Notes under the pieces: generated by a model
The model's database searches: none
What the model was told of the DNA's origin: nothing
The model's input: only the letters and a program-made list of their open reading frames with translations
Translations under genes and position numbers: made by a program
Assembly (NCBI GenBank): GCA_965248265.1
Contig: CBDFJF010000001.1
Span: forward strand, 2,752,001 to 2,816,000
DNA: 64,000 nt
Reading direction: 5' to 3'
Origin: Candidatus Latescibacterota bacterium
Lineage (GTDB): Bacteria > Latescibacterota > UBA2968 > UBA8231
Part shown: in pieces, positions 1-64,000 of the stretch
Layout of the letters: each line of letters starts with the position of its first letter
How positions within the stretch are numbered: the first letter of the stretch is position 1

Positions 1-815
1 GCTACGGCGTTGCCGAGATTGTCATTCAACACGGCCCCTATGATCTCGATATTCTTGTCGGCCTGTACACTCATGGACAGGGTGGCTGGCGTGATGATCG
101 TTGGGTCGCCGTAGATGACATAGACCTTGCCGGCATCGAAGCGCGACGCCGGCGCGTCCGCCTTGCGGGCACCGGCGATAATGTCGGCGAAGCCGTCGCC
201 GTTGATATCACCGGTCGCGACAGCTCCTCCCAGAAAATCGCTGGCTGCCGAACCGACGAGGGTCAATTCTGTCGGTTGGCTCAGCAGATCCAGGGTGTTA
301 GGCAAAGTAGCGCTGCCGTAAATGACATACACCTTGCCGGCATCGAGCACCGCGCCGTCGTCGGATGAGTGTGCTCCGACGATGATATCTTCGAAGCCGT
401 CGCCGTTGACATCGCCTGCGGCAACTGAGCGGCCCGACTGATCAGAACTCGCAGCACCGAGTATGACCATGTCAGCGACCCCTCCGGCCAGGTCCATCGG
501 AGTAGGCAGCGGGTTGGAATCGCCGTAGACGATATAGGTAATGCCTGCGCCCGCGCGGCCCGGGGGGGAGGCTCCGTAGACACCCATGATGAGATCGTCA
601 ATCCCATCGCCGTTAACGTCGCCGCCGGCAACGGAGAATCCGAGAAAGCCACTGCCGTCCTCGCCCAGTACACGCACGTCTTCCTCGCCCGCGTCGAGAT
701 CGATGGTCGTCTGCGCGAAGGCAGATCCACACACCGACAGACAGATGTAGCCCACGCGGCGCAGGGACCGTAGCACCCGCTGGCGTGTAGTGGTTATGTC
801 AACTCGGTTGCGCAT
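1..815 (-). CDS. Secreted FG-GAP (integrin-alpha-like) repeat protein, runs off the left window edge
   Basis: Not in the ORF track; translated by hand from ATG at 815, 3 nt after the upstream stop: MRNRVDITTTRQRVLRSLRRVGYICLSVCGSAFAQ...FLGFSVAGGDVNGDGIDDLIMGVY...YIVYG. Further GDVNGDGFEDIIVGA and GDINGDGFADIIAGA repeats follow. Confidence 0.85.
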   Translation of the reverse strand, partial: MRNRVDITTTRQRVLRSLRRVGYICLSVCGSAFAQTTIDLDAGEEDVRVLGEDGSGFLGFSVAGGDVNGDGIDDLIMGVYGASPPGRAGAGITYIVYGDSNPLPTPMDLAGGVADMVILGAASSDQSGRSVAAGDVNGDGFEDIIVGAHSSDDGAVLDAGKVYVIYGSATLPNTLDLLSQPTELTLVGSAASDFLGGAVATGDINGDGFADIIAGARKADAPASRFDAGKVYVIYGDPTIITPATLSMSVQADKNIEIIGAVLNDNLGNAV

Positions 816-818
816 CGC

Positions 819-2906
819 TCACTTCAATAGGGTCATCTTGCGCACGTCTGTACGCGTGGAACTGTGCAATCGATAGAAATAGGTTCCGCCGGCAACCCCG
901 GTGCCGGTGTTATCGCGACCGTCCCAGACTGCCCGGTAGCTGCCCGTCGCCAGCGGACCACTGTGCAGGGTGCGAATCAGCTGCCCGAGTTCGTTGAATA
1001 TCTGCAGACGTACGAACTCGGGGCGGTCGATCTGATAGGGTATGATCGTTTCGGGATTGAACGGGTTTGGAATATTGGGTTGCAGTCTGAATTGAACGGG
1101 AGTAACGGGTGCCGTCAGAGCCGTCTGTACGCTCCCGATTATGTCACCACCGTTGAATCGGACGGTACGCAACTGTGGCACTCGCCCATCTTCAGGAAAC
1201 AAGCGCAACAGTTCGCCGTCACCGTGCATGGGGACGGCCCCGGCCATGGCGATCCGACGGTCAAGGGGATCGCGTCCGACGGCCAGCAAGAATCCCTCCA
1301 CCCCCGCACCGAGTTCCACACGCCCTTCGAAATCAGCCAACGAGAGTTGCGCGGAAAGGATGCCCTCGCGGTCATCGGCGAGCAGGGAGATGTAACCCTC
1401 TCCACGGACGAGGGATATCATGCGCAAGTCGGGGATCGTCTTAGGTACCGAATTCGCGGTTTCCGGCTGAGGATGGTTGTCCGCATCAGGTGTCTGCACC
1501 GGAAAACGAGATATCAGTCCCACCCGCCACTGCAAGACCAGGGTGGCATCCTCCGCATCGATCGGGCTGAGAGGAGCCTGGAGATCCAGGTTGGAGGCCA
1601 TTGCATCCAGGCCGGCCAGGGTGATGTTGCCGACCTCATGCTCCAGCATCAGGAAGGCATCGAGGGCGCTAACGCTCCCGTTGCCGCTGGCATCCCCGAG
1701 GGGATCGACGATCACCGTGGTGGCCTGGAACGAGGCCGGCGGACCTGCTGCCGTCATTGTGTCGTCGTAGCGGACAAACAGAAGGTCGGCCTTCTGGATG
1801 TGCATGATGGTGTCGCCGGCAGCACCGGCACTCTGGCCGAAAACCGTGTAGAAACGACCGAGAAAAATATCGGTGTCTGGACCGGTCTCCAGCAGCAACA
1901 CGGTCTCTTCCTCGACAGAGGTGTCGTGCGAGACGTTTACGGTCGTGCTCTGTGCCGTGAGTGGATCCGTGTTCAGGTCCTGATCCTCGACGCGGACATA
2001 AAGGGTATCACCCGGCTCCGCCACGATCGTCACGTCGACGATTCCGTCCGTGTTTCCTTCCACGGTGACGAGGTCGCAACGTGGCAGGGTGACTCCTGCA
2101 GCGTCGAGGACGTCGTCGTAGCAAATCGAGATTTGATCACCGACTTCGGCCTGAACCAGGAAATCACCAGGATTTGCTGCCGCTGAGAAGGTCACGGGAA
2201 TTGAAATCTCGAATAGACCCGTTGCCGCGCCCGTTTCCACAGCAGTCAAGCTCTCGACATCGGCTCCGTTGGTTACCGTCACCGGCACGGAGTCCGCTGC
2301 GCCTGTCCGGTCTTCGTCCGCATCGTCGATCGCAATAAGTACGGTCTGCTCGAGCTCCACCGGCTCCGGGGTAGCGTCGATGGTGCCGTCGACGCCGATA
2401 ACCGTTATCAGACCATCGGATGTACCACCAGTTGGTGGCGCCTCGTTCAGGGAGACTTCTTCCAGGGTCAGCGGCGAATTCGCAGGATCGCGAAGATCGG
2501 CGACGTCAAATTCCAGCTCGAACAGAATGCCGGAGACATCGATGATGTCATTGACGGTCGCTCCGGCAATTTTCAGTGTATCGACGACACCCCCGTCGAC
2601 GAGGTTGGACTCAAGGAATCCGACCCATGGCTCCGTCAGATGACCAGTGAAGGTGATGTTGGTATAGGTCAGGACGCTGGTGTCAAAAGACACGAAGACC
2701 TCGACGGACACGATCTGTTCCGTCGTAACGCCAATCAAAGACACCGGTATTGTTGCGGAAGTCCCGTGTGGGACACCAACGGTCGGCGCGCTCACGGTGA
2801 CGACAGCAGCAGCCGGGAGGCTCGTTGCCACGACCGTGGCGAGCACGAATTGCGCCAGTAATCTCGGCGCTGTGCGCAGGGGGTTTCTAAGGAAGGTAAG
2901 TTTCAC
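819..2906 (-). CDS. Secreted protein: cohesin, 2 Ig-like repeats, dockerin, cohesin-like domain, FlgD-Ig/T9SS-like C-terminal tail
   Basis: Signal peptide; cohesin-like TIPVSL...VSFDTSVL...GILFELEFDV; dockerin GDASGNGSVSALDAFLML...DAEDATLVLQWRVG; C-terminal PNIPNPFNPETII...WDGRDNTG..VAGGTYFYRL..KMTLLK. Confidence 0.85.
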   Translation of the reverse strand: MKLTFLRNPLRTAPRLLAQFVLATVVATSLPAAAVVTVSAPTVGVPHGTSATIPVSLIGVTTEQIVSVEVFVSFDTSVLTYTNITFTGHLTEPWVGFLESNLVDGGVVDTLKIAGATVNDIIDVSGILFELEFDVADLRDPANSPLTLEEVSLNEAPPTGGTSDGLITVIGVDGTIDATPEPVELEQTVLIAIDDADEDRTGAADSVPVTVTNGADVESLTAVETGAATGLFEISIPVTFSAAANPGDFLVQAEVGDQISICYDDVLDAAGVTLPRCDLVTVEGNTDGIVDVTIVAEPGDTLYVRVEDQDLNTDPLTAQSTTVNVSHDTSVEEETVLLLETGPDTDIFLGRFYTVFGQSAGAAGDTIMHIQKADLLFVRYDDTMTAAGPPASFQATTVIVDPLGDASGNGSVSALDAFLMLEHEVGNITLAGLDAMASNLDLQAPLSPIDAEDATLVLQWRVGLISRFPVQTPDADNHPQPETANSVPKTIPDLRMISLVRGEGYISLLADDREGILSAQLSLADFEGRVELGAGVEGFLLAVGRDPLDRRIAMAGAVPMHGDGELLRLFPEDGRVPQLRTVRFNGGDIIGSVQTALTAPVTPVQFRLQPNIPNPFNPETIIPYQIDRPEFVRLQIFNELGQLIRTLHSGPLATGSYRAVWDGRDNTGTGVAGGTYFYRLHSSTRTDVRKMTLLK

Positions 2907-2918
2907 GCATGGCGCCCC

Positions 2919-5900
2919 CTAGCGCAGAAGCAGAAGCTTGCGGACCTGCCGGAAGCTGTCTGCCTCGAGGGCGTACAGGTACACTCCGCTGGCTACTGCA
3001 CGCCCGGAGCGGTCAAGCCCGTTCCACTCTAACTGGTGCAGGCCCGCGGAGTACTCTTCACCGGCCGCCAGTGCCGTGACCTCTTGACCCAGCACATCGA
3101 ACACACGCAACCACACTTGGGCCGGTTGCGGTAACTGAAAGCGGATCGAGGTTTGTGGGTTGAACGGGTTGGGATAGTTGGGCAACAACTCGAAGTGTTG
3201 CGGCTGTAGGTGCAATTGACTTTCGGGTCCAACAGCGAACGCGGAGATCACCCCTTGCGCGTCAACGGCAACGGCCTCGGCAATTCGAAGCTGGCCGGTT
3301 GGAGCTCCAGGCCAGGTGCGGAAGACCAAGTTGAAAACCGTGTTCATCTCACCGTCGGCCGACGGCTGTATCAGATAACTCCCCACAGCGACTGTACCGG
3401 AATCGTCGGCGAGCACAACGAGAATCTGGGCTTCGCCTTCCGGCACCCCACTCGTAGCACGCAAGAACTCGAAGGAATCTGAATCGTACTCGAAGGTGAC
3501 TCCATGCCCCTGCATTCCAGGCCCCTCAGAGGCCACGGAAACCTGGTAATGGTCGGACTCGACCATCTTCTCGTGCACCAACCTCAACGACGGCAACTCA
3601 CCATCAGTACGCCCGACTCCGGGTGCCGTTACGATGGCTCTTCCCGTCTCGTAGTGGGTGCCGAAGACGTCGGCGAACAGAAAGAAATCACCGAGGGCTA
3701 TAGTGCCGTCACCATCCAGATCGAAGATGCTGTCGAACCCTGGATCGGCGGAGTTCAAACCCCAGACGTCAGCCATCAGAAAGAAGTCGGAGAAATTGAC
3801 GATACCATCTCGCAGAAAATCTCCAGGGCGATCATGGACCAGCAGTGTCAGGATGTCCGAGGCGACACTTTCATTGGGTGGACTTGCGCCATCGAGGGCC
3901 GTGATGTAATAGCGGAATTCGCCGCCCTCGGGGAGGCCATTGTCAGCGTACTCCAAACCCTCCACCGGACCGGCGATCAGCTCGAAATCGCCTGCGATAG
4001 CGCGGTATACGTTGTACCCGGCTATGTCGTCGAACGGGTCGGAGGCCCAGTCCACGGTGACGGTGTTCCGTCCACTTTGCCCGCTCTGCCGTACAGATAT
4101 CACAGTGGGTGACACGGGGGGCGTCTCGTCAGGGGCGCCCGCGGTTGCGAAAATGAGTTCCGAACTCATCGCGGGACCGTTCCCCGCCGCGTCAGCCGAC
4201 GCTACGGTGAAGCGGTATTCGGTTGCGGCGTTGAGGTTCGTCAACTCAACGTTGTGCTCGAGCTCAACCTCGGCGCGCCCTGTCACGGCATCCAGTGCAT
4301 CGGTGCCGAACTGGACGAATCCGTCCGTTCCCTCATTCGTTGCCCAGACGATGACGGCGGTGTTATCGGTAACGTGCTCCACGGAGGGTCCAGAAATTAT
4401 CTGCGGTGCCAACTCATCAGGACTGATGGCAGTGGCGAAAGACTGCACGCTGCTCTGCTGGGGACCATTGCCGAAAGCATCCGTGACACTGACTCTAAAT
4501 TGGTACGACGACGCCGGATTCAGGTTGGTCAGTTTGACCGTTTGTTGGGACAGGGTCTCGGTGACGACGAGCGACTGATCCAGCGCGAAGTCGCCGTAGT
4601 CCACAACGGAACTGGCGCCTTCATCCGTCGACCAGGAAATGGTGGCGCTGCGATCTTCGAGCGCGATGATCTGCGGTCCACTGGTCAGTACCGGAGCGTC
4701 GTCGTCAGGTTCCATGGGCGTCGTGAAGGACAGCGGCTGGCTCTCGGCCGGCCCGTTGCCGACCGGGTCCGCCGATGCCGCCACTACCGTGTAGGTGGTG
4801 GCCGGACTCAAATCAGTCAGCAGCACCTGGTGCTCGAAGCTGTGCTCTGGTACGAAGTCCGCGAGGGTGCGACTACCGTCGGCCGCTACAAGCCACAGCC
4901 TGGTGTCGCTGACTTCATCGGTGTCCCATGTGATCACGGCCTCCGTGTCCGTCGTCGACAGCTTGGCCGGTCCGGACAGGAAGGTGGGGGCCTGCAGATC
5001 CTCATCGACATCTGTAGTAAAGCTGATCTCACCGCCGTCAAGCAAAGGTCGGACGACCTTACCGGCACCTTGATTGCGGTTGCCGAAGGTAAGTTGGTTA
5101 CCGCTGAGGTCCTTCATTACAAGAGCGAAGAAATACCGCACGCCCGCCTGCAGTCCGGTGATGGTGACGTTGTGGTCATCGTCGGCCTCTTCCTCATCGA
5201 AGAGTACCTCTGAAGGAGTCCCCAATTCGTCCTCCGTGCCGACTGCGATGGCACCGAAGCAAGGCTCATTCGTCTTCCATGAAAAAGTCGCGGTGGCATG
5301 CGAGGCGATGATTTCGGGACCGAAGACGATTTCTGGCGCAAGCTCGTCTTCCTCGTCATCCGTCGTGAAGGTATCATTCCCCGAGAATGCAGTCAGACCG
5401 TCGATGTCGGTTGATTGTACTTGGAAATGATAGGTCGTGCCCGAACTCAAGCCGGTTATCAGTGCCGTGTGCCGGCGGCGGATATCAGCGGATCCAACTT
5501 CATCACTGTACTGATCGCTCTGGCCGTAACGGATAAACCCATCGGTCGGACGTGTCGTCCACCAGGTAATCAATGCCGAACTCGCCGTCACCTTGCGAAC
5601 GTGCAGGTTGCGAATGGAGGGCGGCTCTTGCTCGTCGTCTTCAGGCTCGTCGAGCACGAAGGTAAGATCTCGACTGGTGACCGGTTCGTTGCCGGCTTCG
5701 TCGGAAGAGGTAACGCGGTAGTGGTACTCGATGCCCGGTTCACCGAGCAACATTACACGGTGCAATCTCCGGAAGTTCTCGGAGCTGACTTCACTGCCGT
5801 AGTTGATGTCTGGTCCGAAATCTACCGACGCATCGGTCGGCTCGTCCGTCAGCCACTCGATGAAAACCCCTCTGCTCGATCTGTCGACGATGTCTGGACC

Positions 5901-8324
5901 CGACAGGATGCGCGGACTCGTGACATCGGGCTCTGGTATGGTCGTGACCGTGAAGTTACCACTCATCGTCGGCCCGTTCCCATCCGGATCCTTGGAGGAA
6001 ACGCGAAAGTGATAGGTCGTACCTGCCAACAGGCGCGTCAGCGTGACGACGTGCTCGCGCGTGGGATCGGGACTCTCAGCGAAAAGGCCGTATGCTTCGG
6101 TCAGTCCGTATTCCACTACGGAATCGCTGGCCTCATTGGTCTTCCAGACGACGGTTACGTAATCGTGCCCTCGTGTGCGCACACCGGGATCCGAGCTGAT
6201 GCTGGGTGGCTCGGTATCCTCGGCTGCTGCCGTTTCCAACTCAAAGTCTTCCGAGGACGTCGGCCCGTTGCCAGCGAGATCGACCATGCGAATGTTGCAG
6301 TGGTAGCGTGTCCCGGCGGTGAAACCCGTCAACGTCACGACATGTTTGGTTGCGGCCGTCGCTATGTCGATGAAGCGGCCATACTCGGATGTGGGGCCGA
6401 ATTCGATCTGGCCGTTGGCGTCCTCATCCATTTCCCAACCGATCGTAATCTTGTTGTGGAAACGTTTGATGATGTATGGGCGCCGCACGAACTTGCACGG
6501 TCTGGTGTCGTTGTCCTTCTTGGTGACGAATGTGTGATTCTCGCTGGACACGGTATTGCCGCTGGCATCCGTCGATTGAACGCGGTAGTGATAGAGCGTC
6601 GATGACTCCAATCCGATCAACAGCGATCGGTGTTTGCGCACGAGGTCATCGTTCTCGACAACTTGGCCGTAGTCTTCGTTGGTACCGTACTCGACGCGAG
6701 AGTGGCTGCCTTCGTCAGTCCGCCAGCGTATGACAGCCTTGGTTTTTTTGGTCGTCGACTTGGGACCCTTGGTAATCCGCGGGGCCTCTCCGTCTTCCTG
6801 GGGGGTGTGGAACTTGCCCAGCTTAAACGCCGAGCTGTTACCGGAAGCGTCCGTGGACCTGACCCGATAGATGTACGACACACTGGATTGTAAGCCCTCG
6901 ATCCATATCTCGTGCTTGAGAACCAGGTCAGTTACCAGTATCTCTTCGGCCCCGTCGAACAGATCGTCAACATCGTCCTCCCCGTCATCGTCGTATTCTG
7001 CGTACTGCAGAAAGCTGTCGCTGAACTCATCCGTGATCCAGGTGACGTGAGCTTCCTCTGGTGCTACTTCGGCCGTCGGACCAAGCGTGATGTCGGGCGG
7101 GTCGTCGTCCGGAGCTTCCTGCGTGATGAAATAACCACCCTTCCAGCGTGAAGCGTTGCCCGCACTGTCGACGGAGCGCACCCGGAAGAGGTAGAAGGTG
7201 TCCGGTGTCAGTGAACTTAGCTCGACTTTGTGATCTTTGGTCAGTGTCAAATCGACTACGCGCCCGCAGTCGAAGGTGAACACCGGGACGGCGGCATCGA
7301 GGTCGTTAAAGTGGGGCAGGTCACCCTGCAACAGCAGATCGGTAGCGTTCTCGAGTGTTGTAGCTTGCTCTTCAGCCAGCAGCTCAACCGCCTCAGTGAA
7401 ATTGTGCGGCCGGATCTTGGCGGCACAATAGACGACCCGACTATCACTCAGTTCAGTAGTCGTCCACAGAATGTGTGCGCTGTTGTCGGTCACACTGGCG
7501 ACACTCGGGCCTGAATCGATTTCCGGCGGCTGGGTGTCGGGATTGACCTGGATGTAATCCTCTTTGACCTCCGTGGCGCTGCCGGGCCCTCCCGTCACGG
7601 TTAGACTAACCGTGTAGTCACCGGCTGTTTCGTAGACGTGGGTGGGGTGCTGTTCCTCACTCGTGCCGCCGTCGCCGAAGGTCAACGCGTAGGAGCTGAT
7701 CTCTCCAGAGGAGAGGTCCTCGAAACGGACCTCAAGAGGCACCATGCCCTCCAGCGGATGGCCACTGAAATCGGGCGTGATGACATCCTCGACGATGGTG
7801 ATGGTGCCGTCGACGGTGATGGGTACGGGCGTGCCATTGTTGAAGGCGGCGGCCTGAAAACTGATGTTGGTGACGGTGTTGAGCGGTGCGGATGGGGCGA
7901 TGATGCCCTCAATTACGAAGAAAGTACCGTCCTCGGCTATTACACCGGTGGCAGTAGCACCAGCAATAAGAAGCGGGCCTGCCTCGGGGGGGTCGCTTTG
8001 TGCGACAAACGGGTTGTAGGCGACGCTCCAATTGGCACTCAAGGTGCCGGTGCGATCGATGGCAATGTCGCCGGGCGGCAAGATAAGAGCATCGTAACTT
8101 ATCTCGATGTTGCAGGAGAGGAGTTCGTCGGGGGCAACGTCCGTCAGCGTAACCGGAATACGGACCCGGTCGCCGGGACCGGCTTCGACATCCGCCAACG
8201 CCACCTGTAGTGCCTCAGCCGGATGCACCAAGGCAGAAGCGATCGACAGCACCATCAAGGTGCAGACGACCGCTGTCAGCCGGTGCTGCCTATGGGTCGA
8301 GGGGAGTGCCATGCCCATAGCCAC
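2919..8324 (-). CDS. Large secreted protein: cohesin, PKD, ~12 Fn3-type repeats, EF-hand/dockerin-like pair, cohesin-like domain, FlgD-Ig tail
   Basis: PKD PLEVRFEDLS..FGDG..PTHVYETAGDYTVSLTV; 11 repeats of W.T.E...V.YG...H.V.L..L...T.Y...S.D..GN plus one classical Fn3 (AGYNVYR); GDFLRDGIVNFSDFF / FDLDGDGTIALGDFFLFADVFG; PNYPNPFNPQT tail. Confidence 0.85.
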   Translation of the reverse strand: MAMGMALPSTHRQHRLTAVVCTLMVLSIASALVHPAEALQVALADVEAGPGDRVRIPVTLTDVAPDELLSCNIEISYDALILPPGDIAIDRTGTLSANWSVAYNPFVAQSDPPEAGPLLIAGATATGVIAEDGTFFVIEGIIAPSAPLNTVTNISFQAAAFNNGTPVPITVDGTITIVEDVITPDFSGHPLEGMVPLEVRFEDLSSGEISSYALTFGDGGTSEEQHPTHVYETAGDYTVSLTVTGGPGSATEVKEDYIQVNPDTQPPEIDSGPSVASVTDNSAHILWTTTELSDSRVVYCAAKIRPHNFTEAVELLAEEQATTLENATDLLLQGDLPHFNDLDAAVPVFTFDCGRVVDLTLTKDHKVELSSLTPDTFYLFRVRSVDSAGNASRWKGGYFITQEAPDDDPPDITLGPTAEVAPEEAHVTWITDEFSDSFLQYAEYDDDGEDDVDDLFDGAEEILVTDLVLKHEIWIEGLQSSVSYIYRVRSTDASGNSSAFKLGKFHTPQEDGEAPRITKGPKSTTKKTKAVIRWRTDEGSHSRVEYGTNEDYGQVVENDDLVRKHRSLLIGLESSTLYHYRVQSTDASGNTVSSENHTFVTKKDNDTRPCKFVRRPYIIKRFHNKITIGWEMDEDANGQIEFGPTSEYGRFIDIATAATKHVVTLTGFTAGTRYHCNIRMVDLAGNGPTSSEDFELETAAAEDTEPPSISSDPGVRTRGHDYVTVVWKTNEASDSVVEYGLTEAYGLFAESPDPTREHVVTLTRLLAGTTYHFRVSSKDPDGNGPTMSGNFTVTTIPEPDVTSPRILSGPDIVDRSSRGVFIEWLTDEPTDASVDFGPDINYGSEVSSENFRRLHRVMLLGEPGIEYHYRVTSSDEAGNEPVTSRDLTFVLDEPEDDEQEPPSIRNLHVRKVTASSALITWWTTRPTDGFIRYGQSDQYSDEVGSADIRRRHTALITGLSSGTTYHFQVQSTDIDGLTAFSGNDTFTTDDEEDELAPEIVFGPEIIASHATATFSWKTNEPCFGAIAVGTEDELGTPSEVLFDEEEADDDHNVTITGLQAGVRYFFALVMKDLSGNQLTFGNRNQGAGKVVRPLLDGGEISFTTDVDEDLQAPTFLSGPAKLSTTDTEAVITWDTDEVSDTRLWLVAADGSRTLADFVPEHSFEHQVLLTDLSPATTYTVVAASADPVGNGPAESQPLSFTTPMEPDDDAPVLTSGPQIIALEDRSATISWSTDEGASSVVDYGDFALDQSLVVTETLSQQTVKLTNLNPASSYQFRVSVTDAFGNGPQQSSVQSFATAISPDELAPQIISGPSVEHVTDNTAVIVWATNEGTDGFVQFGTDALDAVTGRAEVELEHNVELTNLNAATEYRFTVASADAAGNGPAMSSELIFATAGAPDETPPVSPTVISVRQSGQSGRNTVTVDWASDPFDDIAGYNVYRAIAGDFELIAGPVEGLEYADNGLPEGGEFRYYITALDGASPPNESVASDILTLLVHDRPGDFLRDGIVNFSDFFLMADVWGLNSADPGFDSIFDLDGDGTIALGDFFLFADVFGTHYETGRAIVTAPGVGRTDGELPSLRLVHEKMVESDHYQVSVASEGPGMQGHGVTFEYDSDSFEFLRATSGVPEGEAQILVVLADDSGTVAVGSYLIQPSADGEMNTVFNLVFRTWPGAPTGQLRIAEAVAVDAQGVISAFAVGPESQLHLQPQHFELLPNYPNPFNPQTSIRFQLPQPAQVWLRVFDVLGQEVTALAAGEEYSAGLHQLEWNGLDRSGRAVASGVYLYALEADSFRQVRKLLLLR

Positions 8325-8356
8325 GATTCCTTTCGCGCTTTCCGTTTGGATTTTCG

Positions 8357-11300
8357 TTATCGAATAAGGGCCATTTTTCGCGTTTTGATCACTTCACCAG
8401 CCTGGAGGCTGTAGAGATAAACTCCGCCAGCCACTTCATATCCTGAATTGTTACGTCCATCCCAGGTCATGGTGTAGGATCCCGTTTGTTGATAGTCGAA
8501 GACCAGGGTGCGAACTGTCTGTCCAAGCAGATCGTACACGATCAACTCAACGAAGGATTCTTCCGGCAGGTTGTATCGGATCTGCGTTTCAGGGTTGAAC
8601 GGGTTGGGCCAATTTTGCCAAAGGGTGTAGCTACTGGGCAGTACGAAAGCGGCCGGGTTATCAACCACGTCTATTGTCGTTGTGCCTCCGTTGAAGGATA
8701 CCTCCTCGAACTCGAAAGGCTGGCTTCCCGGCCTGGCATTCGGCAGAGGTTCGATCGGAATCGTCAATATGGCGGCTGAACCTTCTGAACTGGACTCAGC
8801 TCCAGCAAAGGCGATCATCAATCTACCATCGACTACATTGCTGGCCACGAGAAAGTCCGATGTTTCATCGGTTGTCGAGACCTTTCCGACTTCGTACTGC
8901 GAAGAATCGAATCCCAGCGTCATACTCCCCGCATACAGGCCATCTACCTCCGAAACCACGATCGGTACGGATATACCCAGGGCGGAGGTTTCGGGTGGAC
9001 CCAGCGCCAGACTACGGGCATCGGGGACCACCTTGTAGGGATGCGGGTTGGGAACGTTGTTAGGCGACTCCTGGACCGGAAACAACAGAGAGGGGTCATT
9101 GATGTCGGGCGGCAACTCGACAACGAACCGTAGAATCTGAGATGCATCGTCTGGAATGGGGTCTGGATAGCCGACCGCGCTCGGATTCACGTCCCCGACG
9201 AGCAACTGGTAGCCGTCGAGGGGCGGGACCAGTAGCCCCACGACGTCAGACAAAATCAACGAGGCGTCCAGTGAACTGACCGTCCCGCTCTTACTCGTGT
9301 CACCCCAAAGAACGCCGAAGCTATTGGCGATCAGCTCAATGGGCTCGCCTTGCGCCGCGATATCGTCGTAGCGCACCTCGATTGGATCCGTGTCGCCGAT
9401 CTGTAGAATTCCATCGTTCGCCGGCAATCCCGGAAGTGTCGGCATCCCTGGATTCGGTACGCCGGGGTTTATTTCGAAGATTCCGCTGTCCACATCTGTT
9501 TCTGTCAGCGTAACGGTTTCGATGTCCAAGTTAGTCATATTCTCGACTTCAACGTCGACCTCGTCGGGGCCGCCGGTCGTGTTGTGATCGGCATCAACGA
9601 GCCGAATGCGAAAACCTTCGCCTGCCTGCACGCCCTGACTGACGGTCAGTACGCCCGTGACCCCGTTCGCGAAAATGATCTCACCACCTGGGGCGGGATT
9701 TACGATGGTGTTCGCTTCACCCTCCGTATTGAGTGCATCGTCATATTCGGCCGTAACTGAATCACCGGCCTTGACACCAAACACGGTGTCGCCCGGGTTG
9801 CCCACAGTGCCCGGATCGAAGGTGGTCACGATCGAGCCCGCGAAGTTACCCAGATTCAGCGGGTCTTCGGTCAGTATCACATCCTCGACGTCATTGGGTG
9901 TCACTGAGGTGTTGACGATGCGGACCGTCACCGAGCCCTGCGTCTCCAGATCGTGATCCTCCAGAGCCACATCGATCGTCACACCCGGATATGCGGGAAC
10001 AGACTGCGGCGTGATGCTCAATACACCCGTGTCACCGCCGCCGATGGTGATCTCACCACCGGGTGCCGGATTCACCAAGGTGTTCGCTTCACCCTCCGTG
10101 TTGAGTGCATCGTCATATTCGGCCGTGACTGAATCACCGGCCTTGACGCCAAACACGGTGTCGCCCGGGTTGCCCACAGTGCCCGGATCGAAGGTGGTCA
10201 CGATCGAGCCCGCGAAGTTACCCAGATTCAGCGGGTCTTCGGTCAGTATCACATCCTCGACGTCATTAGGTGTCACTGAGGTGTTGACGATGCGGACCGT
10301 CACCGAGCCCTGCGTCTCCAGATCGTGATCCTCCAAAGCCACATCGATCGTCACACCCGGATTTGCGGGAACAGACTGCGGCGTGATGCTCAATACACCC
10401 GTGTCACCGCCGCCGATGGTGATCTCACCACCGGGTGCCGGATTCACCAAGGTGTTCGCTTCACCCTCCGTGTTGAGTGCATCGTCATATTCGGCCGTAA
10501 CTGAATCACCGGCCTTGACGCCAAACACGGTGTCGCCCGGGTTGCCCACAGTGCCCGGATCGAAGGTGGTCACGATCGAGCCCGCGAAGTTACCCAGATT
10601 CAGCGGGTCTTCGGTCAGTATCACATCCTCGACGTCATTGGGTGTCACTGAGGTGTTGACGATGCGGACCGTCACCGAGCCCTGCGTCTCCAGATCATGA
10701 TCCTCCAGAGTCACATCGATCGTCACACCTGGATTTGCGGGAACAGACTGCGGTGTGATGCTCAATACACCCGTGTCACCGCCGCCGATGGTGATCTCAC
10801 CACCGGGTGCCGGATTCACCAAGGTGTTCGCTTCACCCTCCGTGTTGAGTGCATCGTCATACTCGGCCGTGACTGAGTCACCGGCCTTGACGCCAAACAC
10901 GGTGTCGCCCGGGTTGCCCACAGTGCCCGGATCGAAGGTGGTCACGATCGAGCCCGCGAAGTTACCCAGATTCAGCGGGTCTTCGGTCAGTATCACATCC
11001 TCGACGTCATTGGGTGTCACTGAGGTGTTGACGATGCGGACCGTCACCGAGCCCTGCGTCTCCAGATCGTGATCCTCCAAAGCCACATCGATCGTCACAC
11101 CCGGATTTGCGGGAACAGACTGCGGCGTAATGCTCAATACACCGGTGCTGCCACCCAGCGAAATCGACCCGTCTGTCGCATTGACGGAGACCAGAGCCTC
11201 ATTCAATTCGGCGACGTCAAAGGTGATCGCCGTCGACACCGGAACGGAGGTGTCTTCGGTCGTGAACTGGATTATCAGCAGGTCAGCCGGAGTCGAAATA

Positions 11301-11692
11301 TCCCCGAGTGCAGTCGAGCTGGCTGCAGAGATACGCAGTTCGTCGACGGTAGTAAGTGGAACGTCGACGACGTTGGCCGCCGTGAACCAAGTCGCGATTT
11401 CCGTTCCCGCCGTGATGATCGGCAGTTGAGGCTGTGCCACCGCGCTGTCGTAGGTGATCACGAGATCAACACTGGTGACATTGTCCAAAGCCAGAACGCC
11501 GTCGATGAGGATCGGCAGATCGGTCGAGTTATCGCCAGGGAGGACGGTCTGGTTCTTCGCGAATACCACGTCGGGCACAGACAGATCAACGGCCTGCGCG
11601 AAGGTCCCGGTCAGCAAGATGCCAGCGATGATCAGCGGCAGTGAAATTCGAAGCCGAGGGACCTGGCTCTGAGTAGATGCCCTCGTATTCAT
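8357..11692 (-). CDS. Secreted protein: cohesin, 4 near-identical 124-aa Ig-like repeats plus 1 divergent copy, dockerin, cohesin, FlgD-Ig tail
   Basis: AGGAGA RBS; signal peptide; dockerin GDTSKSGTVSSLDASLIL...DDASQILRFVV; C-terminal cohesin (VPIVV..GFDSSQYEV..GRLMIAFAG); QNWPNPFNPETQI tail. Confidence 0.85.
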   Translation of the reverse strand: MNTRASTQSQVPRLRISLPLIIAGILLTGTFAQAVDLSVPDVVFAKNQTVLPGDNSTDLPILIDGVLALDNVTSVDLVITYDSAVAQPQLPIITAGTEIATWFTAANVVDVPLTTVDELRISAASSTALGDISTPADLLIIQFTTEDTSVPVSTAITFDVAELNEALVSVNATDGSISLGGSTGVLSITPQSVPANPGVTIDVALEDHDLETQGSVTVRIVNTSVTPNDVEDVILTEDPLNLGNFAGSIVTTFDPGTVGNPGDTVFGVKAGDSVTAEYDDALNTEGEANTLVNPAPGGEITIGGGDTGVLSITPQSVPANPGVTIDVTLEDHDLETQGSVTVRIVNTSVTPNDVEDVILTEDPLNLGNFAGSIVTTFDPGTVGNPGDTVFGVKAGDSVTAEYDDALNTEGEANTLVNPAPGGEITIGGGDTGVLSITPQSVPANPGVTIDVALEDHDLETQGSVTVRIVNTSVTPNDVEDVILTEDPLNLGNFAGSIVTTFDPGTVGNPGDTVFGVKAGDSVTAEYDDALNTEGEANTLVNPAPGGEITIGGGDTGVLSITPQSVPAYPGVTIDVALEDHDLETQGSVTVRIVNTSVTPNDVEDVILTEDPLNLGNFAGSIVTTFDPGTVGNPGDTVFGVKAGDSVTAEYDDALNTEGEANTIVNPAPGGEIIFANGVTGVLTVSQGVQAGEGFRIRLVDADHNTTGGPDEVDVEVENMTNLDIETVTLTETDVDSGIFEINPGVPNPGMPTLPGLPANDGILQIGDTDPIEVRYDDIAAQGEPIELIANSFGVLWGDTSKSGTVSSLDASLILSDVVGLLVPPLDGYQLLVGDVNPSAVGYPDPIPDDASQILRFVVELPPDINDPSLLFPVQESPNNVPNPHPYKVVPDARSLALGPPETSALGISVPIVVSEVDGLYAGSMTLGFDSSQYEVGKVSTTDETSDFLVASNVVDGRLMIAFAGAESSSEGSAAILTIPIEPLPNARPGSQPFEFEEVSFNGGTTTIDVVDNPAAFVLPSSYTLWQNWPNPFNPETQIRYNLPEESFVELIVYDLLGQTVRTLVFDYQQTGSYTMTWDGRNNSGYEVAGGVYLYSLQAGEVIKTRKMALIR
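9659..11146 (-). repeat. Intragenic tandem array, 4 x 372 bp (124 aa)
   Basis: Unit TGVLSITPQSVPANPG...EITIGGGD occurs four times. Identical antisense ORFs at 10011, 10383 and 10755 give the 372-bp period. Confidence 0.95.
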
Positions 11693-11870
11693 AATACGTC
11701 TCCTAGGGGAAAGGGACGAAAACCATCATTTTTGTCCAAAGGTCGTTTTCGACTCCTACGCTAATGAATTAACGATACTTGTTGTGCCGCAGCAAGTTGT
11801 GAATCAGTGGCCGGTACCCGCCAAGAGCATGTTCCACCGAAGTCGCCACGTTAATCTATATTATATAGAC

Positions 11871-11885
11871 GCAATAATCGTACCC
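11871..11885 (-). promoter_or_regulatory. Sigma-54 (-24/-12) promoter for the cohesin/dockerin operon
   Basis: Minus strand GGGTACG-ATTA-TTGC versus consensus TGGCACG-N4-TTGC with exact GG-N10-GC spacing. It lies ~180 bp upstream of the 11692 start and next to a sigma-54 activator gene. Confidence 0.75.
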
Positions 11886-12014
11886 ATAACTGGTTCGTTT
11901 TGTCCGTTTTCGGCAAATGGACCTATCTCAGTGTACCACAATTACTTAAGAACATTGACAGATTGCACTCGGTGGCTTCAGTCCGTCAAATGCGGCTGAC
12001 GAGAGGGCTATTTA

Positions 12015-12029
12015 CCCCATATTTTGGGG
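12015..12029. promoter_or_regulatory. Candidate upstream activator site (palindrome CCCCA-N5-TGGGG)
   Basis: Perfect inverted repeat ~130-145 bp upstream of the -24 element, the usual enhancer distance. Confidence 0.35.
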
Positions 12030-12140
12030 CATATACCCACCGGCTCACACTCCTTGTTGGTTGATCTGTGTCTGTCGCTGGATCGAACCTGGTTTGTGGT
12101 TCGAGGCGAAAAAGACGAGAAGTGCTCGGGATCCCTCGGC

Positions 12141-13166
12141 TCAGGCAGCCGGGACGCCCTCGGAGGCCAACCCGTGTTTGCTGATCCGATAGCGAAGAGT
12201 GTCGCGGCTGACCTGTAGAAGCTCAGCCGCTCGCGTGACGTTTCTGCCCGATTTCTCCAGAGCCGCGCGAATCAGTTCCCGCTCCACGGCTTCCAGAGCC
12301 AGGCCCTGAGGGGGGAATTCGACTGCAATGGCCCCTTGATCGTCCAGGCGAATTGCACTGCTCGCGGATGGTGAGGTCGTGACCGCTCCTGCGTAGTTGC
12401 GCCTGTCTATGATCAAGTCGTCTGCCCTGATCACTGTGCGGTCGGTCATCAGCACCGCTCGCTCGATGACGTGGCGCAGTTCGCGAACATTGCCTGGCCA
12501 GGAGTAGGCACTCAAGAGAAGCTGGGCGCTTTCACCCAATCGGCGAGCTCCAGTGCCGTGTATCCTGGTGTATTCAGCCAGGACGTGGTCGGCTATCAGG
12601 CGAACATCTTCTCCTCGCGTCCGTAGTGGAGGAGCCTCGATCGGCACCACGTTCAAGCGATGATAGAGATCATCCCGGAAACGCCCGTCTTGCACCGCCG
12701 ATTCCAGATCTTCGTTTGTCGCTGCCAGAAACCGCACGTCCACCTGAATCTCAACAGTGCCGCCGACCCGACGAAATCGCTGGGTCTCGAGAACGTTGAG
12801 TATTTTTGCCTGCAATTCGAGTGGCATGAGGCCGATTTCATCCAGTAACACGGTGCCGCCACCGGCAATCTCCAACAGACCCTTCTTGGAGGTGCTGGCA
12901 TCGGTAAAGGCTCCGCGCTCATGCCCGAACAGCTCGGATTCCATCAGGTTGGCTGGGATGTTGGTGCAGTCGACGGTTACGAAGGCGTTGTCACTCCGGT
13001 TGCTGAGCTGGTGTATCGCACGGGCGATAAGCTCTTTGCCGGTGCCGCTTTCACCCCGAATGAGTAGGGTTGCTCTGGTGTGTGCCACGCGCTCGACCAG
13101 CCGAGACAGATCGTGCATGACCGCGCTCTGGCCGACAACACCCTCTGTTTCAAGTGCCGATGACAT
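12141..13166 (-). CDS. Sigma-54-dependent enhancer-binding protein (AAA+ and Fis HTH), no N-terminal sensor domain
   Basis: Walker A GESGTGKE, ESELFGHERGAFTDA, Walker B LLDEIG, WPGNVREL, C-terminal NVTRAAELLQVSRDTLRYR. Start set at MSSALE (13166). Confidence 0.9.
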   Translation of the reverse strand: MSSALETEGVVGQSAVMHDLSRLVERVAHTRATLLIRGESGTGKELIARAIHQLSNRSDNAFVTVDCTNIPANLMESELFGHERGAFTDASTSKKGLLEIAGGGTVLLDEIGLMPLELQAKILNVLETQRFRRVGGTVEIQVDVRFLAATNEDLESAVQDGRFRDDLYHRLNVVPIEAPPLRTRGEDVRLIADHVLAEYTRIHGTGARRLGESAQLLLSAYSWPGNVRELRHVIERAVLMTDRTVIRADDLIIDRRNYAGAVTTSPSASSAIRLDDQGAIAVEFPPQGLALEAVERELIRAALEKSGRNVTRAAELLQVSRDTLRYRISKHGLASEGVPAA

Positions 13167-13405
13167 GCTGTACGCTGAGCCCTCCTTGTGTCCGCATTGG
13201 GTGAATTCCCCCATCCGCACCGTGGAAAAAGCGCATGAGAGAAGTGCCAGTAATATAACTACTTATGACAGACCTCCCAGCGTTCCGTATGCACACCGAG
13301 GGCGCTATTGGGGGATGGGGTGAGCTGGGCGTGGTGAATGGACGAGATTTTGCGGATGGCTCAGTGCAGGCGCAGGGTGGCGTGCGTAGATTCACAATTG
13401 GCCGG

Positions 13406-13663
13406 TCAGTCCAACATGCCTCGTTCTCGCATCCATTCCTCAACCTCATCACCACCGACGTCGGCCAGCATTTGACCTGCCACTTCGACGCACGGTGATG
13501 AGTACTGGCCGCTTTTGGCAACCATTTCTTCGTAGTCGGTGTGGTTCTTCGTTATGTCTCGGTACTCAAACGAGAGCTTGCGACTTTCGAGGAAGTGGAC
13601 GACACCCCGCGTCCAGGGACAGTAGGGGTCCAGATAGGCGATTATCTTGATAGGATCTGTCAT
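13406..13663 (-). CDS. Glutaredoxin-like protein (monothiol CPWT)
   Basis: IIAYLDPYCPWT...EMVAKSGQYSSPCVEVAG; start trimmed to MTDPIK. Confidence 0.8.
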   Translation of the reverse strand: MTDPIKIIAYLDPYCPWTRGVVHFLESRKLSFEYRDITKNHTDYEEMVAKSGQYSSPCVEVAGQMLADVGGDEVEEWMRERGMLD

Positions 13664-13756
13664 AGCAGCGGCTCGTGTTGTCGATCTGTCGTGGTCGTTA
13701 GATGGTGGTTCGTGCATGTTGGATTCGGCTGCACATCGACTGGTTGCCAGCTCCTG

Positions 13757-14635
13757 ATGTTCGAGTTCTACGCACTGGCCTGCGCCTTCCTTTGGTCCAT
13801 CAGCAGCTTCATTGTGCGCACGCAAGCCGCGACCATGACCCCTGCCCTCATGAACGCCATTCGGTGTTCCGCCGCCGGGATCGTGTTCTGGGTATTGCTA
13901 CCCTTTAACGCTTCGGCTGCCGATTTCGCTGCCGTTTCGCTGCCTCTTGGCGCGCTTCTGATAGGCTCCATCGTGGTAAATATAGTCCTCGGTGACACCC
14001 TCAGTTTGATGTCCATCCGCGCCATTGGCCTGTCCCGGTCGATGCCTCTGGCCAGCACATTTCCAGTCACCACCATCATTACCGAATACCTCTTGCTGGG
14101 AGAGGCTGCTGGACCGGATCTGATCATAGCGGCCGGTCTCATCGTATTGGGTACGTATTTTCTGTCCCGATCCAGGAAGGGAGCACAAGGCTCTGGAAAC
14201 CTGTCAGCACGGGAGTTGCGTCTTGGCGTCGGTTTCGCGCTGGGGGCATCGGTGATGTGGGGCCTCGGCACGGTCCTGCTGAAGCCGGTACTGGAGGAAG
14301 TGAGTATTCTCGTCACCAATTCCATTCGCATGCCGGCCGCCGTCGCCCTGCTGATCCTGGTGAGAATCATCCCCTCAGAACGCCGCCACCTGCACAAAAT
14401 AACCGCGCGAAGCGTGGTTTTCCTGGTGGCCAGCGGGCTGATCGGTATGGCACTGGGTTCGTACCTGTTCCTGGCGGCTCTCCAGGGACTCGAGGCGTCA
14501 AGGGTCGTGACCTTGTTGGCGGTCTCGCCACTGTTCGGCATGCTGCTGAGCGTGCTCTTTTTGAAAGAAAAGGTGGGACTGAGTGTGATCGCGGGTATGG
14601 TCTTGTGTTTCGCCGGCGTCGTGGTCGCGTTCTAG
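13757..14635 (+). CDS. DMT/EamA family transporter
   Basis: ~10 hydrophobic segments in two EamA-like halves (SPLFGMLLSVLFLKEKV); start trimmed to MFEFYA. Confidence 0.85.
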   Translation: MFEFYALACAFLWSISSFIVRTQAATMTPALMNAIRCSAAGIVFWVLLPFNASAADFAAVSLPLGALLIGSIVVNIVLGDTLSLMSIRAIGLSRSMPLASTFPVTTIITEYLLLGEAAGPDLIIAAGLIVLGTYFLSRSRKGAQGSGNLSARELRLGVGFALGASVMWGLGTVLLKPVLEEVSILVTNSIRMPAAVALLILVRIIPSERRHLHKITARSVVFLVASGLIGMALGSYLFLAALQGLEASRVVTLLAVSPLFGMLLSVLFLKEKVGLSVIAGMVLCFAGVVVAF

Positions 14636-14659
14636 GCTGTCCTTCGTATTACATCCGTA

Positions 14660-15643
14660 TTACACCGTTTTGTAGCGGCAGGGCGAGCTCCCGGGATTCG
14701 CCTGGTTGATGATGCCGAAGCTCTCCATGCGCGCCAGATGTCCCGAAAAGATGTAACAGCATTCAATATTTGCCTGCTCCGGCCAATCGCCAAGCGCGGG
14801 GCCGACCTGCTCGCACAACTCCCGCATGGAGACACCATCGCTACCGGAGCGCTCGATCGCCTCTAGCAGCAAGCGGTCGGCCTGCTCGACCAGGGTTCGT
14901 GATTCGTCGCAGAACGTGGCGATCTCCTCCTGACCACGCGCCAGCGGCCAGTGACAGGTCGTGAACAGATCAAGGCCGAGATTTTCGATGAGTCGGATGG
15001 TATCCAGATAGGGTTCGACGTAGAGGTACGTCGGCGGCATCACAGCCTTGCCAGCGAGGTCCGGAATCGATGCGCCGTGAATAGCATCAGCCCCGTACAG
15101 GGCCTTGTTCTTCGGGTCCAGAATGGCCAGGTGCCCCCTGCTGTGTCCGGGTGTATGGATGAGCTCCACCTGCCAGTCGGGCGACAGCCGCAACCGCTCT
15201 CCACCGCGAAAGCTGATGTCCACTGGCTGTGGTTGACCAGCCGCATCCGCCATCCATGCTGTCACCGCCTCATCGTAGAACACGCCGTGGCGCTCACGAT
15301 AGGCGTCGTAGCGGCGACTCAACAAGGCATTGGGTGATTCCACCTGGTCGAGGTCCGCATGGCCACAACCCAGCATGGCCTGCGGGGCCGATTTCTTCAT
15401 ACCATGATTACCTCCCACATGATCCAGATCGCAGTGACTGATCACGATCCAGGAGAGATCTCCGGCGGCGAGACCGACCTCCGACAGGGCCGGCAGGATC
15501 AGTCCATCGACATCCGCGGCACAGCCAGTATCGAGAAGGACCGACGCATCTTCTCCGACGAGCAGAGTCAACCTCAACAGGCGGCCCCCTATCTCACCTT
15601 CGATGGTGTGAACACCTTCGAACAATGTGTTGGTCAATGACAT
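14660..15643 (-). CDS. Metallo-beta-lactamase-fold hydrolase
   Basis: LLDTG, SHCDLDHVGG, HTPGHSRGH, YGADA motifs; AGGAGA RBS before MSLTNT. Confidence 0.85.
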   Translation of the reverse strand: MSLTNTLFEGVHTIEGEIGGRLLRLTLLVGEDASVLLDTGCAADVDGLILPALSEVGLAAGDLSWIVISHCDLDHVGGNHGMKKSAPQAMLGCGHADLDQVESPNALLSRRYDAYRERHGVFYDEAVTAWMADAAGQPQPVDISFRGGERLRLSPDWQVELIHTPGHSRGHLAILDPKNKALYGADAIHGASIPDLAGKAVMPPTYLYVEPYLDTIRLIENLGLDLFTTCHWPLARGQEEIATFCDESRTLVEQADRLLLEAIERSGSDGVSMRELCEQVGPALGDWPEQANIECCYIFSGHLARMESFGIINQANPGSSPCRYKTV

Positions 15644-15720
15644 TACTAAACTCTCCTGTAACAAGCTGCGGAGGAACGGTTCCGCCGCCGTGATTGTCTG
15701 CCACCGTTATGATTGTTGTT

Positions 15721-16779
15721 TCAGATAAACGGGGATCTGGCCGGCAGTTCGTCCTCTATTCCCGGCATGCCCAGCTCTTCCAGCACCAACCGGCGAATCT
15801 GCGTCAACTCCTGTTGCCCTTGCGGCACCAGAGTCGGTAACAACAGCCGTGGCATGTGATTGCGTAGCCATTGGTCCACGAATTCAACAGGTACCTCGAG
15901 TCGCCGGCACGGCCACACCATCTTGTCCGCCACCAGACGCGTGCGTTCCATCAGGCCAAAGCTGGACACCGGTTGTTCGTTCATGGCCGATCGCGCCACT
16001 ACGGCCAGGCGCGCTCCACCCAGGATCGCTTCCACCGACATGACCGCCTCGCAGCCGTGGCGAAAGTAGGCATCCTCGCTGACACCACAAAAATGCGGTT
16101 GCTCGGCGAACACGGCCTGTGCTGTCGAACGGCTGAAGAGCTTGAACCCCGAATGAAAATCGGGGAACTCCTCGATGGCGGTCGTGTACTCGAGCGCCAG
16201 CGGCTTTGCGCGGATCGCGGCATCGAAGTGCAACGCATCCAGCAACACGCGGTCGGCGATCTCCTCCATCTCACCCCGCAGGAATCCGAGAGGCCGGTGA
16301 CGTGACCGCCGGCTCCCGAGGACGAAGACCTCGGCATCCTGTTCCTGTGCTCTCAGCAGCAGAGCACACCGCAACATGGTCTGGAGCTCGTACGGAAAGT
16401 GATCACCATCGGCGTCGACGACAGCGAAGTACTGCAACTGGGACTGCAACAGGGGCCGCGACAGCAAGTGTTGCATGCCGTGACGCAGTGCCCACAGCTT
16501 GCCTCGATTGGAATCGGCGACGATGACGCTGACGCCGAGCCTGGCGCCGAGGTCGGCGGCGACGTCAGCGCCGTGCTGCTCGCCGTCGACGCTCAAGCAA
16601 ACGCTCTCAGGGCTGCCGACGCTCTCCAGACACGAGTGCACGGTGTCCCGTAGCAATTCCACCGCGATGTCATCTCTACCCCCTTCGCTATCCGGAAAGA
16701 AAACGGGAATAACAATGCCCGTTTCTGCGTTGAGGGCTGCTGCTCCCGCTGTGGCGGATCCTGTCAGCTCATTGGACAT
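15721..16779 (-). CDS. GT2-like (GT-A fold) glycosyltransferase
   Basis: IVIPVF, NRGKLWALRHG, VVDADGDH (DxD), VLGSR, DFHSGFKLFSR. Confidence 0.7.
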   Translation of the reverse strand: MSNELTGSATAGAAALNAETGIVIPVFFPDSEGGRDDIAVELLRDTVHSCLESVGSPESVCLSVDGEQHGADVAADLGARLGVSVIVADSNRGKLWALRHGMQHLLSRPLLQSQLQYFAVVDADGDHFPYELQTMLRCALLLRAQEQDAEVFVLGSRRSRHRPLGFLRGEMEEIADRVLLDALHFDAAIRAKPLALEYTTAIEEFPDFHSGFKLFSRSTAQAVFAEQPHFCGVSEDAYFRHGCEAVMSVEAILGGARLAVVARSAMNEQPVSSFGLMERTRLVADKMVWPCRRLEVPVEFVDQWLRNHMPRLLLPTLVPQGQQELTQIRRLVLEELGMPGIEDELPARSPFI

Positions 16780-16900
16780 GACGTCTCCGGAAATAGTCAG
16801 GGGCCAACACTTTTGGTTGACGGTCCCTCCGGCAAACCTTATTTATTCGATTGTGACCGACGTTATCGTCTAACACCGATTTCCTACCCTGTGTCGAGCC

Positions 16901-17647
16901 TTGTCAGAATCAGCAAAAGCTGCAGATCAAAACGTTGACCTGAGCACTGAGGGTCCAATTCTGATCGTCGACGACGATCCGGCCCTGCTGCGGCTGTGTG
17001 ATCGGGTCCTGTCTACCAAAGGCTATTCCGTGCGCACCGCCGGCAATGGAGAAGAGGCGTTGCGTATGGTGGATGAGGAGGAATTCCGCGTCGTCCTGCT
17101 CGACCTCAAGATGCCGGGAATGGACGGCATTCAAGTCCTGGCGCGGCTCAAATCAGTCGGCTGCCGCGCCGACGTCGTCATGGTCACGGGATACGGAAAC
17201 GTGCCAACGGCGGTGGAGGCGATGAAAATGGGCGCCTCCGACTTCATCGAAAAACCGTTCAAACCGGATGATCTCCGAGCGATGATCGAGGACATCCTGC
17301 TGCGTCGGCTCCGCGACAGCGACCTCTTCGACGACCCGGTCGTCGCCTACATTCAACAGCACGCAACCGAGATCAGCTCCCGAAAGGATGTTGCCATGCG
17401 GCTGGGCGTCAGTCTCGAACGCGTTTCCAGTCATGTTCAGGAAGCCACCAGTCAGTCATTCCGTCAGTTCCTGCATTCCTGTCGACTTGACCTGGCCAAG
17501 AAACTACTGGAGACGACGCAACTCGATATTTCCGAGATCTCCGAACGCACCGGCTTCCAGACCGTACAGCACTTCAGCCGCGTCTTCAGCCGGCGCTCCG
17601 GTATTTCGCCGAAAAACTACCGCCTGCAGGCACGCGCCCAGAACTGA
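16901..17647 (+). CDS. Response regulator, REC plus AraC-type HTH
   Basis: ILIVDDD, LLDLKMPGMDG, KPF; C-terminal ISEISERTGFQTVQHFSRVF...SPKNYR. Confidence 0.9.
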   Translation: MSESAKAADQNVDLSTEGPILIVDDDPALLRLCDRVLSTKGYSVRTAGNGEEALRMVDEEEFRVVLLDLKMPGMDGIQVLARLKSVGCRADVVMVTGYGNVPTAVEAMKMGASDFIEKPFKPDDLRAMIEDILLRRLRDSDLFDDPVVAYIQQHATEISSRKDVAMRLGVSLERVSSHVQEATSQSFRQFLHSCRLDLAKKLLETTQLDISEISERTGFQTVQHFSRVFSRRSGISPKNYRLQARAQN

Positions 17648-17653
17648 TTCCGC

Positions 17654-19243
17654 CTACCCAACGTCCTCCTGCGTCCAGCTGCCGTCGATCGAACGCCACA
17701 TGCCACCCGGATTGGCATCGCGGAGCGACGCTGGCAGGCGATGATCACGAACTCCATCGAAACACTGCAGCATGGCGAAGCGCAACATCGACGCCGGGAT
17801 GCCGACGGCCGTGAAGCCGGGATGTCCGGTCGCCGGGTACGGCCCTCCGTGATTCATCGCGGGGGTCACAGCAACCCCGGTAGGCATCTTATCGTTCAAC
17901 AAACGACCTACCTTGCGTCGCAGAATGGGCACGATGGTCTCATACGCCGCTTCGTCGTCGCTGCCTGAGTGGCTGTAGACGGCGCCGGTCAGATTACCCT
18001 CAAAATGGCGTGTCACCTGCGCGGCCTGTTCGATGTTCTCAGCAACAACGAGAAGCGACTCATTGCCGAATGCTTCCGTTTGCAGCGCTTCCGGATTGCT
18101 GAGGAACTGGTCTCCACTAACCTGCAGCAAGGTGTTTTGAAAACTGTAGCCGTTGCCACCGCCGGCCCCGCCGCCGGTAACCAAATCGGCGCCGGCTTGC
18201 TGCAACGAATCAACACTTTGCTGCAACCCCGATAGGACACTCGACCCCAACAGCGTACCCACAGGAGCTTCCTGAAATTTCGTCTTCGCCGCTTCTATGA
18301 AGGCGTCGGCCTCATCGCCTTTGAGCAACAGGATCACGCCGGGGTTGGTGCAGAACTGACCCGTACCCATCAAACAGGACGTCTGGAAATCCCCAGCAAT
18401 TTCCTCACCGCGCTCGCGCAGTGCGCCCGGCAGGATAACGACGGGGTTGATGCTGCTGAGCTCCAGATAGATCGGCTTGCCGGCACGGTCAGCGGCTTCT
18501 TTGAGTACAAGACCTGCGTTGCGGGAACCGGTGTACCCGGTCGCCGCGATGGCCGGGTGCGAAACCAGGGTCTTTCCGACCTCGTGGTCGGTACGGTAGA
18601 TCATCTGAACCGCCGCCTTTGGCAGCCCGCAGGCGGTGACCGCCTCCAAGGCCTCCTCTGCTAGAACCCGGGTGGTGCCCGGGTGGGAGGAATTGGCCTT
18701 GGCGATGACGGGGTTTCCGGCCGCGATGGCCGCAGCGAAATCTCCACCGGCAGCGCCGTTGAAGGCGAACGGAAAGTTGTTGGGCCCAAACACGGCCACG
18801 CCCCCGCCAAGTGGCCCGTAGACGGATCGAATACCTGCGGCCATGTCGATGGTCGCCAGCGACCACGAACGCTCGCGCGCCGCCGCCGCCGCCTGCCGCA
18901 GCTGGCCTGTCGTGCGCGGCAGCTCGATGTCGTCCAGGCGCGGCGAGGCCGGTAATGCGGTCTCGCGGTTGGCAATTTCAACGAGTTCGGTTCGCCGTGC
19001 TTCAATGCGATCGGCGTACGCCTCCAGGAAATCGGCGACGCCGTCCGGGTAGTGCCGCTCCAACTCCTCGGCCGCTCCCGCCGCCGCCTCGACGGCCTCA
19101 ACCACTTCACTTTCACTGCTGACAGGGTATTCCTCACCCGTCGGTGCCATCTTGCCCGGATCGTCCGGTGCGAATGAGCCATCCGCGTTGGAATCGCGCC
19201 ACACGCCATCGATGAGTACGGGTGCTGGTTTTGCCATCTGCAT
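17654..19243 (-). CDS. NADP-dependent aldehyde dehydrogenase (alpha-ketoglutaric semialdehyde dehydrogenase-like)
   Basis: VFGPNNFPFAF, YTGSRNAG, ELSSINP, GQFCTNPG, EAFG, PTGVAVTPAMNHGGPYPAT. Confidence 0.88.
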   Translation of the reverse strand: MQMAKPAPVLIDGVWRDSNADGSFAPDDPGKMAPTGEEYPVSSESEVVEAVEAAAGAAEELERHYPDGVADFLEAYADRIEARRTELVEIANRETALPASPRLDDIELPRTTGQLRQAAAAARERSWSLATIDMAAGIRSVYGPLGGGVAVFGPNNFPFAFNGAAGGDFAAAIAAGNPVIAKANSSHPGTTRVLAEEALEAVTACGLPKAAVQMIYRTDHEVGKTLVSHPAIAATGYTGSRNAGLVLKEAADRAGKPIYLELSSINPVVILPGALRERGEEIAGDFQTSCLMGTGQFCTNPGVILLLKGDEADAFIEAAKTKFQEAPVGTLLGSSVLSGLQQSVDSLQQAGADLVTGGGAGGGNGYSFQNTLLQVSGDQFLSNPEALQTEAFGNESLLVVAENIEQAAQVTRHFEGNLTGAVYSHSGSDDEAAYETIVPILRRKVGRLLNDKMPTGVAVTPAMNHGGPYPATGHPGFTAVGIPASMLRFAMLQCFDGVRDHRLPASLRDANPGGMWRSIDGSWTQEDVG

Positions 19244-19273
19244 TTCTCCTGTATGCGTAAGAAGAGGCAGAAG

Positions 19274-20842
19274 TTACGGACTGGGCCGATCCGGCTCCAG
19301 CCTTGCCGGTCTCCAGTCTGGTGTGCCGAGTCGGTCGAGCACTGCCCGGTACAGCACCCAGGCATGGCTTGGGTTGGGGCCACCCTCAGCACCTGCTGCC
19401 GCCGGCACCCGGTTAGTCTTGTCATCAGCCGGCCAGCTCAATACGGACAGCGGGTACCTCCTGGGAGACGAACCGCTCATACATGCAGGCTCGTAGCATT
19501 CATACACGTACACGAGATGGAGATCAACAATGTGATCCACTTCAGGAGCGGTCTGGTTGCGCCAGAGCAGGAACCGCAGGTAGGTGTGCTGAGGTCCGTC
19601 TTGATAAGGGGCTTGCGACCAGTAGTGGCCGCGCAGACCGTGATGCGCTCCCTTCCTGGGAAAGGGCGCTTCCAAGGTCGGCGCTTCTCCGGTAATGAGA
19701 TCGATCGCGCTGCCGTCCTGCCGATGCCCCAACGCCACCCACCAACCGCCGTGGCGGGCCGGTTCGGGGGCGTACATCGCCCACGAGCTCTCCACCCCCA
19801 ACAGGTACTTCAGTCTGAGCACCCATGTTGCCCCCGGATAGGGCATGCGCAGATCAGCGTCTAGCGCCCGTAGTCGGTTGCCTTCGATGTTGACGACAAA
19901 ACACAGACCGAAGAAAGCTATCAACAGGTACTGCCTGGCTCGGCCGCAGGAGGCGAGTGATGCAACGCCCTGCGAACTTTCTTCCCTCTGCTCGATAACC
20001 GCGTGCGCCCTTCGGCCAGTCATTCGCCTGGCCATCTGCTTCCAGAAAGCAGCCGGCAACAGCGCCGTGGCCGCTGCCACCATGGTTGGGGGAAAACTGC
20101 CAATGTCCATCAACAACCACATGGCCCCATGCACGCCGGCGAGGGCCAGGACACACACCGTGCGCAGGAGTGATCGCTTCCATGGGCTGAGCAAGAGCAA
20201 GGGGATGACCCATTCTACCGCCATGACGGCGTGCGTGGCGGTGCGAAAGAAGGCCTCCGGGAGATGGGCCAGCGCCCAGACACCGGTAGGTGACCGGGCG
20301 GAGAAATCCATCAACGCAAGGCGAACGGCGCTGCCCTCAGACCACCAGGCGGCGCCGTCCTTGAATGCCGCCGTGTTCAGGTAGAGCCAGGCCAGCGTCA
20401 GCACAAACCCGCACCCGGCAACAACCTGGGCCGGAGTCCGTCGCACTGGGTTGGCGGTAGCCGCGAGCGACGCGTCGATGGAAAATCGCTGACCTAACGG
20501 AAGGGCCAGGCTCCACAGAAGCAGATTGACGATGACGGCATCGTGGTAGTCCAGCGTGTTTCTGGCGGCGTATTGATGTCCGCTACTGATCAGCCACACG
20601 GCCAGTGTGCACCACCCTGTTCGGTAGCCGAGCAGGAATCCGATGGTGCAGGCTGCGTAGAGACCGAAGATGAGCTGAAGGATGGTCTCGTCCGAAAATC
20701 CGATCCAGTTCGGCAGCGGCAGGCCATCGTAGTACCCCTGCAGGCCGGCCCAGTCATCTATCAGGCTCCAGCTCTGGTTGATGTCGTACAGAACGACGCA
20801 CGCCAAAAGCACCCGAAAGCAAGCCAGGGAGCGGAGATCCAA
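19274..20842 (-). CDS. HTTM-domain membrane protein
   Basis: DLRSLACFRV N-terminus, LLLWSLALPLGQRFSID, WAMYAPEP, several TM helices. Confidence 0.7.
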   Translation of the reverse strand: MDLRSLACFRVLLACVVLYDINQSWSLIDDWAGLQGYYDGLPLPNWIGFSDETILQLIFGLYAACTIGFLLGYRTGWCTLAVWLISSGHQYAARNTLDYHDAVIVNLLLWSLALPLGQRFSIDASLAATANPVRRTPAQVVAGCGFVLTLAWLYLNTAAFKDGAAWWSEGSAVRLALMDFSARSPTGVWALAHLPEAFFRTATHAVMAVEWVIPLLLLSPWKRSLLRTVCVLALAGVHGAMWLLMDIGSFPPTMVAAATALLPAAFWKQMARRMTGRRAHAVIEQREESSQGVASLASCGRARQYLLIAFFGLCFVVNIEGNRLRALDADLRMPYPGATWVLRLKYLLGVESSWAMYAPEPARHGGWWVALGHRQDGSAIDLITGEAPTLEAPFPRKGAHHGLRGHYWSQAPYQDGPQHTYLRFLLWRNQTAPEVDHIVDLHLVYVYECYEPACMSGSSPRRYPLSVLSWPADDKTNRVPAAAGAEGGPNPSHAWVLYRAVLDRLGTPDWRPARLEPDRPSP

Positions 20843-20895
20843 CCAGCCTAGCTGAGAAAGGTATTTGCCGATCGGGATGGGTGGGTGGGTACTCG

Positions 20896-21573
20896 CTACT
20901 CGAATTGTTGCTTGAAGGTTTCGAGTTGCGCGCGTATTTGTGCAACCTCGTCTCGCAACTCCTGGAAGGCGGACTCGAGGCGGTCGAGACGCTCGTTTTC
21001 GGCCTGGACAGCCACGCGCGCCGGCTCGGGACCAGGTCCCTGGTCATCGGCGAGTTCGTCATCGGGCGGCTCGGGTTCCCCCGCAAAGAGGTGCACGTAG
21101 CGCGACTCCTTGCGCCCGGGTTGCCGCGGCAACTGGGTCACCGCCCGACCGGATGCGCGCTCCGTGAGATCACCCAGTACCGTTTCGACGGCGCTCAGTT
21201 CGGGAAACTCGAACATTCGATTGGCCCTGCCGCGCAATTCGCCTACTGTCTGTGGACCTCTGAGCATCAATTCACAGAGGATAGCTATCTGCGCTGGGGA
21301 CAGATCTTCACATTCGTCGAATCGGTGGTAGTACTTCGGCACCCGTATGTCAGCGCCGCTGACAACTCGAGTGAGCTCCTTTTCACGCAGTGAGTCCAGG
21401 GCCCGTACAACGATTTTTTCATCCAGCTCGAGCACCGGATCGCGATTTGATTTTTGATTGCAGGCGGCGGTGAGGGCATTGAGTGTGAGGGGATAGTAGT
21501 CCGGCGTGGTGATGCTCTTTTCGATCAGACACCCCAGAACCCGCTCCTCGATCTTGTCCAGTTCATATCTCAT
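20896..21573 (-). CDS. yceH: YceH/DUF480 family protein
   Basis: RVLGCLIEKSITTPDYYPLTLNALTAACNQKSNRDPV; LMLRGPQTVGELRGR; PGRKESRYVHL. Confidence 0.9.
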   Translation of the reverse strand: MRYELDKIEERVLGCLIEKSITTPDYYPLTLNALTAACNQKSNRDPVLELDEKIVVRALDSLREKELTRVVSGADIRVPKYYHRFDECEDLSPAQIAILCELMLRGPQTVGELRGRANRMFEFPELSAVETVLGDLTERASGRAVTQLPRQPGRKESRYVHLFAGEPEPPDDELADDQGPGPEPARVAVQAENERLDRLESAFQELRDEVAQIRAQLETFKQQFE

Positions 21574-21668
21574 ATTCTGCTGCCACCAGCGGTCTGTGAC
21601 GCAACCGCAACATGTTGTATGTATCCTGTGATAGGCAAGGTATCCGCCCCCTTTAATAATCGCAACCG

Positions 21669-22805
21669 ATGACCCCAGAGACTAACCCTTCCCCCACAAC
21701 CAACGCTCTGACCTGGCTGCGGGGAGACATGCACAACCACTGCGAACGGCCGGAATTGATCGAAGAGCATCTGTCCGGTGGCGTCGAGCGTCTCGATTTT
21801 GTCGCTCTCACCAACCATGCCCAGAAACCGATTTTCTTCGAACAGCATGAGATGATCGCCCGTGGCCGCGAGCTCTACCCTGATTTTCCGCTTTTTTTTG
21901 GCATGGAGTGGAACGCTGCCGGCGGCCGGCACGCCAACATCCTGTTTTCGCCTTCCGCCGATGAGTCGGCGCACGCGTACGCGCTGTCGAGGGCCTATGA
22001 CCGGCACGTGGAGGGCAGCAATCCTGATATTGCCGGAGCCCTGAAACAACTCTCGGAGATTGACCAGCCTCCCATCCTCTTCTTCAACCATCCCCAACCG
22101 GGTGATTGGTCAACGGAGGTGGTGGACGAGTACCTCGGCTGCCCTGTTCCAGTACGAATCGTTGCCGGCCTGGAAGCCGTTCACGGACACCAGGCGCAGC
22201 CGCGAGGTGTCAGGCTGGACCACGACCACTACCCTGGATGCGCCGTCGGCGGCCTGGCGGACCACGTGTACGAAAAGGGAATGCCGCTGGCGCTGCTGGC
22301 ACACTCGGACTTTCATGTGCACAAGCAGGCGAAGGCGTACGACTATCCTCTCGGGGTTTTCAGCCACACTCGAGTTGGGGTAAGCGGGAGCTCCTTCGAA
22401 GCGGAGGACATTCTCGCTGCCATCCGTGCCGGCCGCACCTGCGCCTGTCTTGGTCATTGGCTGGATCTTGCTGACTTCTCCATATCAGCTTCCGGAGACG
22501 GTGTACCAGCCTTGATTGGCGATCGCTGGTCCAGCTCCGTCACGGCCGACCTGACCATTTCACTGAACGCGTCTGAGGCGTTGCAATCCGTGGATCTGAT
22601 CGGCCGCCTCAGCAGTGACGTGACTACGTCCATCATCAAGCGCTTCGGCACGCAGCCGGTTGGGGTCACGAACCTGATTTTTAAGATTCCACCAGGAGCT
22701 CACGGACACGTGCGCCTGCGGGTGATCTCTCAGAGTCACGATCGGCCGGCGCCCGGACAAACAGCTCCCAAGGCGTTCTTTACCTCGGCCATCTTGCTGG
22801 GTTGA
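21669..22805 (+). CDS. PHP-domain (CehA/McbA-like) metallohydrolase
   Basis: LRGDMHNH, ALTNH, GMEWN..HAN, FNHP, HSDFH metal ligands. Confidence 0.75.
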   Translation: MTPETNPSPTTNALTWLRGDMHNHCERPELIEEHLSGGVERLDFVALTNHAQKPIFFEQHEMIARGRELYPDFPLFFGMEWNAAGGRHANILFSPSADESAHAYALSRAYDRHVEGSNPDIAGALKQLSEIDQPPILFFNHPQPGDWSTEVVDEYLGCPVPVRIVAGLEAVHGHQAQPRGVRLDHDHYPGCAVGGLADHVYEKGMPLALLAHSDFHVHKQAKAYDYPLGVFSHTRVGVSGSSFEAEDILAAIRAGRTCACLGHWLDLADFSISASGDGVPALIGDRWSSSVTADLTISLNASEALQSVDLIGRLSSDVTTSIIKRFGTQPVGVTNLIFKIPPGAHGHVRLRVISQSHDRPAPGQTAPKAFFTSAILLG

Positions 22806-22854
22806 GGGTCACGACGGTTTCAACGCTGTGGGTTTCAGCACCACCGTTTCAGTA

Positions 22855-23175
22855 CTACCGTTTCAGTACTACCAATGTCGCACCCCAACCGCCACCGCCT
22901 TCTCCCGCCTGGGTGAAGGACTCAACTTCATCGAGCCGTTCCAGAATCGCCTGCACGGACCGGCGCAGTACTCCCTTACCTTTGCCGTGAACGATGCGGA
23001 CATTAAAAATTCCGCGTTGGCGACACTCACCCAGATAATCCGGAATCAGCGTCTTGAGATCCTTGGGACTGAAGGTGTGCAGATCCAGCGTGCCGTCGAT
23101 GGGCATTTCGACCGCGGCGAATTCGTCATCTTCCTCATTATCCAAACGCCGGGGCGGATCCTCCGTTTGCACCAC
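22855..23175 (-). CDS. Smr/MutS2 domain protein
   Basis: LDLHTF, RIVHGKGKGVLR, GGGWGATLVVL. Confidence 0.9.
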   Translation of the reverse strand: MVQTEDPPRRLDNEEDDEFAAVEMPIDGTLDLHTFSPKDLKTLIPDYLGECRQRGIFNVRIVHGKGKGVLRRSVQAILERLDEVESFTQAGEGGGGWGATLVVLKR

Positions 23176-23188
23176 TCATCCTTTCCAT

Positions 23189-23248
23189 TGGTGGCTCAAT
23201 TGTTGGAGGTCCAGCTTCTGGTGGCTCAATTGTTGGAGGTCCAGCTTC
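23189..23248. repeat. Perfect 2 x 30-bp tandem duplication (intergenic)
   Basis: TGGTGGCTCAATTGTTGGAGGTCCAGCTTC twice in succession. Confidence 0.9.
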
Positions 23249-23307
23249 GCAACCCGAATCCACCGGCAGACCTGCATAACTTGAACCCTGACCGGCTCGC
23301 CCGGCCG

Positions 23308-23991
23308 TCAGCGAATAACGCCCACTGCACCTTCGCCACATGAAACACCGGGATTGATCGCCTGATCGACGGCACACAGCCGCGCGTTGAGATCGACGAC
23401 GAGGCCGTTGGCTTGTGCCAGCTTGGACTCTGCCTGGGCGTACATGCTCTCGCCCTCACCGCTGGCAAACCCCTCGATGACGAGTGCCTGAGCGTCTATG
23501 CGCAAGACCATCAATTGCCTTACATCATCGTGCAGTGGAATCAGTGGGGGGGGCGGCACGATACGATCCAATTCCACCAACGCTTCCAGCAAGCGTGGCC
23601 GCACTGTCGTGTACACTGAATTGAGATTTTCCGCCGTCGCCACATTGCTGGACCCCACCGCTTGCTCCTGCACTTCGGTTTGAACCTCGTTCACGGCATC
23701 GATGACGGGGTTCAACGAAGAACGGTAGGCTTCGACTTCAGGCAGGTTGCCGAACGGCGTGTCGAATCCTCCGCTCACCGAATCATCGTCTCCGCATCCA
23801 GAGACTGCGATCAGGTAACCGCTGAGGACCAGGGCTAGGAGCCCGTTGATAAACCCGCTTTGGAGCTGAGGCCGAGCAATTTCGGCCGATATCAAGGCGT
23901 GCGATCGAGTCGCATCAGTGGGATGCGGCGAGTGAGCACAACGCAGAGATCGGACGAAAGGGCCGGCTTCAGGCCAAATGGGGTTTTTCAA
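23308..23991 (-). CDS. Hypothetical helical lipoprotein (start uncertain)
   Basis: Hydrophobic stretch ending in a lipobox-like AVSGC, followed by amphipathic helices. Confidence 0.55.
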   Translation of the reverse strand: MKNPIWPEAGPFVRSLRCAHSPHPTDATRSHALISAEIARPQLQSGFINGLLALVLSGYLIAVSGCGDDDSVSGGFDTPFGNLPEVEAYRSSLNPVIDAVNEVQTEVQEQAVGSSNVATAENLNSVYTTVRPRLLEALVELDRIVPPPPLIPLHDDVRQLMVLRIDAQALVIEGFASGEGESMYAQAESKLAQANGLVVDLNARLCAVDQAINPGVSCGEGAVGVIR

Positions 23992-24027
23992 CGGGCTCCT
24001 AGGGAAAGTTGACGGACGGGATTCAAC

Positions 24028-24507
24028 TCACCGGGTCTCGCTGACGCTACGCCTTTGCGGTTTTCCGGTCGCAATCCTGTCCGAGAGCTCCTTGACGACT
24101 TCCTCGACTGACTCCTTGCCAACCTCCCATTCGCCAACGGCGTAGGTGAAGGTCAGTCCCTGAGCTTTCGCGCTTTCTTGCAACTCAGCAATCTTGGAAT
24201 CCGCAAACGGCCGATCGCTGTCGAAGAGGATGACGATCTCATCACCCGAATACCACCTCGCAACCAGGTCGCTGCGACGCAAGGAGATGGCGGAAAAGGA
24301 GGCTTGAATTCGCGCGTCAACGGCGGTGTACCCCAGCTCGTTGTTGAGCACGTGGATCCTGTCTAGGTCGATGAAGACGACGGTGCGCCGACTGCGGGGC
24401 AAAACCTGACAGAACTGGAGGATGGCGCTACGGGTCCACATGCCGTACGCCGAATCCCAGCTGAGCTCTTCGACGCGTTGGCGTAATTCCTTGAGGTCTG
24501 TATCCAG
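24028..24507 (-). CDS. Stand-alone GGDEF-like protein (SGDEI); start uncertain
   Basis: VFIDLD..HVLNNELGYTAVD, DLVARWYSGDEIVIL. The frame extends upstream of the listed Met as LDTDLKELRQRVEELSWDSAYGMWTR. Confidence 0.7.
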   Translation of the reverse strand: MDTDLKELRQRVEELSWDSAYGMWTRSAILQFCQVLPRSRRTVVFIDLDRIHVLNNELGYTAVDARIQASFSAISLRRSDLVARWYSGDEIVILFDSDRPFADSKIAELQESAKAQGLTFTYAVGEWEVGKESVEEVVKELSDRIATGKPQRRSVSETR

Positions 24508-24666
24508 GCCACACTATTTTGCAACAATTTCCTTCAGCACTGTGCCTGTACCCTCCATTTTGATTCACAATCGAATCGGCCTAAGCGGTCCCCCGGCAAC
24601 AAGATGACTCTTTTTTTTGTTCGGGGAAACAACCGCGATGACGGTATCAGTGATGCAGCCCGTCCG

Positions 24667-25470
24667 TCACAGCGTAACCGTGGTGCCGGCAAGCTTCTCA
24701 GTGATGGTCTCGATATCTGCCCTACTGGTCAAATCCAGAACTCCCGCTTCGAAAAACAGAGATTGAAAAGTCTGTCCTCGATCGATGGTGTACTGAACGG
24801 CGTCCGTCAGCTCCAGCTCACCGCGCGTCGAGGGCGGTATTACTCTGCAAGCCTCGAAGATATCGGCATGGAACCGCCAGCAGTTCATGCTGACCCCGAC
24901 CGGTTTGGGCAGGCTGTCGATAACCTCCGGAGTGGGCTTTTCGAGCACCCGAAGCAGACGGCCGTCTGCATCCGTGGATCCGACCGCGAACTTGGTGATA
25001 CGATCTGAGTCGATGTTACCGGACGAAAGCATGCTGTCGCGGTCGAACAAGGCCAGGCCGGGAGTGGATAGGTCCCGCAGTGCTCGCAGCGCCTCGGGCG
25101 GGTAGTAGTTATCCGAATTGAGCACCAGAATCGGGTCAGATGCGGAAAACTCCTCTGCTGCTGAGACGGCGTCGGCGGTGCCGCGAGGATGCTCCTGTAC
25201 GGCGAAGTGTATCTGGATGCGCACCCGCTCGACTGAGCCATAGTAGTCGCGGACGAGATCGTGCTCTGGACCGATAACGAGACACACGTGCCGGTACCCC
25301 GCATCTGCCAGACCGGACATGACGTAGTCGAGGAACGGGCGATCTATCGGCACCAATGCTTTGATGCCCTGTGACGCCATCGCCGATTGTTCCGAGGTCA
25401 GTTCGGTGGACGAGTCCTCAGCCCGCATTCTTGAGCCCAGACCGCGCGCGAGGATGACTGCCTTATCCAT
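24667..25470 (-). CDS. NDP-sugar pyrophosphorylase-like nucleotidyltransferase
   Basis: KAVILARGLGSRMR, PRGTADAV, LEKP, STRGELELTDAV; start trimmed to MDKAVI. Confidence 0.88.
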   Translation of the reverse strand: MDKAVILARGLGSRMRAEDSSTELTSEQSAMASQGIKALVPIDRPFLDYVMSGLADAGYRHVCLVIGPEHDLVRDYYGSVERVRIQIHFAVQEHPRGTADAVSAAEEFSASDPILVLNSDNYYPPEALRALRDLSTPGLALFDRDSMLSSGNIDSDRITKFAVGSTDADGRLLRVLEKPTPEVIDSLPKPVGVSMNCWRFHADIFEACRVIPPSTRGELELTDAVQYTIDRGQTFQSLFFEAGVLDLTSRADIETITEKLAGTTVTL

Positions 25471-25625
25471 TGTGCCTGCCCTTTCCTGCTGATTCACTCC
25501 TTGAGAAAACTGCCGCTGCCGAGCAACCAGGGGTAATCCGTTCCCTTCGTGACCGTGCATACGTATCACGTGAATACCGTTTATACAATTGTTTTTAATA
25601 CACTTAAAGTAAAATCTCACCGAAG

Positions 25626-25640
25626 TGGCACGGCACTTGC
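25626..25640 (+). promoter_or_regulatory. Sigma-54 promoter (consensus match)
   Basis: TGGCACG-GCAC-TTGC matches TGGCACG-N4-TTGC exactly; preceded by an AT-rich tract. Confidence 0.8.
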
Positions 25641-25656
25641 CAGTATCTTACTGAGT

Positions 25657-25890
25657 GCCCCAGCGGCGGCACGGATGCAAAAATACGCAAAAAATACTTC
25701 GCTGGGGCTTGTTTATGTGCGCAGGATTGATGAGATTTCTGCTGTGGCTTCAGTAGTCACAACGATCTTCTGTGATCATGAGACGTCAACGGCGTCTCCG
25801 AGGCGGTGATCTCAGCAGGCTGCTTTCCTTCCTCGGGCGGGGGCTAACCCGGTTCTATTTCGAGGAATCACGGTGCCGACGCTCCCCGTG
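25657..25890 (+). ncRNA. Candidate structured leader or sRNA downstream of the sigma-54 promoter
   Basis: Successive inverted repeats: GCCCCAGCG/CGCTGGGGC, GAGACG/CGTCTC, TTCCTCG/CGAGGAA, CACGG/CCGTG. Confidence 0.35.
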
Positions 25891-25903
25891 TGGGCCAAGG
25901 AGT

Positions 25904-26020
25904 ATGGACGTGCTGACTTCCGCCAGAAGAGAGACCAGGTTCCCTGTGCTGGTCTCCTGGATAGCATTTGCTGGACTCGTAGTCGTGTTTGGCCGCATTA
26001 TTCCGGCTCTTTTTCAGTAG
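25904..26020 (+). CDS. Small 38-aa single-TM peptide
   Basis: AAGGAG just before ATG; MDVLTSARRETRFPVLVSWIAFAGLVVVFGRIIPALFQ. Confidence 0.55.
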   Translation: MDVLTSARRETRFPVLVSWIAFAGLVVVFGRIIPALFQ

Positions 26021-26094
26021 CCCAGCCGGCCTTAGACCCGTTCCCCCGCTTCCGTAGCAAGCGGAGGCGAGTGCATCTTTCTCAATCTGCGCCG

Positions 26095-26125
26095 AATGCC
26101 ACACAGCATGTAGCGGTGTGGCATT
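26095..26125. terminator. Hairpin between convergent genes
   Basis: AATGCCACAC-N11-GTGTGGCATT 10-bp stem; no clear U-tract. Confidence 0.4.
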
Positions 26126-26156
26126 GCTCCGCCACGCAGCCACGGGGGTGGGTGGG

Positions 26157-26942
26157 TCAAGCGGAGGCTCCGGAGTATCGTTTCAGACCTGCCTTCCAGA
26201 ACGCGCGTGATCCCACCAACAACGCTGCAGCCAATGCGATGGAGCCGGCCAGCAGGTCCGCATCCAAACGCCCAACCAGGGCCTGTGACGGCACGGTCAC
26301 CGCAAACGCGACCGGCACAAGAAAGGTCAGTGCTGCCTTCAGCCAACCTGGATAGATGGTGATCGGCCAGCGAGCGGCATCGTACATGCTGTGGAAGATC
26401 ATCAGAATGTTGCCGACACGGACGAACCAGAATGACATGGTCGCCAGGATGATCCAGAAGCTGTACATGATGGCGCCTCCCGCTGCCAAAGTCAGAGCGA
26501 ACTCTCCCATCGGTCGCCACCCCACCGACGCCCCCAGATGGTACAGGGCAACACTGATTATGATCAGTCCGGCGGCCACATCGATGATGCGCCAGACCCG
26601 GACCTGATTGACGCTGACGAGGACCTGCGCCTCCTCCGGCTTCGTGAGGATATAGTCCAGCGTTCCCTCCGTAACATCTTCGATCAGCTGCTCCATGCTG
26701 GGCTGAATCACCACTCCGATCAACCCCGCCATCATCGTGAAGACCCCCAATAGCACGACCAGTTGTGCCGGCTCCCAGCCGTTTAGGTTCTCGGTGTGAC
26801 TGTAGACGACCCCGACCGCTGCCAGTGACCAGGTGATGTTGAATCCCGTCTTGAACAACTGCATGACGAGGTTTGCCCGGTACTGCAGCTCGTTCATCAA
26901 GCCGATTCGAAAAAAGACAACGAGCAGCCGCAGCAGGCTCAT
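26157..26942 (-). CDS. ABC-2 family (DUF990-type) permease
   Basis: MSLLRLL start overlaps the upstream stop; ELQYRAN, GTLDYILTKP, ARWPITIYPGWLK, GLKRYSGASA. Confidence 0.85.
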   Translation of the reverse strand: MSLLRLLVVFFRIGLMNELQYRANLVMQLFKTGFNITWSLAAVGVVYSHTENLNGWEPAQLVVLLGVFTMMAGLIGVVIQPSMEQLIEDVTEGTLDYILTKPEEAQVLVSVNQVRVWRIIDVAAGLIIISVALYHLGASVGWRPMGEFALTLAAGGAIMYSFWIILATMSFWFVRVGNILMIFHSMYDAARWPITIYPGWLKAALTFLVPVAFAVTVPSQALVGRLDADLLAGSIALAAALLVGSRAFWKAGLKRYSGASA

Positions 26943-27733
26943 GCGCCCACCGCTGAGTAGCGTCGAGCAGCGCGGTGCCAGCACAGATTTAGCACACCCA
27001 GCGCCAGGACCAGCCAAATCGCCTGAGCCGCCAGGCCGATCATCGCTTGAGATTGAGAAACACGGCCCAACAACAACTCCACCGGGAAAGAGACCATCCA
27101 GCGGAAGGGCAACGCCGAGGCACCCACCTGCACCCATTCCGGCATCAGGGACAATGGCGCCACCTTGCCCGTCAAAAACATTCCGGTCACCCAGTACAGA
27201 TTGTTCAACCCGGAGGTATCCGTGACCCAAAAGGCCAGTAGGGCAACGGTCCACTCGACCGCGAAACGCATCAAGAAAGCGAGGACGACCGCCGGGACGA
27301 ATGCGACTAGAGCCCAACCCGGTGTGTCGAAGGCGGGCTCGAAGTACCATGTCAGAAGACCGGCGGCTGGCACCACGACGACGAGGGTCAGCAGCTTGTA
27401 GGCGATGTTGCTTGTCAGATCCCGGTGGATGGGATGCAGGGGCTGCAGCAGCAGGGGAGAAAAAGAACCCGAGCGCACACGCCATCCCATTTCGTGCATG
27501 TGCCAATCGAAGGTAACATGGTTAACCACCATGAAGACGATGTAGTAGGCCGCCAGCCCCGGCTCGTCAAAATCGCCGACGCTGCCGTCTCGGGAACGTG
27601 CCACCGTGATCCAGACGACGAGATAGACGACAGGCTGCAGCATCAATCCCAGCAGCCAGATCAGCATGGCTGCCCTGTACTGCAACATGACGGCAAGTTC
27701 GGTACGCAACAGGGACGCGTAGATCCTTCGCAC
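26939..27733 (-). CDS. ABC-2 family permease
   Basis: GTG start overlaps the ATPase TAG; MLQYRAA, VRSGSFSPLLLQP, PLSLMPEW..LPFRWM..FPV, RYSAVGA. Confidence 0.85.
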   Translation of the reverse strand: MRRIYASLLRTELAVMLQYRAAMLIWLLGLMLQPVVYLVVWITVARSRDGSVGDFDEPGLAAYYIVFMVVNHVTFDWHMHEMGWRVRSGSFSPLLLQPLHPIHRDLTSNIAYKLLTLVVVVPAAGLLTWYFEPAFDTPGWALVAFVPAVVLAFLMRFAVEWTVALLAFWVTDTSGLNNLYWVTGMFLTGKVAPLSLMPEWVQVGASALPFRWMVSFPVELLLGRVSQSQAMIGLAAQAIWLVLALGVLNLCWHRAARRYSAVGA

Positions 27734-28719
27734 TATTCCGCTTCCTGAGCGAAGACTTGCTCGATGACTTCCTCGATCGGAGGCTCCTGCACGGTCAGGT
27801 CGATGACCGGCAGCGCCGACAGCAGCTGACCCGTCAAGCTCGCCGCCGTCTCTTTGGGTACCAGCAGTGTGACCCGGGTGCCGTCGTGGTCGACGACTTC
27901 GCCGTACGAGCTCAGGTCGAGGCCTTCTTGATCCAGCTCGACTACGATCGTCTTGCGGGGTGAGAATTTCTCCACCAAAGCGCTCAGGGCGCCGTCGAAC
28001 AGCAGCTGTCCGTGGTGGATGACGAGGACGCGTTCGCACAGCGCCTCGACATCGGCCATGTAGTGGCTGGTTAGCAACACGGTGGCATCATAGAGCTTGT
28101 TGTAGGCGCCGATGAAGCTGCGGATCCGACGCTGCATCGTGACATCCAGACCGAGCGTGGGCTCGTCCAGGAAGAGGATACGCGGACGGTGGAGGAGCGC
28201 CGCGGCGACCTCGCACTTCATGCGCTCTCCCAGCGACAGATTGCGTACCGGTTTCTGCAGCAACTCTCCCAAATCGAGCAGCTGCGAAAGCCCGTCGACG
28301 GTCTCCCGGAACTGAGCCATCGGTATGCGGTAGATGGCGCGGTTGCGCTCGAAGGAGTCCGACACCGGGATGTCCCAGACAAGCTGGTTGCGATTGCCCA
28401 TCACCAGGGTGATCTGGCGCAGGAAGGAGCGCTCGCGCTTGAAGGGCTCGGCGCCCAGCACACTCACGGCGCCCGCAGAGGGGTTCAGCAGGCCGGACAT
28501 CATCTTCAGAGTCGTCGTCTTGCCGGCTCCATTGGGACCGAGAAAACCGACGATCTCACCCGAAGCCACCTCGAATGAAATCTCCTTGACCGCCTCCACT
28601 TCTTCGGTGCGACGGCGCACGACGCTCTTGAGTGCCGCGGACAGTCCGGGGTCGCGGACCGGAATCCGGTAGTTCTTGGACAGGTTCCGTACTGAGATCG
28701 GGCTGGAATCAACTCCCAT
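27733..28719 (-). CDS. ABC transporter ATP-binding protein
   Basis: GPNGAGKTT, LSLGERMK, LFLDEPT, LTSH. Confidence 0.93.
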   Translation of the reverse strand: MGVDSSPISVRNLSKNYRIPVRDPGLSAALKSVVRRRTEEVEAVKEISFEVASGEIVGFLGPNGAGKTTTLKMMSGLLNPSAGAVSVLGAEPFKRERSFLRQITLVMGNRNQLVWDIPVSDSFERNRAIYRIPMAQFRETVDGLSQLLDLGELLQKPVRNLSLGERMKCEVAAALLHRPRILFLDEPTLGLDVTMQRRIRSFIGAYNKLYDATVLLTSHYMADVEALCERVLVIHHGQLLFDGALSALVEKFSPRKTIVVELDQEGLDLSSYGEVVDHDGTRVTLLVPKETAASLTGQLLSALPVIDLTVQEPPIEEVIEQVFAQEAE

Positions 28720-28723
28720 TTCC

Positions 28724-31700
28724 CTATCCTGACTTGAGGGCTGGTAGCAATTTGGCTTGCATCGCCAACAGAGCGGCGATGGCGGCGGACGCCATTCCGG
28801 CCGCGACCACGAGACCCAGCGTAACCGCGAGTGATTTCCACGGCATTGCGGTTCCTCCCAGGTGAGGCAACACGGCCGCCAGTGCGCACCCGGTGCCCAG
28901 AACGACTCCGGTCAGCAACAGAACCCCACTCTCGGTCAGCAGCATACGATAGAGTCGTGTACGGGTGAAGCCGAAGGCTCGCTGAACCGCCAGTTCCCCG
29001 GTGCGTTCGAGCGCATTTCTGATCGAGACGATGGCCAGGCCGAGTGTCCCCAGAAGGAGACCGAGGCCACCTAGTGTCTGGAAGGTCGAAAGGTAGGTGT
29101 TCTCGACAGCCTGGAAACGCGCCGCCCGTTCGCTCGCTGCCATGACGTCGAAACCGTATGCCTCCAGGTCACGCTCAAGATCAACTGCCAGTCCCGCTGC
29201 ATCGAGCTCGGCGGGGACGTCGAAGGCATAGAAACCGAACCCGGATTCGGCCGGGAAATAGCGTTCAAAATTCTCCATAGACATCAGCAGTTCACTCTGG
29301 AAGACGCTGCGATCCAGGAGTCCGACCAGGAGCAACTCAACCTGGGCGCCATCAGGATTGACGTCCAGGGTCAGTCGGTCTCCCACATCGAGATGTAGAA
29401 TCCATCGAGCGGAGTTGTAGTCACCGAACACGGGAATCGTGCCGGGGCCCAGGTCGAGGTTTAACAACGACCAGGGATTCTCTTTTGCGACAACAGCCTG
29501 TGGGAAGGATTCCACTTGCTTGAAGTGGAAGCCGCCCCGTTGAATGAATTCATCAGGTACGCCCAGAACACGGGGACGCTCGGGTCTGTAGAGATTGAGG
29601 CAGCTTGCATCTTCGCCGGATCTGTTGCGAAAGGCGAACACTCGTGACTGCGACAATACACTCTTGACCCCGAGGGACAGCGCCAGTTCGTCGCGGCCAC
29701 TGCTGGTGGTCAAGCTCTGAAAAAGCGGGATCTCCGTTTCGGCCAGCAGAGCGAATCCTCCCGTTGTCGCTACATCCTTGCCGACATCATCGAAATCCCT
29801 GCCGCTGGCGCCGACGGCGACGATGACGAAACAGGCACACGCTATCAGAGAGACGGCCAGCATGCTGCGGCCCGGGTGCCGGCCTATGTTGCGCACCCCC
29901 ATGCGCACCCCGATACCTCCCAGCGTCGATATGGAAGAGGCGTTGACACGGACGCGCCCCTTCATCCACGACGAACACACGCTCAAACCACATCCCAGAA
30001 GCGCCGCACCGCTGAAGAAGAACAACCCAGCTGCGTGACTCGAGTCCGCCCCATTCGCCAGAAGAGCCCCTGCACCAGCGCAGAGCGCAAACAGGACAGC
30101 CACCGGTGACCGCCTGCGCCCTGTTGACTGAATCGACAGTGAACTGGCGCTACCGGCGAGCAGGGAGCGTACCGGCAGGCGTGAGTAGCGGCGTACGGCC
30201 ACGAGGATGGAAGCGGCCACGATGACGACAGAAAAAACAAGGCCACCGACAAGGCTGCTCGCCTCAACGTGCAGTTGCAGATCGGGGGTGCCGACGGCGT
30301 CCTGCCACAGGTGGCGCAGACCCGCCAGCATTGCCCATCCGTAGCCAAGGGAGCCGGCCATGCCGATGATTCCGCCGACAAGGGCGAGAGCGATCCCCTC
30401 CAGCAGGAAACGACGCCGGACCAACGCAACCGTGAATCCGACGGCCATGAGCAACCCCAACTCGCGCAGTCGCTGCTCAACGTTGAGCCTGAAGAGCAAT
30501 ACCACCAGTAACAGGGCAGCGGTGATGATGAACAGGCTGAAGCCGATGAAGAGCATGCTGAAATCGGTGGCCCCCTCAGCTGCTCTCAACCCCTGCTCTC
30601 GTACTGGCTGGAAAACGAAGCCTGCCTGCTGTGGTCGCAGTTGCTGCAGCAAAGCCCGTTCAAACAGGGCGGTCGTCGTCGCCAAGTCATTGTCCGGTGC
30701 GGCGGCGATGCGAAACGAGGTCATCTCTCCAAAGCGGTTGCTCCACATTCGCGCCCCTGCCTCGATCCCGACGAAGGCCTTAGGCGTTGCGCCATGCTGT
30801 TCCCAATAGGCCTCGTCGCGCGCGCGTATGCGATTGAGGTCGACGGGAAACGGCGTTGACCAGTCCCCAATGTTGCGCGCTCCCTGAATACCGGGATAGT
30901 CGGGTGTAAGGCCGCGATCCGCCCCTGAGCCCGTCATCGCCACGACACCACTCACCCTTAACCGTGTGTGGCGGGTTTGCAGCTGTTCATCCGGGTCGAC
31001 GATGTAGTAGCTGAGTGTGACGGAATCTCCTGCTGCCACCGCCAGATCTTCAGCAACCCATTCATTCACCAGGATCTCGTTGTCGTTGAGGGTGGGAGCC
31101 CTGGAGCCATCCCTCAGCTCAAGGCGCCCCAAAGTACGCGCTGCCTGGTCCAGTACGCCGGGATCGAGTGCCGTAACGGTCGAATAGGGTACGGATCCGT
31201 CATCGCTGGCGATCGCTGTCGCCATGTAGGTGAACACGCTGGCGTGGGGGGCCTGAACCTCAAGTGCAGCACGGCCGGCGGCGGCGCTGCTCGCTGCATC
31301 GATGAGAAAGCGTCGGCTCTCCAGTACGGCAGCATCAGAACCGACCCGCACGAACAGTCCGTAGTCTTCCAGGGTGAGAGCGGCATCCAAGGCCGCGGCG
31401 AGCTGCCCGCATCCGTCACTGGAACCGTCCTCGGCCAGGAGCAAGGCGTTGACCTTCCCCTGACGATCCAGCGCGGTCTCCAGGTCGTCCAGCGGCACGA
31501 AAATGTTCAGCGGCTGCGCTTGATGTGGTTGCAAACCAAAACGTCCTAGGCCGTCGTCTTCGACAACACGACGCAGGCGCAGCCGCAGACGTTGCACCAC
31601 GTCCGCGGAAGCACGTCTGCCGAACAGTGATTCACGCGGCACGGCCGTCTGGCGTTGAAAGGCAACGATCAGATCGTCACCTACTCGTGCGCCCAGTTGC

Positions 31701-32122
31701 TGTTGCAGAGAACGGTTGATGATGGCGGGGGGAAAGACGACACGGGCGCTGGATGCTGCCGGACCGGTGAAATCGAGCTCACCTCCCAGCATCCGGGCAA
31801 GGGCGGGATCGGCTCCTACGATTTGAACACGGGACGCCCGGGCTCTGCTCTGCACGTGCACGGCAGTCCCTGCCAGCAAAGTGGCGGGAACCACCTGCGC
31901 TCCTGACACGGTGGCCAGGTCAGCGGCGACACTTGCTCGGAAGAAACGCTCCGACACCAGAGCCTGGTCGATGGCGCCCAGACGCTCCAGGGTGATCTGG
32001 CGCAGACTGCCCCTGACAGAATCCCCGACGATGAGAGCGCCGGTCAATACAGAGGTCGCCACGGCGGCCCCGAGCGCCACCGACACGCTCAGACCGCGGT
32101 AGTACCTCAGACTTCGAAGCAC
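28724..32122 (-). CDS. Large duplicated MacB/FtsX-type ABC permease
   Basis: Two FtsX-like TM blocks (QRLRELGLLMAVGF; ERTGELAVQRAFGF) with large periplasmic domains. Confidence 0.85.
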   Translation of the reverse strand: MLRSLRYYRGLSVSVALGAAVATSVLTGALIVGDSVRGSLRQITLERLGAIDQALVSERFFRASVAADLATVSGAQVVPATLLAGTAVHVQSRARASRVQIVGADPALARMLGGELDFTGPAASSARVVFPPAIINRSLQQQLGARVGDDLIVAFQRQTAVPRESLFGRRASADVVQRLRLRLRRVVEDDGLGRFGLQPHQAQPLNIFVPLDDLETALDRQGKVNALLLAEDGSSDGCGQLAAALDAALTLEDYGLFVRVGSDAAVLESRRFLIDAASSAAAGRAALEVQAPHASVFTYMATAIASDDGSVPYSTVTALDPGVLDQAARTLGRLELRDGSRAPTLNDNEILVNEWVAEDLAVAAGDSVTLSYYIVDPDEQLQTRHTRLRVSGVVAMTGSGADRGLTPDYPGIQGARNIGDWSTPFPVDLNRIRARDEAYWEQHGATPKAFVGIEAGARMWSNRFGEMTSFRIAAAPDNDLATTTALFERALLQQLRPQQAGFVFQPVREQGLRAAEGATDFSMLFIGFSLFIITAALLLVVLLFRLNVEQRLRELGLLMAVGFTVALVRRRFLLEGIALALVGGIIGMAGSLGYGWAMLAGLRHLWQDAVGTPDLQLHVEASSLVGGLVFSVVIVAASILVAVRRYSRLPVRSLLAGSASSLSIQSTGRRRSPVAVLFALCAGAGALLANGADSSHAAGLFFFSGAALLGCGLSVCSSWMKGRVRVNASSISTLGGIGVRMGVRNIGRHPGRSMLAVSLIACACFVIVAVGASGRDFDDVGKDVATTGGFALLAETEIPLFQSLTTSSGRDELALSLGVKSVLSQSRVFAFRNRSGEDASCLNLYRPERPRVLGVPDEFIQRGGFHFKQVESFPQAVVAKENPWSLLNLDLGPGTIPVFGDYNSARWILHLDVGDRLTLDVNPDGAQVELLLVGLLDRSVFQSELLMSMENFERYFPAESGFGFYAFDVPAELDAAGLAVDLERDLEAYGFDVMAASERAARFQAVENTYLSTFQTLGGLGLLLGTLGLAIVSIRNALERTGELAVQRAFGFTRTRLYRMLLTESGVLLLTGVVLGTGCALAAVLPHLGGTAMPWKSLAVTLGLVVAAGMASAAIAALLAMQAKLLPALKSG

Positions 32123-32823
32123 TGACCGTCTCTCAACTCCAACCGGCGGCCGCAGCGCGCGGCGATGTCCATACTATGACTGACGACGATGAGCATGTTA
32201 TCCTCAGCCCGGTGAAGCTCGAACAAGAGTCCGGCAACAGCTTCGGCCGTGGAGTGGTCGAGGTTACCGGTCGGCTCGTCGCACAGGAGCAACCCGGGAC
32301 GATTCATCAGGGCCCGTGCCACGGCCGCACGTTGACATTCCCCACCCGAAAGCTCGGCTGGCGTATGGTGTGCCCGTTCTTCCAGGCCGACACCCTCCAG
32401 CAATTCCAGCCCGCGTGCACGCGCATCGGCATCGATGCGAGCAAAGGCCAGCACCGGCATGAGTACGTTTTCGAGCACGGAGTACTGCGGCAGCAACTGA
32501 TGATTCTGGAAGACAAAACCGATGCCCCGGTTTCTGAAGCGTGCCAACGCACCCTCTTGCAGAGAGAAAGGATCCTCGCCGTCAATGTCGATGTGCCCGT
32601 CGCTGGGTGGTTCCAAGGTGCCGATGATGTGGAGAAGGGTGCTCTTTCCAGAACCGGAGGGCCCGGTTATCGCCATCGACTCTCCAGCTTGCAAGCTGAA
32701 GCTAATGCCCTCGAGAACCCGTACCTCATCTTGCCCGCGGTCGAAGCCCTTGCACAGAGAGGCAACCTCCAGACTGGCCGGTCGATGATCCATAAGCCGC
32801 GATGGATGATCCATGAAGGTCAC
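32107..32823 (-). CDS. LolD/MacB-type ABC ATPase
   Basis: GPSGSGKST, IGFVFQNHQLL, LSGGECQR, LCDEPTGNLD. Confidence 0.93.
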   Translation of the reverse strand: MTFMDHPSRLMDHRPASLEVASLCKGFDRGQDEVRVLEGISFSLQAGESMAITGPSGSGKSTLLHIIGTLEPPSDGHIDIDGEDPFSLQEGALARFRNRGIGFVFQNHQLLPQYSVLENVLMPVLAFARIDADARARGLELLEGVGLEERAHHTPAELSGGECQRAAVARALMNRPGLLLCDEPTGNLDHSTAEAVAGLLFELHRAEDNMLIVVSHSMDIAARCGRRLELRDGQCFEV

Positions 32824-32831
32824 GGTGGCTG

Positions 32832-33257
32832 TCAGGCCGGCTTTGCTTCTATCTTGCCGCGTATCCCTGGGGGGATGGTGATCGCCTTCATCTCCTCACC
32901 TGGGTTGCAGCGGCAGCAGACTACGGTCAATTCGCCGTGCGCGATCTCAGTCTCCCCTCTCGAAAAGAGAAACTCGTAGGTCATCGATTTGTCGCCGATG
33001 CGGCGGACAGTCAGGTGGATGTCGAGTTCCTCTTCGAAATAGGCTGGGTTGGAGAAGGTGCACGACGACGCCAGACGCGGCCATCCGATGGTGTTGCCAT
33101 CCTCATCTTCTCCCCCGTGCACACACAACCCAAGCGAGCGCAGGAACTCGTGCTCTGCCTGCTCCATCAGAACGTAGAATCGGGAGAAGTGAACGATCCC
33201 GGCCATGTCGGTGTCGACGAACTCGATGCGACGCCGAGTGTCGTATTCATGAGCCAT
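32832..33257 (-). CDS. Hotdog-fold acyl-CoA thioesterase (4HBT/YbgC family)
   Basis: IEFVDTDMAGIVHFSRFYVLMEQAEHEF. Confidence 0.88.
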   Translation of the reverse strand: MAHEYDTRRRIEFVDTDMAGIVHFSRFYVLMEQAEHEFLRSLGLCVHGGEDEDGNTIGWPRLASSCTFSNPAYFEEELDIHLTVRRIGDKSMTYEFLFSRGETEIAHGELTVVCCRCNPGEEMKAITIPPGIRGKIEAKPA

Positions 33258-33275
33258 GAAGCCAGATCCCTCCGA

Positions 33276-33743
33276 TCAGGTTGGCCGGAACAGCGTCACC
33301 AGACAGGCGCCGGTGGCCGCCATGGCGATACCGAGGACAAAGGGCCAGTTCAGCGTGGCCAACCCACCGGCCGGCGGGTGCACGATCATCGCCAGTACGG
33401 CGTTGACGATGGGTGCCCCGGCGAAGACGATCGACATCACTACCGGAGGCGTGCCCTTGGCACCGAACGCCAGGATGACTCCCAGGGCGCCAAGGGCGCC
33501 GGCAATGCCGGCTGCCGTGCTCCACACCACTCCCCTGCTGGCGAAACTCCAATCGGCATCGTTCAGTTTGAGGATCAACAGTGAACCCAGAACACCGGCC
33601 ATCAGGTAGGCCAGACCGACGAACAGGAAGGCCTTGTAGCGACCGTTGATCGGATCCCCCATCGCCATCTGGCCCGTGTGCAGGAGGACGCCGTAGGTCC
33701 CCCAGCACAACACACTCATACCTGCAAAGATATACCAGGTCAT
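33276..33743 (-). CDS. Small 4-5 TM membrane protein (half-DMT-like)
   Basis: WGTYGVLLH, GALGALGVILAF, VMSIVFAGAPIVNA; strong GGAGGGGG RBS. Confidence 0.75.
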   Translation of the reverse strand: MTWYIFAGMSVLCWGTYGVLLHTGQMAMGDPINGRYKAFLFVGLAYLMAGVLGSLLILKLNDADWSFASRGVVWSTAAGIAGALGALGVILAFGAKGTPPVVMSIVFAGAPIVNAVLAMIVHPPAGGLATLNWPFVLGIAMAATGACLVTLFRPT

Positions 33744-33773
33744 TTCCCCCTCCCCTTTTCTCTTGTTGCTGCG

Positions 33774-35063
33774 TCAGACGAACTGCTCGTAGACCCTTCG
33801 TGTTTCCCGTGCCATGATCTGAGCTGAGAACGACTCATGGATGGTTGTCATTCCCCTGCTGCCGATTTCACGGCGCCTTGGGGCATCGTTCAACAGCTGC
33901 TCGATCCCTTCCGCCAGCGACTCGGGCGAGTTGGCCTGGACCAGGATGCCGCCGCCCGTCCACTCAATCAGCTCGGGAAAGCTCCCGTGGCGTGGCTGCA
34001 CCACCGGGACACCGTTGGCCAGTGCCTCTAGAACGTAAAGACCTTTCGGATCCTCATAGACCGTGGGGACAGAGAGCATGTCCAGTGACTGCAGAAAGCG
34101 CAGCTTGTCGCCGCGATCGACTTCGCCGACGAACTCCACTGAACCCTCAAGTCCGGCAGAGCGAAGACGCTCCACCACCTTCGTATAGTACATCCGGTCG
34201 CCTCGACCGAGCCAGCCTGCTACCCGCAGACGCACGGGGACGGGTGCGGCGCGCTGCGCCACCAGCTGGTAGGCATCCGCTAAAAGGTGCAGACCTTTTT
34301 CCGGGGCGATGCGAGCGAGATAGCCGATGGTAAAGGGCGAATCGGGACGATTCTCAGCGACGCCGCATCCAGACAGATTCACCCCCAGTTTCACCAGATG
34401 AAAGCGCGATGCAGGTAGCGCCAGGTAGTCACTCATGAAATCGGAGTACCACTGGCAGGGCGAGATGATGCCATCGATGTCCTGCGACCTGGCCTGGAGC
34501 GTCGTGTGGGCGACGGATCGACAGGGCTCCACCAGAGCGTCGAGGAACAGCTCCTCCCCCTGGATGCTGCAAAGGACCGGTACGCCCAGCTGCTCCTTGA
34601 GGTAACGGGCCATGCCCGAGAACATGGAATTGGTGAGATGAACGATGTCCGGATTTACCTCGTCGCGGATCCAATCGACCAGGCGCCGCAATTCCTTCTT
34701 CTGATGACCGGTCTCGCCGTTGAGGACGGAAACGGTCAGGCCTCCAAGGTCTGTGGCGCTGGTGCTGGCACTGAATGTGTTCGACACCCAGCGCAACAGC
34801 GACGGACGGTCAAACAGCCAGTCTACCATCCGTGGTGTATGGCGGAACAGGGACAGCTTCTCCTGGAGGAAGACATTGACGCCACCGTAAAAAATGTTCC
34901 CCTCGACGCTGACGCCGTCTTCGTCCGTGCGCAGTGGTGTGTAAGTGGGGATCAGCGTCACCTCGGTGCCCTGTTGCAGCAGCGCGGCGGCGAGGGTGTT
35001 GTCGTGGATGCAGCTGCCGCAGTACATGCCCCCGGCCCCGGCGGCGATGTAGGCGACCCGCAT
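33774..35063 (-). CDS. GT4 family glycosyltransferase
   Basis: ATG overlaps the upstream TGA; MRVAYIAAGAGGMYCGSC; GYLARIAPEKG; EDPKGLYVLEALANGVPVV. Confidence 0.88.
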   Translation of the reverse strand: MRVAYIAAGAGGMYCGSCIHDNTLAAALLQQGTEVTLIPTYTPLRTDEDGVSVEGNIFYGGVNVFLQEKLSLFRHTPRMVDWLFDRPSLLRWVSNTFSASTSATDLGGLTVSVLNGETGHQKKELRRLVDWIRDEVNPDIVHLTNSMFSGMARYLKEQLGVPVLCSIQGEELFLDALVEPCRSVAHTTLQARSQDIDGIISPCQWYSDFMSDYLALPASRFHLVKLGVNLSGCGVAENRPDSPFTIGYLARIAPEKGLHLLADAYQLVAQRAAPVPVRLRVAGWLGRGDRMYYTKVVERLRSAGLEGSVEFVGEVDRGDKLRFLQSLDMLSVPTVYEDPKGLYVLEALANGVPVVQPRHGSFPELIEWTGGGILVQANSPESLAEGIEQLLNDAPRRREIGSRGMTTIHESFSAQIMARETRRVYEQFV

Positions 35064-36526
35064 CAGTTTGACGGAAAGAACCGGTCGACGACGCTCTTGT
35101 CCGGTGGTCGAGTGAGTAGCGATCCGACGATCATGGCCACCGTCGAGGCCGCCAGAATCACGGCAACGGGCATGATGCCGGTGTCGCCGAGGGTGTGACC
35201 GGGGGACTCCCATCCTATCTGGAAGAAGTAGGTCCACAGGCAAGCCACCGTGACCAGCGCCGCAGCAGCGCCGTACTTCGTGCTGCGCCTCCAGAACAGG
35301 GCGGCCGCAACCAGGGGGAAGAGGGCGGCGAAACCCGTGAAGGACCACACTCCAAGTTTGAAAATACTGCGGTCCGTCGTCAGCGATAGGATGTAGGTGA
35401 CGACGAGAACGAGGGCGACGAAGAGCCGGCCGTAGAGCACCTGCTGTCGCTCACTCATGTGGTCTCGAAAACCGTAGTGGCGGACAATGTCTTGAGTAAA
35501 CATTGTCCCTATCGAGAGCACCTGCGAATCGAGTGATGACATCACCGCGGCGAATACCCCTGCTGCGAGCAGGCCCGCCAGAATCTCGGGAGCGTGCATG
35601 TCGATGACGCGTATGAGAATCGAGTTGGCTGCCGGACCCTTGAGATTCGGAAAATCGATGCGGCCGATGATACCGAGGGTGACACTCGGGATCCACACGG
35701 CGGCGATACAGATGGGATAGATCTTGAGCGGAACCCGGAAGGTCTGGGCGCGGCGAGCCGTCAGCCAGTGCATGAACATGTGCGGGAACATTCCGACGGA
35801 CAGAGGGATGCAGGTGTAGGTCAGCAGCTTCAATGGCTTGATCTGCTCCCCGCGAATGAGGAGGTCCGGATGACTCTCGGATACCGTCTTCATCGCCTGA
35901 TGCAGTCCGCCGTGCTGATGAAGAATGAAGAAGAAGGCGGTCCCGCCGAGGATGACGAAGACGAGTGTTTGAAAGGCGTTGGCCCAGGCGGTTCCGCGCA
36001 GCCCGCCGTAGCAGACGTAGGTCAGGACGACGAGACAAACCAACAGTCCCCCGACCCATTCCGGCACATCGCCTTTGGTGATTTGATGCAGGGTGATGCC
36101 GCCACCGGACACCCCGATGAGGAGGTAGGGGATGAGCAGGGCAATGAGGACGATGAAGAGTGCCAGTCCGAGCGAGTCTGAGCCCCAACGCTGGCGGAAG
36201 TACTGCACTTGAGTGAGTAGACCGAGTCGCTTTCCCAATGCCCACACGCGAGTGCCAACGAAGAAGAAGACGCAGGGAATGATCAACGCCGAGGACGAGG
36301 CCATCAGGCCGAACACAACGATGCCCTCGTGGTAGGCCTCCCCTGACGCGCCAAGAATGGCGAAGGCAGTCATGTTGGTACCAAAGAGCGACATCAGCAG
36401 CAGGAACGGACCGATCGAGCGACTGGCGACGAAGTAGTCTTCCCCCGTGCCGCGAAAGAGGCGGTGACTCAGGCTACCGATGGCGACTACCAGACACAGG
36501 TAGAGGATGATGATGGTCAGCGTCAT
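35063..36526 (-). CDS. Sodium:solute symporter (SSS family)
   Basis: EDYFVASRSIG, YGGLRGTAW, AAVMSSLDSQVL; ~13 TM helices. Confidence 0.9.
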   Translation of the reverse strand: MTLTIIILYLCLVVAIGSLSHRLFRGTGEDYFVASRSIGPFLLLMSLFGTNMTAFAILGASGEAYHEGIVVFGLMASSSALIIPCVFFFVGTRVWALGKRLGLLTQVQYFRQRWGSDSLGLALFIVLIALLIPYLLIGVSGGGITLHQITKGDVPEWVGGLLVCLVVLTYVCYGGLRGTAWANAFQTLVFVILGGTAFFFILHQHGGLHQAMKTVSESHPDLLIRGEQIKPLKLLTYTCIPLSVGMFPHMFMHWLTARRAQTFRVPLKIYPICIAAVWIPSVTLGIIGRIDFPNLKGPAANSILIRVIDMHAPEILAGLLAAGVFAAVMSSLDSQVLSIGTMFTQDIVRHYGFRDHMSERQQVLYGRLFVALVLVVTYILSLTTDRSIFKLGVWSFTGFAALFPLVAAALFWRRSTKYGAAAALVTVACLWTYFFQIGWESPGHTLGDTGIMPVAVILAASTVAMIVGSLLTRPPDKSVVDRFFPSN

Positions 36527-36753
36527 GGCGCCTCGTCATCCTCCTCGTCGACTTCCAGATGTTCAGGCCAGGCGTAAGTGACCAGCAGGGTCAGCATCAC
36601 GGCGGCGGCCAAACAGAACAGGATGTGGTAGACGAAACCAACGGGTAAGCCGGCAACCAGGCCGGCATCGTGCCACAACCACAGGTCATTGTGGAGCAGG
36701 TACAGGAGGAAGGCCATGAGGTAGAGCAGCCCACGTGAGACCGAATTGCTCAT
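36523..36753 (-). CDS. Small 2-TM SSS partner protein (DUF3311-like)
   Basis: LHNDLWLW...GLPVGFVYH; directly upstream of and overlapping the SSS gene. Confidence 0.75.
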   Translation of the reverse strand: MSNSVSRGLLYLMAFLLYLLHNDLWLWHDAGLVAGLPVGFVYHILFCLAAAVMLTLLVTYAWPEHLEVDEEDDEAP

Positions 36754-38024
36754 GGTTTGCTCGTCTCCATCTGTTGCCCGTATTGAGGAGGCACTTCGCA
36801 CATTTCACCGAGCGGGGCCAGCACCCGCTGAACATCCTCGGTTTGCAGATTTCCACTGAGAATATCGACAATCCCACGCCGGCATTCCGGATGCCGCCTC
36901 AGGAACTCGCTGAAGCTGAATTCATCTTCGTAGAAAGCGTACACCAGACGGCGCACCGCTTCCATGCCTCGCAGGTAGTGCTGTTCGAATTTGCCGAGTT
37001 GGGCAGCGCTGGTGTCGTCGCTGGCCAGACCCTCGATGATGGCATCTGCCGCCATTTCGCCTGATACCAGCGCCAGGTACACGCCAGAAGAGTAAATAGG
37101 ATCCACGAACCCGAACGCATCGCCAACCAGGACCCAGCCATCGCCGGCGATGCGATCCGCCCGGTAGGAGAAATCCTGCGTCACCTTCGCCGGCATGATC
37201 CGCTGGGCACCAGCCAGACGTTGCTGCATCGGCTCACACAGGGCTACTTCTTCAGCGAAGATCTCTTCAGCATCGCCGTCGCGCCCGCGCAGCAGGTAGT
37301 CGAGCGCCCCGACCACGCCGACACTGACGCGATCGTCGGGCAGTGGAATGTACCAGAACCAGGATTGTTTGTGGCGAGTGTGCAGGATGAGAGTTGCCCC
37401 CTCGTCGATGCCGTCGTCGCGGAGTCCCCCGACGAAGTGGGTGAAGATGGAAGCCTTTTTCAATCTTGGTTCCAGCTTCTTCACGCCCAGACGACGGGCG
37501 ATCAGGGCGCTTTGTCCGGTGGCATCCACGACCACCCTTGAGCTCACCTCGCGTTCACCGCCATCCGTGGCAACCGCCCTAACCCCTGTGGCCCGCTCGC
37601 CGTCGAAGAGAACCTCCCGGACGGGGACTCCCTCGACAACATGGGCTCCTTTGTCACGCGCGTTCTCCATCATCATGCCATCGAACTCGCTGCGCACGAC
37701 CTGCCACGTCACCGCACTGTCGTGCGGGTCGAACTCCTGGAAGTAGAACGGGGCCGAGCCGCGACCGGAGGCCCCGAAGAACTGGACGCTGTACTTGCGC
37801 GGAAACGAACTCGCTTCCAGCCGCTCCAGCATCCCCAGCCGCTTGAAGGTCCAGTAAGTCCCCGGCATGAGGGACTCGCCAACCTGGAATGGCGAGGTGG
37901 CATCGCGCTCCAGCAACAGAACGCTGTGTCCCTGTTGCGCGACCAGTGTGGCTGCGGTGGAGCCGGCTGGTCCTCCGCCGATGACGATGACATCATAGCC
38001 GTCTTTGATGTCGCCTTCCTTCAT
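36750..38024 (-). CDS. Flavin-dependent halogenase-like oxidoreductase
   Basis: GGGPAG, VGESL, FPRK (catalytic Lys position), WFWYIP (WxWxIP), GDAFGFVDPIYSSGV. Confidence 0.8.
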   Translation of the reverse strand: MKEGDIKDGYDVIVIGGGPAGSTAATLVAQQGHSVLLLERDATSPFQVGESLMPGTYWTFKRLGMLERLEASSFPRKYSVQFFGASGRGSAPFYFQEFDPHDSAVTWQVVRSEFDGMMMENARDKGAHVVEGVPVREVLFDGERATGVRAVATDGGEREVSSRVVVDATGQSALIARRLGVKKLEPRLKKASIFTHFVGGLRDDGIDEGATLILHTRHKQSWFWYIPLPDDRVSVGVVGALDYLLRGRDGDAEEIFAEEVALCEPMQQRLAGAQRIMPAKVTQDFSYRADRIAGDGWVLVGDAFGFVDPIYSSGVYLALVSGEMAADAIIEGLASDDTSAAQLGKFEQHYLRGMEAVRRLVYAFYEDEFSFSEFLRRHPECRRGIVDILSGNLQTEDVQRVLAPLGEMCEVPPQYGQQMETSKP

Positions 38025-38029
38025 GGCCC

Positions 38030-39364
38030 TCAAAACCCTTGCGGACGCGGGCGGCGATCGGTAACCCGTTTCGCTTTGAGTTCGAACCGGGGAAGTTCCC
38101 CGGGGCCGGCGAGCTCAACGCCGGCGCGGATTCCCAGGTTCGTGTGCAACGCGTGCTGTAGCTTTCCTTGCAGAATCCCCGAATCATCCGATTCGCCATC
38201 ACAAAGCTCGACTCGCACCAACAGCTCGTCCATCTCACCCTGGCAAAAGGCCTCGACAGCGAACTCGACAACCTGATCGAACTGACGCACGGCGCTTTCG
38301 ATGGCGCTGGGGTAGACGTTGATACCGCGTATGATCAAGACGTCATCGAGACGGCCGATGACACCGCCGGCAAGCCGGCGATAGGTCCTTCCACACGGGC
38401 AATTGTCCTGTTGGTGCCAGCGCACCCGATCGCCGGTGCGATAGCGAATTACCGGCATTGCCGTACGATCCAAATTCGTAATCACCAACTCCCCTTCTTC
38501 ACAGGGTTGCTGCGTCTGCGGATCCAGCACTTCACAAATGAACTCGCTCTCGTTCACGTGCAGGCCGTCCTGGACTTCACACTCGAATCCCCAGGCACCC
38601 ACTTCCGTCGCCCCGGCATGGTCGAAACAACGAGCCCCCCAGGCCCGTTCGATCTTGCTCTTGGTAGCCGGAATACTGGCCCCCGGCTCACCGGCGTGAA
38701 TGGTCCTGCGAACGGCGGAGTTGGCGATGTCCAAACCCAATCCCCGTGCGACCTCAGCCAGGTGCAGTGCGTAGGTCGGAGTGCAGACCAGCACGGTGGC
38801 TTGGTTCGCGAGAATCGCCTGTAGACGTTGAGGAGAAGACATACCACCCCCCGTAATCGCCAGCGCGCCCAGCTGGGAAGCCCCCTCGCAGGCGCTCCAG
38901 AAACCGATGAACGGCCCGAACGAGAACGCGAAAAAGATGCGGTCGTCAGCCCCGACTCCGGCGGCGCGGTAGACGGCCTGCCAACAGCGGCCCCACCAGC
39001 TCCAACTCTGGGCAGTATCCAACCACCGCAGGCGCTCTCCCGTGGTCCCGGAAGTCTGATGCAGACGGGCGTAGGCTTCGTGTGGCAGACTGCAGTTGGT
39101 GCCGTATGGCGGATATGCCTGCTGGTCTTCGGACAACTCGTCCTTGGTCGTGTACGGCAAGCGCGTGAGGTCCGCCAGGGACGCGATATCCGTGGCTGCC
39201 CGTATCCCTGCCGCGTGGAGTTTATTGCGATAGAAAGGATTGTCCTCCAGCATGATCGTCAGCTGCGACCGCAACCGTTCGAGTTGCTGCTGTTCCAACT
39301 CCCCGCGCGCGAGCGCTTCGCAGGCAACTATGTTGCTGTGTGGAGTTGAAGTCAGCTCAATCAC
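38030..39364 (-). CDS. Phenylacetate-CoA ligase (PaaK/F390 synthetase) family
   Basis: LPYTTKDEL, QTSGTTGE, CTPTYALHL, AGEPG, GATEVG, IRYRTGD, GRLDDVLIIRGINVYPS. Confidence 0.88.
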   Translation of the reverse strand: MIELTSTPHSNIVACEALARGELEQQQLERLRSQLTIMLEDNPFYRNKLHAAGIRAATDIASLADLTRLPYTTKDELSEDQQAYPPYGTNCSLPHEAYARLHQTSGTTGERLRWLDTAQSWSWWGRCWQAVYRAAGVGADDRIFFAFSFGPFIGFWSACEGASQLGALAITGGGMSSPQRLQAILANQATVLVCTPTYALHLAEVARGLGLDIANSAVRRTIHAGEPGASIPATKSKIERAWGARCFDHAGATEVGAWGFECEVQDGLHVNESEFICEVLDPQTQQPCEEGELVITNLDRTAMPVIRYRTGDRVRWHQQDNCPCGRTYRRLAGGVIGRLDDVLIIRGINVYPSAIESAVRQFDQVVEFAVEAFCQGEMDELLVRVELCDGESDDSGILQGKLQHALHTNLGIRAGVELAGPGELPRFELKAKRVTDRRPRPQGF

Positions 39365-39445
39365 CTGGGGTGGTCAACTGCAAACAGACGATCTCGGACA
39401 TGTCCCGCACGTAGGCACTTCGGTGGATGAAGTGTGCCGTCGTCA

Positions 39446-40795
39446 TCACGTATAGCGTGAGTTTCGGTAACGCTCATCGTAGAAGGCCGGCAGCAACTGG
39501 TCAACACGCAGCATCCCGTCAGCTGTGAGCTGAACCTCGTCGGCGTCAAAGGCCAGCATGCCCTCGGACTGCAGCGCCTGTAGGGGTTGCTCAAATCGGG
39601 TGATGATGTCGACGCCGTGACGCTCCCGAAAGTATTGGGGATGCACCTGCCCGAGTTTGAGTTGCAGTATCAACTCACGTGTCAGCCGCTCATCAGCCGT
39701 GGTCTCAAATGCCCGGTTCACGGGTAGCTGGTGACGGGACAGCGCTTCGAGGTAGTCGTCCCAACGGTCCTTGTTCTGGTAATGGACACCACCCATATGC
39801 GAGATCGCGGACACCCCCGCGCCGATCATATCGCTGCCGCGCCACAGGGCATCACGATACACGAAACGCTGATCGCCCCGCGTCTCTTTGACCACTGTAT
39901 AGGCGCTGGAGGCTCTGTAGCCATGCGCTTGAAACTGATCGAACGCGTACTGATGCCACTCGCGCTTGGTTTGCCAATCAGCAGGTCGAATGTCGCCATT
40001 GCCATCGCCGGTGAGCGCTTTGGAGTACACTGTATTGTAGGGCAGTTCCATCTGGTACACAGTGACGCTGTCGGCATCCAGATCTATGGTCCGTTGCACA
40101 GTGTCACGCCACGTCTCCCAGGTCTCTCCAACCATGCCGGCAATGAGATCGACGTTGAGCTGGTCGAACTCCTGCTGCCTGATCCACGGCATGACCCGGT
40201 AAACCTCCTCCGATATATGAGCGCGCCCGTTCTCTCGCAGGATGGCATCGTCCAGATTTTCCACACCCAGACTTAGACGCGTGACTCCAACCTCCCGAAT
40301 CGCCACCAGCTTGGCCTCGGTCAGGGTGCCGGGTTCGCACTCGAAGCTGATCTCCTCGGCCGCATCCCAGGGAAGCACGTCGTGCAACTTGCTCACCAGC
40401 GAGCGCAGGTGACGCGCACTGATGTAGGAGGGAGTGCCGCCACCGAAGTAGACGAACTTCAGAGGGCGACCCTCAATGCGGGGCCGCCCTAAGTACATCT
40501 GGACTTCGTCAACCAGCGCTGTCAGGTAGCTGTCGATCTGCGCCGCATTTTTGTCCGTGAAAACGCGAAAGTAACAGAACTTGCAGCGCTTGCGACAGAA
40601 TGGAATGTGCAGGTAGAGACCGAGATCCGTGGCGTGCACAGGCTCCGAGTTCAGCGCCTCGGCTACCGCTCCCACCTGTTCTTCCGACCAGAACGAATAG
40701 GGTGGATAGTTCGACACGAAGACGCTGCCGACCTCGGTGTCGGAGAGAATGTCATCGAGCCTGGTGGTAGCGGGCTCGGGTTTGATTTCACTCAA
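39446..40795 (-). CDS. HemN-like radical SAM enzyme
   Basis: LYLHIPFCRKRCKFC (CxxxCxxC), YFGGGTPS, RLSLGVE, NVDLIAG. Confidence 0.88.
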   Translation of the reverse strand: MSEIKPEPATTRLDDILSDTEVGSVFVSNYPPYSFWSEEQVGAVAEALNSEPVHATDLGLYLHIPFCRKRCKFCYFRVFTDKNAAQIDSYLTALVDEVQMYLGRPRIEGRPLKFVYFGGGTPSYISARHLRSLVSKLHDVLPWDAAEEISFECEPGTLTEAKLVAIREVGVTRLSLGVENLDDAILRENGRAHISEEVYRVMPWIRQQEFDQLNVDLIAGMVGETWETWRDTVQRTIDLDADSVTVYQMELPYNTVYSKALTGDGNGDIRPADWQTKREWHQYAFDQFQAHGYRASSAYTVVKETRGDQRFVYRDALWRGSDMIGAGVSAISHMGGVHYQNKDRWDDYLEALSRHQLPVNRAFETTADERLTRELILQLKLGQVHPQYFRERHGVDIITRFEQPLQALQSEGMLAFDADEVQLTADGMLRVDQLLPAFYDERYRNSRYT

Positions 40796-40801
40796 GGGGA
40801 A

Positions 40802-41938
40802 TCAGTCCGGGTTGCCGAAACAATAGAGGACGCCGTCTTCGCTACCGATTACCAGGCGGCCATCCGCGACGGCAGCCGAGGCTACGATGGTTGCCCCGGT
40901 GTCGTAGCTCCAGAGCTCCGTGCCAGTGCCTACATCAAGAGCGTGAACGGATCCCTTAGAAGATCCGAAAAAAAGACGTTCACCGGAAATCACTGGAGAC
41001 GAATCGACCCGGGCGCCCGCATCGAACAGCCACCGGGGCTGCCCCGTCTTTCGGTCTAACCCATGCACGGTCCGATCCCGACCGGCTGCCACAACCAGGT
41101 CCGCCGTTATCGCGGTTGAAGCGTAGTACGGCTGTCGCCGTTGGGGATGCTGATAGCGCCAGCGAACCGTCTCAGTCAGAAGGTCGACGGCAAGCACCTG
41201 ATTCCCGAAGGTGCCGAAATAAGTGGTCCCCGAATCATCGATGGCACAGCTGGCCGCCACGTAGCCGCCAACCTGGACGACGCCTTCTTCGCTGCCGTCT
41301 GAAAGATCGAGTCGGCGCAGAAATCCGTCACAACCTGCCGTCACGACGGTTGAATCGAAGATGGCCGGCGTGCCGTGCACATAGCCCTCAGTCTCAGCTC
41401 GCCAGACCAGCTGACCGTCGGCGGCAAACAGGCAGTACACTCGACTGTCGTAACTGCCGAATATGACCCGGTCACCCCATGGATGAGCCGACGATGTGAT
41501 GCCGGCCTCGGCATCGAAGGTCCACAACAGTTCGCCGCTGAGTGCATCCAGAGCGTAAAACCTGCCCGACTCGTCTCCGAAGAACAGGCGTCCCTCAGCG
41601 ACTCCGGCGGATGACTTAATCTCATCGCGGGCAGCAAAGGTCCACCGCGGCTCTCCCGAACTCAGATCCAGGGCGTAGAGGTGACCGTCGAGATTGCCAC
41701 TGTACACCGTGCCATTCCAGATCGCCGCCGTCGACTCGATCCCGGGAGGTGCACGACTGCTGTCTGAAGCTGTTGGCCGAACCGCCCACAACAGCTCCAG
41801 CCCCTGGGGCAGTGCACTGAGGGCACGGCCGCTTTGACGATGATCGCCGCGGAAAAGAGCCCACGAAGTGGAATCAGCCTTGACGGGTACCACCGGCAGA
41901 GCGGTGAGAACTGTCAGGATTTGCAACCAGCGTCTCAA
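40802..41938 (-). CDS. Secreted PQQ-type/BamB-like beta-propeller
   Basis: Signal peptide, WALFRGD, repeated SSP/A...FGS.DG.LYALD...G...W blades. Confidence 0.85.
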   Translation of the reverse strand: MRRWLQILTVLTALPVVPVKADSTSWALFRGDHRQSGRALSALPQGLELLWAVRPTASDSSRAPPGIESTAAIWNGTVYSGNLDGHLYALDLSSGEPRWTFAARDEIKSSAGVAEGRLFFGDESGRFYALDALSGELLWTFDAEAGITSSAHPWGDRVIFGSYDSRVYCLFAADGQLVWRAETEGYVHGTPAIFDSTVVTAGCDGFLRRLDLSDGSEEGVVQVGGYVAASCAIDDSGTTYFGTFGNQVLAVDLLTETVRWRYQHPQRRQPYYASTAITADLVVAAGRDRTVHGLDRKTGQPRWLFDAGARVDSSPVISGERLFFGSSKGSVHALDVGTGTELWSYDTGATIVASAAVADGRLVIGSEDGVLYCFGNPD

Positions 41939-43074
41939 GAGGCCGCCTTGTAGAGGTTCAGAATCTCTGCATCCGTTACCGGCCGCGGGTTGAATTGCGC
42001 CGTCTTCTGGGACGCCGCCTCGGACGCCAGTCTGGGAAGGTCACCCGCCGGCACACCAAGATCACTGAGGCCTGTCGGCATCGATGCCTCCTGCAACAAC
42101 GTTTCGACGCGCTTGAGCAGGGCCGTCACCGAACCTCGCCTTGGTGAGTCCAGGACCTGTGCCAACTGGGCGTAGTCAGCCGAGCAGGTTTCGGCGTTGA
42201 AGCGTATGACGTGCGGCAACATCACCCCGATGGCCACGCCGTGGACGATTCCGTACCGAGCCGTCAGCGGATTGGCGCACGCATGGGTCGCCCCTAGCAT
42301 AGACCGCTCGATCGCGGCACCCGCCCAATGCGCCCCGAGCAGCATGCGCGCCCGCGTGGCGGTACCTGGCGCGTCATTGAGGCTGTCCCTGAAACTCGCG
42401 TCGAGCAACCGCAGGGCTTCCGACGACAGGAATCGCGACTGTGGTCGCGCTGTCGTGGAGACGAAACTTTCAATGGCATGAGAAAGGGCGTCCACGCCGA
42501 CGGCCCTGCGCGTTGGAAGTGGCACCGTGCGCGTCAACTCGGCATCCAGGATGACGGCCCGGAACCGGGCCCGCGAGTCTCCGCAAGCCATTTTCTCGTG
42601 ACTGTCCGCGGCTGAGATAAGTGCGAAGCGCTGGGCTTCACTGCCTGTTCCGGCCGTCGTCGGCACGCCGATGGATGGAAACATCGGCTTGGATGCCAAG
42701 CCATCGCCCCGGTAGTCTTCCATACGGCCACCGTTACTGAGCAGAAAGTTGACCCCCTTGGCGCAGTCCATGGCGCTGCCACCGCCGAGACCGATGATGG
42801 TGATCTCTGCGCCGAGTTGCCGCGCCTGCGCCGTCGCCTCCTCGACATGGTGGGTCGTCGGATTCTCTGCGACGCCATCGAAAACCGAACAGTCAATGGA
42901 TGCTGAGTGCAGAGAGGACAAGGCCACGTCCACGATGCCCGCCTTTGCGACACCTTCATCGCTCACAAGAAAGGCATTGCGGCCGCCGAGATCGGCGGCC
43001 AACTCTCCCAGGCGCGAAAGCCCTCCCGCCCCGAGGATGACCCGTGGGTGGCTGTTGTCAGCTTTTGCAGACAA
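41935..43074 (-). CDS. Iron-containing alcohol dehydrogenase
   Basis: GGGSAMDCAK, PTTAGTGSE, DALSHAIES, HACANPL...HGVA. Confidence 0.9.
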   Translation of the reverse strand: MSAKADNSHPRVILGAGGLSRLGELAADLGGRNAFLVSDEGVAKAGIVDVALSSLHSASIDCSVFDGVAENPTTHHVEEATAQARQLGAEITIIGLGGGSAMDCAKGVNFLLSNGGRMEDYRGDGLASKPMFPSIGVPTTAGTGSEAQRFALISAADSHEKMACGDSRARFRAVILDAELTRTVPLPTRRAVGVDALSHAIESFVSTTARPQSRFLSSEALRLLDASFRDSLNDAPGTATRARMLLGAHWAGAAIERSMLGATHACANPLTARYGIVHGVAIGVMLPHVIRFNAETCSADYAQLAQVLDSPRRGSVTALLKRVETLLQEASMPTGLSDLGVPAGDLPRLASEAASQKTAQFNPRPVTDAEILNLYKAAS

Positions 43075-44482
43075 ACGAGCGCTGCCGGTAGAGATGCTCG
43101 AAGAGGTTGCCCTCGTGTGGTTGATCGAATGAAACCTGATTCGTTGGCATGGGACCGAAGTTCAAGCGGTCGATTCCCGGGCATTGCAGCAGCCGCTGAC
43201 GCAGGGACTCATCATCGGTGACCGCACTCACCACGAGAGAAGGTGTCACCCGCTGGATGATGTCTTCGTGACTTGCGTCGACGACGGCGACGAAGGGAAA
43301 CAGGTACTCGAGGTTCGCCAGCGGATGGTCAGCGTCGGTGCAGTGTATGACTGTCGGCTGCAAAAAAGTGCACCCGTCAAGTTCGACCACCCGATCACCA
43401 CGTCCCAGGCGCGCACTGACATCCTCGGCCCCCGGAGCCTTCAACATGCCATCGATGGAATCGGAAATGCGCCGCGCCATGTCGGCGTTCGCGAAAGCCG
43501 CCAGTTCGGCTGCAGGATTAACCAGGGACATCGGCCGCAGACTCAGAAGCTCCCGTGCCAATCCCTCCGCAATCTCCGCCCCACTCTTGGGCGTCCACAC
43601 CCCCGAGGCGTTGATACAGGAACGCCCGCTGTTCCCAGCAATCGACTGCATCAGAAAGTCGATATGGTCATGCCAAACACCGCCCGCATCCGAACCAAAG
43701 ACGATCTTGCTGCGACCGCTGCCATGAACCTCCACCCGAGGATCCAGCTTCCACGGCGCCACCGTAGCGTCTCCGCCGAACAGGAGCGAACGACCGCAAC
43801 GCAACAAGATCTCCGCTGCCGCCGAGTAGTCGGCAGGGTAGAAACTGAAAGCCGATGGCGGACACCCCGCAGCCATAAACGCCTGCGCGATCCGGTACGG
43901 CGTCCACGGCTCCTCCCGCCCTGGCTTGAGTGCTACCGGCACCCGCAACGGAATCGAAGGCAGCCACAGCGTGTGCACACCCGGTGAGTTGTTCGGCAAC
44001 ACCGCCCCAAGCGCATCCGCCTGACGTTGATAACTCAACATGCGCCCATTGTGCTGACCCCACCCCTCCCGCAGAATCTCCAAATCCAGATCCCGCGTCA
44101 GCCCCCCCAATACCGTCGTCATCTCCACCAGCACACCGCGGATCTTCTCCATGTTGCGCCGGCACAACGTGACAGGTAACCCAGTGGTTGATGACAGCTG
44201 AGAAACGTATTCGTCCGCAGACTGAATCGAGTCCTCCCCAAGCGGCAACTCCGCTGACATGAACAAATCGGCTGCTTTGCCGCAGATCTCAATGAGATCC
44301 TTCGAACTCAGCTCATCAGAAGCACTCTGGTTGTCCGCCGCCATCGCCAGATCCCTGGCGATCAACCCACGATTCGCCTGACTAACCTCAGCCACCCCCT
44401 CCCCCGTGCGGATATTGAGAAGAGTAGTCCGGTTCAGGCTTCTGTAAGGAGTCCCAGCTCTGAGAATCGGAATGTGCAGCAT
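43058..44482 (-). CDS. ALDH-superfamily acyl reductase (EhpG/LuxC-like)
   Basis: VLPNNSPGVH, LFGG, HGSGRSK, GRSCINAS (catalytic Cys), EYLFPF, QPHEGNLFEHLY; lacks the ELGG of oxidative ALDHs. Confidence 0.75.
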   Translation of the reverse strand: MLHIPILRAGTPYRSLNRTTLLNIRTGEGVAEVSQANRGLIARDLAMAADNQSASDELSSKDLIEICGKAADLFMSAELPLGEDSIQSADEYVSQLSSTTGLPVTLCRRNMEKIRGVLVEMTTVLGGLTRDLDLEILREGWGQHNGRMLSYQRQADALGAVLPNNSPGVHTLWLPSIPLRVPVALKPGREEPWTPYRIAQAFMAAGCPPSAFSFYPADYSAAAEILLRCGRSLLFGGDATVAPWKLDPRVEVHGSGRSKIVFGSDAGGVWHDHIDFLMQSIAGNSGRSCINASGVWTPKSGAEIAEGLARELLSLRPMSLVNPAAELAAFANADMARRISDSIDGMLKAPGAEDVSARLGRGDRVVELDGCTFLQPTVIHCTDADHPLANLEYLFPFVAVVDASHEDIIQRVTPSLVVSAVTDDESLRQRLLQCPGIDRLNFGPMPTNQVSFDQPHEGNLFEHLYRQRSFVCKS

Positions 44483-44811
44483 TCAGCTACTCACCTGTGA
44501 CTCTGGTGATACCATTTCCGATTGCTCAAATATCGATTGAGTGGGGGATAGTCTTGCCATATACCGTTGCCGTTGATGGTGTTGGTTCAGCCCTTTCCTA
44601 AACTGCCAGTCGGTCTTGTTCTTGTTTGTTGCTCTCCTTGGTACCGTCTTGGTGTTTCTGTTGACGTCTTAGGTGCTTGCCGTTGGTGTTTGGTGATGTC
44701 TCTGGTTTTGACGTTGCAACTTCACTCTTGTTTCTGCTGGTTTGCTGATACTTCCCCAAGAGAGTGGACACCTCGAAGCGCCAAGTTAAATTTCTGGCAG
44801 GAGGTGTTCTT

Positions 44812-45099
44812 ATGTCACGCAAGTATGATCGTGAGTTTAAGCTCGAGGCCATTCGCCTGGCCGCAGAAGAAGGGGTATCGGCCCGAGGGGTCGAGCAACG
44901 ATTGGGTTTAAGTGCAGGCATTATCAGTCGTTGGAAGAGAGAATTGAAGGTCCAAGGAGATGAAGCCTTCCCAGGTACCGGCCATTTAGGTGATCACGAC
45001 GAGGAGGTCCGCCGTTTGCGGCGTGAGCTGGCGCGGGTGTCCCAGGAACGAGATATCCTAAAAAAGGCGGCGGCCTTCTTCGCCAACGAGTCCAGATGA
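44812..45099 (+). CDS. IS3 transposase OrfA
   Basis: AGGAGG RBS; MSRKYDREFKLEAIRL...ERDILKKAAAFF; A6G -1 frameshift motif at 45060-45066. Confidence 0.9.
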   Translation: MSRKYDREFKLEAIRLAAEEGVSARGVEQRLGLSAGIISRWKRELKVQGDEAFPGTGHLGDHDEEVRRLRRELARVSQERDILKKAAAFFANESR

Positions 45100-45965
45100 G
45101 GTATCGCTTCATCGAGGTGGAGAAGGCGATGTACCCGGTCACTATGTTGTGTCGCGTGCTGCGGGTGTCGCGTAGCGGTTTCTACGCCTGGCAGCAGCGC
45201 CCGATCAGTCCTCGAGCTGAGCAGACTCGGCGACTGGATGTCGAGATCAACAAGTTGTTTGAAGCCAGCAAGCGGCGCTCCGGTAGCCCAAAGATCACCC
45301 GCGCCCTGATAGACGGAGGCTGGCAGGTGGGCGAGAATCGCGTTGCACGGCGCATGCGTGTGTTGGGTCTGCGTTCGATTGTGCGACGCCGTTTCAAGGT
45401 GACGACCAACTCGCAACATCGATTTGCGGTGGCGCCGAACCGTTTGCAGCGCGATTTCACCGCACAGCGCCCCAATCAAGTGTGGGTCAGCGACCTGACC
45501 TACCTCAGCGTCGGTCGCGGCTGGTTGTATTTGGTCGTCGTCATCGACCTGTACTCCAGGCGCGTGGTGGGTTGGGCGTTGAGCTCGGCACTGGATCACC
45601 GCGTGGCGCTGGTCGCGCTGCAGCGGGCTGTAGCTCAACGTCGTCCGCCGAGGGGTCTGATCATCCATTCCGATCGCGGCGTTCAATACGCCTGCACCGC
45701 GTTCACTAACTGGGTCAGCAAACACGGCTTTGTGCAGAGTATGAGCCGTAAGGGCGACTGCTGGGATAACGCCGTGGCTGAGTCCTTCTTCCATCTGCTC
45801 AAGACCGAGTTGACCTACCACGAACACTGGCTCAACTACCGGGCCGCGTATCGCAGCCTGTTCGACTACATCGAGATTTTTTACAATCGAGAAAGGAGTC
45901 ATTCCACCCTGGATTACGCAACACCCGCAGCATTCGAGCAGCATTCAACCAAACTTGCTGCTTGA
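45096..45965 (+). CDS. IS3 transposase OrfB (rve/DDE)
   Basis: WVSDLTYL, DLYSRRVVGW, HSDRGVQY, CWDNAVAESFF..LKTE, FYNRERSHSTL. Confidence 0.93.
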   Translation: MRYRFIEVEKAMYPVTMLCRVLRVSRSGFYAWQQRPISPRAEQTRRLDVEINKLFEASKRRSGSPKITRALIDGGWQVGENRVARRMRVLGLRSIVRRRFKVTTNSQHRFAVAPNRLQRDFTAQRPNQVWVSDLTYLSVGRGWLYLVVVIDLYSRRVVGWALSSALDHRVALVALQRAVAQRRPPRGLIIHSDRGVQYACTAFTNWVSKHGFVQSMSRKGDCWDNAVAESFFHLLKTELTYHEHWLNYRAAYRSLFDYIEIFYNRERSHSTLDYATPAAFEQHSTKLAA

Positions 45966-46066
45966 CGGTGTCCATTTTTCCGGGGGAGTATCACCCGAAG
46001 CCGCGACGAAGCCCGCCGCGGGCAAGGAGCACACGGGGACGAGCCCACCAACACGCGGACCCACCC

Positions 46067-47140
46067 CTAGTACACCCCCACAGTAACCGACTCCCTCAAC
46101 TCACTAAGCAACCTCAAATCCCGCACTCCATCCCACGGATACTCCTCAATCGGCTCAGCCCGCTCCGCCTCATCCCGCTCCAAAAACCGCGGCATAAAGA
46201 ATTCCTTCGTCAGCGTCGTCAACATAACGCGCCCGGTCTCACCGTAATCGACCTGCCGCTCGGTATCCTGCGGATCAACCAACTCGATAACGGCTCGAGG
46301 TTGCGGCGGGTAGTAAATGATGGCGTAGTCATCGGCTGGATCGAACGGCTTACAGTGCGCGAGACCCATCAGGGTGTTGCCGTAGGTTGGAATGAACTCG
46401 ATACCCGGGACTAGCTCTTCGCGCGCGAAACGATGGAATTGCGCGTCCATTTCCGTGCCGCCGCAGAAGATGCCGGTGATGCCGGCCTTGGGCAGCGAGA
46501 TCTTCTCAGACAGGGCTTCCAGCAGACGTGGAGTCGTGAACAGACAGCGAATGGAATCATGCGCCCGCAGGATCTTCAGCGCCTGGTCAACGACATGACT
46601 CTTGTAGGCTTCCAACTCCTGGGTTTTTTGCTGCTTGATGAGGACGTTGACCCAACGCGGATCGAGGTCGACGAAGAAGCAGATACCACCCCGAATCTGC
46701 GCCAGGTGTTCGACGGCCAGACGCAGTCGCCGCGGTCCAGTCGGACCGACCATGAGCCAGTCACTTCCGTGTGGGAAGCCGTCCTCTGGGAGAAACTCAC
46801 TGAAGCGCTCGTAGTCGAGTTTGAAATCGTGGACGTTGATACGGCTCTTGGGTACCCCTGTCGATCCGCCAGTCTCGAACACGTAGACCGGTTCGTCGGC
46901 GTACGCGCGGGGCACCCAGCGTCGGACCGGTCCACCGCGCAACCACGAGTCTTCGAAATGACCGAGGCGTCGCAGATCGTCGTAAGAGTTGATCTGGGTA
47001 CGGGGGTCAAAGTCCAACCCCTTGGCGAAATCCAGCCAGAAGTCGCATCCAGTGGCCGGATCGAAGTGCCATTGCACGATCTCGCGCACGTGCTGGTCGA
47101 GGTGCACGCTTGCCTCGCCGATTGAACCTGGCCTTTGCAT
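46067..47140 (-). CDS. EhpF-like adenylate-forming enzyme (phenazine-modifying/LuxE-PaaK related)
   Basis: WHFDPATGCDFW, FETGGSTGVPK, PTGP, VDLDPRWV, TTPRLL, GGTEM, YGNT, YGETGRV, ERD, terminal GVY. These motifs match Pantoea EhpF as recalled from memory. Confidence 0.75.
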   Translation of the reverse strand: MQRPGSIGEASVHLDQHVREIVQWHFDPATGCDFWLDFAKGLDFDPRTQINSYDDLRRLGHFEDSWLRGGPVRRWVPRAYADEPVYVFETGGSTGVPKSRINVHDFKLDYERFSEFLPEDGFPHGSDWLMVGPTGPRRLRLAVEHLAQIRGGICFFVDLDPRWVNVLIKQQKTQELEAYKSHVVDQALKILRAHDSIRCLFTTPRLLEALSEKISLPKAGITGIFCGGTEMDAQFHRFAREELVPGIEFIPTYGNTLMGLAHCKPFDPADDYAIIYYPPQPRAVIELVDPQDTERQVDYGETGRVMLTTLTKEFFMPRFLERDEAERAEPIEEYPWDGVRDLRLLSELRESVTVGVY

Positions 47141-48582
47141 TACTCACCTTCGATGGCGAACAAGCGGTTCCTGGAAGCGATGTACAGGACGCCGTCCTCG
47201 ACCACGGGAGTCGTGTAGATGGAGCTACCCATGTTGATCTCATTCAAGACTTCCAGCGTTTTTCCGGCCTTCAGTATGGCGACATCGCCGTCCTCGTCAC
47301 CGACATAGACCATGCCATCGGCCACCAGGGTCGAGCCCCAGACTGCGGCGAAGCTGTCGTAGACCCAATGCTTCTTACCGGTTTGGAGATCAAGGCAGTA
47401 GACGAAACCCGAAAGATCGGCCGCGTAGAGGAGGCCGTCCTGTATGGAAACCGTCGACATGGTCCGGTGGAAATCCTCCCCGCCAACGTGCCACACACCA
47501 CCACTGTCAGTGATGTCTCCTGTTTTTGTCGCATCAATGCACCACAGATGACCGATCCCCTCACCGTGTTCAGGGTCCTGACCCACGCCGACGTAGACCC
47601 GGTCGCCGTGGATGACGGGAGTTGAAACGATGTTGTTGCGGGTGCCACGTCCGCCCAGCTCCCACTCGGAGTCCTTCGGATTGCAGTCAAATTTCCAGAT
47701 GAGTTTGCCTGTCAGAGGTTCCAATGAGTAAACCCATCCGTCTCCTCCGGGAAAGACCACCTGTGCCTTGCCCTTGACGATGCCGTAAGCTGGATTCGAC
47801 CACTGTCCGTGCAGGATCCCCTCACCGGGCGAAGCATCTTCCCATACCACCTCACCCGTGTGCTTGTTCACGGCGATGAAGCTGGGGGCAAAGGGAGAGG
47901 GGATGGCCACATGGCCTTCGTCAACGCCATTTGATGTAACGACGAAAAGCAGGTCCCCGGCCCCGACCGGCGAGCAGGTTGCCAGGTTGTGCGGAAAGAC
48001 ATTGAGTTCCTCCATCATGTCCATCTTCCAAATCACATCCGCATCAATTCCGGTAGTGTCTTTTTCAGTTATGAACGGCCCGTCGTTCTCTCCGTCGGCG
48101 AATCCCTCGGCGTCAATGCAAACGACTTCGCAGCGATTCGATATGTAATAGACACGGCCGTCTTCGATAAAGGGCGTCGAGCACACGCCTTGCCGGGGCC
48201 AGTCGTTGACGCGTCCGGCCGCAAGTTTGGTGTGGGTGGCTTGCCACTGAAAACGGCCATCGGCACGACCGAAGGCCATCACCACTCCCCGATCGCCGAC
48301 CAGTGCGGGATTGCGCAGGCCCTGGTTGTTGGTACCGACGAACACCTGGTTTCCGTAGATCAACGGACCGGCGTAGGTCTGCGAGCCCAGTGGGGCGCTC
48401 CAGCGAATGCCAGCGCCGGTTTCCGTGTTCCAATTAACCGGTAGTCCACTGGCCGATGCGACCATGTTGCGCTCCGTCGTAAAGCCCCACATCGCCGCAT
48501 CGTCGGAGCCCACGTCGACCACTCCCACCAGCAGGGAGACAATTGCTACTATGGTGTCTTTGTGCGATAGGCGCTGCGTCAT
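47140..48582 (-). CDS. PQQ-type beta-propeller protein
   Basis: Signal-like N-terminus; GVCSTP, HNLATCSP, HGQWSNP, QDPEHGEG, WGSTLVADG.VYVGDEDG. Confidence 0.82.
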   Translation of the reverse strand: MTQRLSHKDTIVAIVSLLVGVVDVGSDDAAMWGFTTERNMVASASGLPVNWNTETGAGIRWSAPLGSQTYAGPLIYGNQVFVGTNNQGLRNPALVGDRGVVMAFGRADGRFQWQATHTKLAAGRVNDWPRQGVCSTPFIEDGRVYYISNRCEVVCIDAEGFADGENDGPFITEKDTTGIDADVIWKMDMMEELNVFPHNLATCSPVGAGDLLFVVTSNGVDEGHVAIPSPFAPSFIAVNKHTGEVVWEDASPGEGILHGQWSNPAYGIVKGKAQVVFPGGDGWVYSLEPLTGKLIWKFDCNPKDSEWELGGRGTRNNIVSTPVIHGDRVYVGVGQDPEHGEGIGHLWCIDATKTGDITDSGGVWHVGGEDFHRTMSTVSIQDGLLYAADLSGFVYCLDLQTGKKHWVYDSFAAVWGSTLVADGMVYVGDEDGDVAILKAGKTLEVLNEINMGSSIYTTPVVEDGVLYIASRNRLFAIEGE

Positions 48583-48621
48583 GTCGTCTTTCTCTTCCGC
48601 TTGCGAGTCGGGATTGCTCGT

Positions 48622-50841
48622 TTAGTCTGCCGCCACCATCACGTTGTCATAGTAGAGCAGTGCCGCTGAGTAACCGTAGAGTCCCGGACTACCTTGGCGA
48701 TTGGGCAGGGGATCCGTGGCCGTGATCGTCCATTGTTCCGGCTCATCCGCGTCCCTCCTCCACACCTTTCCGCGAACGACGGCCTCCCCGGACTCGGTGT
48801 CGACCCGCATCTTCACCGTGTACCACACGCCCATTTCCCAGACAAAATCGATGGTCTTCTCCATGCGAAGAGCCGCCGCCCATGACCGCACCTGCAGCCG
48901 CTGATGGTTTCCCATCAGGTCGAGGGTGTAGCGTTGCGCGATCAGCCCGACGTCGGGACGATTGCGCTTGCCCTGCGTCCCCATGACATCCGCCTGCACG
49001 GTGTAACCGGACATCGACGGAGGACCGATGTAGACGTTCGACCGCTGCAGGCCCCGTTTGGCCAGACCCTTCATGAGAACGCGCTCTCCGTCAAGGTCGA
49101 CGACGGAGAACTTGCCGCCTCCGGAGCCGATCCAGGAGGCGGGAGCCGGGTTGGATCCGGCTTCAGCGCTCATGCTGTCAAACGTCTCTGCCTGGTCACC
49201 GGAAGGCACCACTCGAACTCGAGCACGACTGGTTGCCGAACTCCCTTTGAGCTGCACCACGATGGTGCCGACTGAGCGACCAGCCGTTGCCGTGAAGACT
49301 CCACGGTCTAGGCTGCCTGACAGATCTTCCAGCGCCCACTCCAGGTTGTCGTCCTCGCTCATGGAGACGGGCGATCCGGTGTCATCGAATCCCCTCACTT
49401 CGAAGCGCGCCGTCGCCCCGGAGGGCATCAGCACTTCCGCCGGCACGATCTGGATGTGAGTTGGATGATTCGGGGAAACCGCTGCCGTTGCCACATCAGA
49501 CGCTGGAACCGCTGGCTTGTCATTCCCGTTGCCCAGACAGTACAGCCCCTCTTCGGTGGCGAAGTAGACGTTGCCGTAGCCTACCGCAGGTGAGCCAAAA
49601 ATTTCGGCGGCTCGACCATCCGACGTGGTGATCTGGTCACTGTCGAGGACGGATGCCGCGTCTTCGCTGACGTCCAGGATCTTCAACGTGCCATTCACTT
49701 CGGGGACGAACAATTTGCCATCCGCCCACACAGGCGATCCCTTGCCCACCCGGCCGACATTTTGTACCCACTGTTCCTCGCCGCTGGTCGCATCCAGGCA
49801 GTGCAGGTTGGCCGAGTTGTCGACGATGTAGAGCAGGCCATCATGAACGACAGGCGAGGTGTAGCCGGCCGGTACGCCGTCAGCGCGCCAGACCTCATGG
49901 CTGGCCGTCAGGTCGCCGGTTCCGCTACCGTCAATGCAGACGACGCGCCCCATGGTGGTCGTGTCCAGATTCTCCTCGCTGTGCGCGGCGTAGACTCGAT
50001 CTCCAGCGACCACGACGGATACGTTGAGGCCTCTGTTACTGAGACCAAAACCCCACACTTTGCGACCGGTGTGGACTTCAATCCCGTACACGGCGCCATC
50101 GGCATTGCCGCCGATGAGCAGGCGGCGGCCATCGATCTGGGCCATCACCGGAGTCGAGTAGGTCGTATCAAGTGGACGACCACCCGGTGTGGAAATCCAG
50201 ACGACGTCGCCACTGCGCTTGTCGAAAGCGAAGTAACGATGCCGCGGCACAGCCTGTTCACCCCAGCTGCTGTTGAGAAAGCTGACGATGACCAGGTCGC
50301 CATCCACGACTGGCGTGTGGATGCGACCGCCATAACCGGAGATGCGGCGGAACTCTTCGGTCAACGAGCGCGACCAGACGACCTCGCCGTCTCTGTCGTA
50401 GCACAGCAACAACCCCTGGACGCCGTGGACGTAGAGGTTGCCCGTTTCGGGATCAGCCGCCGGACTCGACCAGCCGACTCTGTTGAAGGGAATCGTGGTG
50501 TGGAAGACGTTGAAGCGATGCTCCCACAGCAATTCGCCGGTGAAGGCATCGTAGCAAGCGGTGCGTTCCTGCCTTTTAATGCCCTCGCCAACGCGCCCGA
50601 GTGCGCAGACCCTGCCATCGACGATGACAGGAGTGGACCGTCCTGTGAATGGCACCTTCCACAATTGGCCGTCGCCATCGACGCTCCAGGTATCGACCAG
50701 CCCGGTCTCGAGTGATACACCGCTTTGATGCGGTCCTCTCCAACCGGGCCATTGCGCGGGCGCCGGAGCGGTAGCGGCGCCAACCAGGATGGCGCCAAAG
50801 GCCAGCATCGTCGACAGTCGCGTGGTCCTGAAAGGCTTCAT
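48622..50841 (-). CDS. Secreted PQQ-type beta-propeller with C-terminal Ig and lectin/LamG-like domains
   Basis: Signal peptide, WPGWRGP, GRSTPV, YSTP, SPV blades; C-terminal YTVQADV...WYTVKMRV..GKVW..GSPGLYG..YYDNV. Confidence 0.82.
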   Translation of the reverse strand: MKPFRTTRLSTMLAFGAILVGAATAPAPAQWPGWRGPHQSGVSLETGLVDTWSVDGDGQLWKVPFTGRSTPVIVDGRVCALGRVGEGIKRQERTACYDAFTGELLWEHRFNVFHTTIPFNRVGWSSPAADPETGNLYVHGVQGLLLCYDRDGEVVWSRSLTEEFRRISGYGGRIHTPVVDGDLVIVSFLNSSWGEQAVPRHRYFAFDKRSGDVVWISTPGGRPLDTTYSTPVMAQIDGRRLLIGGNADGAVYGIEVHTGRKVWGFGLSNRGLNVSVVVAGDRVYAAHSEENLDTTTMGRVVCIDGSGTGDLTASHEVWRADGVPAGYTSPVVHDGLLYIVDNSANLHCLDATSGEEQWVQNVGRVGKGSPVWADGKLFVPEVNGTLKILDVSEDAASVLDSDQITTSDGRAAEIFGSPAVGYGNVYFATEEGLYCLGNGNDKPAVPASDVATAAVSPNHPTHIQIVPAEVLMPSGATARFEVRGFDDTGSPVSMSEDDNLEWALEDLSGSLDRGVFTATAGRSVGTIVVQLKGSSATSRARVRVVPSGDQAETFDSMSAEAGSNPAPASWIGSGGGKFSVVDLDGERVLMKGLAKRGLQRSNVYIGPPSMSGYTVQADVMGTQGKRNRPDVGLIAQRYTLDLMGNHQRLQVRSWAAALRMEKTIDFVWEMGVWYTVKMRVDTESGEAVVRGKVWRRDADEPEQWTITATDPLPNRQGSPGLYGYSAALLYYDNVMVAAD

Positions 50842-50845
50842 GGGA

Positions 50846-52645
50846 TTACCAGTTTGTGAATGAGCCGTCATCCCGGCTCATGCGATACACTCCATCCTGT
50901 GCCACCTCGAAACGTCCTTCGGCTGCCATCGTCTCGTCGATCTCGACGCCCAGCCCCGGAGAATCAGGGACCGACAGGTAGCCGTCGTCGAAGGTTACTT
51001 GGGTGCTGAACACATCCTTCAGCACCGAACCCGGAACCCTGGGTAGCTCCTGTACACCGACCAGGGGACTCGCCAGACACAGATGCAGACTGGCCGCCGT
51101 GTTCACTGGTCCGAGGGGATTGTGGGGTGCAATAGCAATGTAGTGGGTTTCGCACCAACCAGCGATTTTGCGCGCCTCCGAAAACCCGCCGCACAGAGAA
51201 ATATCCAGCCGGCAATAATCCATCAGTTCCTCTTCAATGACTTCGCGGAAAGCCCACTTGCCAGCGAACTGCTCACCTATGGCAAGGGGCACCGAAGTCT
51301 GCCGACGCAGATTTTTGAGGCTCGCCGGATTCTCACTGCGCAGCGGATCCTCCACGAAGAATGGGCGGAACTCCTCCACGCCGCGGCAAAACTGAATGGC
51401 GGCCGGGGGATCCAACCTGGTATGCACGTCGATGAGAATCTCCACCTCATCGCCAACTGCTTCCCGTACTGCCCGAGCCGCCTCGATTCCGTGGTTGACT
51501 GCCCTGGTCGACTCCAACAGCTCCGCTCCGGCCGGATCGTTCACCGACCAGCGCAGGAACTTCCATCCCTCGTCGACTTTTTCATGACAGGCCGTGACTA
51601 GGGCATCGAGGTCGCCGGTATCGGAAACATGGGGATAACACACCACCCGGTCCCGGACTCTACCACCGAGCAGTTCGTACACGGGAACGCCAAGTGCCTT
51701 CGCTTTGATGTCCCACAGCGCCGTGTCTACGGCACTGACCGCCGCCGTCTGCACCAGTCCTCCGGGGAAAAACCCTCCCCGAAACATCACCTGCCACAGG
51801 TGCTCGATACGAAACGGATCCTGGCCGACCAGGTCGACGCTGAAGGCATGCAAGACCTCGGCCGCCGCACCGACCCTGCTGGCCAGGCCGATCTCGCCGA
51901 GTCCGTATAGGCCGGAGTCGGTCTCGATTTTGACGAAACCATAATTATGAGTGCCCTCGCGGACGAGAATTGGTTTGATCGCCGTGATCTTCATCGTCTC
52001 TACCGTTGTTGAACTGAGTGCTGGACGTTCGAGGTCAATCGCCGGTTGCGGCAAGAGCCGATCGCGCAGGTCGTCGAGGGGAAACGCGGGGCCGGGGTCG
52101 TCTTTGCGATCGGGGGCGATCTCCTCATGGCCGAGTATCTGCGAAATTCCGTAGTGTCTCACCAGCAGTGCACATAGCTGCTCCACCACAGCCACCTGCA
52201 CCGCTGGAAAGCTGTGCCAGTGAGAGGATACCGATTCGTTGCGATGAATGGCCTCGACAACATCTTCTTCGGCGTAGGCCTTACCGAACCAGGATAGATA
52301 GTCCCCCCCGTCGCGGAGCTGCAGACGACCAGGATTGTCAACTTCGATGCCGATGGAATAGTCGTTGAGGCCGCTGCGACCCTGCCATGTGCTCTTGCCT
52401 GCGTGCCAGCCGACGGTGTCGAAGGGGAGCAGCTGGGTGACGGTCCCGTCTCGGGCAACGACCAGATGCGCCGACACCTTGCGTTCGGTATCACACAGGG
52501 TATCGATCGCCGACTGGGCGTTGGCGCCGGCAGTATAATGGATGATGATGGTGTCGAGGTCCCCGGGACCGAAGTGGCCACCTCGATTGGGTGAGTCGGC
52601 GTGCCCGATGCCCTCTCCCGACAGTCTGTGTTCGCGAATGCGCAC
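50846..52645 (-). CDS. Fusion ORF: Amidase_2 (AmpD-like) N-acetylmuramoyl-L-alanine amidase plus galactonate dehydratase-like enolase-superfamily enzyme
   Basis: N-terminal IIIHYTAG, SAHL, WHAG.S, SIGIE, GHEEIAPDRKDDPG; from Met at 51994 MKITAIK..KIETDSG..G.GE, SAVDTALWDIK.K.LGVPVYELLGG, IDVHTR, EDP, APHNPLGP, PGLGVEID. Confidence 0.8.
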   Translation of the reverse strand: MRIREHRLSGEGIGHADSPNRGGHFGPGDLDTIIIHYTAGANAQSAIDTLCDTERKVSAHLVVARDGTVTQLLPFDTVGWHAGKSTWQGRSGLNDYSIGIEVDNPGRLQLRDGGDYLSWFGKAYAEEDVVEAIHRNESVSSHWHSFPAVQVAVVEQLCALLVRHYGISQILGHEEIAPDRKDDPGPAFPLDDLRDRLLPQPAIDLERPALSSTTVETMKITAIKPILVREGTHNYGFVKIETDSGLYGLGEIGLASRVGAAAEVLHAFSVDLVGQDPFRIEHLWQVMFRGGFFPGGLVQTAAVSAVDTALWDIKAKALGVPVYELLGGRVRDRVVCYPHVSDTGDLDALVTACHEKVDEGWKFLRWSVNDPAGAELLESTRAVNHGIEAARAVREAVGDEVEILIDVHTRLDPPAAIQFCRGVEEFRPFFVEDPLRSENPASLKNLRRQTSVPLAIGEQFAGKWAFREVIEEELMDYCRLDISLCGGFSEARKIAGWCETHYIAIAPHNPLGPVNTAASLHLCLASPLVGVQELPRVPGSVLKDVFSTQVTFDDGYLSVPDSPGLGVEIDETMAAEGRFEVAQDGVYRMSRDDGSFTNW

Positions 52646-52654
52646 GAGGATGTT

Positions 52655-53251
52655 TCAGTCCGAATCGTAGGGCAGGATTTCAATGCTCTGCAGCAGTTCG
52701 GCAGTCTCGTCGAACAAAGCGGCGAACAGCGATCCACCGAGCATGGCCAGATCTTCACGGCCTTCCTCGTGCGCCTGGCATCGTTCGGCGAAAGCCACAC
52801 CGATCTGTCCGGTCAATCCAGAAACTTCGGATGTGGGTGCGTGCACGGCGTTGGTGTAGTAATCCAACCGCTCATGTAAGTCTTCTATCAGATTGCCGTC
52901 GGCTTTATTGGCAATCATTTCCCAGTGATGGTAGTAGCGCTCGAAGATCGCCCGTTTTCCCTCTGAGTCCCCCAACGCCATTTCGGCTCCAAACTCAACA
53001 GCGAATGCACGCAGGAACATGAGTTCCGAAAGCATGGCCTGTGTCGGAACCTCGACGATCTGCGCCATCTCTTCGACGGCCTCCTGTTCAGAAGAGCCTG
53101 CCACACACACCGCCTCCATCAGCAGGGCAGCCAGTTCAACCGGGGTCGCCTGCCGCCTGGTCGAAGGCATCGGCGGCTCCGTGTCTTGGCGCTGTTCGGA
53201 TCGGGTTTCGGAATGGCTGCCATTGCCGTTCGCCACCTGGGAGCTCTTCAC
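52655..53251 (-). CDS. Hypothetical protein
   Basis: 198-aa helical ORF with AAGGA RBS, co-oriented with the downstream gene. Confidence 0.65.
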   Translation of the reverse strand: MKSSQVANGNGSHSETRSEQRQDTEPPMPSTRRQATPVELAALLMEAVCVAGSSEQEAVEEMAQIVEVPTQAMLSELMFLRAFAVEFGAEMALGDSEGKRAIFERYYHHWEMIANKADGNLIEDLHERLDYYTNAVHAPTSEVSGLTGQIGVAFAERCQAHEEGREDLAMLGGSLFAALFDETAELLQSIEILPYDSD

Positions 53252-53412
53252 CTGTCTTCCTTTCTGCTCGTCTGCGTCATCCTATACAATACCCAAGTAA
53301 TGCTTGTTTGGCGCAGCCCATCTTTTGCCTAAGAAGCTGCATCTCTCTATCGTTAGCAACAGGTCAACCGTCCCTGCTGCTATCAATCCCCTTCACCGGT
53401 ATCGTGCACTGA

Positions 53413-53808
53413 ATGCTCGATTTTCTCGACAGAGACGCGTTCGAAATCATCTTTAGTTCTGAGGTCATTTTCTGCGCGGTGTTTACCATTTCTCTGTTCA
53501 TCCTCGTCCATTCGGTGCTCTCGTTTCTACGCCATAGCGGTCCGTTGTACAAGCGCATGAACGAGCTCGAAGCCGAAATCAGCGTGCTCGCAGCCGGCAT
53601 ACCGGTGAGGATCGAGGAGATTGCTCAGAGGCGTCGTGAACTCAGTCCGCTGCAGGACGATTTCAAACAGCTGCGGGACTATCACGCCAGGCTCAGCTAC
53701 ATGGCCCAAAAAGCGATGGAGGAAGAGGAAGACAAAGAAAAAGAAGAGGACGACGAGGGTCAGCGCAGCATCCGCCGCCAGCGTCTCGGCCTGGACCGTT
53801 TTATATAG
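53413..53808 (+). CDS. Hypothetical membrane-anchored coiled-coil protein
   Basis: One N-terminal TM helix, then a coiled coil and an acidic tail. Confidence 0.65.
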   Translation: MLDFLDRDAFEIIFSSEVIFCAVFTISLFILVHSVLSFLRHSGPLYKRMNELEAEISVLAAGIPVRIEEIAQRRRELSPLQDDFKQLRDYHARLSYMAQKAMEEEEDKEKEEDDEGQRSIRRQRLGLDRFI

Positions 53809-53811
53809 TAA

Positions 53812-54480
53812 CTAGAAGAGCTCGCCGGATCCCATGTCGGCGATGATCTCACCTGCTTCTTGATCGACGAACCCGTCCCCGAACACCATCGATTCCAGAT
53901 AGTAGACCCTCTCCCAGGCGATCGGTGTGTGCACGAGAAATCGCACCCTGCCCCCCTTGCCATCGATCCGGCACATCGGGCCGAATGTTTGCGGTCTCTT
54001 TAGATCATTCACCTTCTGCGCCCGATCCAGAATCTCATCGAAACGCACCCCGGTGAAAATGGGCGTCGACTCCAGCCACTCAGCCGCGTGTCGACTCGCC
54101 CGCATGGACCACAATTCGATCACGAAGAAGGTGTACTCGAACAACCCCTGGGGACTCAGTTCGAACTCCAGGTACCGGTATAGCTGATCAACCAGATCGT
54201 CGCGCTCGAGTGGCGCATCGGGATCCGACATCGGAATCCACGAGTCGTCGTCGTCCGGGCGAGCGAACGGCTGGATCGGCAGTACCACCCCGTCATCCGT
54301 CTTCTCCTGGATGTAATCCAGCACGTAGCCCTTCCGCACGTTGACATGTGGAAAAATCTGTACCAACGCATTCACGTCGTCGGGCTTTTCGAACTCCTGC
54401 CACTGAGTGCGAAAAGCCAGGACTTTTGTCAGAATATCGTCAGCTGAAACCTCTGAAATCGACTCGAACATCGCTCCCAT
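53812..54480 (-). CDS. Hypothetical protein
   Basis: ~220-aa ORF with protein-like composition, convergent with 53413-53808; start uncertain. Confidence 0.65.
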   Translation of the reverse strand: MGAMFESISEVSADDILTKVLAFRTQWQEFEKPDDVNALVQIFPHVNVRKGYVLDYIQEKTDDGVVLPIQPFARPDDDDSWIPMSDPDAPLERDDLVDQLYRYLEFELSPQGLFEYTFFVIELWSMRASRHAAEWLESTPIFTGVRFDEILDRAQKVNDLKRPQTFGPMCRIDGKGGRVRFLVHTPIAWERVYYLESMVFGDGFVDQEAGEIIADMGSGELF

Positions 54481-54519
54481 TCCGGCGTTGACTACGGACA
54501 AAAATAGACCGGCGAGCGA

Positions 54520-54548
54520 TTGACAACAAGCCGCAGTGCCTGTAGTGT
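54520..54548 (+). promoter_or_regulatory. Sigma-70-type promoter for the PAS kinase
   Basis: TTGACA-N17-TAGTGT. Confidence 0.6.
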
Positions 54549-54579
54549 TGCTCCTTCCAGCACATAGAGTTAGGACATC

Positions 54580-55713
54580 ATGGAAGAGCGCCCCTCAATT
54601 TCTGACCTGCAGCAGCAGATCGCGCAACTGCAACAGCAGATCGCCAAGCTAGAAGGCCTGCCGCCTGAAGATGATCGGGCAACGGCGGAGTCGCTGCCGG
54701 TGGACGCTGGCAGCGATATGCTGTTCCGCAAGATTTTCGAGCACTCCAATGATGCCATCTTTTTGATCGACCCGGACTTGAACGAGACCCTGGACGTCAA
54801 CACTCGGGCCTGTGACATGCTCGAATATCGGCGCGAGGAACTGTTGACCCTGCCGATCTCCGTCATCTTCCCACACGACATGACTCGCTTGCAGGCCTTC
54901 GCTTTGTCGGTTTTGGAACAAGGGCACGGTTGGATAGGTGAGGTTGTGTGCCAGTCACGAACTGGACGCCAGCTGGAAATCGAGATTTCCGCGTCCGAAC
55001 TGTCGCTTTCCGCGGATCACCCATCTTGCATCATCGCCCTGCTGCGTGACATCACAGAGCGCAAGATGACGGAGGCCCGAATCAAGGCATCCTTGGAGGA
55101 GAAGGAAGTCTTGCTCAAGGAGATCCATCACCGCGTCAAGAACAACCTGCAGATCATCTCCAGTCTGTTCGACCTACAGTCTGGCGAGACGACTGACGAG
55201 ACGGTATTGGAGATGTTTCGCGAGTGCCGCAATCGCGTACGGTCGATGGCGATGATACACGAGCGGTTGTACAGTGCTGAAGACCTTGCCCGCATCGACG
55301 CGGCACAATATCTGAGCACGCTGACGAACGACCTGGCTCAAAGCTACGGACTCACCTCTCGTCATGTGAATCTGCGACTGCAGGCCAACGAAGTGTACCT
55401 GGATGTCGACAAAGCCATCCCCTGCGGACTCATCGTCAACGAATTGGTGTCCAACGCCCTCAAGTACGCTTTTCAATCAGAGAGCTGTGGCGAGATCGTT
55501 GTGCAACTTGAACCGGTGGCGAACGATGGGCTGGAATTGACAGTACGCGACAACGGAGTCGGATTTCCAACAGAGATCAATTTCCGCAACACGTCGTCGT
55601 TGGGCCTGCGTCTGGTCAACAGCCTGGTTGACCAGTTGGACGGCGAGATCGAGATGAGTGCGGCAGGCGGGACCTGCTTCGCGATCGTCTTTCCCACGTC
55701 GAAGAAAAAATGA
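54580..55713 (+). CDS. PAS-domain HisKA_2/HWE-type histidine kinase
   Basis: PAS (IFEHSNDAIF..RDITERK); LLKEIHHRVKNNLQIISSL; NELVSNALKYAF; DNGVG; SLGL. Confidence 0.92.
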   Translation: MEERPSISDLQQQIAQLQQQIAKLEGLPPEDDRATAESLPVDAGSDMLFRKIFEHSNDAIFLIDPDLNETLDVNTRACDMLEYRREELLTLPISVIFPHDMTRLQAFALSVLEQGHGWIGEVVCQSRTGRQLEIEISASELSLSADHPSCIIALLRDITERKMTEARIKASLEEKEVLLKEIHHRVKNNLQIISSLFDLQSGETTDETVLEMFRECRNRVRSMAMIHERLYSAEDLARIDAAQYLSTLTNDLAQSYGLTSRHVNLRLQANEVYLDVDKAIPCGLIVNELVSNALKYAFQSESCGEIVVQLEPVANDGLELTVRDNGVGFPTEINFRNTSSLGLRLVNSLVDQLDGEIEMSAAGGTCFAIVFPTSKKK

Positions 55714-55731
55714 TCGCGGCCGCGACTCTCG

Positions 55732-56889
55732 CTAGATAAGCTGAAGGGCTCTCTGCGAATTGACGAACGCCTGCGTCAACATCGCGCTGCTGCTACGCGA
55801 CAGAATCTGAGCTTTGCTGAGCCTGGAGGTTTCCAGAGCGATATCAGAGTCGCGGAGGGCCGATTCGGATGATTGGATGCTTTCAATTTCGTTTTCGCTG
55901 AATTGGATGCTGTACCCCAGGCGATTCTGCAAAGCGCCTATCCTGCCTCGCTCGCGCGACAGCTTCTCGATGGCGAAATCGATTTTGGCCAGGGCCTCAC
56001 GCGCGCTCAGCTGACTACTGATGGAAACCGACTCCAGATCCAGCGTATCCCCGCTTGCCCTCAGGTCGGGTAGCTCGAAGCTGAGCTGTTTCTGCGATTC
56101 GTTGGTGGGAGCAATCTGGAAATGCCTGCTCTGCCCTTCCCCCACAACCAGCGACTTGCCGGCGAGGTCACCTGACTGGTAGGCGCCCTCAGATGAGCCA
56201 CCGTCACCGCTGAGCGTCACGCGAATCCCGAGACGATCGAAGTTGGCAATCAGCTTGGTACCGGCCGCCACCCGTCCGTTGTCGAGAGGAGTCGACAGAT
56301 CCAAGCTCTGCGAGACAACCCCGTTACCTAGCGTTATTTTCGAATCCTGATCAGAATCAGCGAAGGTGTAAGTACCTTGATCAGCCCCGGACAGCTCCAC
56401 TTTGGTGACGCCGGTGTCAACCTCGTCTGTTACGGCGGTGGACCCCGCTTCGTCAACGGCAATCTGTCCCGCCAGCAGTGCGTCATTGTTGTAGCGTGTC
56501 GCGACAATCAACCGATCGATACCCGAACGAGACTGGTTGAACTCGGCATCCAGGGTTTCGCGTTGGGAGTCCTGGAGATGACCGTTGGCTGCAGCGACGG
56601 CCATCTCGCGCATACGTTCCAGTATCCTGGAAGCCTCCTGCAGTGGCGCTTGTGTCACCTGCAACAGGTCATTGGCGGTTTCTGCGTTGCGCACGTTCTG
56701 ATCCAGCTGAACCAGCTCCGAACGCATCCCCTCCGAGATCGACAACCCAGCCGCATCGTCAGCGGCTCGTTCAATGCGTTGCCCGGATCCCAGTCTGGCG
56801 ACCACATTGGTCGATTCCACTCTGCTTCGAGTGATCGAGCGCCCCACATTCAGAGCCATGATGTTGTTGTTGGTACTTAGCACTGCCAT
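55732..56889 (-). CDS. fliC: Flagellin-family protein
   Basis: RLGSGQRIERAADDAAGLSISEGMR, ILERMREMAV.AANG; C-terminal RGRIGALQNRL...SESALRDSDIALE..LSKAQIL. Confidence 0.85.
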   Translation of the reverse strand: MAVLSTNNNIMALNVGRSITRSRVESTNVVARLGSGQRIERAADDAAGLSISEGMRSELVQLDQNVRNAETANDLLQVTQAPLQEASRILERMREMAVAAANGHLQDSQRETLDAEFNQSRSGIDRLIVATRYNNDALLAGQIAVDEAGSTAVTDEVDTGVTKVELSGADQGTYTFADSDQDSKITLGNGVVSQSLDLSTPLDNGRVAAGTKLIANFDRLGIRVTLSGDGGSSEGAYQSGDLAGKSLVVGEGQSRHFQIAPTNESQKQLSFELPDLRASGDTLDLESVSISSQLSAREALAKIDFAIEKLSRERGRIGALQNRLGYSIQFSENEIESIQSSESALRDSDIALETSRLSKAQILSRSSSAMLTQAFVNSQRALQLI

Positions 56890-56939
56890 CGACCTGCTGT
56901 TAGGTCACGTGGTATCATTTTATTCCACATGATGATACT

Positions 56940-56952
56940 TAACTCATTGAAA
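56940..56952. promoter_or_regulatory. IHF-like site in the flagellin leader
   Basis: Minus strand TTTCAATGAGTTA versus WATCAANNNNTTR, one mismatch. Confidence 0.35.
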
Positions 56953-56983
56953 TTAAACAACTTACGCACTTCCTACCCCCTGT

Positions 56984-57010
56984 GTATCGGATCGTCCAAT
57001 AGATGCTTTA
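56984..57010 (-). promoter_or_regulatory. Sigma-28 (FliA) promoter of the flagellin
   Basis: TAAA-N15-TCCGATAC versus consensus TAAA-N15-GCCGATAA. Confidence 0.75.
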
Positions 57011-57011
57011 G

Positions 57012-57044
57012 AAAAAAGAAACCCCGTCTGAGTGAAAACGGGGT
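57012..57044 (-). terminator. Rho-independent terminator of the zinc-finger gene
   Basis: ACCCCGT-N10-ACGGGGT stem followed by TTCTTTTTT on the minus strand. Confidence 0.75.
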
Positions 57045-57080
57045 CTTGCGGACGATCGCCCTGCTCGGTTGTCTGCTGCT

Positions 57081-57509
57081 TTATTCCCGCCCGATCAGTG
57101 CCTCCAGTCCCGCCATTTCTGTATCGATTGCGTTTGCTCCGGGAGAAAGGCCCGTTCTTTCCCCCATGCGCTGCGACCAGGATTGCTCCAGTCGCTGCAG
57201 GTAACGGGTCGCCGCGGTCAGCTCTTGACCCTTCTGGGTAATCATGCGCTCGTACAACGCCTCGCCAATCACGCCTTCCTCACGAGCCCGTCTGAGGTCC
57301 TCCGCTTCTGTCTTGAGATGGTAGAGCTTCGTTACTTGCTCCATGACGTCCTGTTCCAGGCGGCTGATCGCTCCATCCACATTGAATCCGGCGGCCATCT
57401 TCTTGGCGTTTTCCAGATTGTAATCGTGGTCAAACCGCAAATGCCCGTTGAGGCCCCTTAAGGAGACCTTCTTACCGCACTCCGGACAGATGACTTTGGT
57501 TTCCGCCAT
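57081..57509 (-). CDS. C2H2-like zinc-finger coiled-coil protein
   Basis: CPECGKKVSLRGLNGHLRFDH (C-x2-C-x11-H-x4-H), then a coiled coil. Confidence 0.7.
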   Translation of the reverse strand: MAETKVICPECGKKVSLRGLNGHLRFDHDYNLENAKKMAAGFNVDGAISRLEQDVMEQVTKLYHLKTEAEDLRRAREEGVIGEALYERMITQKGQELTAATRYLQRLEQSWSQRMGERTGLSPGANAIDTEMAGLEALIGRE

Positions 57510-57616
57510 GACCTGGGATTTTTCGAATAGCGTGCGTAACAAGTTTGTTTACAACTATATAGAATATACCCACCGCGATGGTTTTGCGCTCTGTAGAATC
57601 GGAGGCAGCGCTGTTC

Positions 57617-57645
57617 TTGACCCCGGATTGGACGGCCGATAGCTT
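57617..57645 (+). promoter_or_regulatory. Sigma-70-type promoter, likely giving a leaderless dgcN transcript
   Basis: TTGACC-N17-TAGCTT with the ATG 7 nt after the -10 box and no SD. Confidence 0.55.
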
Positions 57646-57651
57646 GCGTAT

Positions 57652-58647
57652 ATGGAAATCACGAGACCTTACCTGCTGTTCCTCGGTGACGCTGCCGACC
57701 AACTCGCCGCCAAGACCGCGGACGGCGTGGCACGGTGGCGGACGGATTGGTGCGTGGGCCAGTTGAGGCTACCCGGTTGTAAGGCCGACGTGGGACTGCC
57801 CGATAAGAGTCTGGAAGAGGGGAAGGTTGCTGGGGCCCGGACCCTCGTCGTCGGTGTTGCCAACCGCGGTGGTGTAATCTCGGACCAGTGGCGACAGGCC
57901 CTCATGGCAGCAGTGAGACTCCGCTACGACATCGCCAGCGGCCTGCACAACCGACTGGATGAGATCGAGGAACTGCGTCGTGCCGCCGAAGACATGGGAA
58001 CCAGGCTCATCGATGTACGCCATCCCACCAAGAGCTTTCCGTTGGGCAACGGCCGCCGACGCGCGGGCAAGCGCCTGCTCACTGTCGGTACGGATGTCTC
58101 ATGCGGCAAGATGTTCACCGCCTTGAGCATGGAGAAAGAGATGAAGTCCCGCGGCCTCAGAGCTGATTTTCGCGCCACCGGGCAGACTGGCATTTTCATC
58201 GCTGGCGAGGGAGTCAGTGTCGACGCGGTCGTCTCCGACTTCGTGGCAGGATGTGTCGAGGAGCTGGCGCCGGAGAACGAGCCTGACCACTGGGACCTGA
58301 TAGAGGGCCAGGGATCGCTATTCCACGCTTCCTACGCCGGGGTAACACTCGGACTCGTCCATGGTGCCCAAGCCCACCGGCTCGTTCTCTGCCACCAACC
58401 CAACCGTCCACACATGCGGGGTCTCCCCGACTACACCCTGCCGAGCCTGATTGAAGCCATCGGCCTCTACGAACTGACCGGGCGACTCACCAATCCGGAG
58501 TGCCGGGTCATCGGACTGTCCCTCAATACCTCTCAGATGCAGGATTCGGATGCGCAAGACGCCCTGCGACAGGCTGAGGACGAGACAGGACTGCCGGCGA
58601 TCGACGCCTTCAAGGACGGTGCCGCCCGTCTCGTCGACCTGTTGTGA
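57652..58647 (+). CDS. dgcN: D-glutamate N-acetyltransferase DgcN (DUF1611)
   Basis: PYLLFLGDA.DQLAAKTA.G, IASGLH, VGTDVSCGKM, FRATGQTGIFI, IEGQGSLFH. Confidence 0.88.
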   Translation: MEITRPYLLFLGDAADQLAAKTADGVARWRTDWCVGQLRLPGCKADVGLPDKSLEEGKVAGARTLVVGVANRGGVISDQWRQALMAAVRLRYDIASGLHNRLDEIEELRRAAEDMGTRLIDVRHPTKSFPLGNGRRRAGKRLLTVGTDVSCGKMFTALSMEKEMKSRGLRADFRATGQTGIFIAGEGVSVDAVVSDFVAGCVEELAPENEPDHWDLIEGQGSLFHASYAGVTLGLVHGAQAHRLVLCHQPNRPHMRGLPDYTLPSLIEAIGLYELTGRLTNPECRVIGLSLNTSQMQDSDAQDALRQAEDETGLPAIDAFKDGAARLVDLL

Positions 58648-59639
58648 GCCCAGACCAAATCTCGCTCCAGGCTCGACACGAGAGCTGGCCCATCGCCGGT
58701 TCCTTCACCATCTCTCGGGGAAGCAAGACAACGGCCGATGTCATCGTCGTAGAGGTGACACGGGGTCAACACCGTGGACGGGGCGAATGCGTGCCCTATC
58801 CCCGCTACGACGAGACGGTCCCGGGTGTGTTGGCGGCAATCCAGCAGTTGCAGCCGGCCCTCGAAGACCCCTTCACGAGGCAGCACCTGCAGCAGCTGTT
58901 GCCGGCAGGTGCCGCCCGCAATGCCGTGGACTGCGCACTGTGGGATCTCGAGTCCAGGGAATCTGGGGAGCCCGTCTGGCAGCTGGCCGGCCTGCCACCC
59001 CCGAGGGCTGTGACCACGGCCTACACGATCAGCCTGGGTACGGCCGAGGCGATGGGTGTGGCCGCGCGGCAAAATCGACATCGGCCGCTGCTGAAACTCA
59101 AACTCACCGGCACCGGCGATCTCGAGCGCGTGACGGCGATCCGACAGTCAGCGCCTGCGGCTGCCTTGATCGTCGACGCCAACGAGAGCTGGTCCATCGA
59201 CCAGCTGGAGTCGGTTGGTGCCAGCCTGGCTGAGCAAGGCGTCGCCCTGATCGAGCAGCCGCTTCCGGCCGGAGCCGATGAGGCGCTAGCATCCTGCCAC
59301 CACCCCGTGCCGATCTGCGCCGACGAAAGCTGTCACACCAGTGCTGACGTGTCCGCCCTCGCCAACCGTTACGACGTAGTCAACATCAAGCTTGATAAGA
59401 CCGGAGGTCTCACCGAAGCGCTGGCATTGCAGGCAAGCGCCAGTTCATGCGGACTGGGCATCATGATCGGTTGCATGGTGAGTACTTCCCTCTCCATGGC
59501 GCCCGCGTTTGTGCTGACGAATGGCGCGGATTTCGTTGACCTGGACGGACCATTGCTGTTGCAGCGCGATCGCGAGTACGGACTGCAGTACGAAGAAAGC
59601 CTCATCCACCCACCCGTTCCGCAGCTGTGGGGCGGTTGA
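58644..59639 (+). CDS. dgcA: N-acetyl-D-Glu racemase DgcA / dipeptide epimerase
   Basis: FTISRGSK, GECVPYPRY, GAARNAVDCALWDL, KLKL, VDANESW, ADES, NIKLDKTGGLTEA, DLDGPLLL. Confidence 0.88.
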   Translation: MSPDQISLQARHESWPIAGSFTISRGSKTTADVIVVEVTRGQHRGRGECVPYPRYDETVPGVLAAIQQLQPALEDPFTRQHLQQLLPAGAARNAVDCALWDLESRESGEPVWQLAGLPPPRAVTTAYTISLGTAEAMGVAARQNRHRPLLKLKLTGTGDLERVTAIRQSAPAAALIVDANESWSIDQLESVGASLAEQGVALIEQPLPAGADEALASCHHPVPICADESCHTSADVSALANRYDVVNIKLDKTGGLTEALALQASASSCGLGIMIGCMVSTSLSMAPAFVLTNGADFVDLDGPLLLQRDREYGLQYEESLIHPPVPQLWGG

Positions 59640-59783
59640 TATCCACCCGCGAAGTTTTCTCTCTCCATTCACCGCGATTCTCATTAAACGTTATAGCACA
59701 CCCCTATGTCCAACGTAGCAGATCAATCTGCTGGGGGGAATCGAGACCGCATGAATACAACCGCAAGAAGAGGAGATTGAGAA

Positions 59784-60416
59784 ATGACACGTCACTTCGC
59801 GTTGGGAGCGGCAGTTGCCCTGGTGTTCGCTGGCTCGGTGGTGGTCGATGCCAAACGTGGTGCAGGGCTGAATCTGACCGAGGACCAGCGAGCCACGATG
59901 AAGAGTCTCGACGACGACATGAAAACACAGCTCGACGACATCAGAGCTCAGGTAAAGGCCGGCGACCTCAGTCGAGACGAAGGTCGCAGCCAGTCGCAAG
60001 GCATCAGGGAAAGTTTTCGTGAAAGTCGACAATCCGTGCTCACGTCAGAGCAACTGCAGGTAATCGAAGAGCGCAGAGCAAGCGGCGGCGAGGGGCGTGG
60101 CCGCGGACGGGGACAGGGTGGGGGGGGAGGACCATTGGCAGACCTGGGTTTGAGCGATTCCCAGGGTGAGCAACTCAAGGGTATGCGCGATGAACATCGT
60201 GCAGCCATGGATGAACTGCGCAAATCGGGTGATGCCACGCGCGACGATTTTCTGCAACTGCGAGAGACTCAACGGCAGGAGATCGACGGTATTCTCACCG
60301 ACGAGCAACGCCAGACTCTGCAGCAAAAACGGGAGGAGCGAGGATCGAAGGGTGAGGGCCGTGGGCGGCGCGGAGGGAAAGGCGGCGGTCGACGGAGAGG
60401 TGGGCGAGCCAGATAG
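59784..60416 (+). CDS. Spy/CpxP-like periplasmic protein (LTxxQ repeats)
   Basis: Signal peptide; LTEDQ, LTSEQ, LSDSQ, LTDEQ motifs with Gly/Arg linkers; AGGAG RBS. Confidence 0.75.
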   Translation: MTRHFALGAAVALVFAGSVVVDAKRGAGLNLTEDQRATMKSLDDDMKTQLDDIRAQVKAGDLSRDEGRSQSQGIRESFRESRQSVLTSEQLQVIEERRASGGEGRGRGRGQGGGGGPLADLGLSDSQGEQLKGMRDEHRAAMDELRKSGDATRDDFLQLRETQRQEIDGILTDEQRQTLQQKREERGSKGEGRGRRGGKGGGRRRGGRAR

Positions 60417-60509
60417 GCACTAACCTCATAGCCTGTCAGGGTGCCGCGCTGCTCCGTGGAACCTGTTGAGGAGAGATGCCGATGGAGGCCATCTATCATC
60501 ACCGCGATG

Positions 60510-61088
60510 TTATCGCAATTGTGCCCGCGCCAACTCCAGGTAATTATCCAGTGACTCGGTAACCATGCCCGGCACCTTGCCGGCATCGTCCCAACGCCGG
60601 ACTCTCACAGCGTCGGCCACGTACGGACTCTGTTCGAATGTGGCCCGTTCTTCTTCACTCATCAGACCGCCCTGCTTCTCCAGGGTGGTCAGCGAACCCT
60701 CTGTGAGGCCCTCCCGGTAGGCAGGTTCAGTCGTACAGAGATAACGCTTGGACTGCGCGTGCTTGCCGACGCAGAACAGGACACGATCCGAGAACAACCC
60801 CGCCAGCGTTGGGGCGCCAAGTTCATCGTGGCCTATTTCCTGGGTCGCGGCAACCGCTTCGCCGTGATCCTCTACCGAGTCGGGCAACTCATGGTCTTCG
60901 ACGACCAGGCGCCCGAAATCGTGCAGCAACGCCGCTACCACCAACTCGTCATCGGCTCCGTCTTGCCGTGCGAGTGCAGCGCATTGCAGCGCGTGATCGA
61001 GTTCGGACACGGGCTCGCTGCCGTACTGTCTGTTGCTGCCGTCTTGGAGCCGTTCATGGATGAAGGCGATTGCTTGTTCCGGTTTCAT
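60510..61088 (-). CDS. HD-domain PhnZ/TmpB-like phosphonate oxygenase
   Basis: YGSEPVSELDHALQCA, ALLHDFG, H..H, KRYLC, TLEKQGG.M, RRWDDAGK. Confidence 0.8.
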   Translation of the reverse strand: MKPEQAIAFIHERLQDGSNRQYGSEPVSELDHALQCAALARQDGADDELVVAALLHDFGRLVVEDHELPDSVEDHGEAVAATQEIGHDELGAPTLAGLFSDRVLFCVGKHAQSKRYLCTTEPAYREGLTEGSLTTLEKQGGLMSEEERATFEQSPYVADAVRVRRWDDAGKVPGMVTESLDNYLELARAQLR

Positions 61089-61143
61089 TATCTGGCTTCC
61101 TGATAGTTAGTCGGTATTCGTCTGGACGATCTGCACCAACAAT

Positions 61144-64000
61144 TTACTGCACGTAGGCGATTTTGTGCACCTTCGTGTACTGACCGGCCTCCAGGCGGAC
61201 AAAATAAGCCCCCGTAGCCAGCGCCCTTCCCTTGCGATCCCGTCCGTCCCAAGTGACTTGATGCAGGCCGGCCTCCCACGTTTCGTTCGCCAGCAGGTGT
61301 ACGCGCTGCCCGAGAATGTTGTAAATGGATAGCGTAACGGACTCGGGTACAGGCAACCCGAACCGGATGGTCACGGTGCTGTTGAAGGGATTCGGAGCCG
61401 GATTGTGCAGAACATGGGTCTCCGGTCGCGGCGACACCACGTCAGCGCTTATCAGGCCCTCATCGAATTCCACGGCATCGAGCTCAATGTGGTCGATTAC
61501 ATCCTGCGATGCCTGCGCTGCACTCACCACCACCTTGGCGAGGGTCGTGCGGCCGGAACCTGGAACCACCCCGGCAAAGGCAAAGCGTAGATCCCCGTCC
61601 GCCGCCACGTGCCGGCGCTCATATCGTGCTTCTGGCGCATCCCATATCACCACGTCGACAATCTCCAGTTCGCTGGGATCGTAGGTCATCTGCACCACTC
61701 CGGAAAAGACATCGGTGAAGTCATCGATGACGATAGGCACGTCGAAGGTTCCGTCCTGGTTACTGGTAGGCTCCGAGAGATGTACTGAGCGCCCGATTCC
61801 CGACAGGTCATCCGCGGGGCCGCCGGAGGCGGGAAAGGACTCGACGAGGTCGCTGTCGTAGCGCAAAATCCACGAGGCGTCGTAGGGACTGACGCGGGTG
61901 ACCTCTCCGTTCAGGCTGACATCGGCCAACTCCATCGCGTAATCGGCTATCGATTCCAGTCCCAGTGCGTGGTTGAGAATCTGTGTTGCATCCTCTTCGT
62001 TAACCAGACGATCGCCCGACACATCCCCGGCGAGATCCTCAAACTCGGCCCGCAACCGGAAGTGTCGTAAGCCGATCGGGCCTGAGCTGAATCGGTACTC
62101 GGATTGAACTTCCAGATCGGCTATGAGCACGCTATCCTGATCGGCATCTTCCAGAGCCATGCTGAACCCGCGCGGCAACTCATCGGGGTTGGTCCAAGCC
62201 CACGTCAGCTCCGTGTCGATCAGATCGGTCTCGACGGTGAAGGTCCACTCTTGGTCCTCCCACTCGGGATCGCGGATATCGTAGGTGTAGCGGCCAGGTC
62301 GTTCCGGCCAGAATGTCCCCGGGTCTTCTGGATCGTCGTGGGTGAAGTACACCCGCACGAACGGGGTTCCCAGCGATGGCAAATCCAGTGCGTCATTGAC
62401 ATCGAAGCGTCGCGACGCCTCTTCACTGACGCCGGCTCGGTTGTGCAGGTCCTGTCGGGTTTGACCGAATTCATTGGGTTGGGTGGTGACCGAGAACTCA
62501 GCGTGCCAGTCTAGGGCCGTCGGCCTGTGCGCGAGGACTTTGCCTGCGGAGTCGAAAGACCCGCTCGGAGGCAGCAGCAGATCGAGATCTTTGCTGCGGT
62601 CCAGTTGAAGCACCCAGAACCCTTGCCAGCGCCCCAGGCGACCATCGGCACCCACCGGCACGTAGGTCTGACGATCCCAATTCCACAGATAGGCGTGGCC
62701 GTCGATCCAGCCGGCGTTGGCGGCTCGTCGCACCGGCGTTATCACGCCGCTGCCGTTGTCTCGAATTTTCGCATCCCCCCAGTTGATGGCGAATGGAAAT
62801 GGATTGGCCAGTTGATTCGGGGAGCCCGCACTATCGTCATCATCGTCGTCATCGTCATCGTCGTCGCGAAAGCCTGCTCCGGAGGCGACGAGGGGAATGA
62901 CGAAGTCTTCGGAGAGGTCCACGCTCGTCCCGGAGACCGAAACCGAGTCGCCTTCAGTGGAACCGTCGCCGTAGATGATCGACCACCACTGAATAAGCCA
63001 GTGGCCTCGGCCGGGCTCGAAGTCCGGAGGATTACCGGAAAGGCCCAACTCCTCTTTGTAGTACTGATAACCCCCTCCAGGTGTATTCCACCGCACGAGA
63101 CGCCACCAGAACCCCCATGGATCCTCCCCTTCTCCCGGAAAGTCGTCGCCAAGCACGATGTCCGGGTTGCCATCGTCCGGACTCAACGGTACGCCGATCA
63201 TGACGTAATCGGAGTATGGCAATCCCCCCTGCACCAGTGTTACCCCACCCGAACGCGAGGCCTCGACAGTGTTACCATAGCGCCCAACATTGATGCGATT
63301 GCCGTTTGGCGCTGGCTCGTTTCCGAAGACATCGCGCGGATTGCCAGCGTCAATCGCCGGGCTCGTCTCGCTGTCGTTGACCCAGGCGCTGCCGTTCCAG
63401 TGACCTGCCTGGCTGCGCAGATGTAGATCCATGGCTGCCGCCGCTGTACTCCCATCAACAAAGAGCGGATCGAGGGACAGGCTGTTGCCGTCCAGTCCCG
63501 AGGCCGCGCGCCATTCCGCGAGCGTTTCGTAGGTAGACCCCGGAACCTTGGCGACAGCACCACCGGCGTTGGGATTCAGGTCGTTGTAGTCGCTGTAAGC
63601 GAAGGTGCTCCCGATCGCCTTTGGCAGATCGATGCAGACGTCGACACCGTGGATGATGGTGTTGCGGACGACGTGGCCGTCCCCTGCCGAGTTGTTACCG
63701 CCCTGGAAGGAGAGGCCGCTCTCGAATCCGACAATCGTGTTGTTGATCAGGGAATCGCCATCGGTCTCGCGGGCGAAGAAAACCCCCGTCTGGCGACCAC
63801 CATCGTCGAGGATGAGGTTGTTTTGCAGCCTGTTGAAGTCCGCGTCGCGCGCCAGATTGACGCCGATGGTATTGGTGTGAATCCGGTTGTTGACCAGCAA
63901 GTTGTGATCTGCCCGTAGCAACCTGACCCCACCTCCATTGTTGTTGTTGGTGCCATCGTGCAGGACGCAGTCGCGGATCGTGACGTTGTCGGCCTCGTTG
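61144..64000 (-). CDS. Large secreted protein (5' end outside window): parallel beta-helix, dockerin, cohesin, FlgD-Ig tail
   Basis: Frame open to the window edge; beta-helix NNRIHTN/NNLI/NNTIV and SPAIDAG..GNRINVGRYG; dockerin GDVSGDRLVNEEDATQIL/ADVSLNG..DASWILRY; cohesin; NPAPNPFNST tail; poly-Asp tract. Confidence 0.85.
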   Translation of the reverse strand, partial: NEADNVTIRDCVLHDGTNNNNGGGVRLLRADHNLLVNNRIHTNTIGVNLARDADFNRLQNNLILDDGGRQTGVFFARETDGDSLINNTIVGFESGLSFQGGNNSAGDGHVVRNTIIHGVDVCIDLPKAIGSTFAYSDYNDLNPNAGGAVAKVPGSTYETLAEWRAASGLDGNSLSLDPLFVDGSTAAAAMDLHLRSQAGHWNGSAWVNDSETSPAIDAGNPRDVFGNEPAPNGNRINVGRYGNTVEASRSGGVTLVQGGLPYSDYVMIGVPLSPDDGNPDIVLGDDFPGEGEDPWGFWWRLVRWNTPGGGYQYYKEELGLSGNPPDFEPGRGHWLIQWWSIIYGDGSTEGDSVSVSGTSVDLSEDFVIPLVASGAGFRDDDDDDDDDDDSAGSPNQLANPFPFAINWGDAKIRDNGSGVITPVRRAANAGWIDGHAYLWNWDRQTYVPVGADGRLGRWQGFWVLQLDRSKDLDLLLPPSGSFDSAGKVLAHRPTALDWHAEFSVTTQPNEFGQTRQDLHNRAGVSEEASRRFDVNDALDLPSLGTPFVRVYFTHDDPEDPGTFWPERPGRYTYDIRDPEWEDQEWTFTVETDLIDTELTWAWTNPDELPRGFSMALEDADQDSVLIADLEVQSEYRFSSGPIGLRHFRLRAEFEDLAGDVSGDRLVNEEDATQILNHALGLESIADYAMELADVSLNGEVTRVSPYDASWILRYDSDLVESFPASGGPADDLSGIGRSVHLSEPTSNQDGTFDVPIVIDDFTDVFSGVVQMTYDPSELEIVDVVIWDAPEARYERRHVAADGDLRFAFAGVVPGSGRTTLAKVVVSAAQASQDVIDHIELDAVEFDEGLISADVVSPRPETHVLHNPAPNPFNSTVTIRFGLPVPESVTLSIYNILGQRVHLLANETWEAGLHQVTWDGRDRKGRALATGAYFVRLEAGQYTKVHKIAYVQ

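Follow-up and report, generated by a model that had tools for sequence, protein, structure and literature searches.

A conserved gene cluster of Latescibacterota combines an EhpF/EhpG-like enzyme pair and a flavin halogenase with secreted propellers and transport genes

Background

EhpF, whose substrate is a phenazine dicarboxylate, and EhpG are encoded by adjacent genes on a Pantoea agglomerans plasmid, where they follow phz-like genes. By coordinates, plasmids of Streptomyces and of haloarchaea also carry pairs of the EhpF/EhpG type side by side. Radical SAM enzymes of class C methylate sp2 carbons, and flavin halogenases, which require activated carbons, are not known to act on unactivated alkyl chains. 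Lipid, lipoprotein and envelope biology is the more familiar setting for type VII ABC systems and BamB-like propellers; YbbAP-like permeases with two FtsX domains probably work from the periplasm.

A 2026 preprint reports 'Halo_AMP' clusters, found by a custom rule combining a halogenase with an AMP-binding protein, from sponge Latescibacterota, Poribacteria and Acidobacteriota. These clusters also hold PQQ-like, radical SAM, glycosyltransferase, thioesterase and ABC genes, and no product is given for them. The original prediction for the DNA studied here was of an uncharacterised pathway that core-gene-based rules for biosynthetic gene clusters would probably miss. Uncharacterised it is, but not entirely missed, as the custom rule of the preprint reports such clusters.

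In this study, we analyse a window of 64,000 nucleotides from a Candidatus Latescibacterota genome. Whole bacterial lineages retain the cluster it contains without a known product, and the cluster combines an unusual two-protein acid-reducing enzyme, a halogenase, sugar transfer, secreted propellers and an export pump.

Results

Open reading frame (ORF) listing and Pfam/NCBIfam scans reveal 19 co-oriented genes on the minus strand (26157-50871), interrupted once by a plus-strand IS3 copy. The order starts with two PQQ_2 propellers (749 and 480 aa) and a short AMP-binding protein (357 aa), followed after the IS3 copy by an Aldedh-family protein (474 aa), an iron-containing alcohol dehydrogenase (Fe-ADH), a Beta-prop_ACSF4 propeller (378 aa), a Radical_SAM plus HemN_C protein, a PaaK-like ligase and a Trp_halogenase-family flavoprotein. 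Next come a DUF3311-like two-TM peptide with an SSF symporter, a GT4 glycosyltransferase, a 155-aa membrane protein and a 4HBT thioesterase, and the series ends with an ABC ATPase plus a 1132-aa double-FtsX protein and a further ABC ATPase plus two ABC2_membrane_6 permeases. ORF coordinates show overlaps of 1-17 nt between six adjacent gene pairs. About 19 co-oriented, often overlapping genes in this order had been predicted, and the scans reproduce them. The PaaK-like, HemN-like and LolD-like proteins fall short of the curated NCBIfam cut-offs for the enzymes whose names they bear.

The IS3-family element (44746..45993, plus strand; orfA 44764-45099, orfB 45096-45965; NF033516 transpos_IS3, E 2.6e-103) lies in the intergenic spacer that divides the EhpF-like from the EhpG-like gene and has imperfect terminal inverted repeats. 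Six copies with 99.9-100% identity occur in the genome, and a contig from another sample (~92-95% identical) has ~395 letters where the window has ~1,445. This copy is a recent insertion of a recently active element and stands outside the pathway; in this genome it may blunt the expression of the 16 downstream genes.

Conservation was assessed in 80 EhpF-anchored loci with 10 kb on either side, an extent which limits what can be found per locus. The 480-aa propeller, the most conserved of the three, was present in 64, the 749-aa propeller in 62 (at ≥35% identity), the EhpG-like gene in 57, Fe-ADH in 29, the 378-aa propeller in 25 and the radical SAM gene in 16. A Latescibacterota MAG (G001) has the whole gene order, G002 and a planctomycete (G183) keep most of it, and a Vicinamibacterales locus (G004) holds the core together with radical SAM enzyme, halogenase and thioesterase. 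The core as found in Acidobacteriota comprises the EhpF-like and EhpG-like proteins, GT4, LolD-like ATPase, double-FtsX permease, five-helix membrane protein and PQQ-like propellers. Ligase, halogenase, radical SAM enzyme and Fe-ADH were not found within the 40 kb examined of the acidobacterial locus G003, and the tailoring half is therefore not needed for the role of the core. The loci of G183, G003 and G004 bear out the earlier impression that similar gene sets occur in Planctomycetota and Acidobacteriota. The cluster is also seen in MAGs without a sponge label in their record names (Acidobacteriota, Gemmatimonad-labelled, Planctomycetota).

Among 168 Latescibacterota genomes, the EhpF-like gene is present in 98, the EhpG-like gene in 96, the halogenase in 96 and the double-FtsX permease in 103. 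Genus tallies match for all four (e.g. 15/15, 21/21, 0/8, 0/5), and the permease and the EhpF-like gene follow the same genus pattern in families f1-f4. G107, G135, G146 and G147 have all four genes, with >1 Mb between the halogenase and the EhpF-like gene, and G173 and G174 have an unlinked EhpG-like gene. Synteny and this shared presence and absence agree with the co-conservation that had been expected of the cluster genes.

Because the arrangement recurs across phyla, it is more than chance. Two or three unrelated modules (enzymes, propellers, transporters) lying side by side by chance would account for the ABC-2 and SSS genes, which are not conserved with the rest, and for Poribacteria-labelled genomes, in which the genes are spread out (permease ~1.9 Mb away in G005). 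We give this explanation hardly any credence, as the EhpF-like, EhpG-like, halogenase and permease genes have near-identical presence and absence even when unlinked and at least three phyla share the gene order; for the core, the phyletic profiles largely refute it. The cluster is best explained as one conserved functional unit, namely a carrier-protein-free small-molecule pathway with an envelope hand-over system.

The EhpF-like adenylating enzyme (46067..47140, minus strand as all genes below; 357 aa) consists of the ANL N-terminal domain only, without a C-terminal domain. Residues 16-346 match chain residues 22-354 of 366 in EhpF (PDB 3l2k/3hgu; 3l2k, E 2.6e-45), which upholds the identity originally given to this short AMP-binding protein. 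The P-loop E89-K98 and the block Y253-G254-N255-T256 are invariant in an alignment of 22/22 sequences. The gene occurs once in the genome, at least 573 relatives were confirmed by tblastn, and identity between phyla is 65-80% among the matches listed. Some EhpF-like proteins carry the annotators' name 'arylcarboxylate reductase'.

The partner (43058..44482, 474 aa) is a reductase of the aldehyde dehydrogenase (ALDH) fold, 25% identical (tblastn, E 5e-27) to the EhpG gene product of the Pantoea agglomerans plasmid. Its sole Pfam match is PF00171 Aldedh (E 3.5e-12), a LuxC family match being absent at E ≤ 0.001 in the Pfam scan. 'LuxC-like' was accordingly dropped as a name for this EhpG homologue, the one label among the predicted family calls that was not reproduced. 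A central pair of EhpF/EhpG type had been proposed as well, and it stands: both proteins are homologous to the products of the adjacent Pantoea genes. Cys289 is invariant in the alignment (23/23 sequences), as is His253, which is aligned with what we take to be the position of the ALDH 'ELGG' general base; oxidising ALDHs require a general-base Glu.

A complex model of the two proteins reached ipSAE 0.75, compared with 0.00 for the best control. That mark is reached by 116/157 solved complexes and 2/215 mismatched pairs, counts that hold only roughly for this model because our own alignments were fed to it. Contact agreement between runs was at least 71% and partner pLDDT at least 90, and the modelled interface lies inside invariant blocks (reductase S34-D44; adenylase T203-E212 and E230-A239; 23 and 22 sequences, respectively). 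The model, with ipSAE as its own measure of confidence, supports docking of the adenylase on the N-terminal block of the reductase.

As originally predicted, neither a phenazine nor a PKS/NRPS core is apparent: the genome, 92% complete, has 0 matches to PhzA/B (PF03284), and of two carrier-protein domains (PF00550, PP-binding) in the genome none lies in the window. The PaaK-like aryl/acyl-CoA ligase (38030..39364, 444 aa; AMP-binding_C_2, E 1.3e-18) scores 246-271 bits against PaaK models with cut-offs of 646-700. The flavin-dependent halogenase (36750..38033, 427 aa) is of the short CndH/PltA/Bmp2 type (PDB 8zop, E 6.5e-67; CndH 3e1t, 1.1e-55; PltA 5dbj, 3.8e-53). Its signature residues G19-x-G21-x-x-G24, K80 and W225-x-W227-x-I229-P230 are invariant in 6/6 orthologues from three phyla, which fits the call made earlier. 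The HemN-like (class C type) radical SAM enzyme (39446..40795) scores 188.7 with HemN TIGR00538 (cut-off 324.95) and 193.6 with ChuW/HutW (cut-off 400), and matches HemN (PDB 1olt, E 1.9e-33) and NocN (9p2u, E 1.2e-27); C67/C71/C74 (CxxxCxxC) and G118-P122 are invariant in 18/18 sequences. Catalytic signatures are intact in four of the enzymes: the P-loop of the adenylase, Cys289 of the reductase, Lys80 and WxWxIP of the halogenase, and the CxxxCxxC motif of the radical SAM enzyme.

The Fe-ADH (group III; 41935..43074; Pfam Fe-ADH, E 1.9e-43; ADH_Fe_C, E 1.2e-39) stays under the cut-off of every NCBIfam equivalog, the closest being enzymes of small polar aldehydes (lactaldehyde, sulfoacetaldehyde). 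The GT4 glycosyltransferase (33774..35063, 429 aa from MRVAYIAAG; Glycos_transf_1, E 3e-26) has an invariant N-terminal MYCGxCxxDN block, with C110 and C113 (long-ORF numbering) invariant across 14 orthologues; in Acidobacteriota loci its gene directly follows the EhpG-like gene. A hotdog (4HBT/YbgC-type) thioesterase (32832..33257; 4HBT_2, E 4.9e-10) has orthologues within the G001, G002 and G004 clusters.

These enzymes bear on two other products or directions. For sponge symbionts, the preprint proposes a small halogenated peptidic or alkaloid product; acids derived from aromatic amino acids would be activated by the adenylating enzymes so that amides can form, and would be brominated by the halogenase. 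The enzyme pairing, the phyla and the PQQ-like, radical SAM, glycosyltransferase, thioesterase and ABC genes are shared with that work. We consider such a product improbable here: the P450 genes of the preprint's cluster CC A are absent, clusters occur also in MAGs without a sponge label, and no peptide-bond-forming enzyme was found beyond the PaaK-like ligase. More improbable still is a route of phenylacetate type, running in the oxidative direction, by which an imported aromatic acid is degraded or detoxified, with glycosylation and efflux as detoxification. PaaK-like ligase, thioesterase, ALDH-fold protein, Fe-ADH and symporter would suit it; against it are the lack of ring-attacking oxygenase, epoxidase and beta-oxidation genes in the cluster (Pfam scan), the invariant His253 where oxidising ALDHs presumably have their general-base Glu, the modelled docking of the ALDH-fold protein to the adenylase, a symporter that is not conserved and intact halogenase signature residues.

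Among the transport genes, an ABC ATPase of LolD/YbbA/MacB type (32107..32823; LolD TIGR02211, 245.7 against a cut-off of 307.75; YbbA, 207.8 against 336) is paired with a 1132-aa type VII ABC permease (28724..32122). FtsX was matched in two stretches of the latter, which has two FtsX domains and two large extracytoplasmic regions, matches MacB in the PDB (E 6.5e-6) and has one clear orthologue per genome in 5/5 genomes tested. The permease originally predicted as 'MacB/FtsX ABC' is of the YbbAP-like double-FtsX type, a point absent from that prediction. A 155-aa membrane protein (33276..33743) with five predicted helices, modelled as such at pLDDT 67, has 7039 homologues at E ≤ 0.001 and orthologues within the G001, G002, G003 and G004 clusters; neither a Pfam/NCBIfam match nor a relative of known function was detected. 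We propose it as a putative inner-membrane translocator.

The sodium:solute symporter (35063..36526; PF00474, E 2e-36) and its small two-TM DUF3311-like partner (36523..36753; PF11755, E 1.2e-5, 25.7 bits, under the cut-off of 30), whose reading frame runs 4 nt into that of the symporter, were found in the window, in G001 (78% for the symporter) and in G183 (46%), and not in the G002, G003 and G004 loci. The pair is accessory and not co-conserved with the core, so the import step of the original prediction falls away as a conserved trait. The ABC-2 transporter (ATPase 27733-28719, permeases ~26939-27733 and 26157-26942; Pfam/NCBIfam) is, among the extended loci, syntenic besides the window only in G001, and the gene order common to the two stops at this transporter; it is accessory or a mere neighbour. 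Other transport genes near related clusters are a TonB-dependent receptor gene between radical SAM and ligase genes in G001, genes for a TonB-like outer-membrane barrel and for a TRAP system within or next to the G004 cluster, and three HlyD-type genes alongside a Bryobacterales cluster.

A molecule that is secreted and recaptured, metallophore-like or a signal, would leave by MacB-type export, likened to pyoverdine export by PvdRT, and return via TonB-dependent receptors and SSS or TRAP importers. The receptor, barrel, TRAP and HlyD-type genes just named, the symporters of the window, G001 and G183, and the TonB-dependent transporters that the preprint notes in Halo_AMP clusters are in its favour. 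We nevertheless regard it as quite unlikely: the Pfam scan of the window cluster gave no receptor, membrane-fusion or outer-membrane factor gene, enzymes for catechol, hydroxamate, thiazoline or other chelating groups were not identified, and the importers differ in kind and are not conserved.

The three propellers are predicted to be secreted, each having a signal-peptide-like N-terminus, a point absent from the original prediction. The 749-aa PQQ_2-type protein (48622..50871; E 3.2e-30) probably starts at 50841, the end formerly given for the cluster and the second in-frame ATG of the ORF; its C-terminal extension of ~250 aa belongs to no family (0 Pfam families at E ≤ 1 for the last 259 aa). 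The eight-bladed, BamB-like 480-aa protein (47140..48582; PQQ_2), encoded directly upstream of the EhpF-like gene, is 55-73% identical across 21 sequences with many invariant His, Asp, Glu and Cys residues and a signal-peptide-like start in every orthologue listed. Its model (pLDDT 82.5) is closest in fold to BamB (TM 0.74-0.79 on target, 18-19% identity). The 378-aa protein (40802..41938) belongs to the Beta-prop_ACSF4 family (PF13570, 195.9 bits against a cut-off of 133).

Such envelope-type components raise the question of a glycolipid. The pair would reduce a fatty acid to fatty aldehyde and alcohol, as LuxC/LuxE do, GT4 would form an alkyl glycoside or related glycolipid, the five-helix protein would flip it, the Lol/YbbAP-like ABC system would extract it from the inner membrane and the BamB-like propellers would pass it on to the outer membrane; in this scheme the halogenase, radical SAM enzyme and ligase would serve as optional decorations. 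An ATPase closest to LolD, YbbA and DevA, a permease with two FtsX domains, a propeller fold closest to BamB, a minimal acidobacterial core of reductase pair, GT4, ABC system, membrane protein and propellers, and retention by whole genera all speak for this. According to the preprint, moreover, Halo_AMP-type clusters match BrtI of the exporter cassette for bartoloside, a halogenated glycolipid. We still hold it to be unlikely, as the sole characterised relative of the adenylase, EhpF, acts on an aryl dicarboxylate, no LuxC/LuxE family match exists at E ≤ 0.001, unactivated alkyl chains are not a known target of flavin halogenases and the ligase is PaaK-like, not FadD-like.

Discussion

Our preferred reading, to which we assign a probability of roughly 40%, is a carrier-free pathway in which a small aromatic acid is tailored, reduced to an alcohol, glycosylated and passed to the periplasm. 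The PaaK-like ligase would convert a small, probably aromatic, carboxylic acid to its CoA thioester, CoA serving as the handle since the cluster encodes no carrier protein. On this handle, the halogenase could halogenate the ring at an activated carbon, and a carbon may be added or rearranged by the radical SAM enzyme, most likely through C-methylation, before the thioesterase would free the acid. Lacking the domain required for thioester formation, the EhpF-like protein would make an acyl-adenylate and transfer its acyl moiety to the docked reductase at Cys289. With NAD(P)H the reductase would release the aldehyde; Fe-ADH and GT4 would then yield the alcohol and its glycoside. Passage of the product through the inner membrane may fall to the five-helix protein, and its expulsion from the periplasmic side to the LolD-like ATPase and double-FtsX permease; the three BamB-like propellers might receive, process or hold it. 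Symporter with DUF3311 partner, ABC-2 transporter and the TonB-dependent receptors of relatives would be lineage-specific additions. We infer the aromatic substrate class, the order from acid over aldehyde and alcohol to glycoside, the radical SAM chemistry and the role of the propellers from the enzyme families present.

Several observations argue against this reading. The 65-80% identity of EhpF-like proteins between phyla, among the matches listed, and the genus-wide retention would suit an envelope or housekeeping trait better than a typical specialised metabolite. The Fe-ADH most resembles enzymes acting on small polar aldehydes, and the G003 core, within the 40 kb examined, stands without the tailoring half.

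Two described systems invite comparison. The preprint's cluster analysed in depth, CC A, contains P450 genes, whereas the present cluster has none. In the Pantoea ehp cluster, EhpF and EhpG follow phz-like genes, whereas here a homologous pair is found in a genome without a PhzA/B match.

Gene content and order of the cluster

The cluster comprises 19 co-oriented genes on the minus strand (window 26157-50871), and the gene order given in the original prediction was borne out by the ORF listing and by Pfam and NCBIfam scans. It opens with two PQQ_2 propeller genes, encoding proteins of 749 aa (gene 1) and 480 aa (gene 2, window 47140-48582), followed by genes for a short AMP-binding protein of 357 aa (gene 3), an Aldedh-family protein of 474 aa (gene 4), an Fe-ADH (gene 5) and a third propeller of 378 aa (gene 6), which scores over the Beta-prop_ACSF4 cut-off (195.9 vs 133 bits). 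Then come a protein with Radical_SAM and HemN_C domains (gene 7), a PaaK-like ligase (gene 8), a Trp_halogenase-family flavoprotein (gene 9), a DUF3311-like two-helix peptide with an SSF symporter (genes 10-11), a GT4 glycosyltransferase whose real start is at 35063 (gene 12), a membrane protein of 155 aa without family (gene 13) and a 4HBT thioesterase (gene 14). A LolD/YbbA/MacB-like ATPase and a 1132-aa permease with two FtsX domains (genes 15-16), and an ABC-2 ATPase with two ABC2_membrane_6 permeases (genes 17-19), complete the set. Six adjoining gene pairs overlap by 1-17 nt. PDB sequence searches with the GT4, the radical SAM enzyme and the FtsX permease returned generic family relatives only.

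The gene directly upstream of the cluster (50846-52645, minus strand) encodes an Amidase_2 (AmpD-like N-acetylmuramoyl-L-alanine amidase) N-terminus fused to an enolase-superfamily domain. This galactonate/mannonate-dehydratase-like domain is full (308.3 bits vs a cut-off of 311), and a counterpart with 62% identity occupies the same position in the Latescibacterota-labelled genome G001. A separate enolase-superfamily gene adjoins a Bryobacterales-labelled cluster. The N-terminus of the GT4 (window ~35010-35063, minus strand) carries the block G-x-x-x-M-Y-C-G-x-C-x-x-D-N, invariant in 14 of 14 orthologues; we know of no such two-cysteine motif in characterised GT4 enzymes.

The EhpF-like adenylase and its EhpG-like partner

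EhpF crystal structures match the 357-aa protein at E 2.6e-45 (residues 16-346 vs 22-354 of 366), and a phmmer comparison with EhpF gave 158 bits. As in EhpF, the C-terminal, thioester-forming domain of ANL enzymes is absent: the Pfam AMP-binding match stops at profile position 373 of 384, AMP-binding_C is not matched, and orthologues measure 351-367 aa. The P-loop E89-T-G-G-S-T-G-x-P-K98, which we take to be the ANL A3 motif, shows no variation in any of the 22 sequences compared, which come from several phyla.

The EhpG-like gene adjoins the EhpF-like gene, an IS3 insertion aside. Its 474-aa product had been predicted to be LuxC-like, a family call that could not be confirmed: Aldedh PF00171 (E 3.5e-12) is its only Pfam match at E <= 0.001, the LuxC profile is not matched at that threshold, and NCBIfam gave no match. 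Its PDB relatives are ordinary aldehyde dehydrogenases only. By tblastn it matches the EhpG gene on a Pantoea agglomerans plasmid (E 5e-27, 25% identity), where EhpF, an AMP-binding gene, and EhpG, an aldehyde-dehydrogenase-family gene, come after the phz-like genes and the stop codon of the first touches the start codon of the second. Judged by coordinates, the same type of pairing is also found on Streptomyces and haloarchaeal plasmids, and some of the EhpF-like proteins there carry the annotation 'arylcarboxylate reductase'. Our literature search, which largely lay outside subscription journals, found no work under that name and for EhpF/EhpG phenazine genome papers only.

Cys289, within G-R-S-C-x-N-A-S, is invariant in 23 of 23 reductase sequences, as is H253-G-x-G in the same alignment. 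His253 presumably occupies the site of the general-base glutamate in the 'ELGG' motif of aldehyde dehydrogenases (ALDH), motif positions being assumed here and not computed. The reductase thus appears to keep the catalytic Cys and to have lost the general-base Glu, as in thioester-forming ALDH-fold enzymes. A complex model of adenylase and reductase reached an ipSAE of 0.75, compared with 0.00 for the best control. This mark is reached by 116 of 157 solved complexes and by 2 of 215 mismatched pairs, a calibration which is only roughly valid here because our own alignments were used. The runs share at least 71% of contacts, with a partner pLDDT of at least 90, and the modelled interface joins the invariant N-terminal block S34-D44 of the reductase to two invariant blocks of the adenylase. 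The model supports, but does not prove, a two-protein acid-to-aldehyde reductase without need of a carrier. For the Pantoea proteins, Bera et al. reportedly proposed in 2010 that EhpF and EhpG take a carboxylate to the aldehyde via the adenylate. One paper on this pathway says no more than that EhpF-O convert phenazine-1,6-dicarboxylate (PDC) to AGA, the final product.

Biosynthetic cores and tailoring enzymes

As far as tested, the cluster indeed has no phenazine, PKS or NRPS core, as had been predicted. The genome-wide phenazine search covered PhzA/B and gave 0 matches to PF03284 at E <= 0.01 (7.32 Mb, two contigs, 92.28% complete); Pfam and NCBIfam found no phz-like family in the window. 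Carrier, ketosynthase and condensation domains were likewise absent among the 22 proteins scanned against Pfam and NCBIfam. Since a PKS, NRPS, terpene or RiPP core is missing, standard core-gene rules for biosynthetic gene clusters would miss the locus. The PP-binding family PF00550 has two matches in the genome (C2:794708 and C1:2065065) and none inside the window (C1:2752001-2816000). Two PP-binding matches in a 7.3-Mb genome suggest that this organism may have almost no PKS/NRPS capacity, and the cluster may therefore be among its few specialised-chemistry loci.

The best PDB matches of the flavoprotein are all halogenases (8zop, CndH, PltA, Bmp2, Mpy16 and CmlS). All 6 of 6 orthologues, taken from Latescibacterota-, Planctomycetota- and Vicinamibacterales-labelled records, keep G19/G21/G24, K80 and W225/W227/I229/P230 unchanged; in the alignment with CndH, K80 falls on the Lys of 'fpikrg'. 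We take GxGxxG, the catalytic Lys and WxWxIP to be the motifs that define flavin-dependent halogenases; by these usual criteria the flavoprotein is a genuine halogenase. Short halogenases of the PltA/Bmp2/CndH type usually act on carrier-tethered substrates. The enzyme is of this short type, yet the cluster encodes no dedicated carrier protein, and we therefore propose that the handle is a CoA thioester, formed by the PaaK-like ligase. We infer that halogenation would take place on this thioester and that the hotdog thioesterase would be the release step. The ligase itself is a PaaK relative at family level only, missing the PaaK equivalog cut-offs (246.7 vs 646.3 for TIGR02155; 271.5 vs 700 for NF041878).

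The radical SAM enzyme is a full-length HemN-like protein (Radical_SAM E 2.7e-21, HemN_C E 9.9e-9), with HemN (1olt, E 1.9e-33) and the methyltransferase NocN (E 1.2e-27) among its PDB matches. Its C67/C71/C74 (CxxxCxxC) are invariant in 18 of 18 sequences. It misses the equivalog cut-offs for HemN (188.7 vs 324.95) and for ChuW/HutW (193.6 vs 400).

Secreted propellers

All three propellers have a signal-peptide-like start, and so does every listed orthologue of the 480-aa propeller. The latter gave a model with a pLDDT of 82.5 and eight blades, whose nearest fold is that of the cofactor-free BamB, with 18-19% identity and a TM of 0.74-0.79 on the target; cofactor-free enzymes, tetrathionate hydrolase among them, and PQQ dehydrogenases rank lower in the fold search. 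The propellers miss the cut-off for PQQ-dependent dehydrogenases (TIGR03075, 24-84 bits vs 480). A search for the PqqC family gave no match in the genome and none in any of 14 control genomes either.

The 480-aa propeller holds 55-73% identity over 21 sequences with four or more phylum labels, including dozens of invariant His, Asp, Glu and Cys. These invariant polar residues seem far more than a scaffold needs and look unlike a passive BamB-type protein. Invariant stretches include H117/K119/R124-P129, H198-N199, D221-E222-H224, H258-Q260-W261, Q335-D-P-E-H-G-E-G342 and E430-D-G-D433. Given this conservation, the operon product might be a small halogenated, methylated aryl glycoside made as a ligand for the secreted propellers that are conserved alongside. 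We consider this a long shot; if true, it would describe a previously unknown periplasmic propeller machine loaded with a cofactor or ligand.

In some genomes, open frames of 833-835 aa run over the EhpF-like match and had the look of a propeller-adenylase fusion. Reading of one such locus revealed a separate propeller gene of 475 aa with its own signal peptide, and the fusion was rejected: the long frame, which lies in DNA very rich in GC, is spurious.

Permeases and the 155-aa membrane protein

The FtsX stretches of the 1132-aa permease span residues 527-650 and about 1001-1131, and MacB structures are matched weakly in sequence. The adjoining ATPase gene overlaps the permease gene by 16 nt, and its product is nearest LolD, YbbA, MacB and DevA, all below cut-offs. 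With an FtsX permease, large extracytoplasmic domains and a cognate ATPase, the two proteins can be classed as a putative type VII (MacB/FtsX) ABC system. G106, a genome of the window's family, holds two full-length double-FtsX permeases (C31:41363-44674 and C96:3833-7228, with 53% and 52% identity); the other genomes listed carry one, and the few further doubles are gene pieces split over contigs.

Type VII ABC systems are believed to work on substrates which have already reached the periplasmic side. For this reason, passage of the inner membrane was tentatively assigned to the 155-aa protein, a putative role in line with its presence in the clusters of G001-G004. The family of this protein counts at least 7039 members and has no Pfam domain. 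Its model has five predicted helices at a pLDDT of 67, and Foldseek found no fold match for this model in the PDB at E <= 0.001; a DMT/SMR-like protein would be one candidate.

Conservation of the cluster across phyla

Co-conservation of the genes, on which the original prediction depended, was found: the order recurs in G001 and most of it in G002, both Latescibacterota-labelled. The EhpF-like protein search gave at least 8000 relatives, and at least 573 EhpF-like relatives were confirmed by tblastn with one genome per species. Of these at least 573 loci the best 80, at 64-80% identity throughout, were used for neighbour counts. According to record titles, 46 of them are from Poribacteria, 21 from Acidobacteriota lineages, 7 from Latescibacterota, 3 are Gemmatimonad-labelled, 1 is from Phycisphaerae and 2 are listed as 'uncultured bacterium'. 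Neighbours were counted within 10 kb on each side of the EhpF-like anchor at >=35% identity and >=50% coverage; many of the 80 loci are cut by contig ends, and for distal genes, whose counts are low, the 10-kb flank sets the limit. On this scale the 480-aa propeller was present at 64 of the 80 best loci, the 749-aa propeller at 62, the EhpG-like gene, adjacent or near, at 57, the Fe-ADH at 29, the 378-aa propeller at 25, the radical SAM gene at 16, the GT4 at 12, the first ATPase at 10, the ligase at 7, the permease at 5 and the halogenase at 3.

On the G001 chromosome the whole series is kept, beginning with the upstream dehydratase-amidase gene and ending with the last ABC-2 permease (49-79% identity); synteny stops past this last gene. 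G002 keeps everything from the first propeller to the FtsX permease and has neither symporter nor ABC-2 genes. The Vicinamibacterales-labelled G004 combines a divergent adenylase, the reductase, GT4, ATPase, permease and one propeller with the 155-aa protein, radical SAM enzyme, halogenase and thioesterase, and the Blastocatellia-labelled G003 has only adenylase, reductase, GT4, ATPase, permease, several propellers and the 155-aa protein. In the planctomycete G183, two propellers, adenylase, reductase, Fe-ADH, radical SAM enzyme, halogenase and symporter stand in the window's order; at low-GC3 planctomycete loci of this type and at high-GC loci, only tblastn-anchored genes were used. The adenylase was found at E <= 1e-60 in 28 of 151 sampled Planctomycetota genomes. 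The earlier impression that similar gene sets occur in Planctomycetota and Acidobacteriota is thus confirmed by G183, these 28 genomes, G003 and G004.

At Poribacteria-labelled loci, L003 among them, adenylase and reductase stand 1-5 kb apart with other genes in between, for instance a Vgb-lyase-like propeller closely followed by a sulfatase. In Poribacteria-labelled genomes the cluster is eroding into dispersed genes with all parts kept.

Within the window's own phylum, 168 genomes were searched (G001 and G002 are G108 and G066 in this set, with identical coordinates). The adenylase was present in 98, the reductase in 96 and the permease in 103 of the 168 genomes, each at E <= 1e-60, and the halogenase in 96 of 168 at E <= 1e-90; nearly all matches of the four genes are single-copy. 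Per-genus tallies are nearly identical: all four genes occur in 15/15 genomes of genus g24 and in 21/21 of g31, in 0/8 of g11 and 0/5 of g15, and in 30, 29, 30 and 30 of the 31 genomes of g12 (adenylase, reductase, halogenase and permease, respectively). The few mismatches among the four genes lie mostly in fragmented genomes; families f7 and f10 provide the exception, with six genomes in which the sole permease homologue is a more distant one (34-37% identity).

Joint presence extends to genomes where the genes are unlinked. Among complete genomes, G107, G135, G146 and G147 have all four genes although their halogenase is more than 1 Mb away from the adenylase. The permease orthologue of the Poribacteria-labelled G005 lies ~1.9 Mb from the adenylase, and the reductase is kept but unlinked in one Bryobacterales-labelled and one Phycisphaerae-labelled genome. 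Since the relatives are not independent, no statistic was drawn from the phyletic profiles. Shared presence and absence, even where linkage is lost, is the pattern that would be expected of one functional unit with an enzymatic and an export half.

Accessory uptake and efflux genes

Import had been predicted as the first step of the pathway. The symporter/DUF3311 pair occurs only in the window, G001 and G183, and the ABC-2 set only in the window and G001. G001 carries a TonB-dependent receptor gene between radical SAM enzyme and ligase (L091 19-1215), G004 has a TonB-like barrel gene inside the cluster (L096 8320-11625) with a TRAP system adjoining, and three HlyD-type genes lie beside the cluster at a Bryobacterales-labelled locus. 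Uptake and efflux genes recur but vary in kind, which shows that the pathway does not always open with import. TonB-dependent-receptor-type outer-membrane barrels are inserted within the cluster in two different phyla. With such genes at hand, the product might be secreted and then recaptured.

The IS3 insertion and sample data

An IS3 element (transpos_IS3, E 2.6e-103) lies on the plus strand between genes 3 and 4 and splits the cluster into the first three genes and the other sixteen. This copy (44746-45993, plus strand, 1,248 bp) is one of six in the genome at 99.9-100% identity, which argues for recent activity of the element. A contig from another sample, ~92-95% identical over the same genes, has ~395 letters where the window has ~1,445. 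This relative thus lacks the insertion, which is therefore recent. No target-site duplication was evident at the ends read.

The six RNA runs listed contain 5-7% of the sampled words of the window. One of them was mapped and gave depth in 9 of 30 bins, the longest pieces being over the IS3 element. The shares in seawater runs are small, about what IS3 alone would yield, and depth peaks over this element. IS-like sequence is the main part of the window found in contigs from seawater metagenomes and metatranscriptomes.

Proposed pathway

We propose the following chain. An aromatic acid would be converted to its CoA thioester; on this CoA handle it would be halogenated and would undergo the radical SAM modification, after which the thioesterase would set it free again as acid. 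The docked EhpF/EhpG-like pair would reduce the acid to the aldehyde and the Fe-ADH the aldehyde to the alcohol, which the GT4 would glycosylate; the product would then be translocated and expelled to the secreted propellers. We give the whole chain, from aromatic acid to a halogenated, reduced, glycosylated and exported product, a probability of roughly 0.4. It is held no higher since the substrate is not fixed, since the core of G003 does without every tailoring enzyme and the Fe-ADH, since this Fe-ADH resembles enzymes of small polar aldehydes, and since the conservation, in its degree and breadth, looks more like that of an envelope trait. A variant with a fatty acid or glycolipid in place of the aryl compound is unlikely, and other rivals take smaller shares still.

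Relation to earlier work and significance

Apart from one preprint, our literature search, which was thin on subscription journals, found no description of such clusters. Loureiro et al. (bioRxiv 10.64898/2026.08.03.742642) describe, in the text available, a sponge-associated 'Halo_AMP' pseudoclass with a flavin halogenase and an AMP-binding enzyme and no PKS/NRPS core, enriched in PQQ-like domains and in radical SAM, GT, TE, ABC and TonB genes. Of its families, 9% are from Latescibacterota, 8% from Poribacteria and 16% from Acidobacteriota; the clusters have neither MIBiG match nor product and are treated as sponge-specific natural-product genes (bioRxiv 10.64898/2026.08.03.742642). Our cluster type overlaps this pseudoclass as far as the preprint text goes. 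In contrast to its focus cluster CC A, which has P450s, no P450 is present here, and the EhpF/EhpG-type pair, the double-FtsX permease and propeller secretion are not singled out in that part of the text. Whereas Halo_AMP clusters are treated as sponge-specific, the core described here reaches Acidobacteriota, Gemmatimonad-labelled and Planctomycetota records. To the available account, our analysis adds recognition of a putative carrier-free reductase pair with modelled docking, of the propellers as secreted and unusually conserved, and of the double-FtsX permease and 155-aa protein as core members; it further adds a range beyond sponge symbionts and phyletic profiles that tie the enzymatic to the export half.

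Present in 98/168 genomes of the window's phylum and 28/151 sampled Planctomycetota genomes, the cluster ranks with the more widely retained orphan gene sets of several phyla that have received little study, and among the matches listed many Poribacteria-, Acidobacteriota- and Gemmatimonad-labelled records also carry the EhpF-like gene. If the pair works as modelled, it would be a general two-protein carboxylic acid reductase without phosphopantetheine carrier, of interest to enzymologists and for biocatalysis. The constant company of BamB-like secreted propellers and a double-FtsX ABC system points to a so far unexplored path by which cytoplasmic chemistry reaches the cell envelope. Cultured members exist in general for both Planctomycetota and Acidobacteriota, which carry the set; if a cultured strain carries the set, a bench test is possible.

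Comparison with known systems

With EhpF/EhpG of the D-alanylgriseoluteic acid cluster of Pantoea agglomerans, the central pair shares a truncated ANL adenylase beside an ALDH-fold protein. Identity is low, however, this genome has no phzA/B-type gene, and the company is entirely other, namely propellers, GT4, type VII ABC system, halogenase and radical SAM enzyme. Within its own family, the window's EhpF-like protein shows 65-80% identity from phylum to phylum. The pair is a remote member of the EhpF/EhpG kind whose genetic surroundings are altogether different. In LuxC/LuxE, a stand-alone acyl-activating enzyme passes the acyl group onto a Cys of a separate ALDH-fold reductase without phosphopantetheine carrier. 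The logic of luminescence operons is thus alike, but LuxC and LuxE are not matched by Pfam at E <= 0.001 among the cluster proteins, and luciferase and LuxD are missing here. Carboxylic acid reductases (CAR) are fused adenylation-carrier-reductase proteins which need a phosphopantetheinylated carrier and an SDR-type reductase domain. The net reaction proposed here, ATP- and NAD(P)H-dependent conversion of acid to aldehyde, is the same, whereas the cluster has no carrier and its reductase is of the ALDH fold.

The export genes resemble the type VII ABC systems YbbAP-TesA, MacAB-TolC, LolCDE and DevBCA in the kind of ATPase and in an FtsX permease with large extracytoplasmic domains. As in YbbP, two FtsX halves lie in one chain and a thioesterase gene is next door. 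YbbP has about 800 aa; the cluster permease is longer (1132 aa), and its neighbouring thioesterase is of the cytoplasmic hotdog type, unlike the periplasmic TesA. The window has no membrane-fusion or outer-membrane partner, and we know of none among these systems with BamB-like propellers as co-conserved periplasmic partners. Were the propellers to bind the product, the combination of radical SAM enzyme, flavoprotein, ABC exporter and periplasmic propeller would parallel the biogenesis of PQQ quinoproteins and quinohemoprotein amine dehydrogenase, built instead on a carrier-free two-protein carboxylate reductase.
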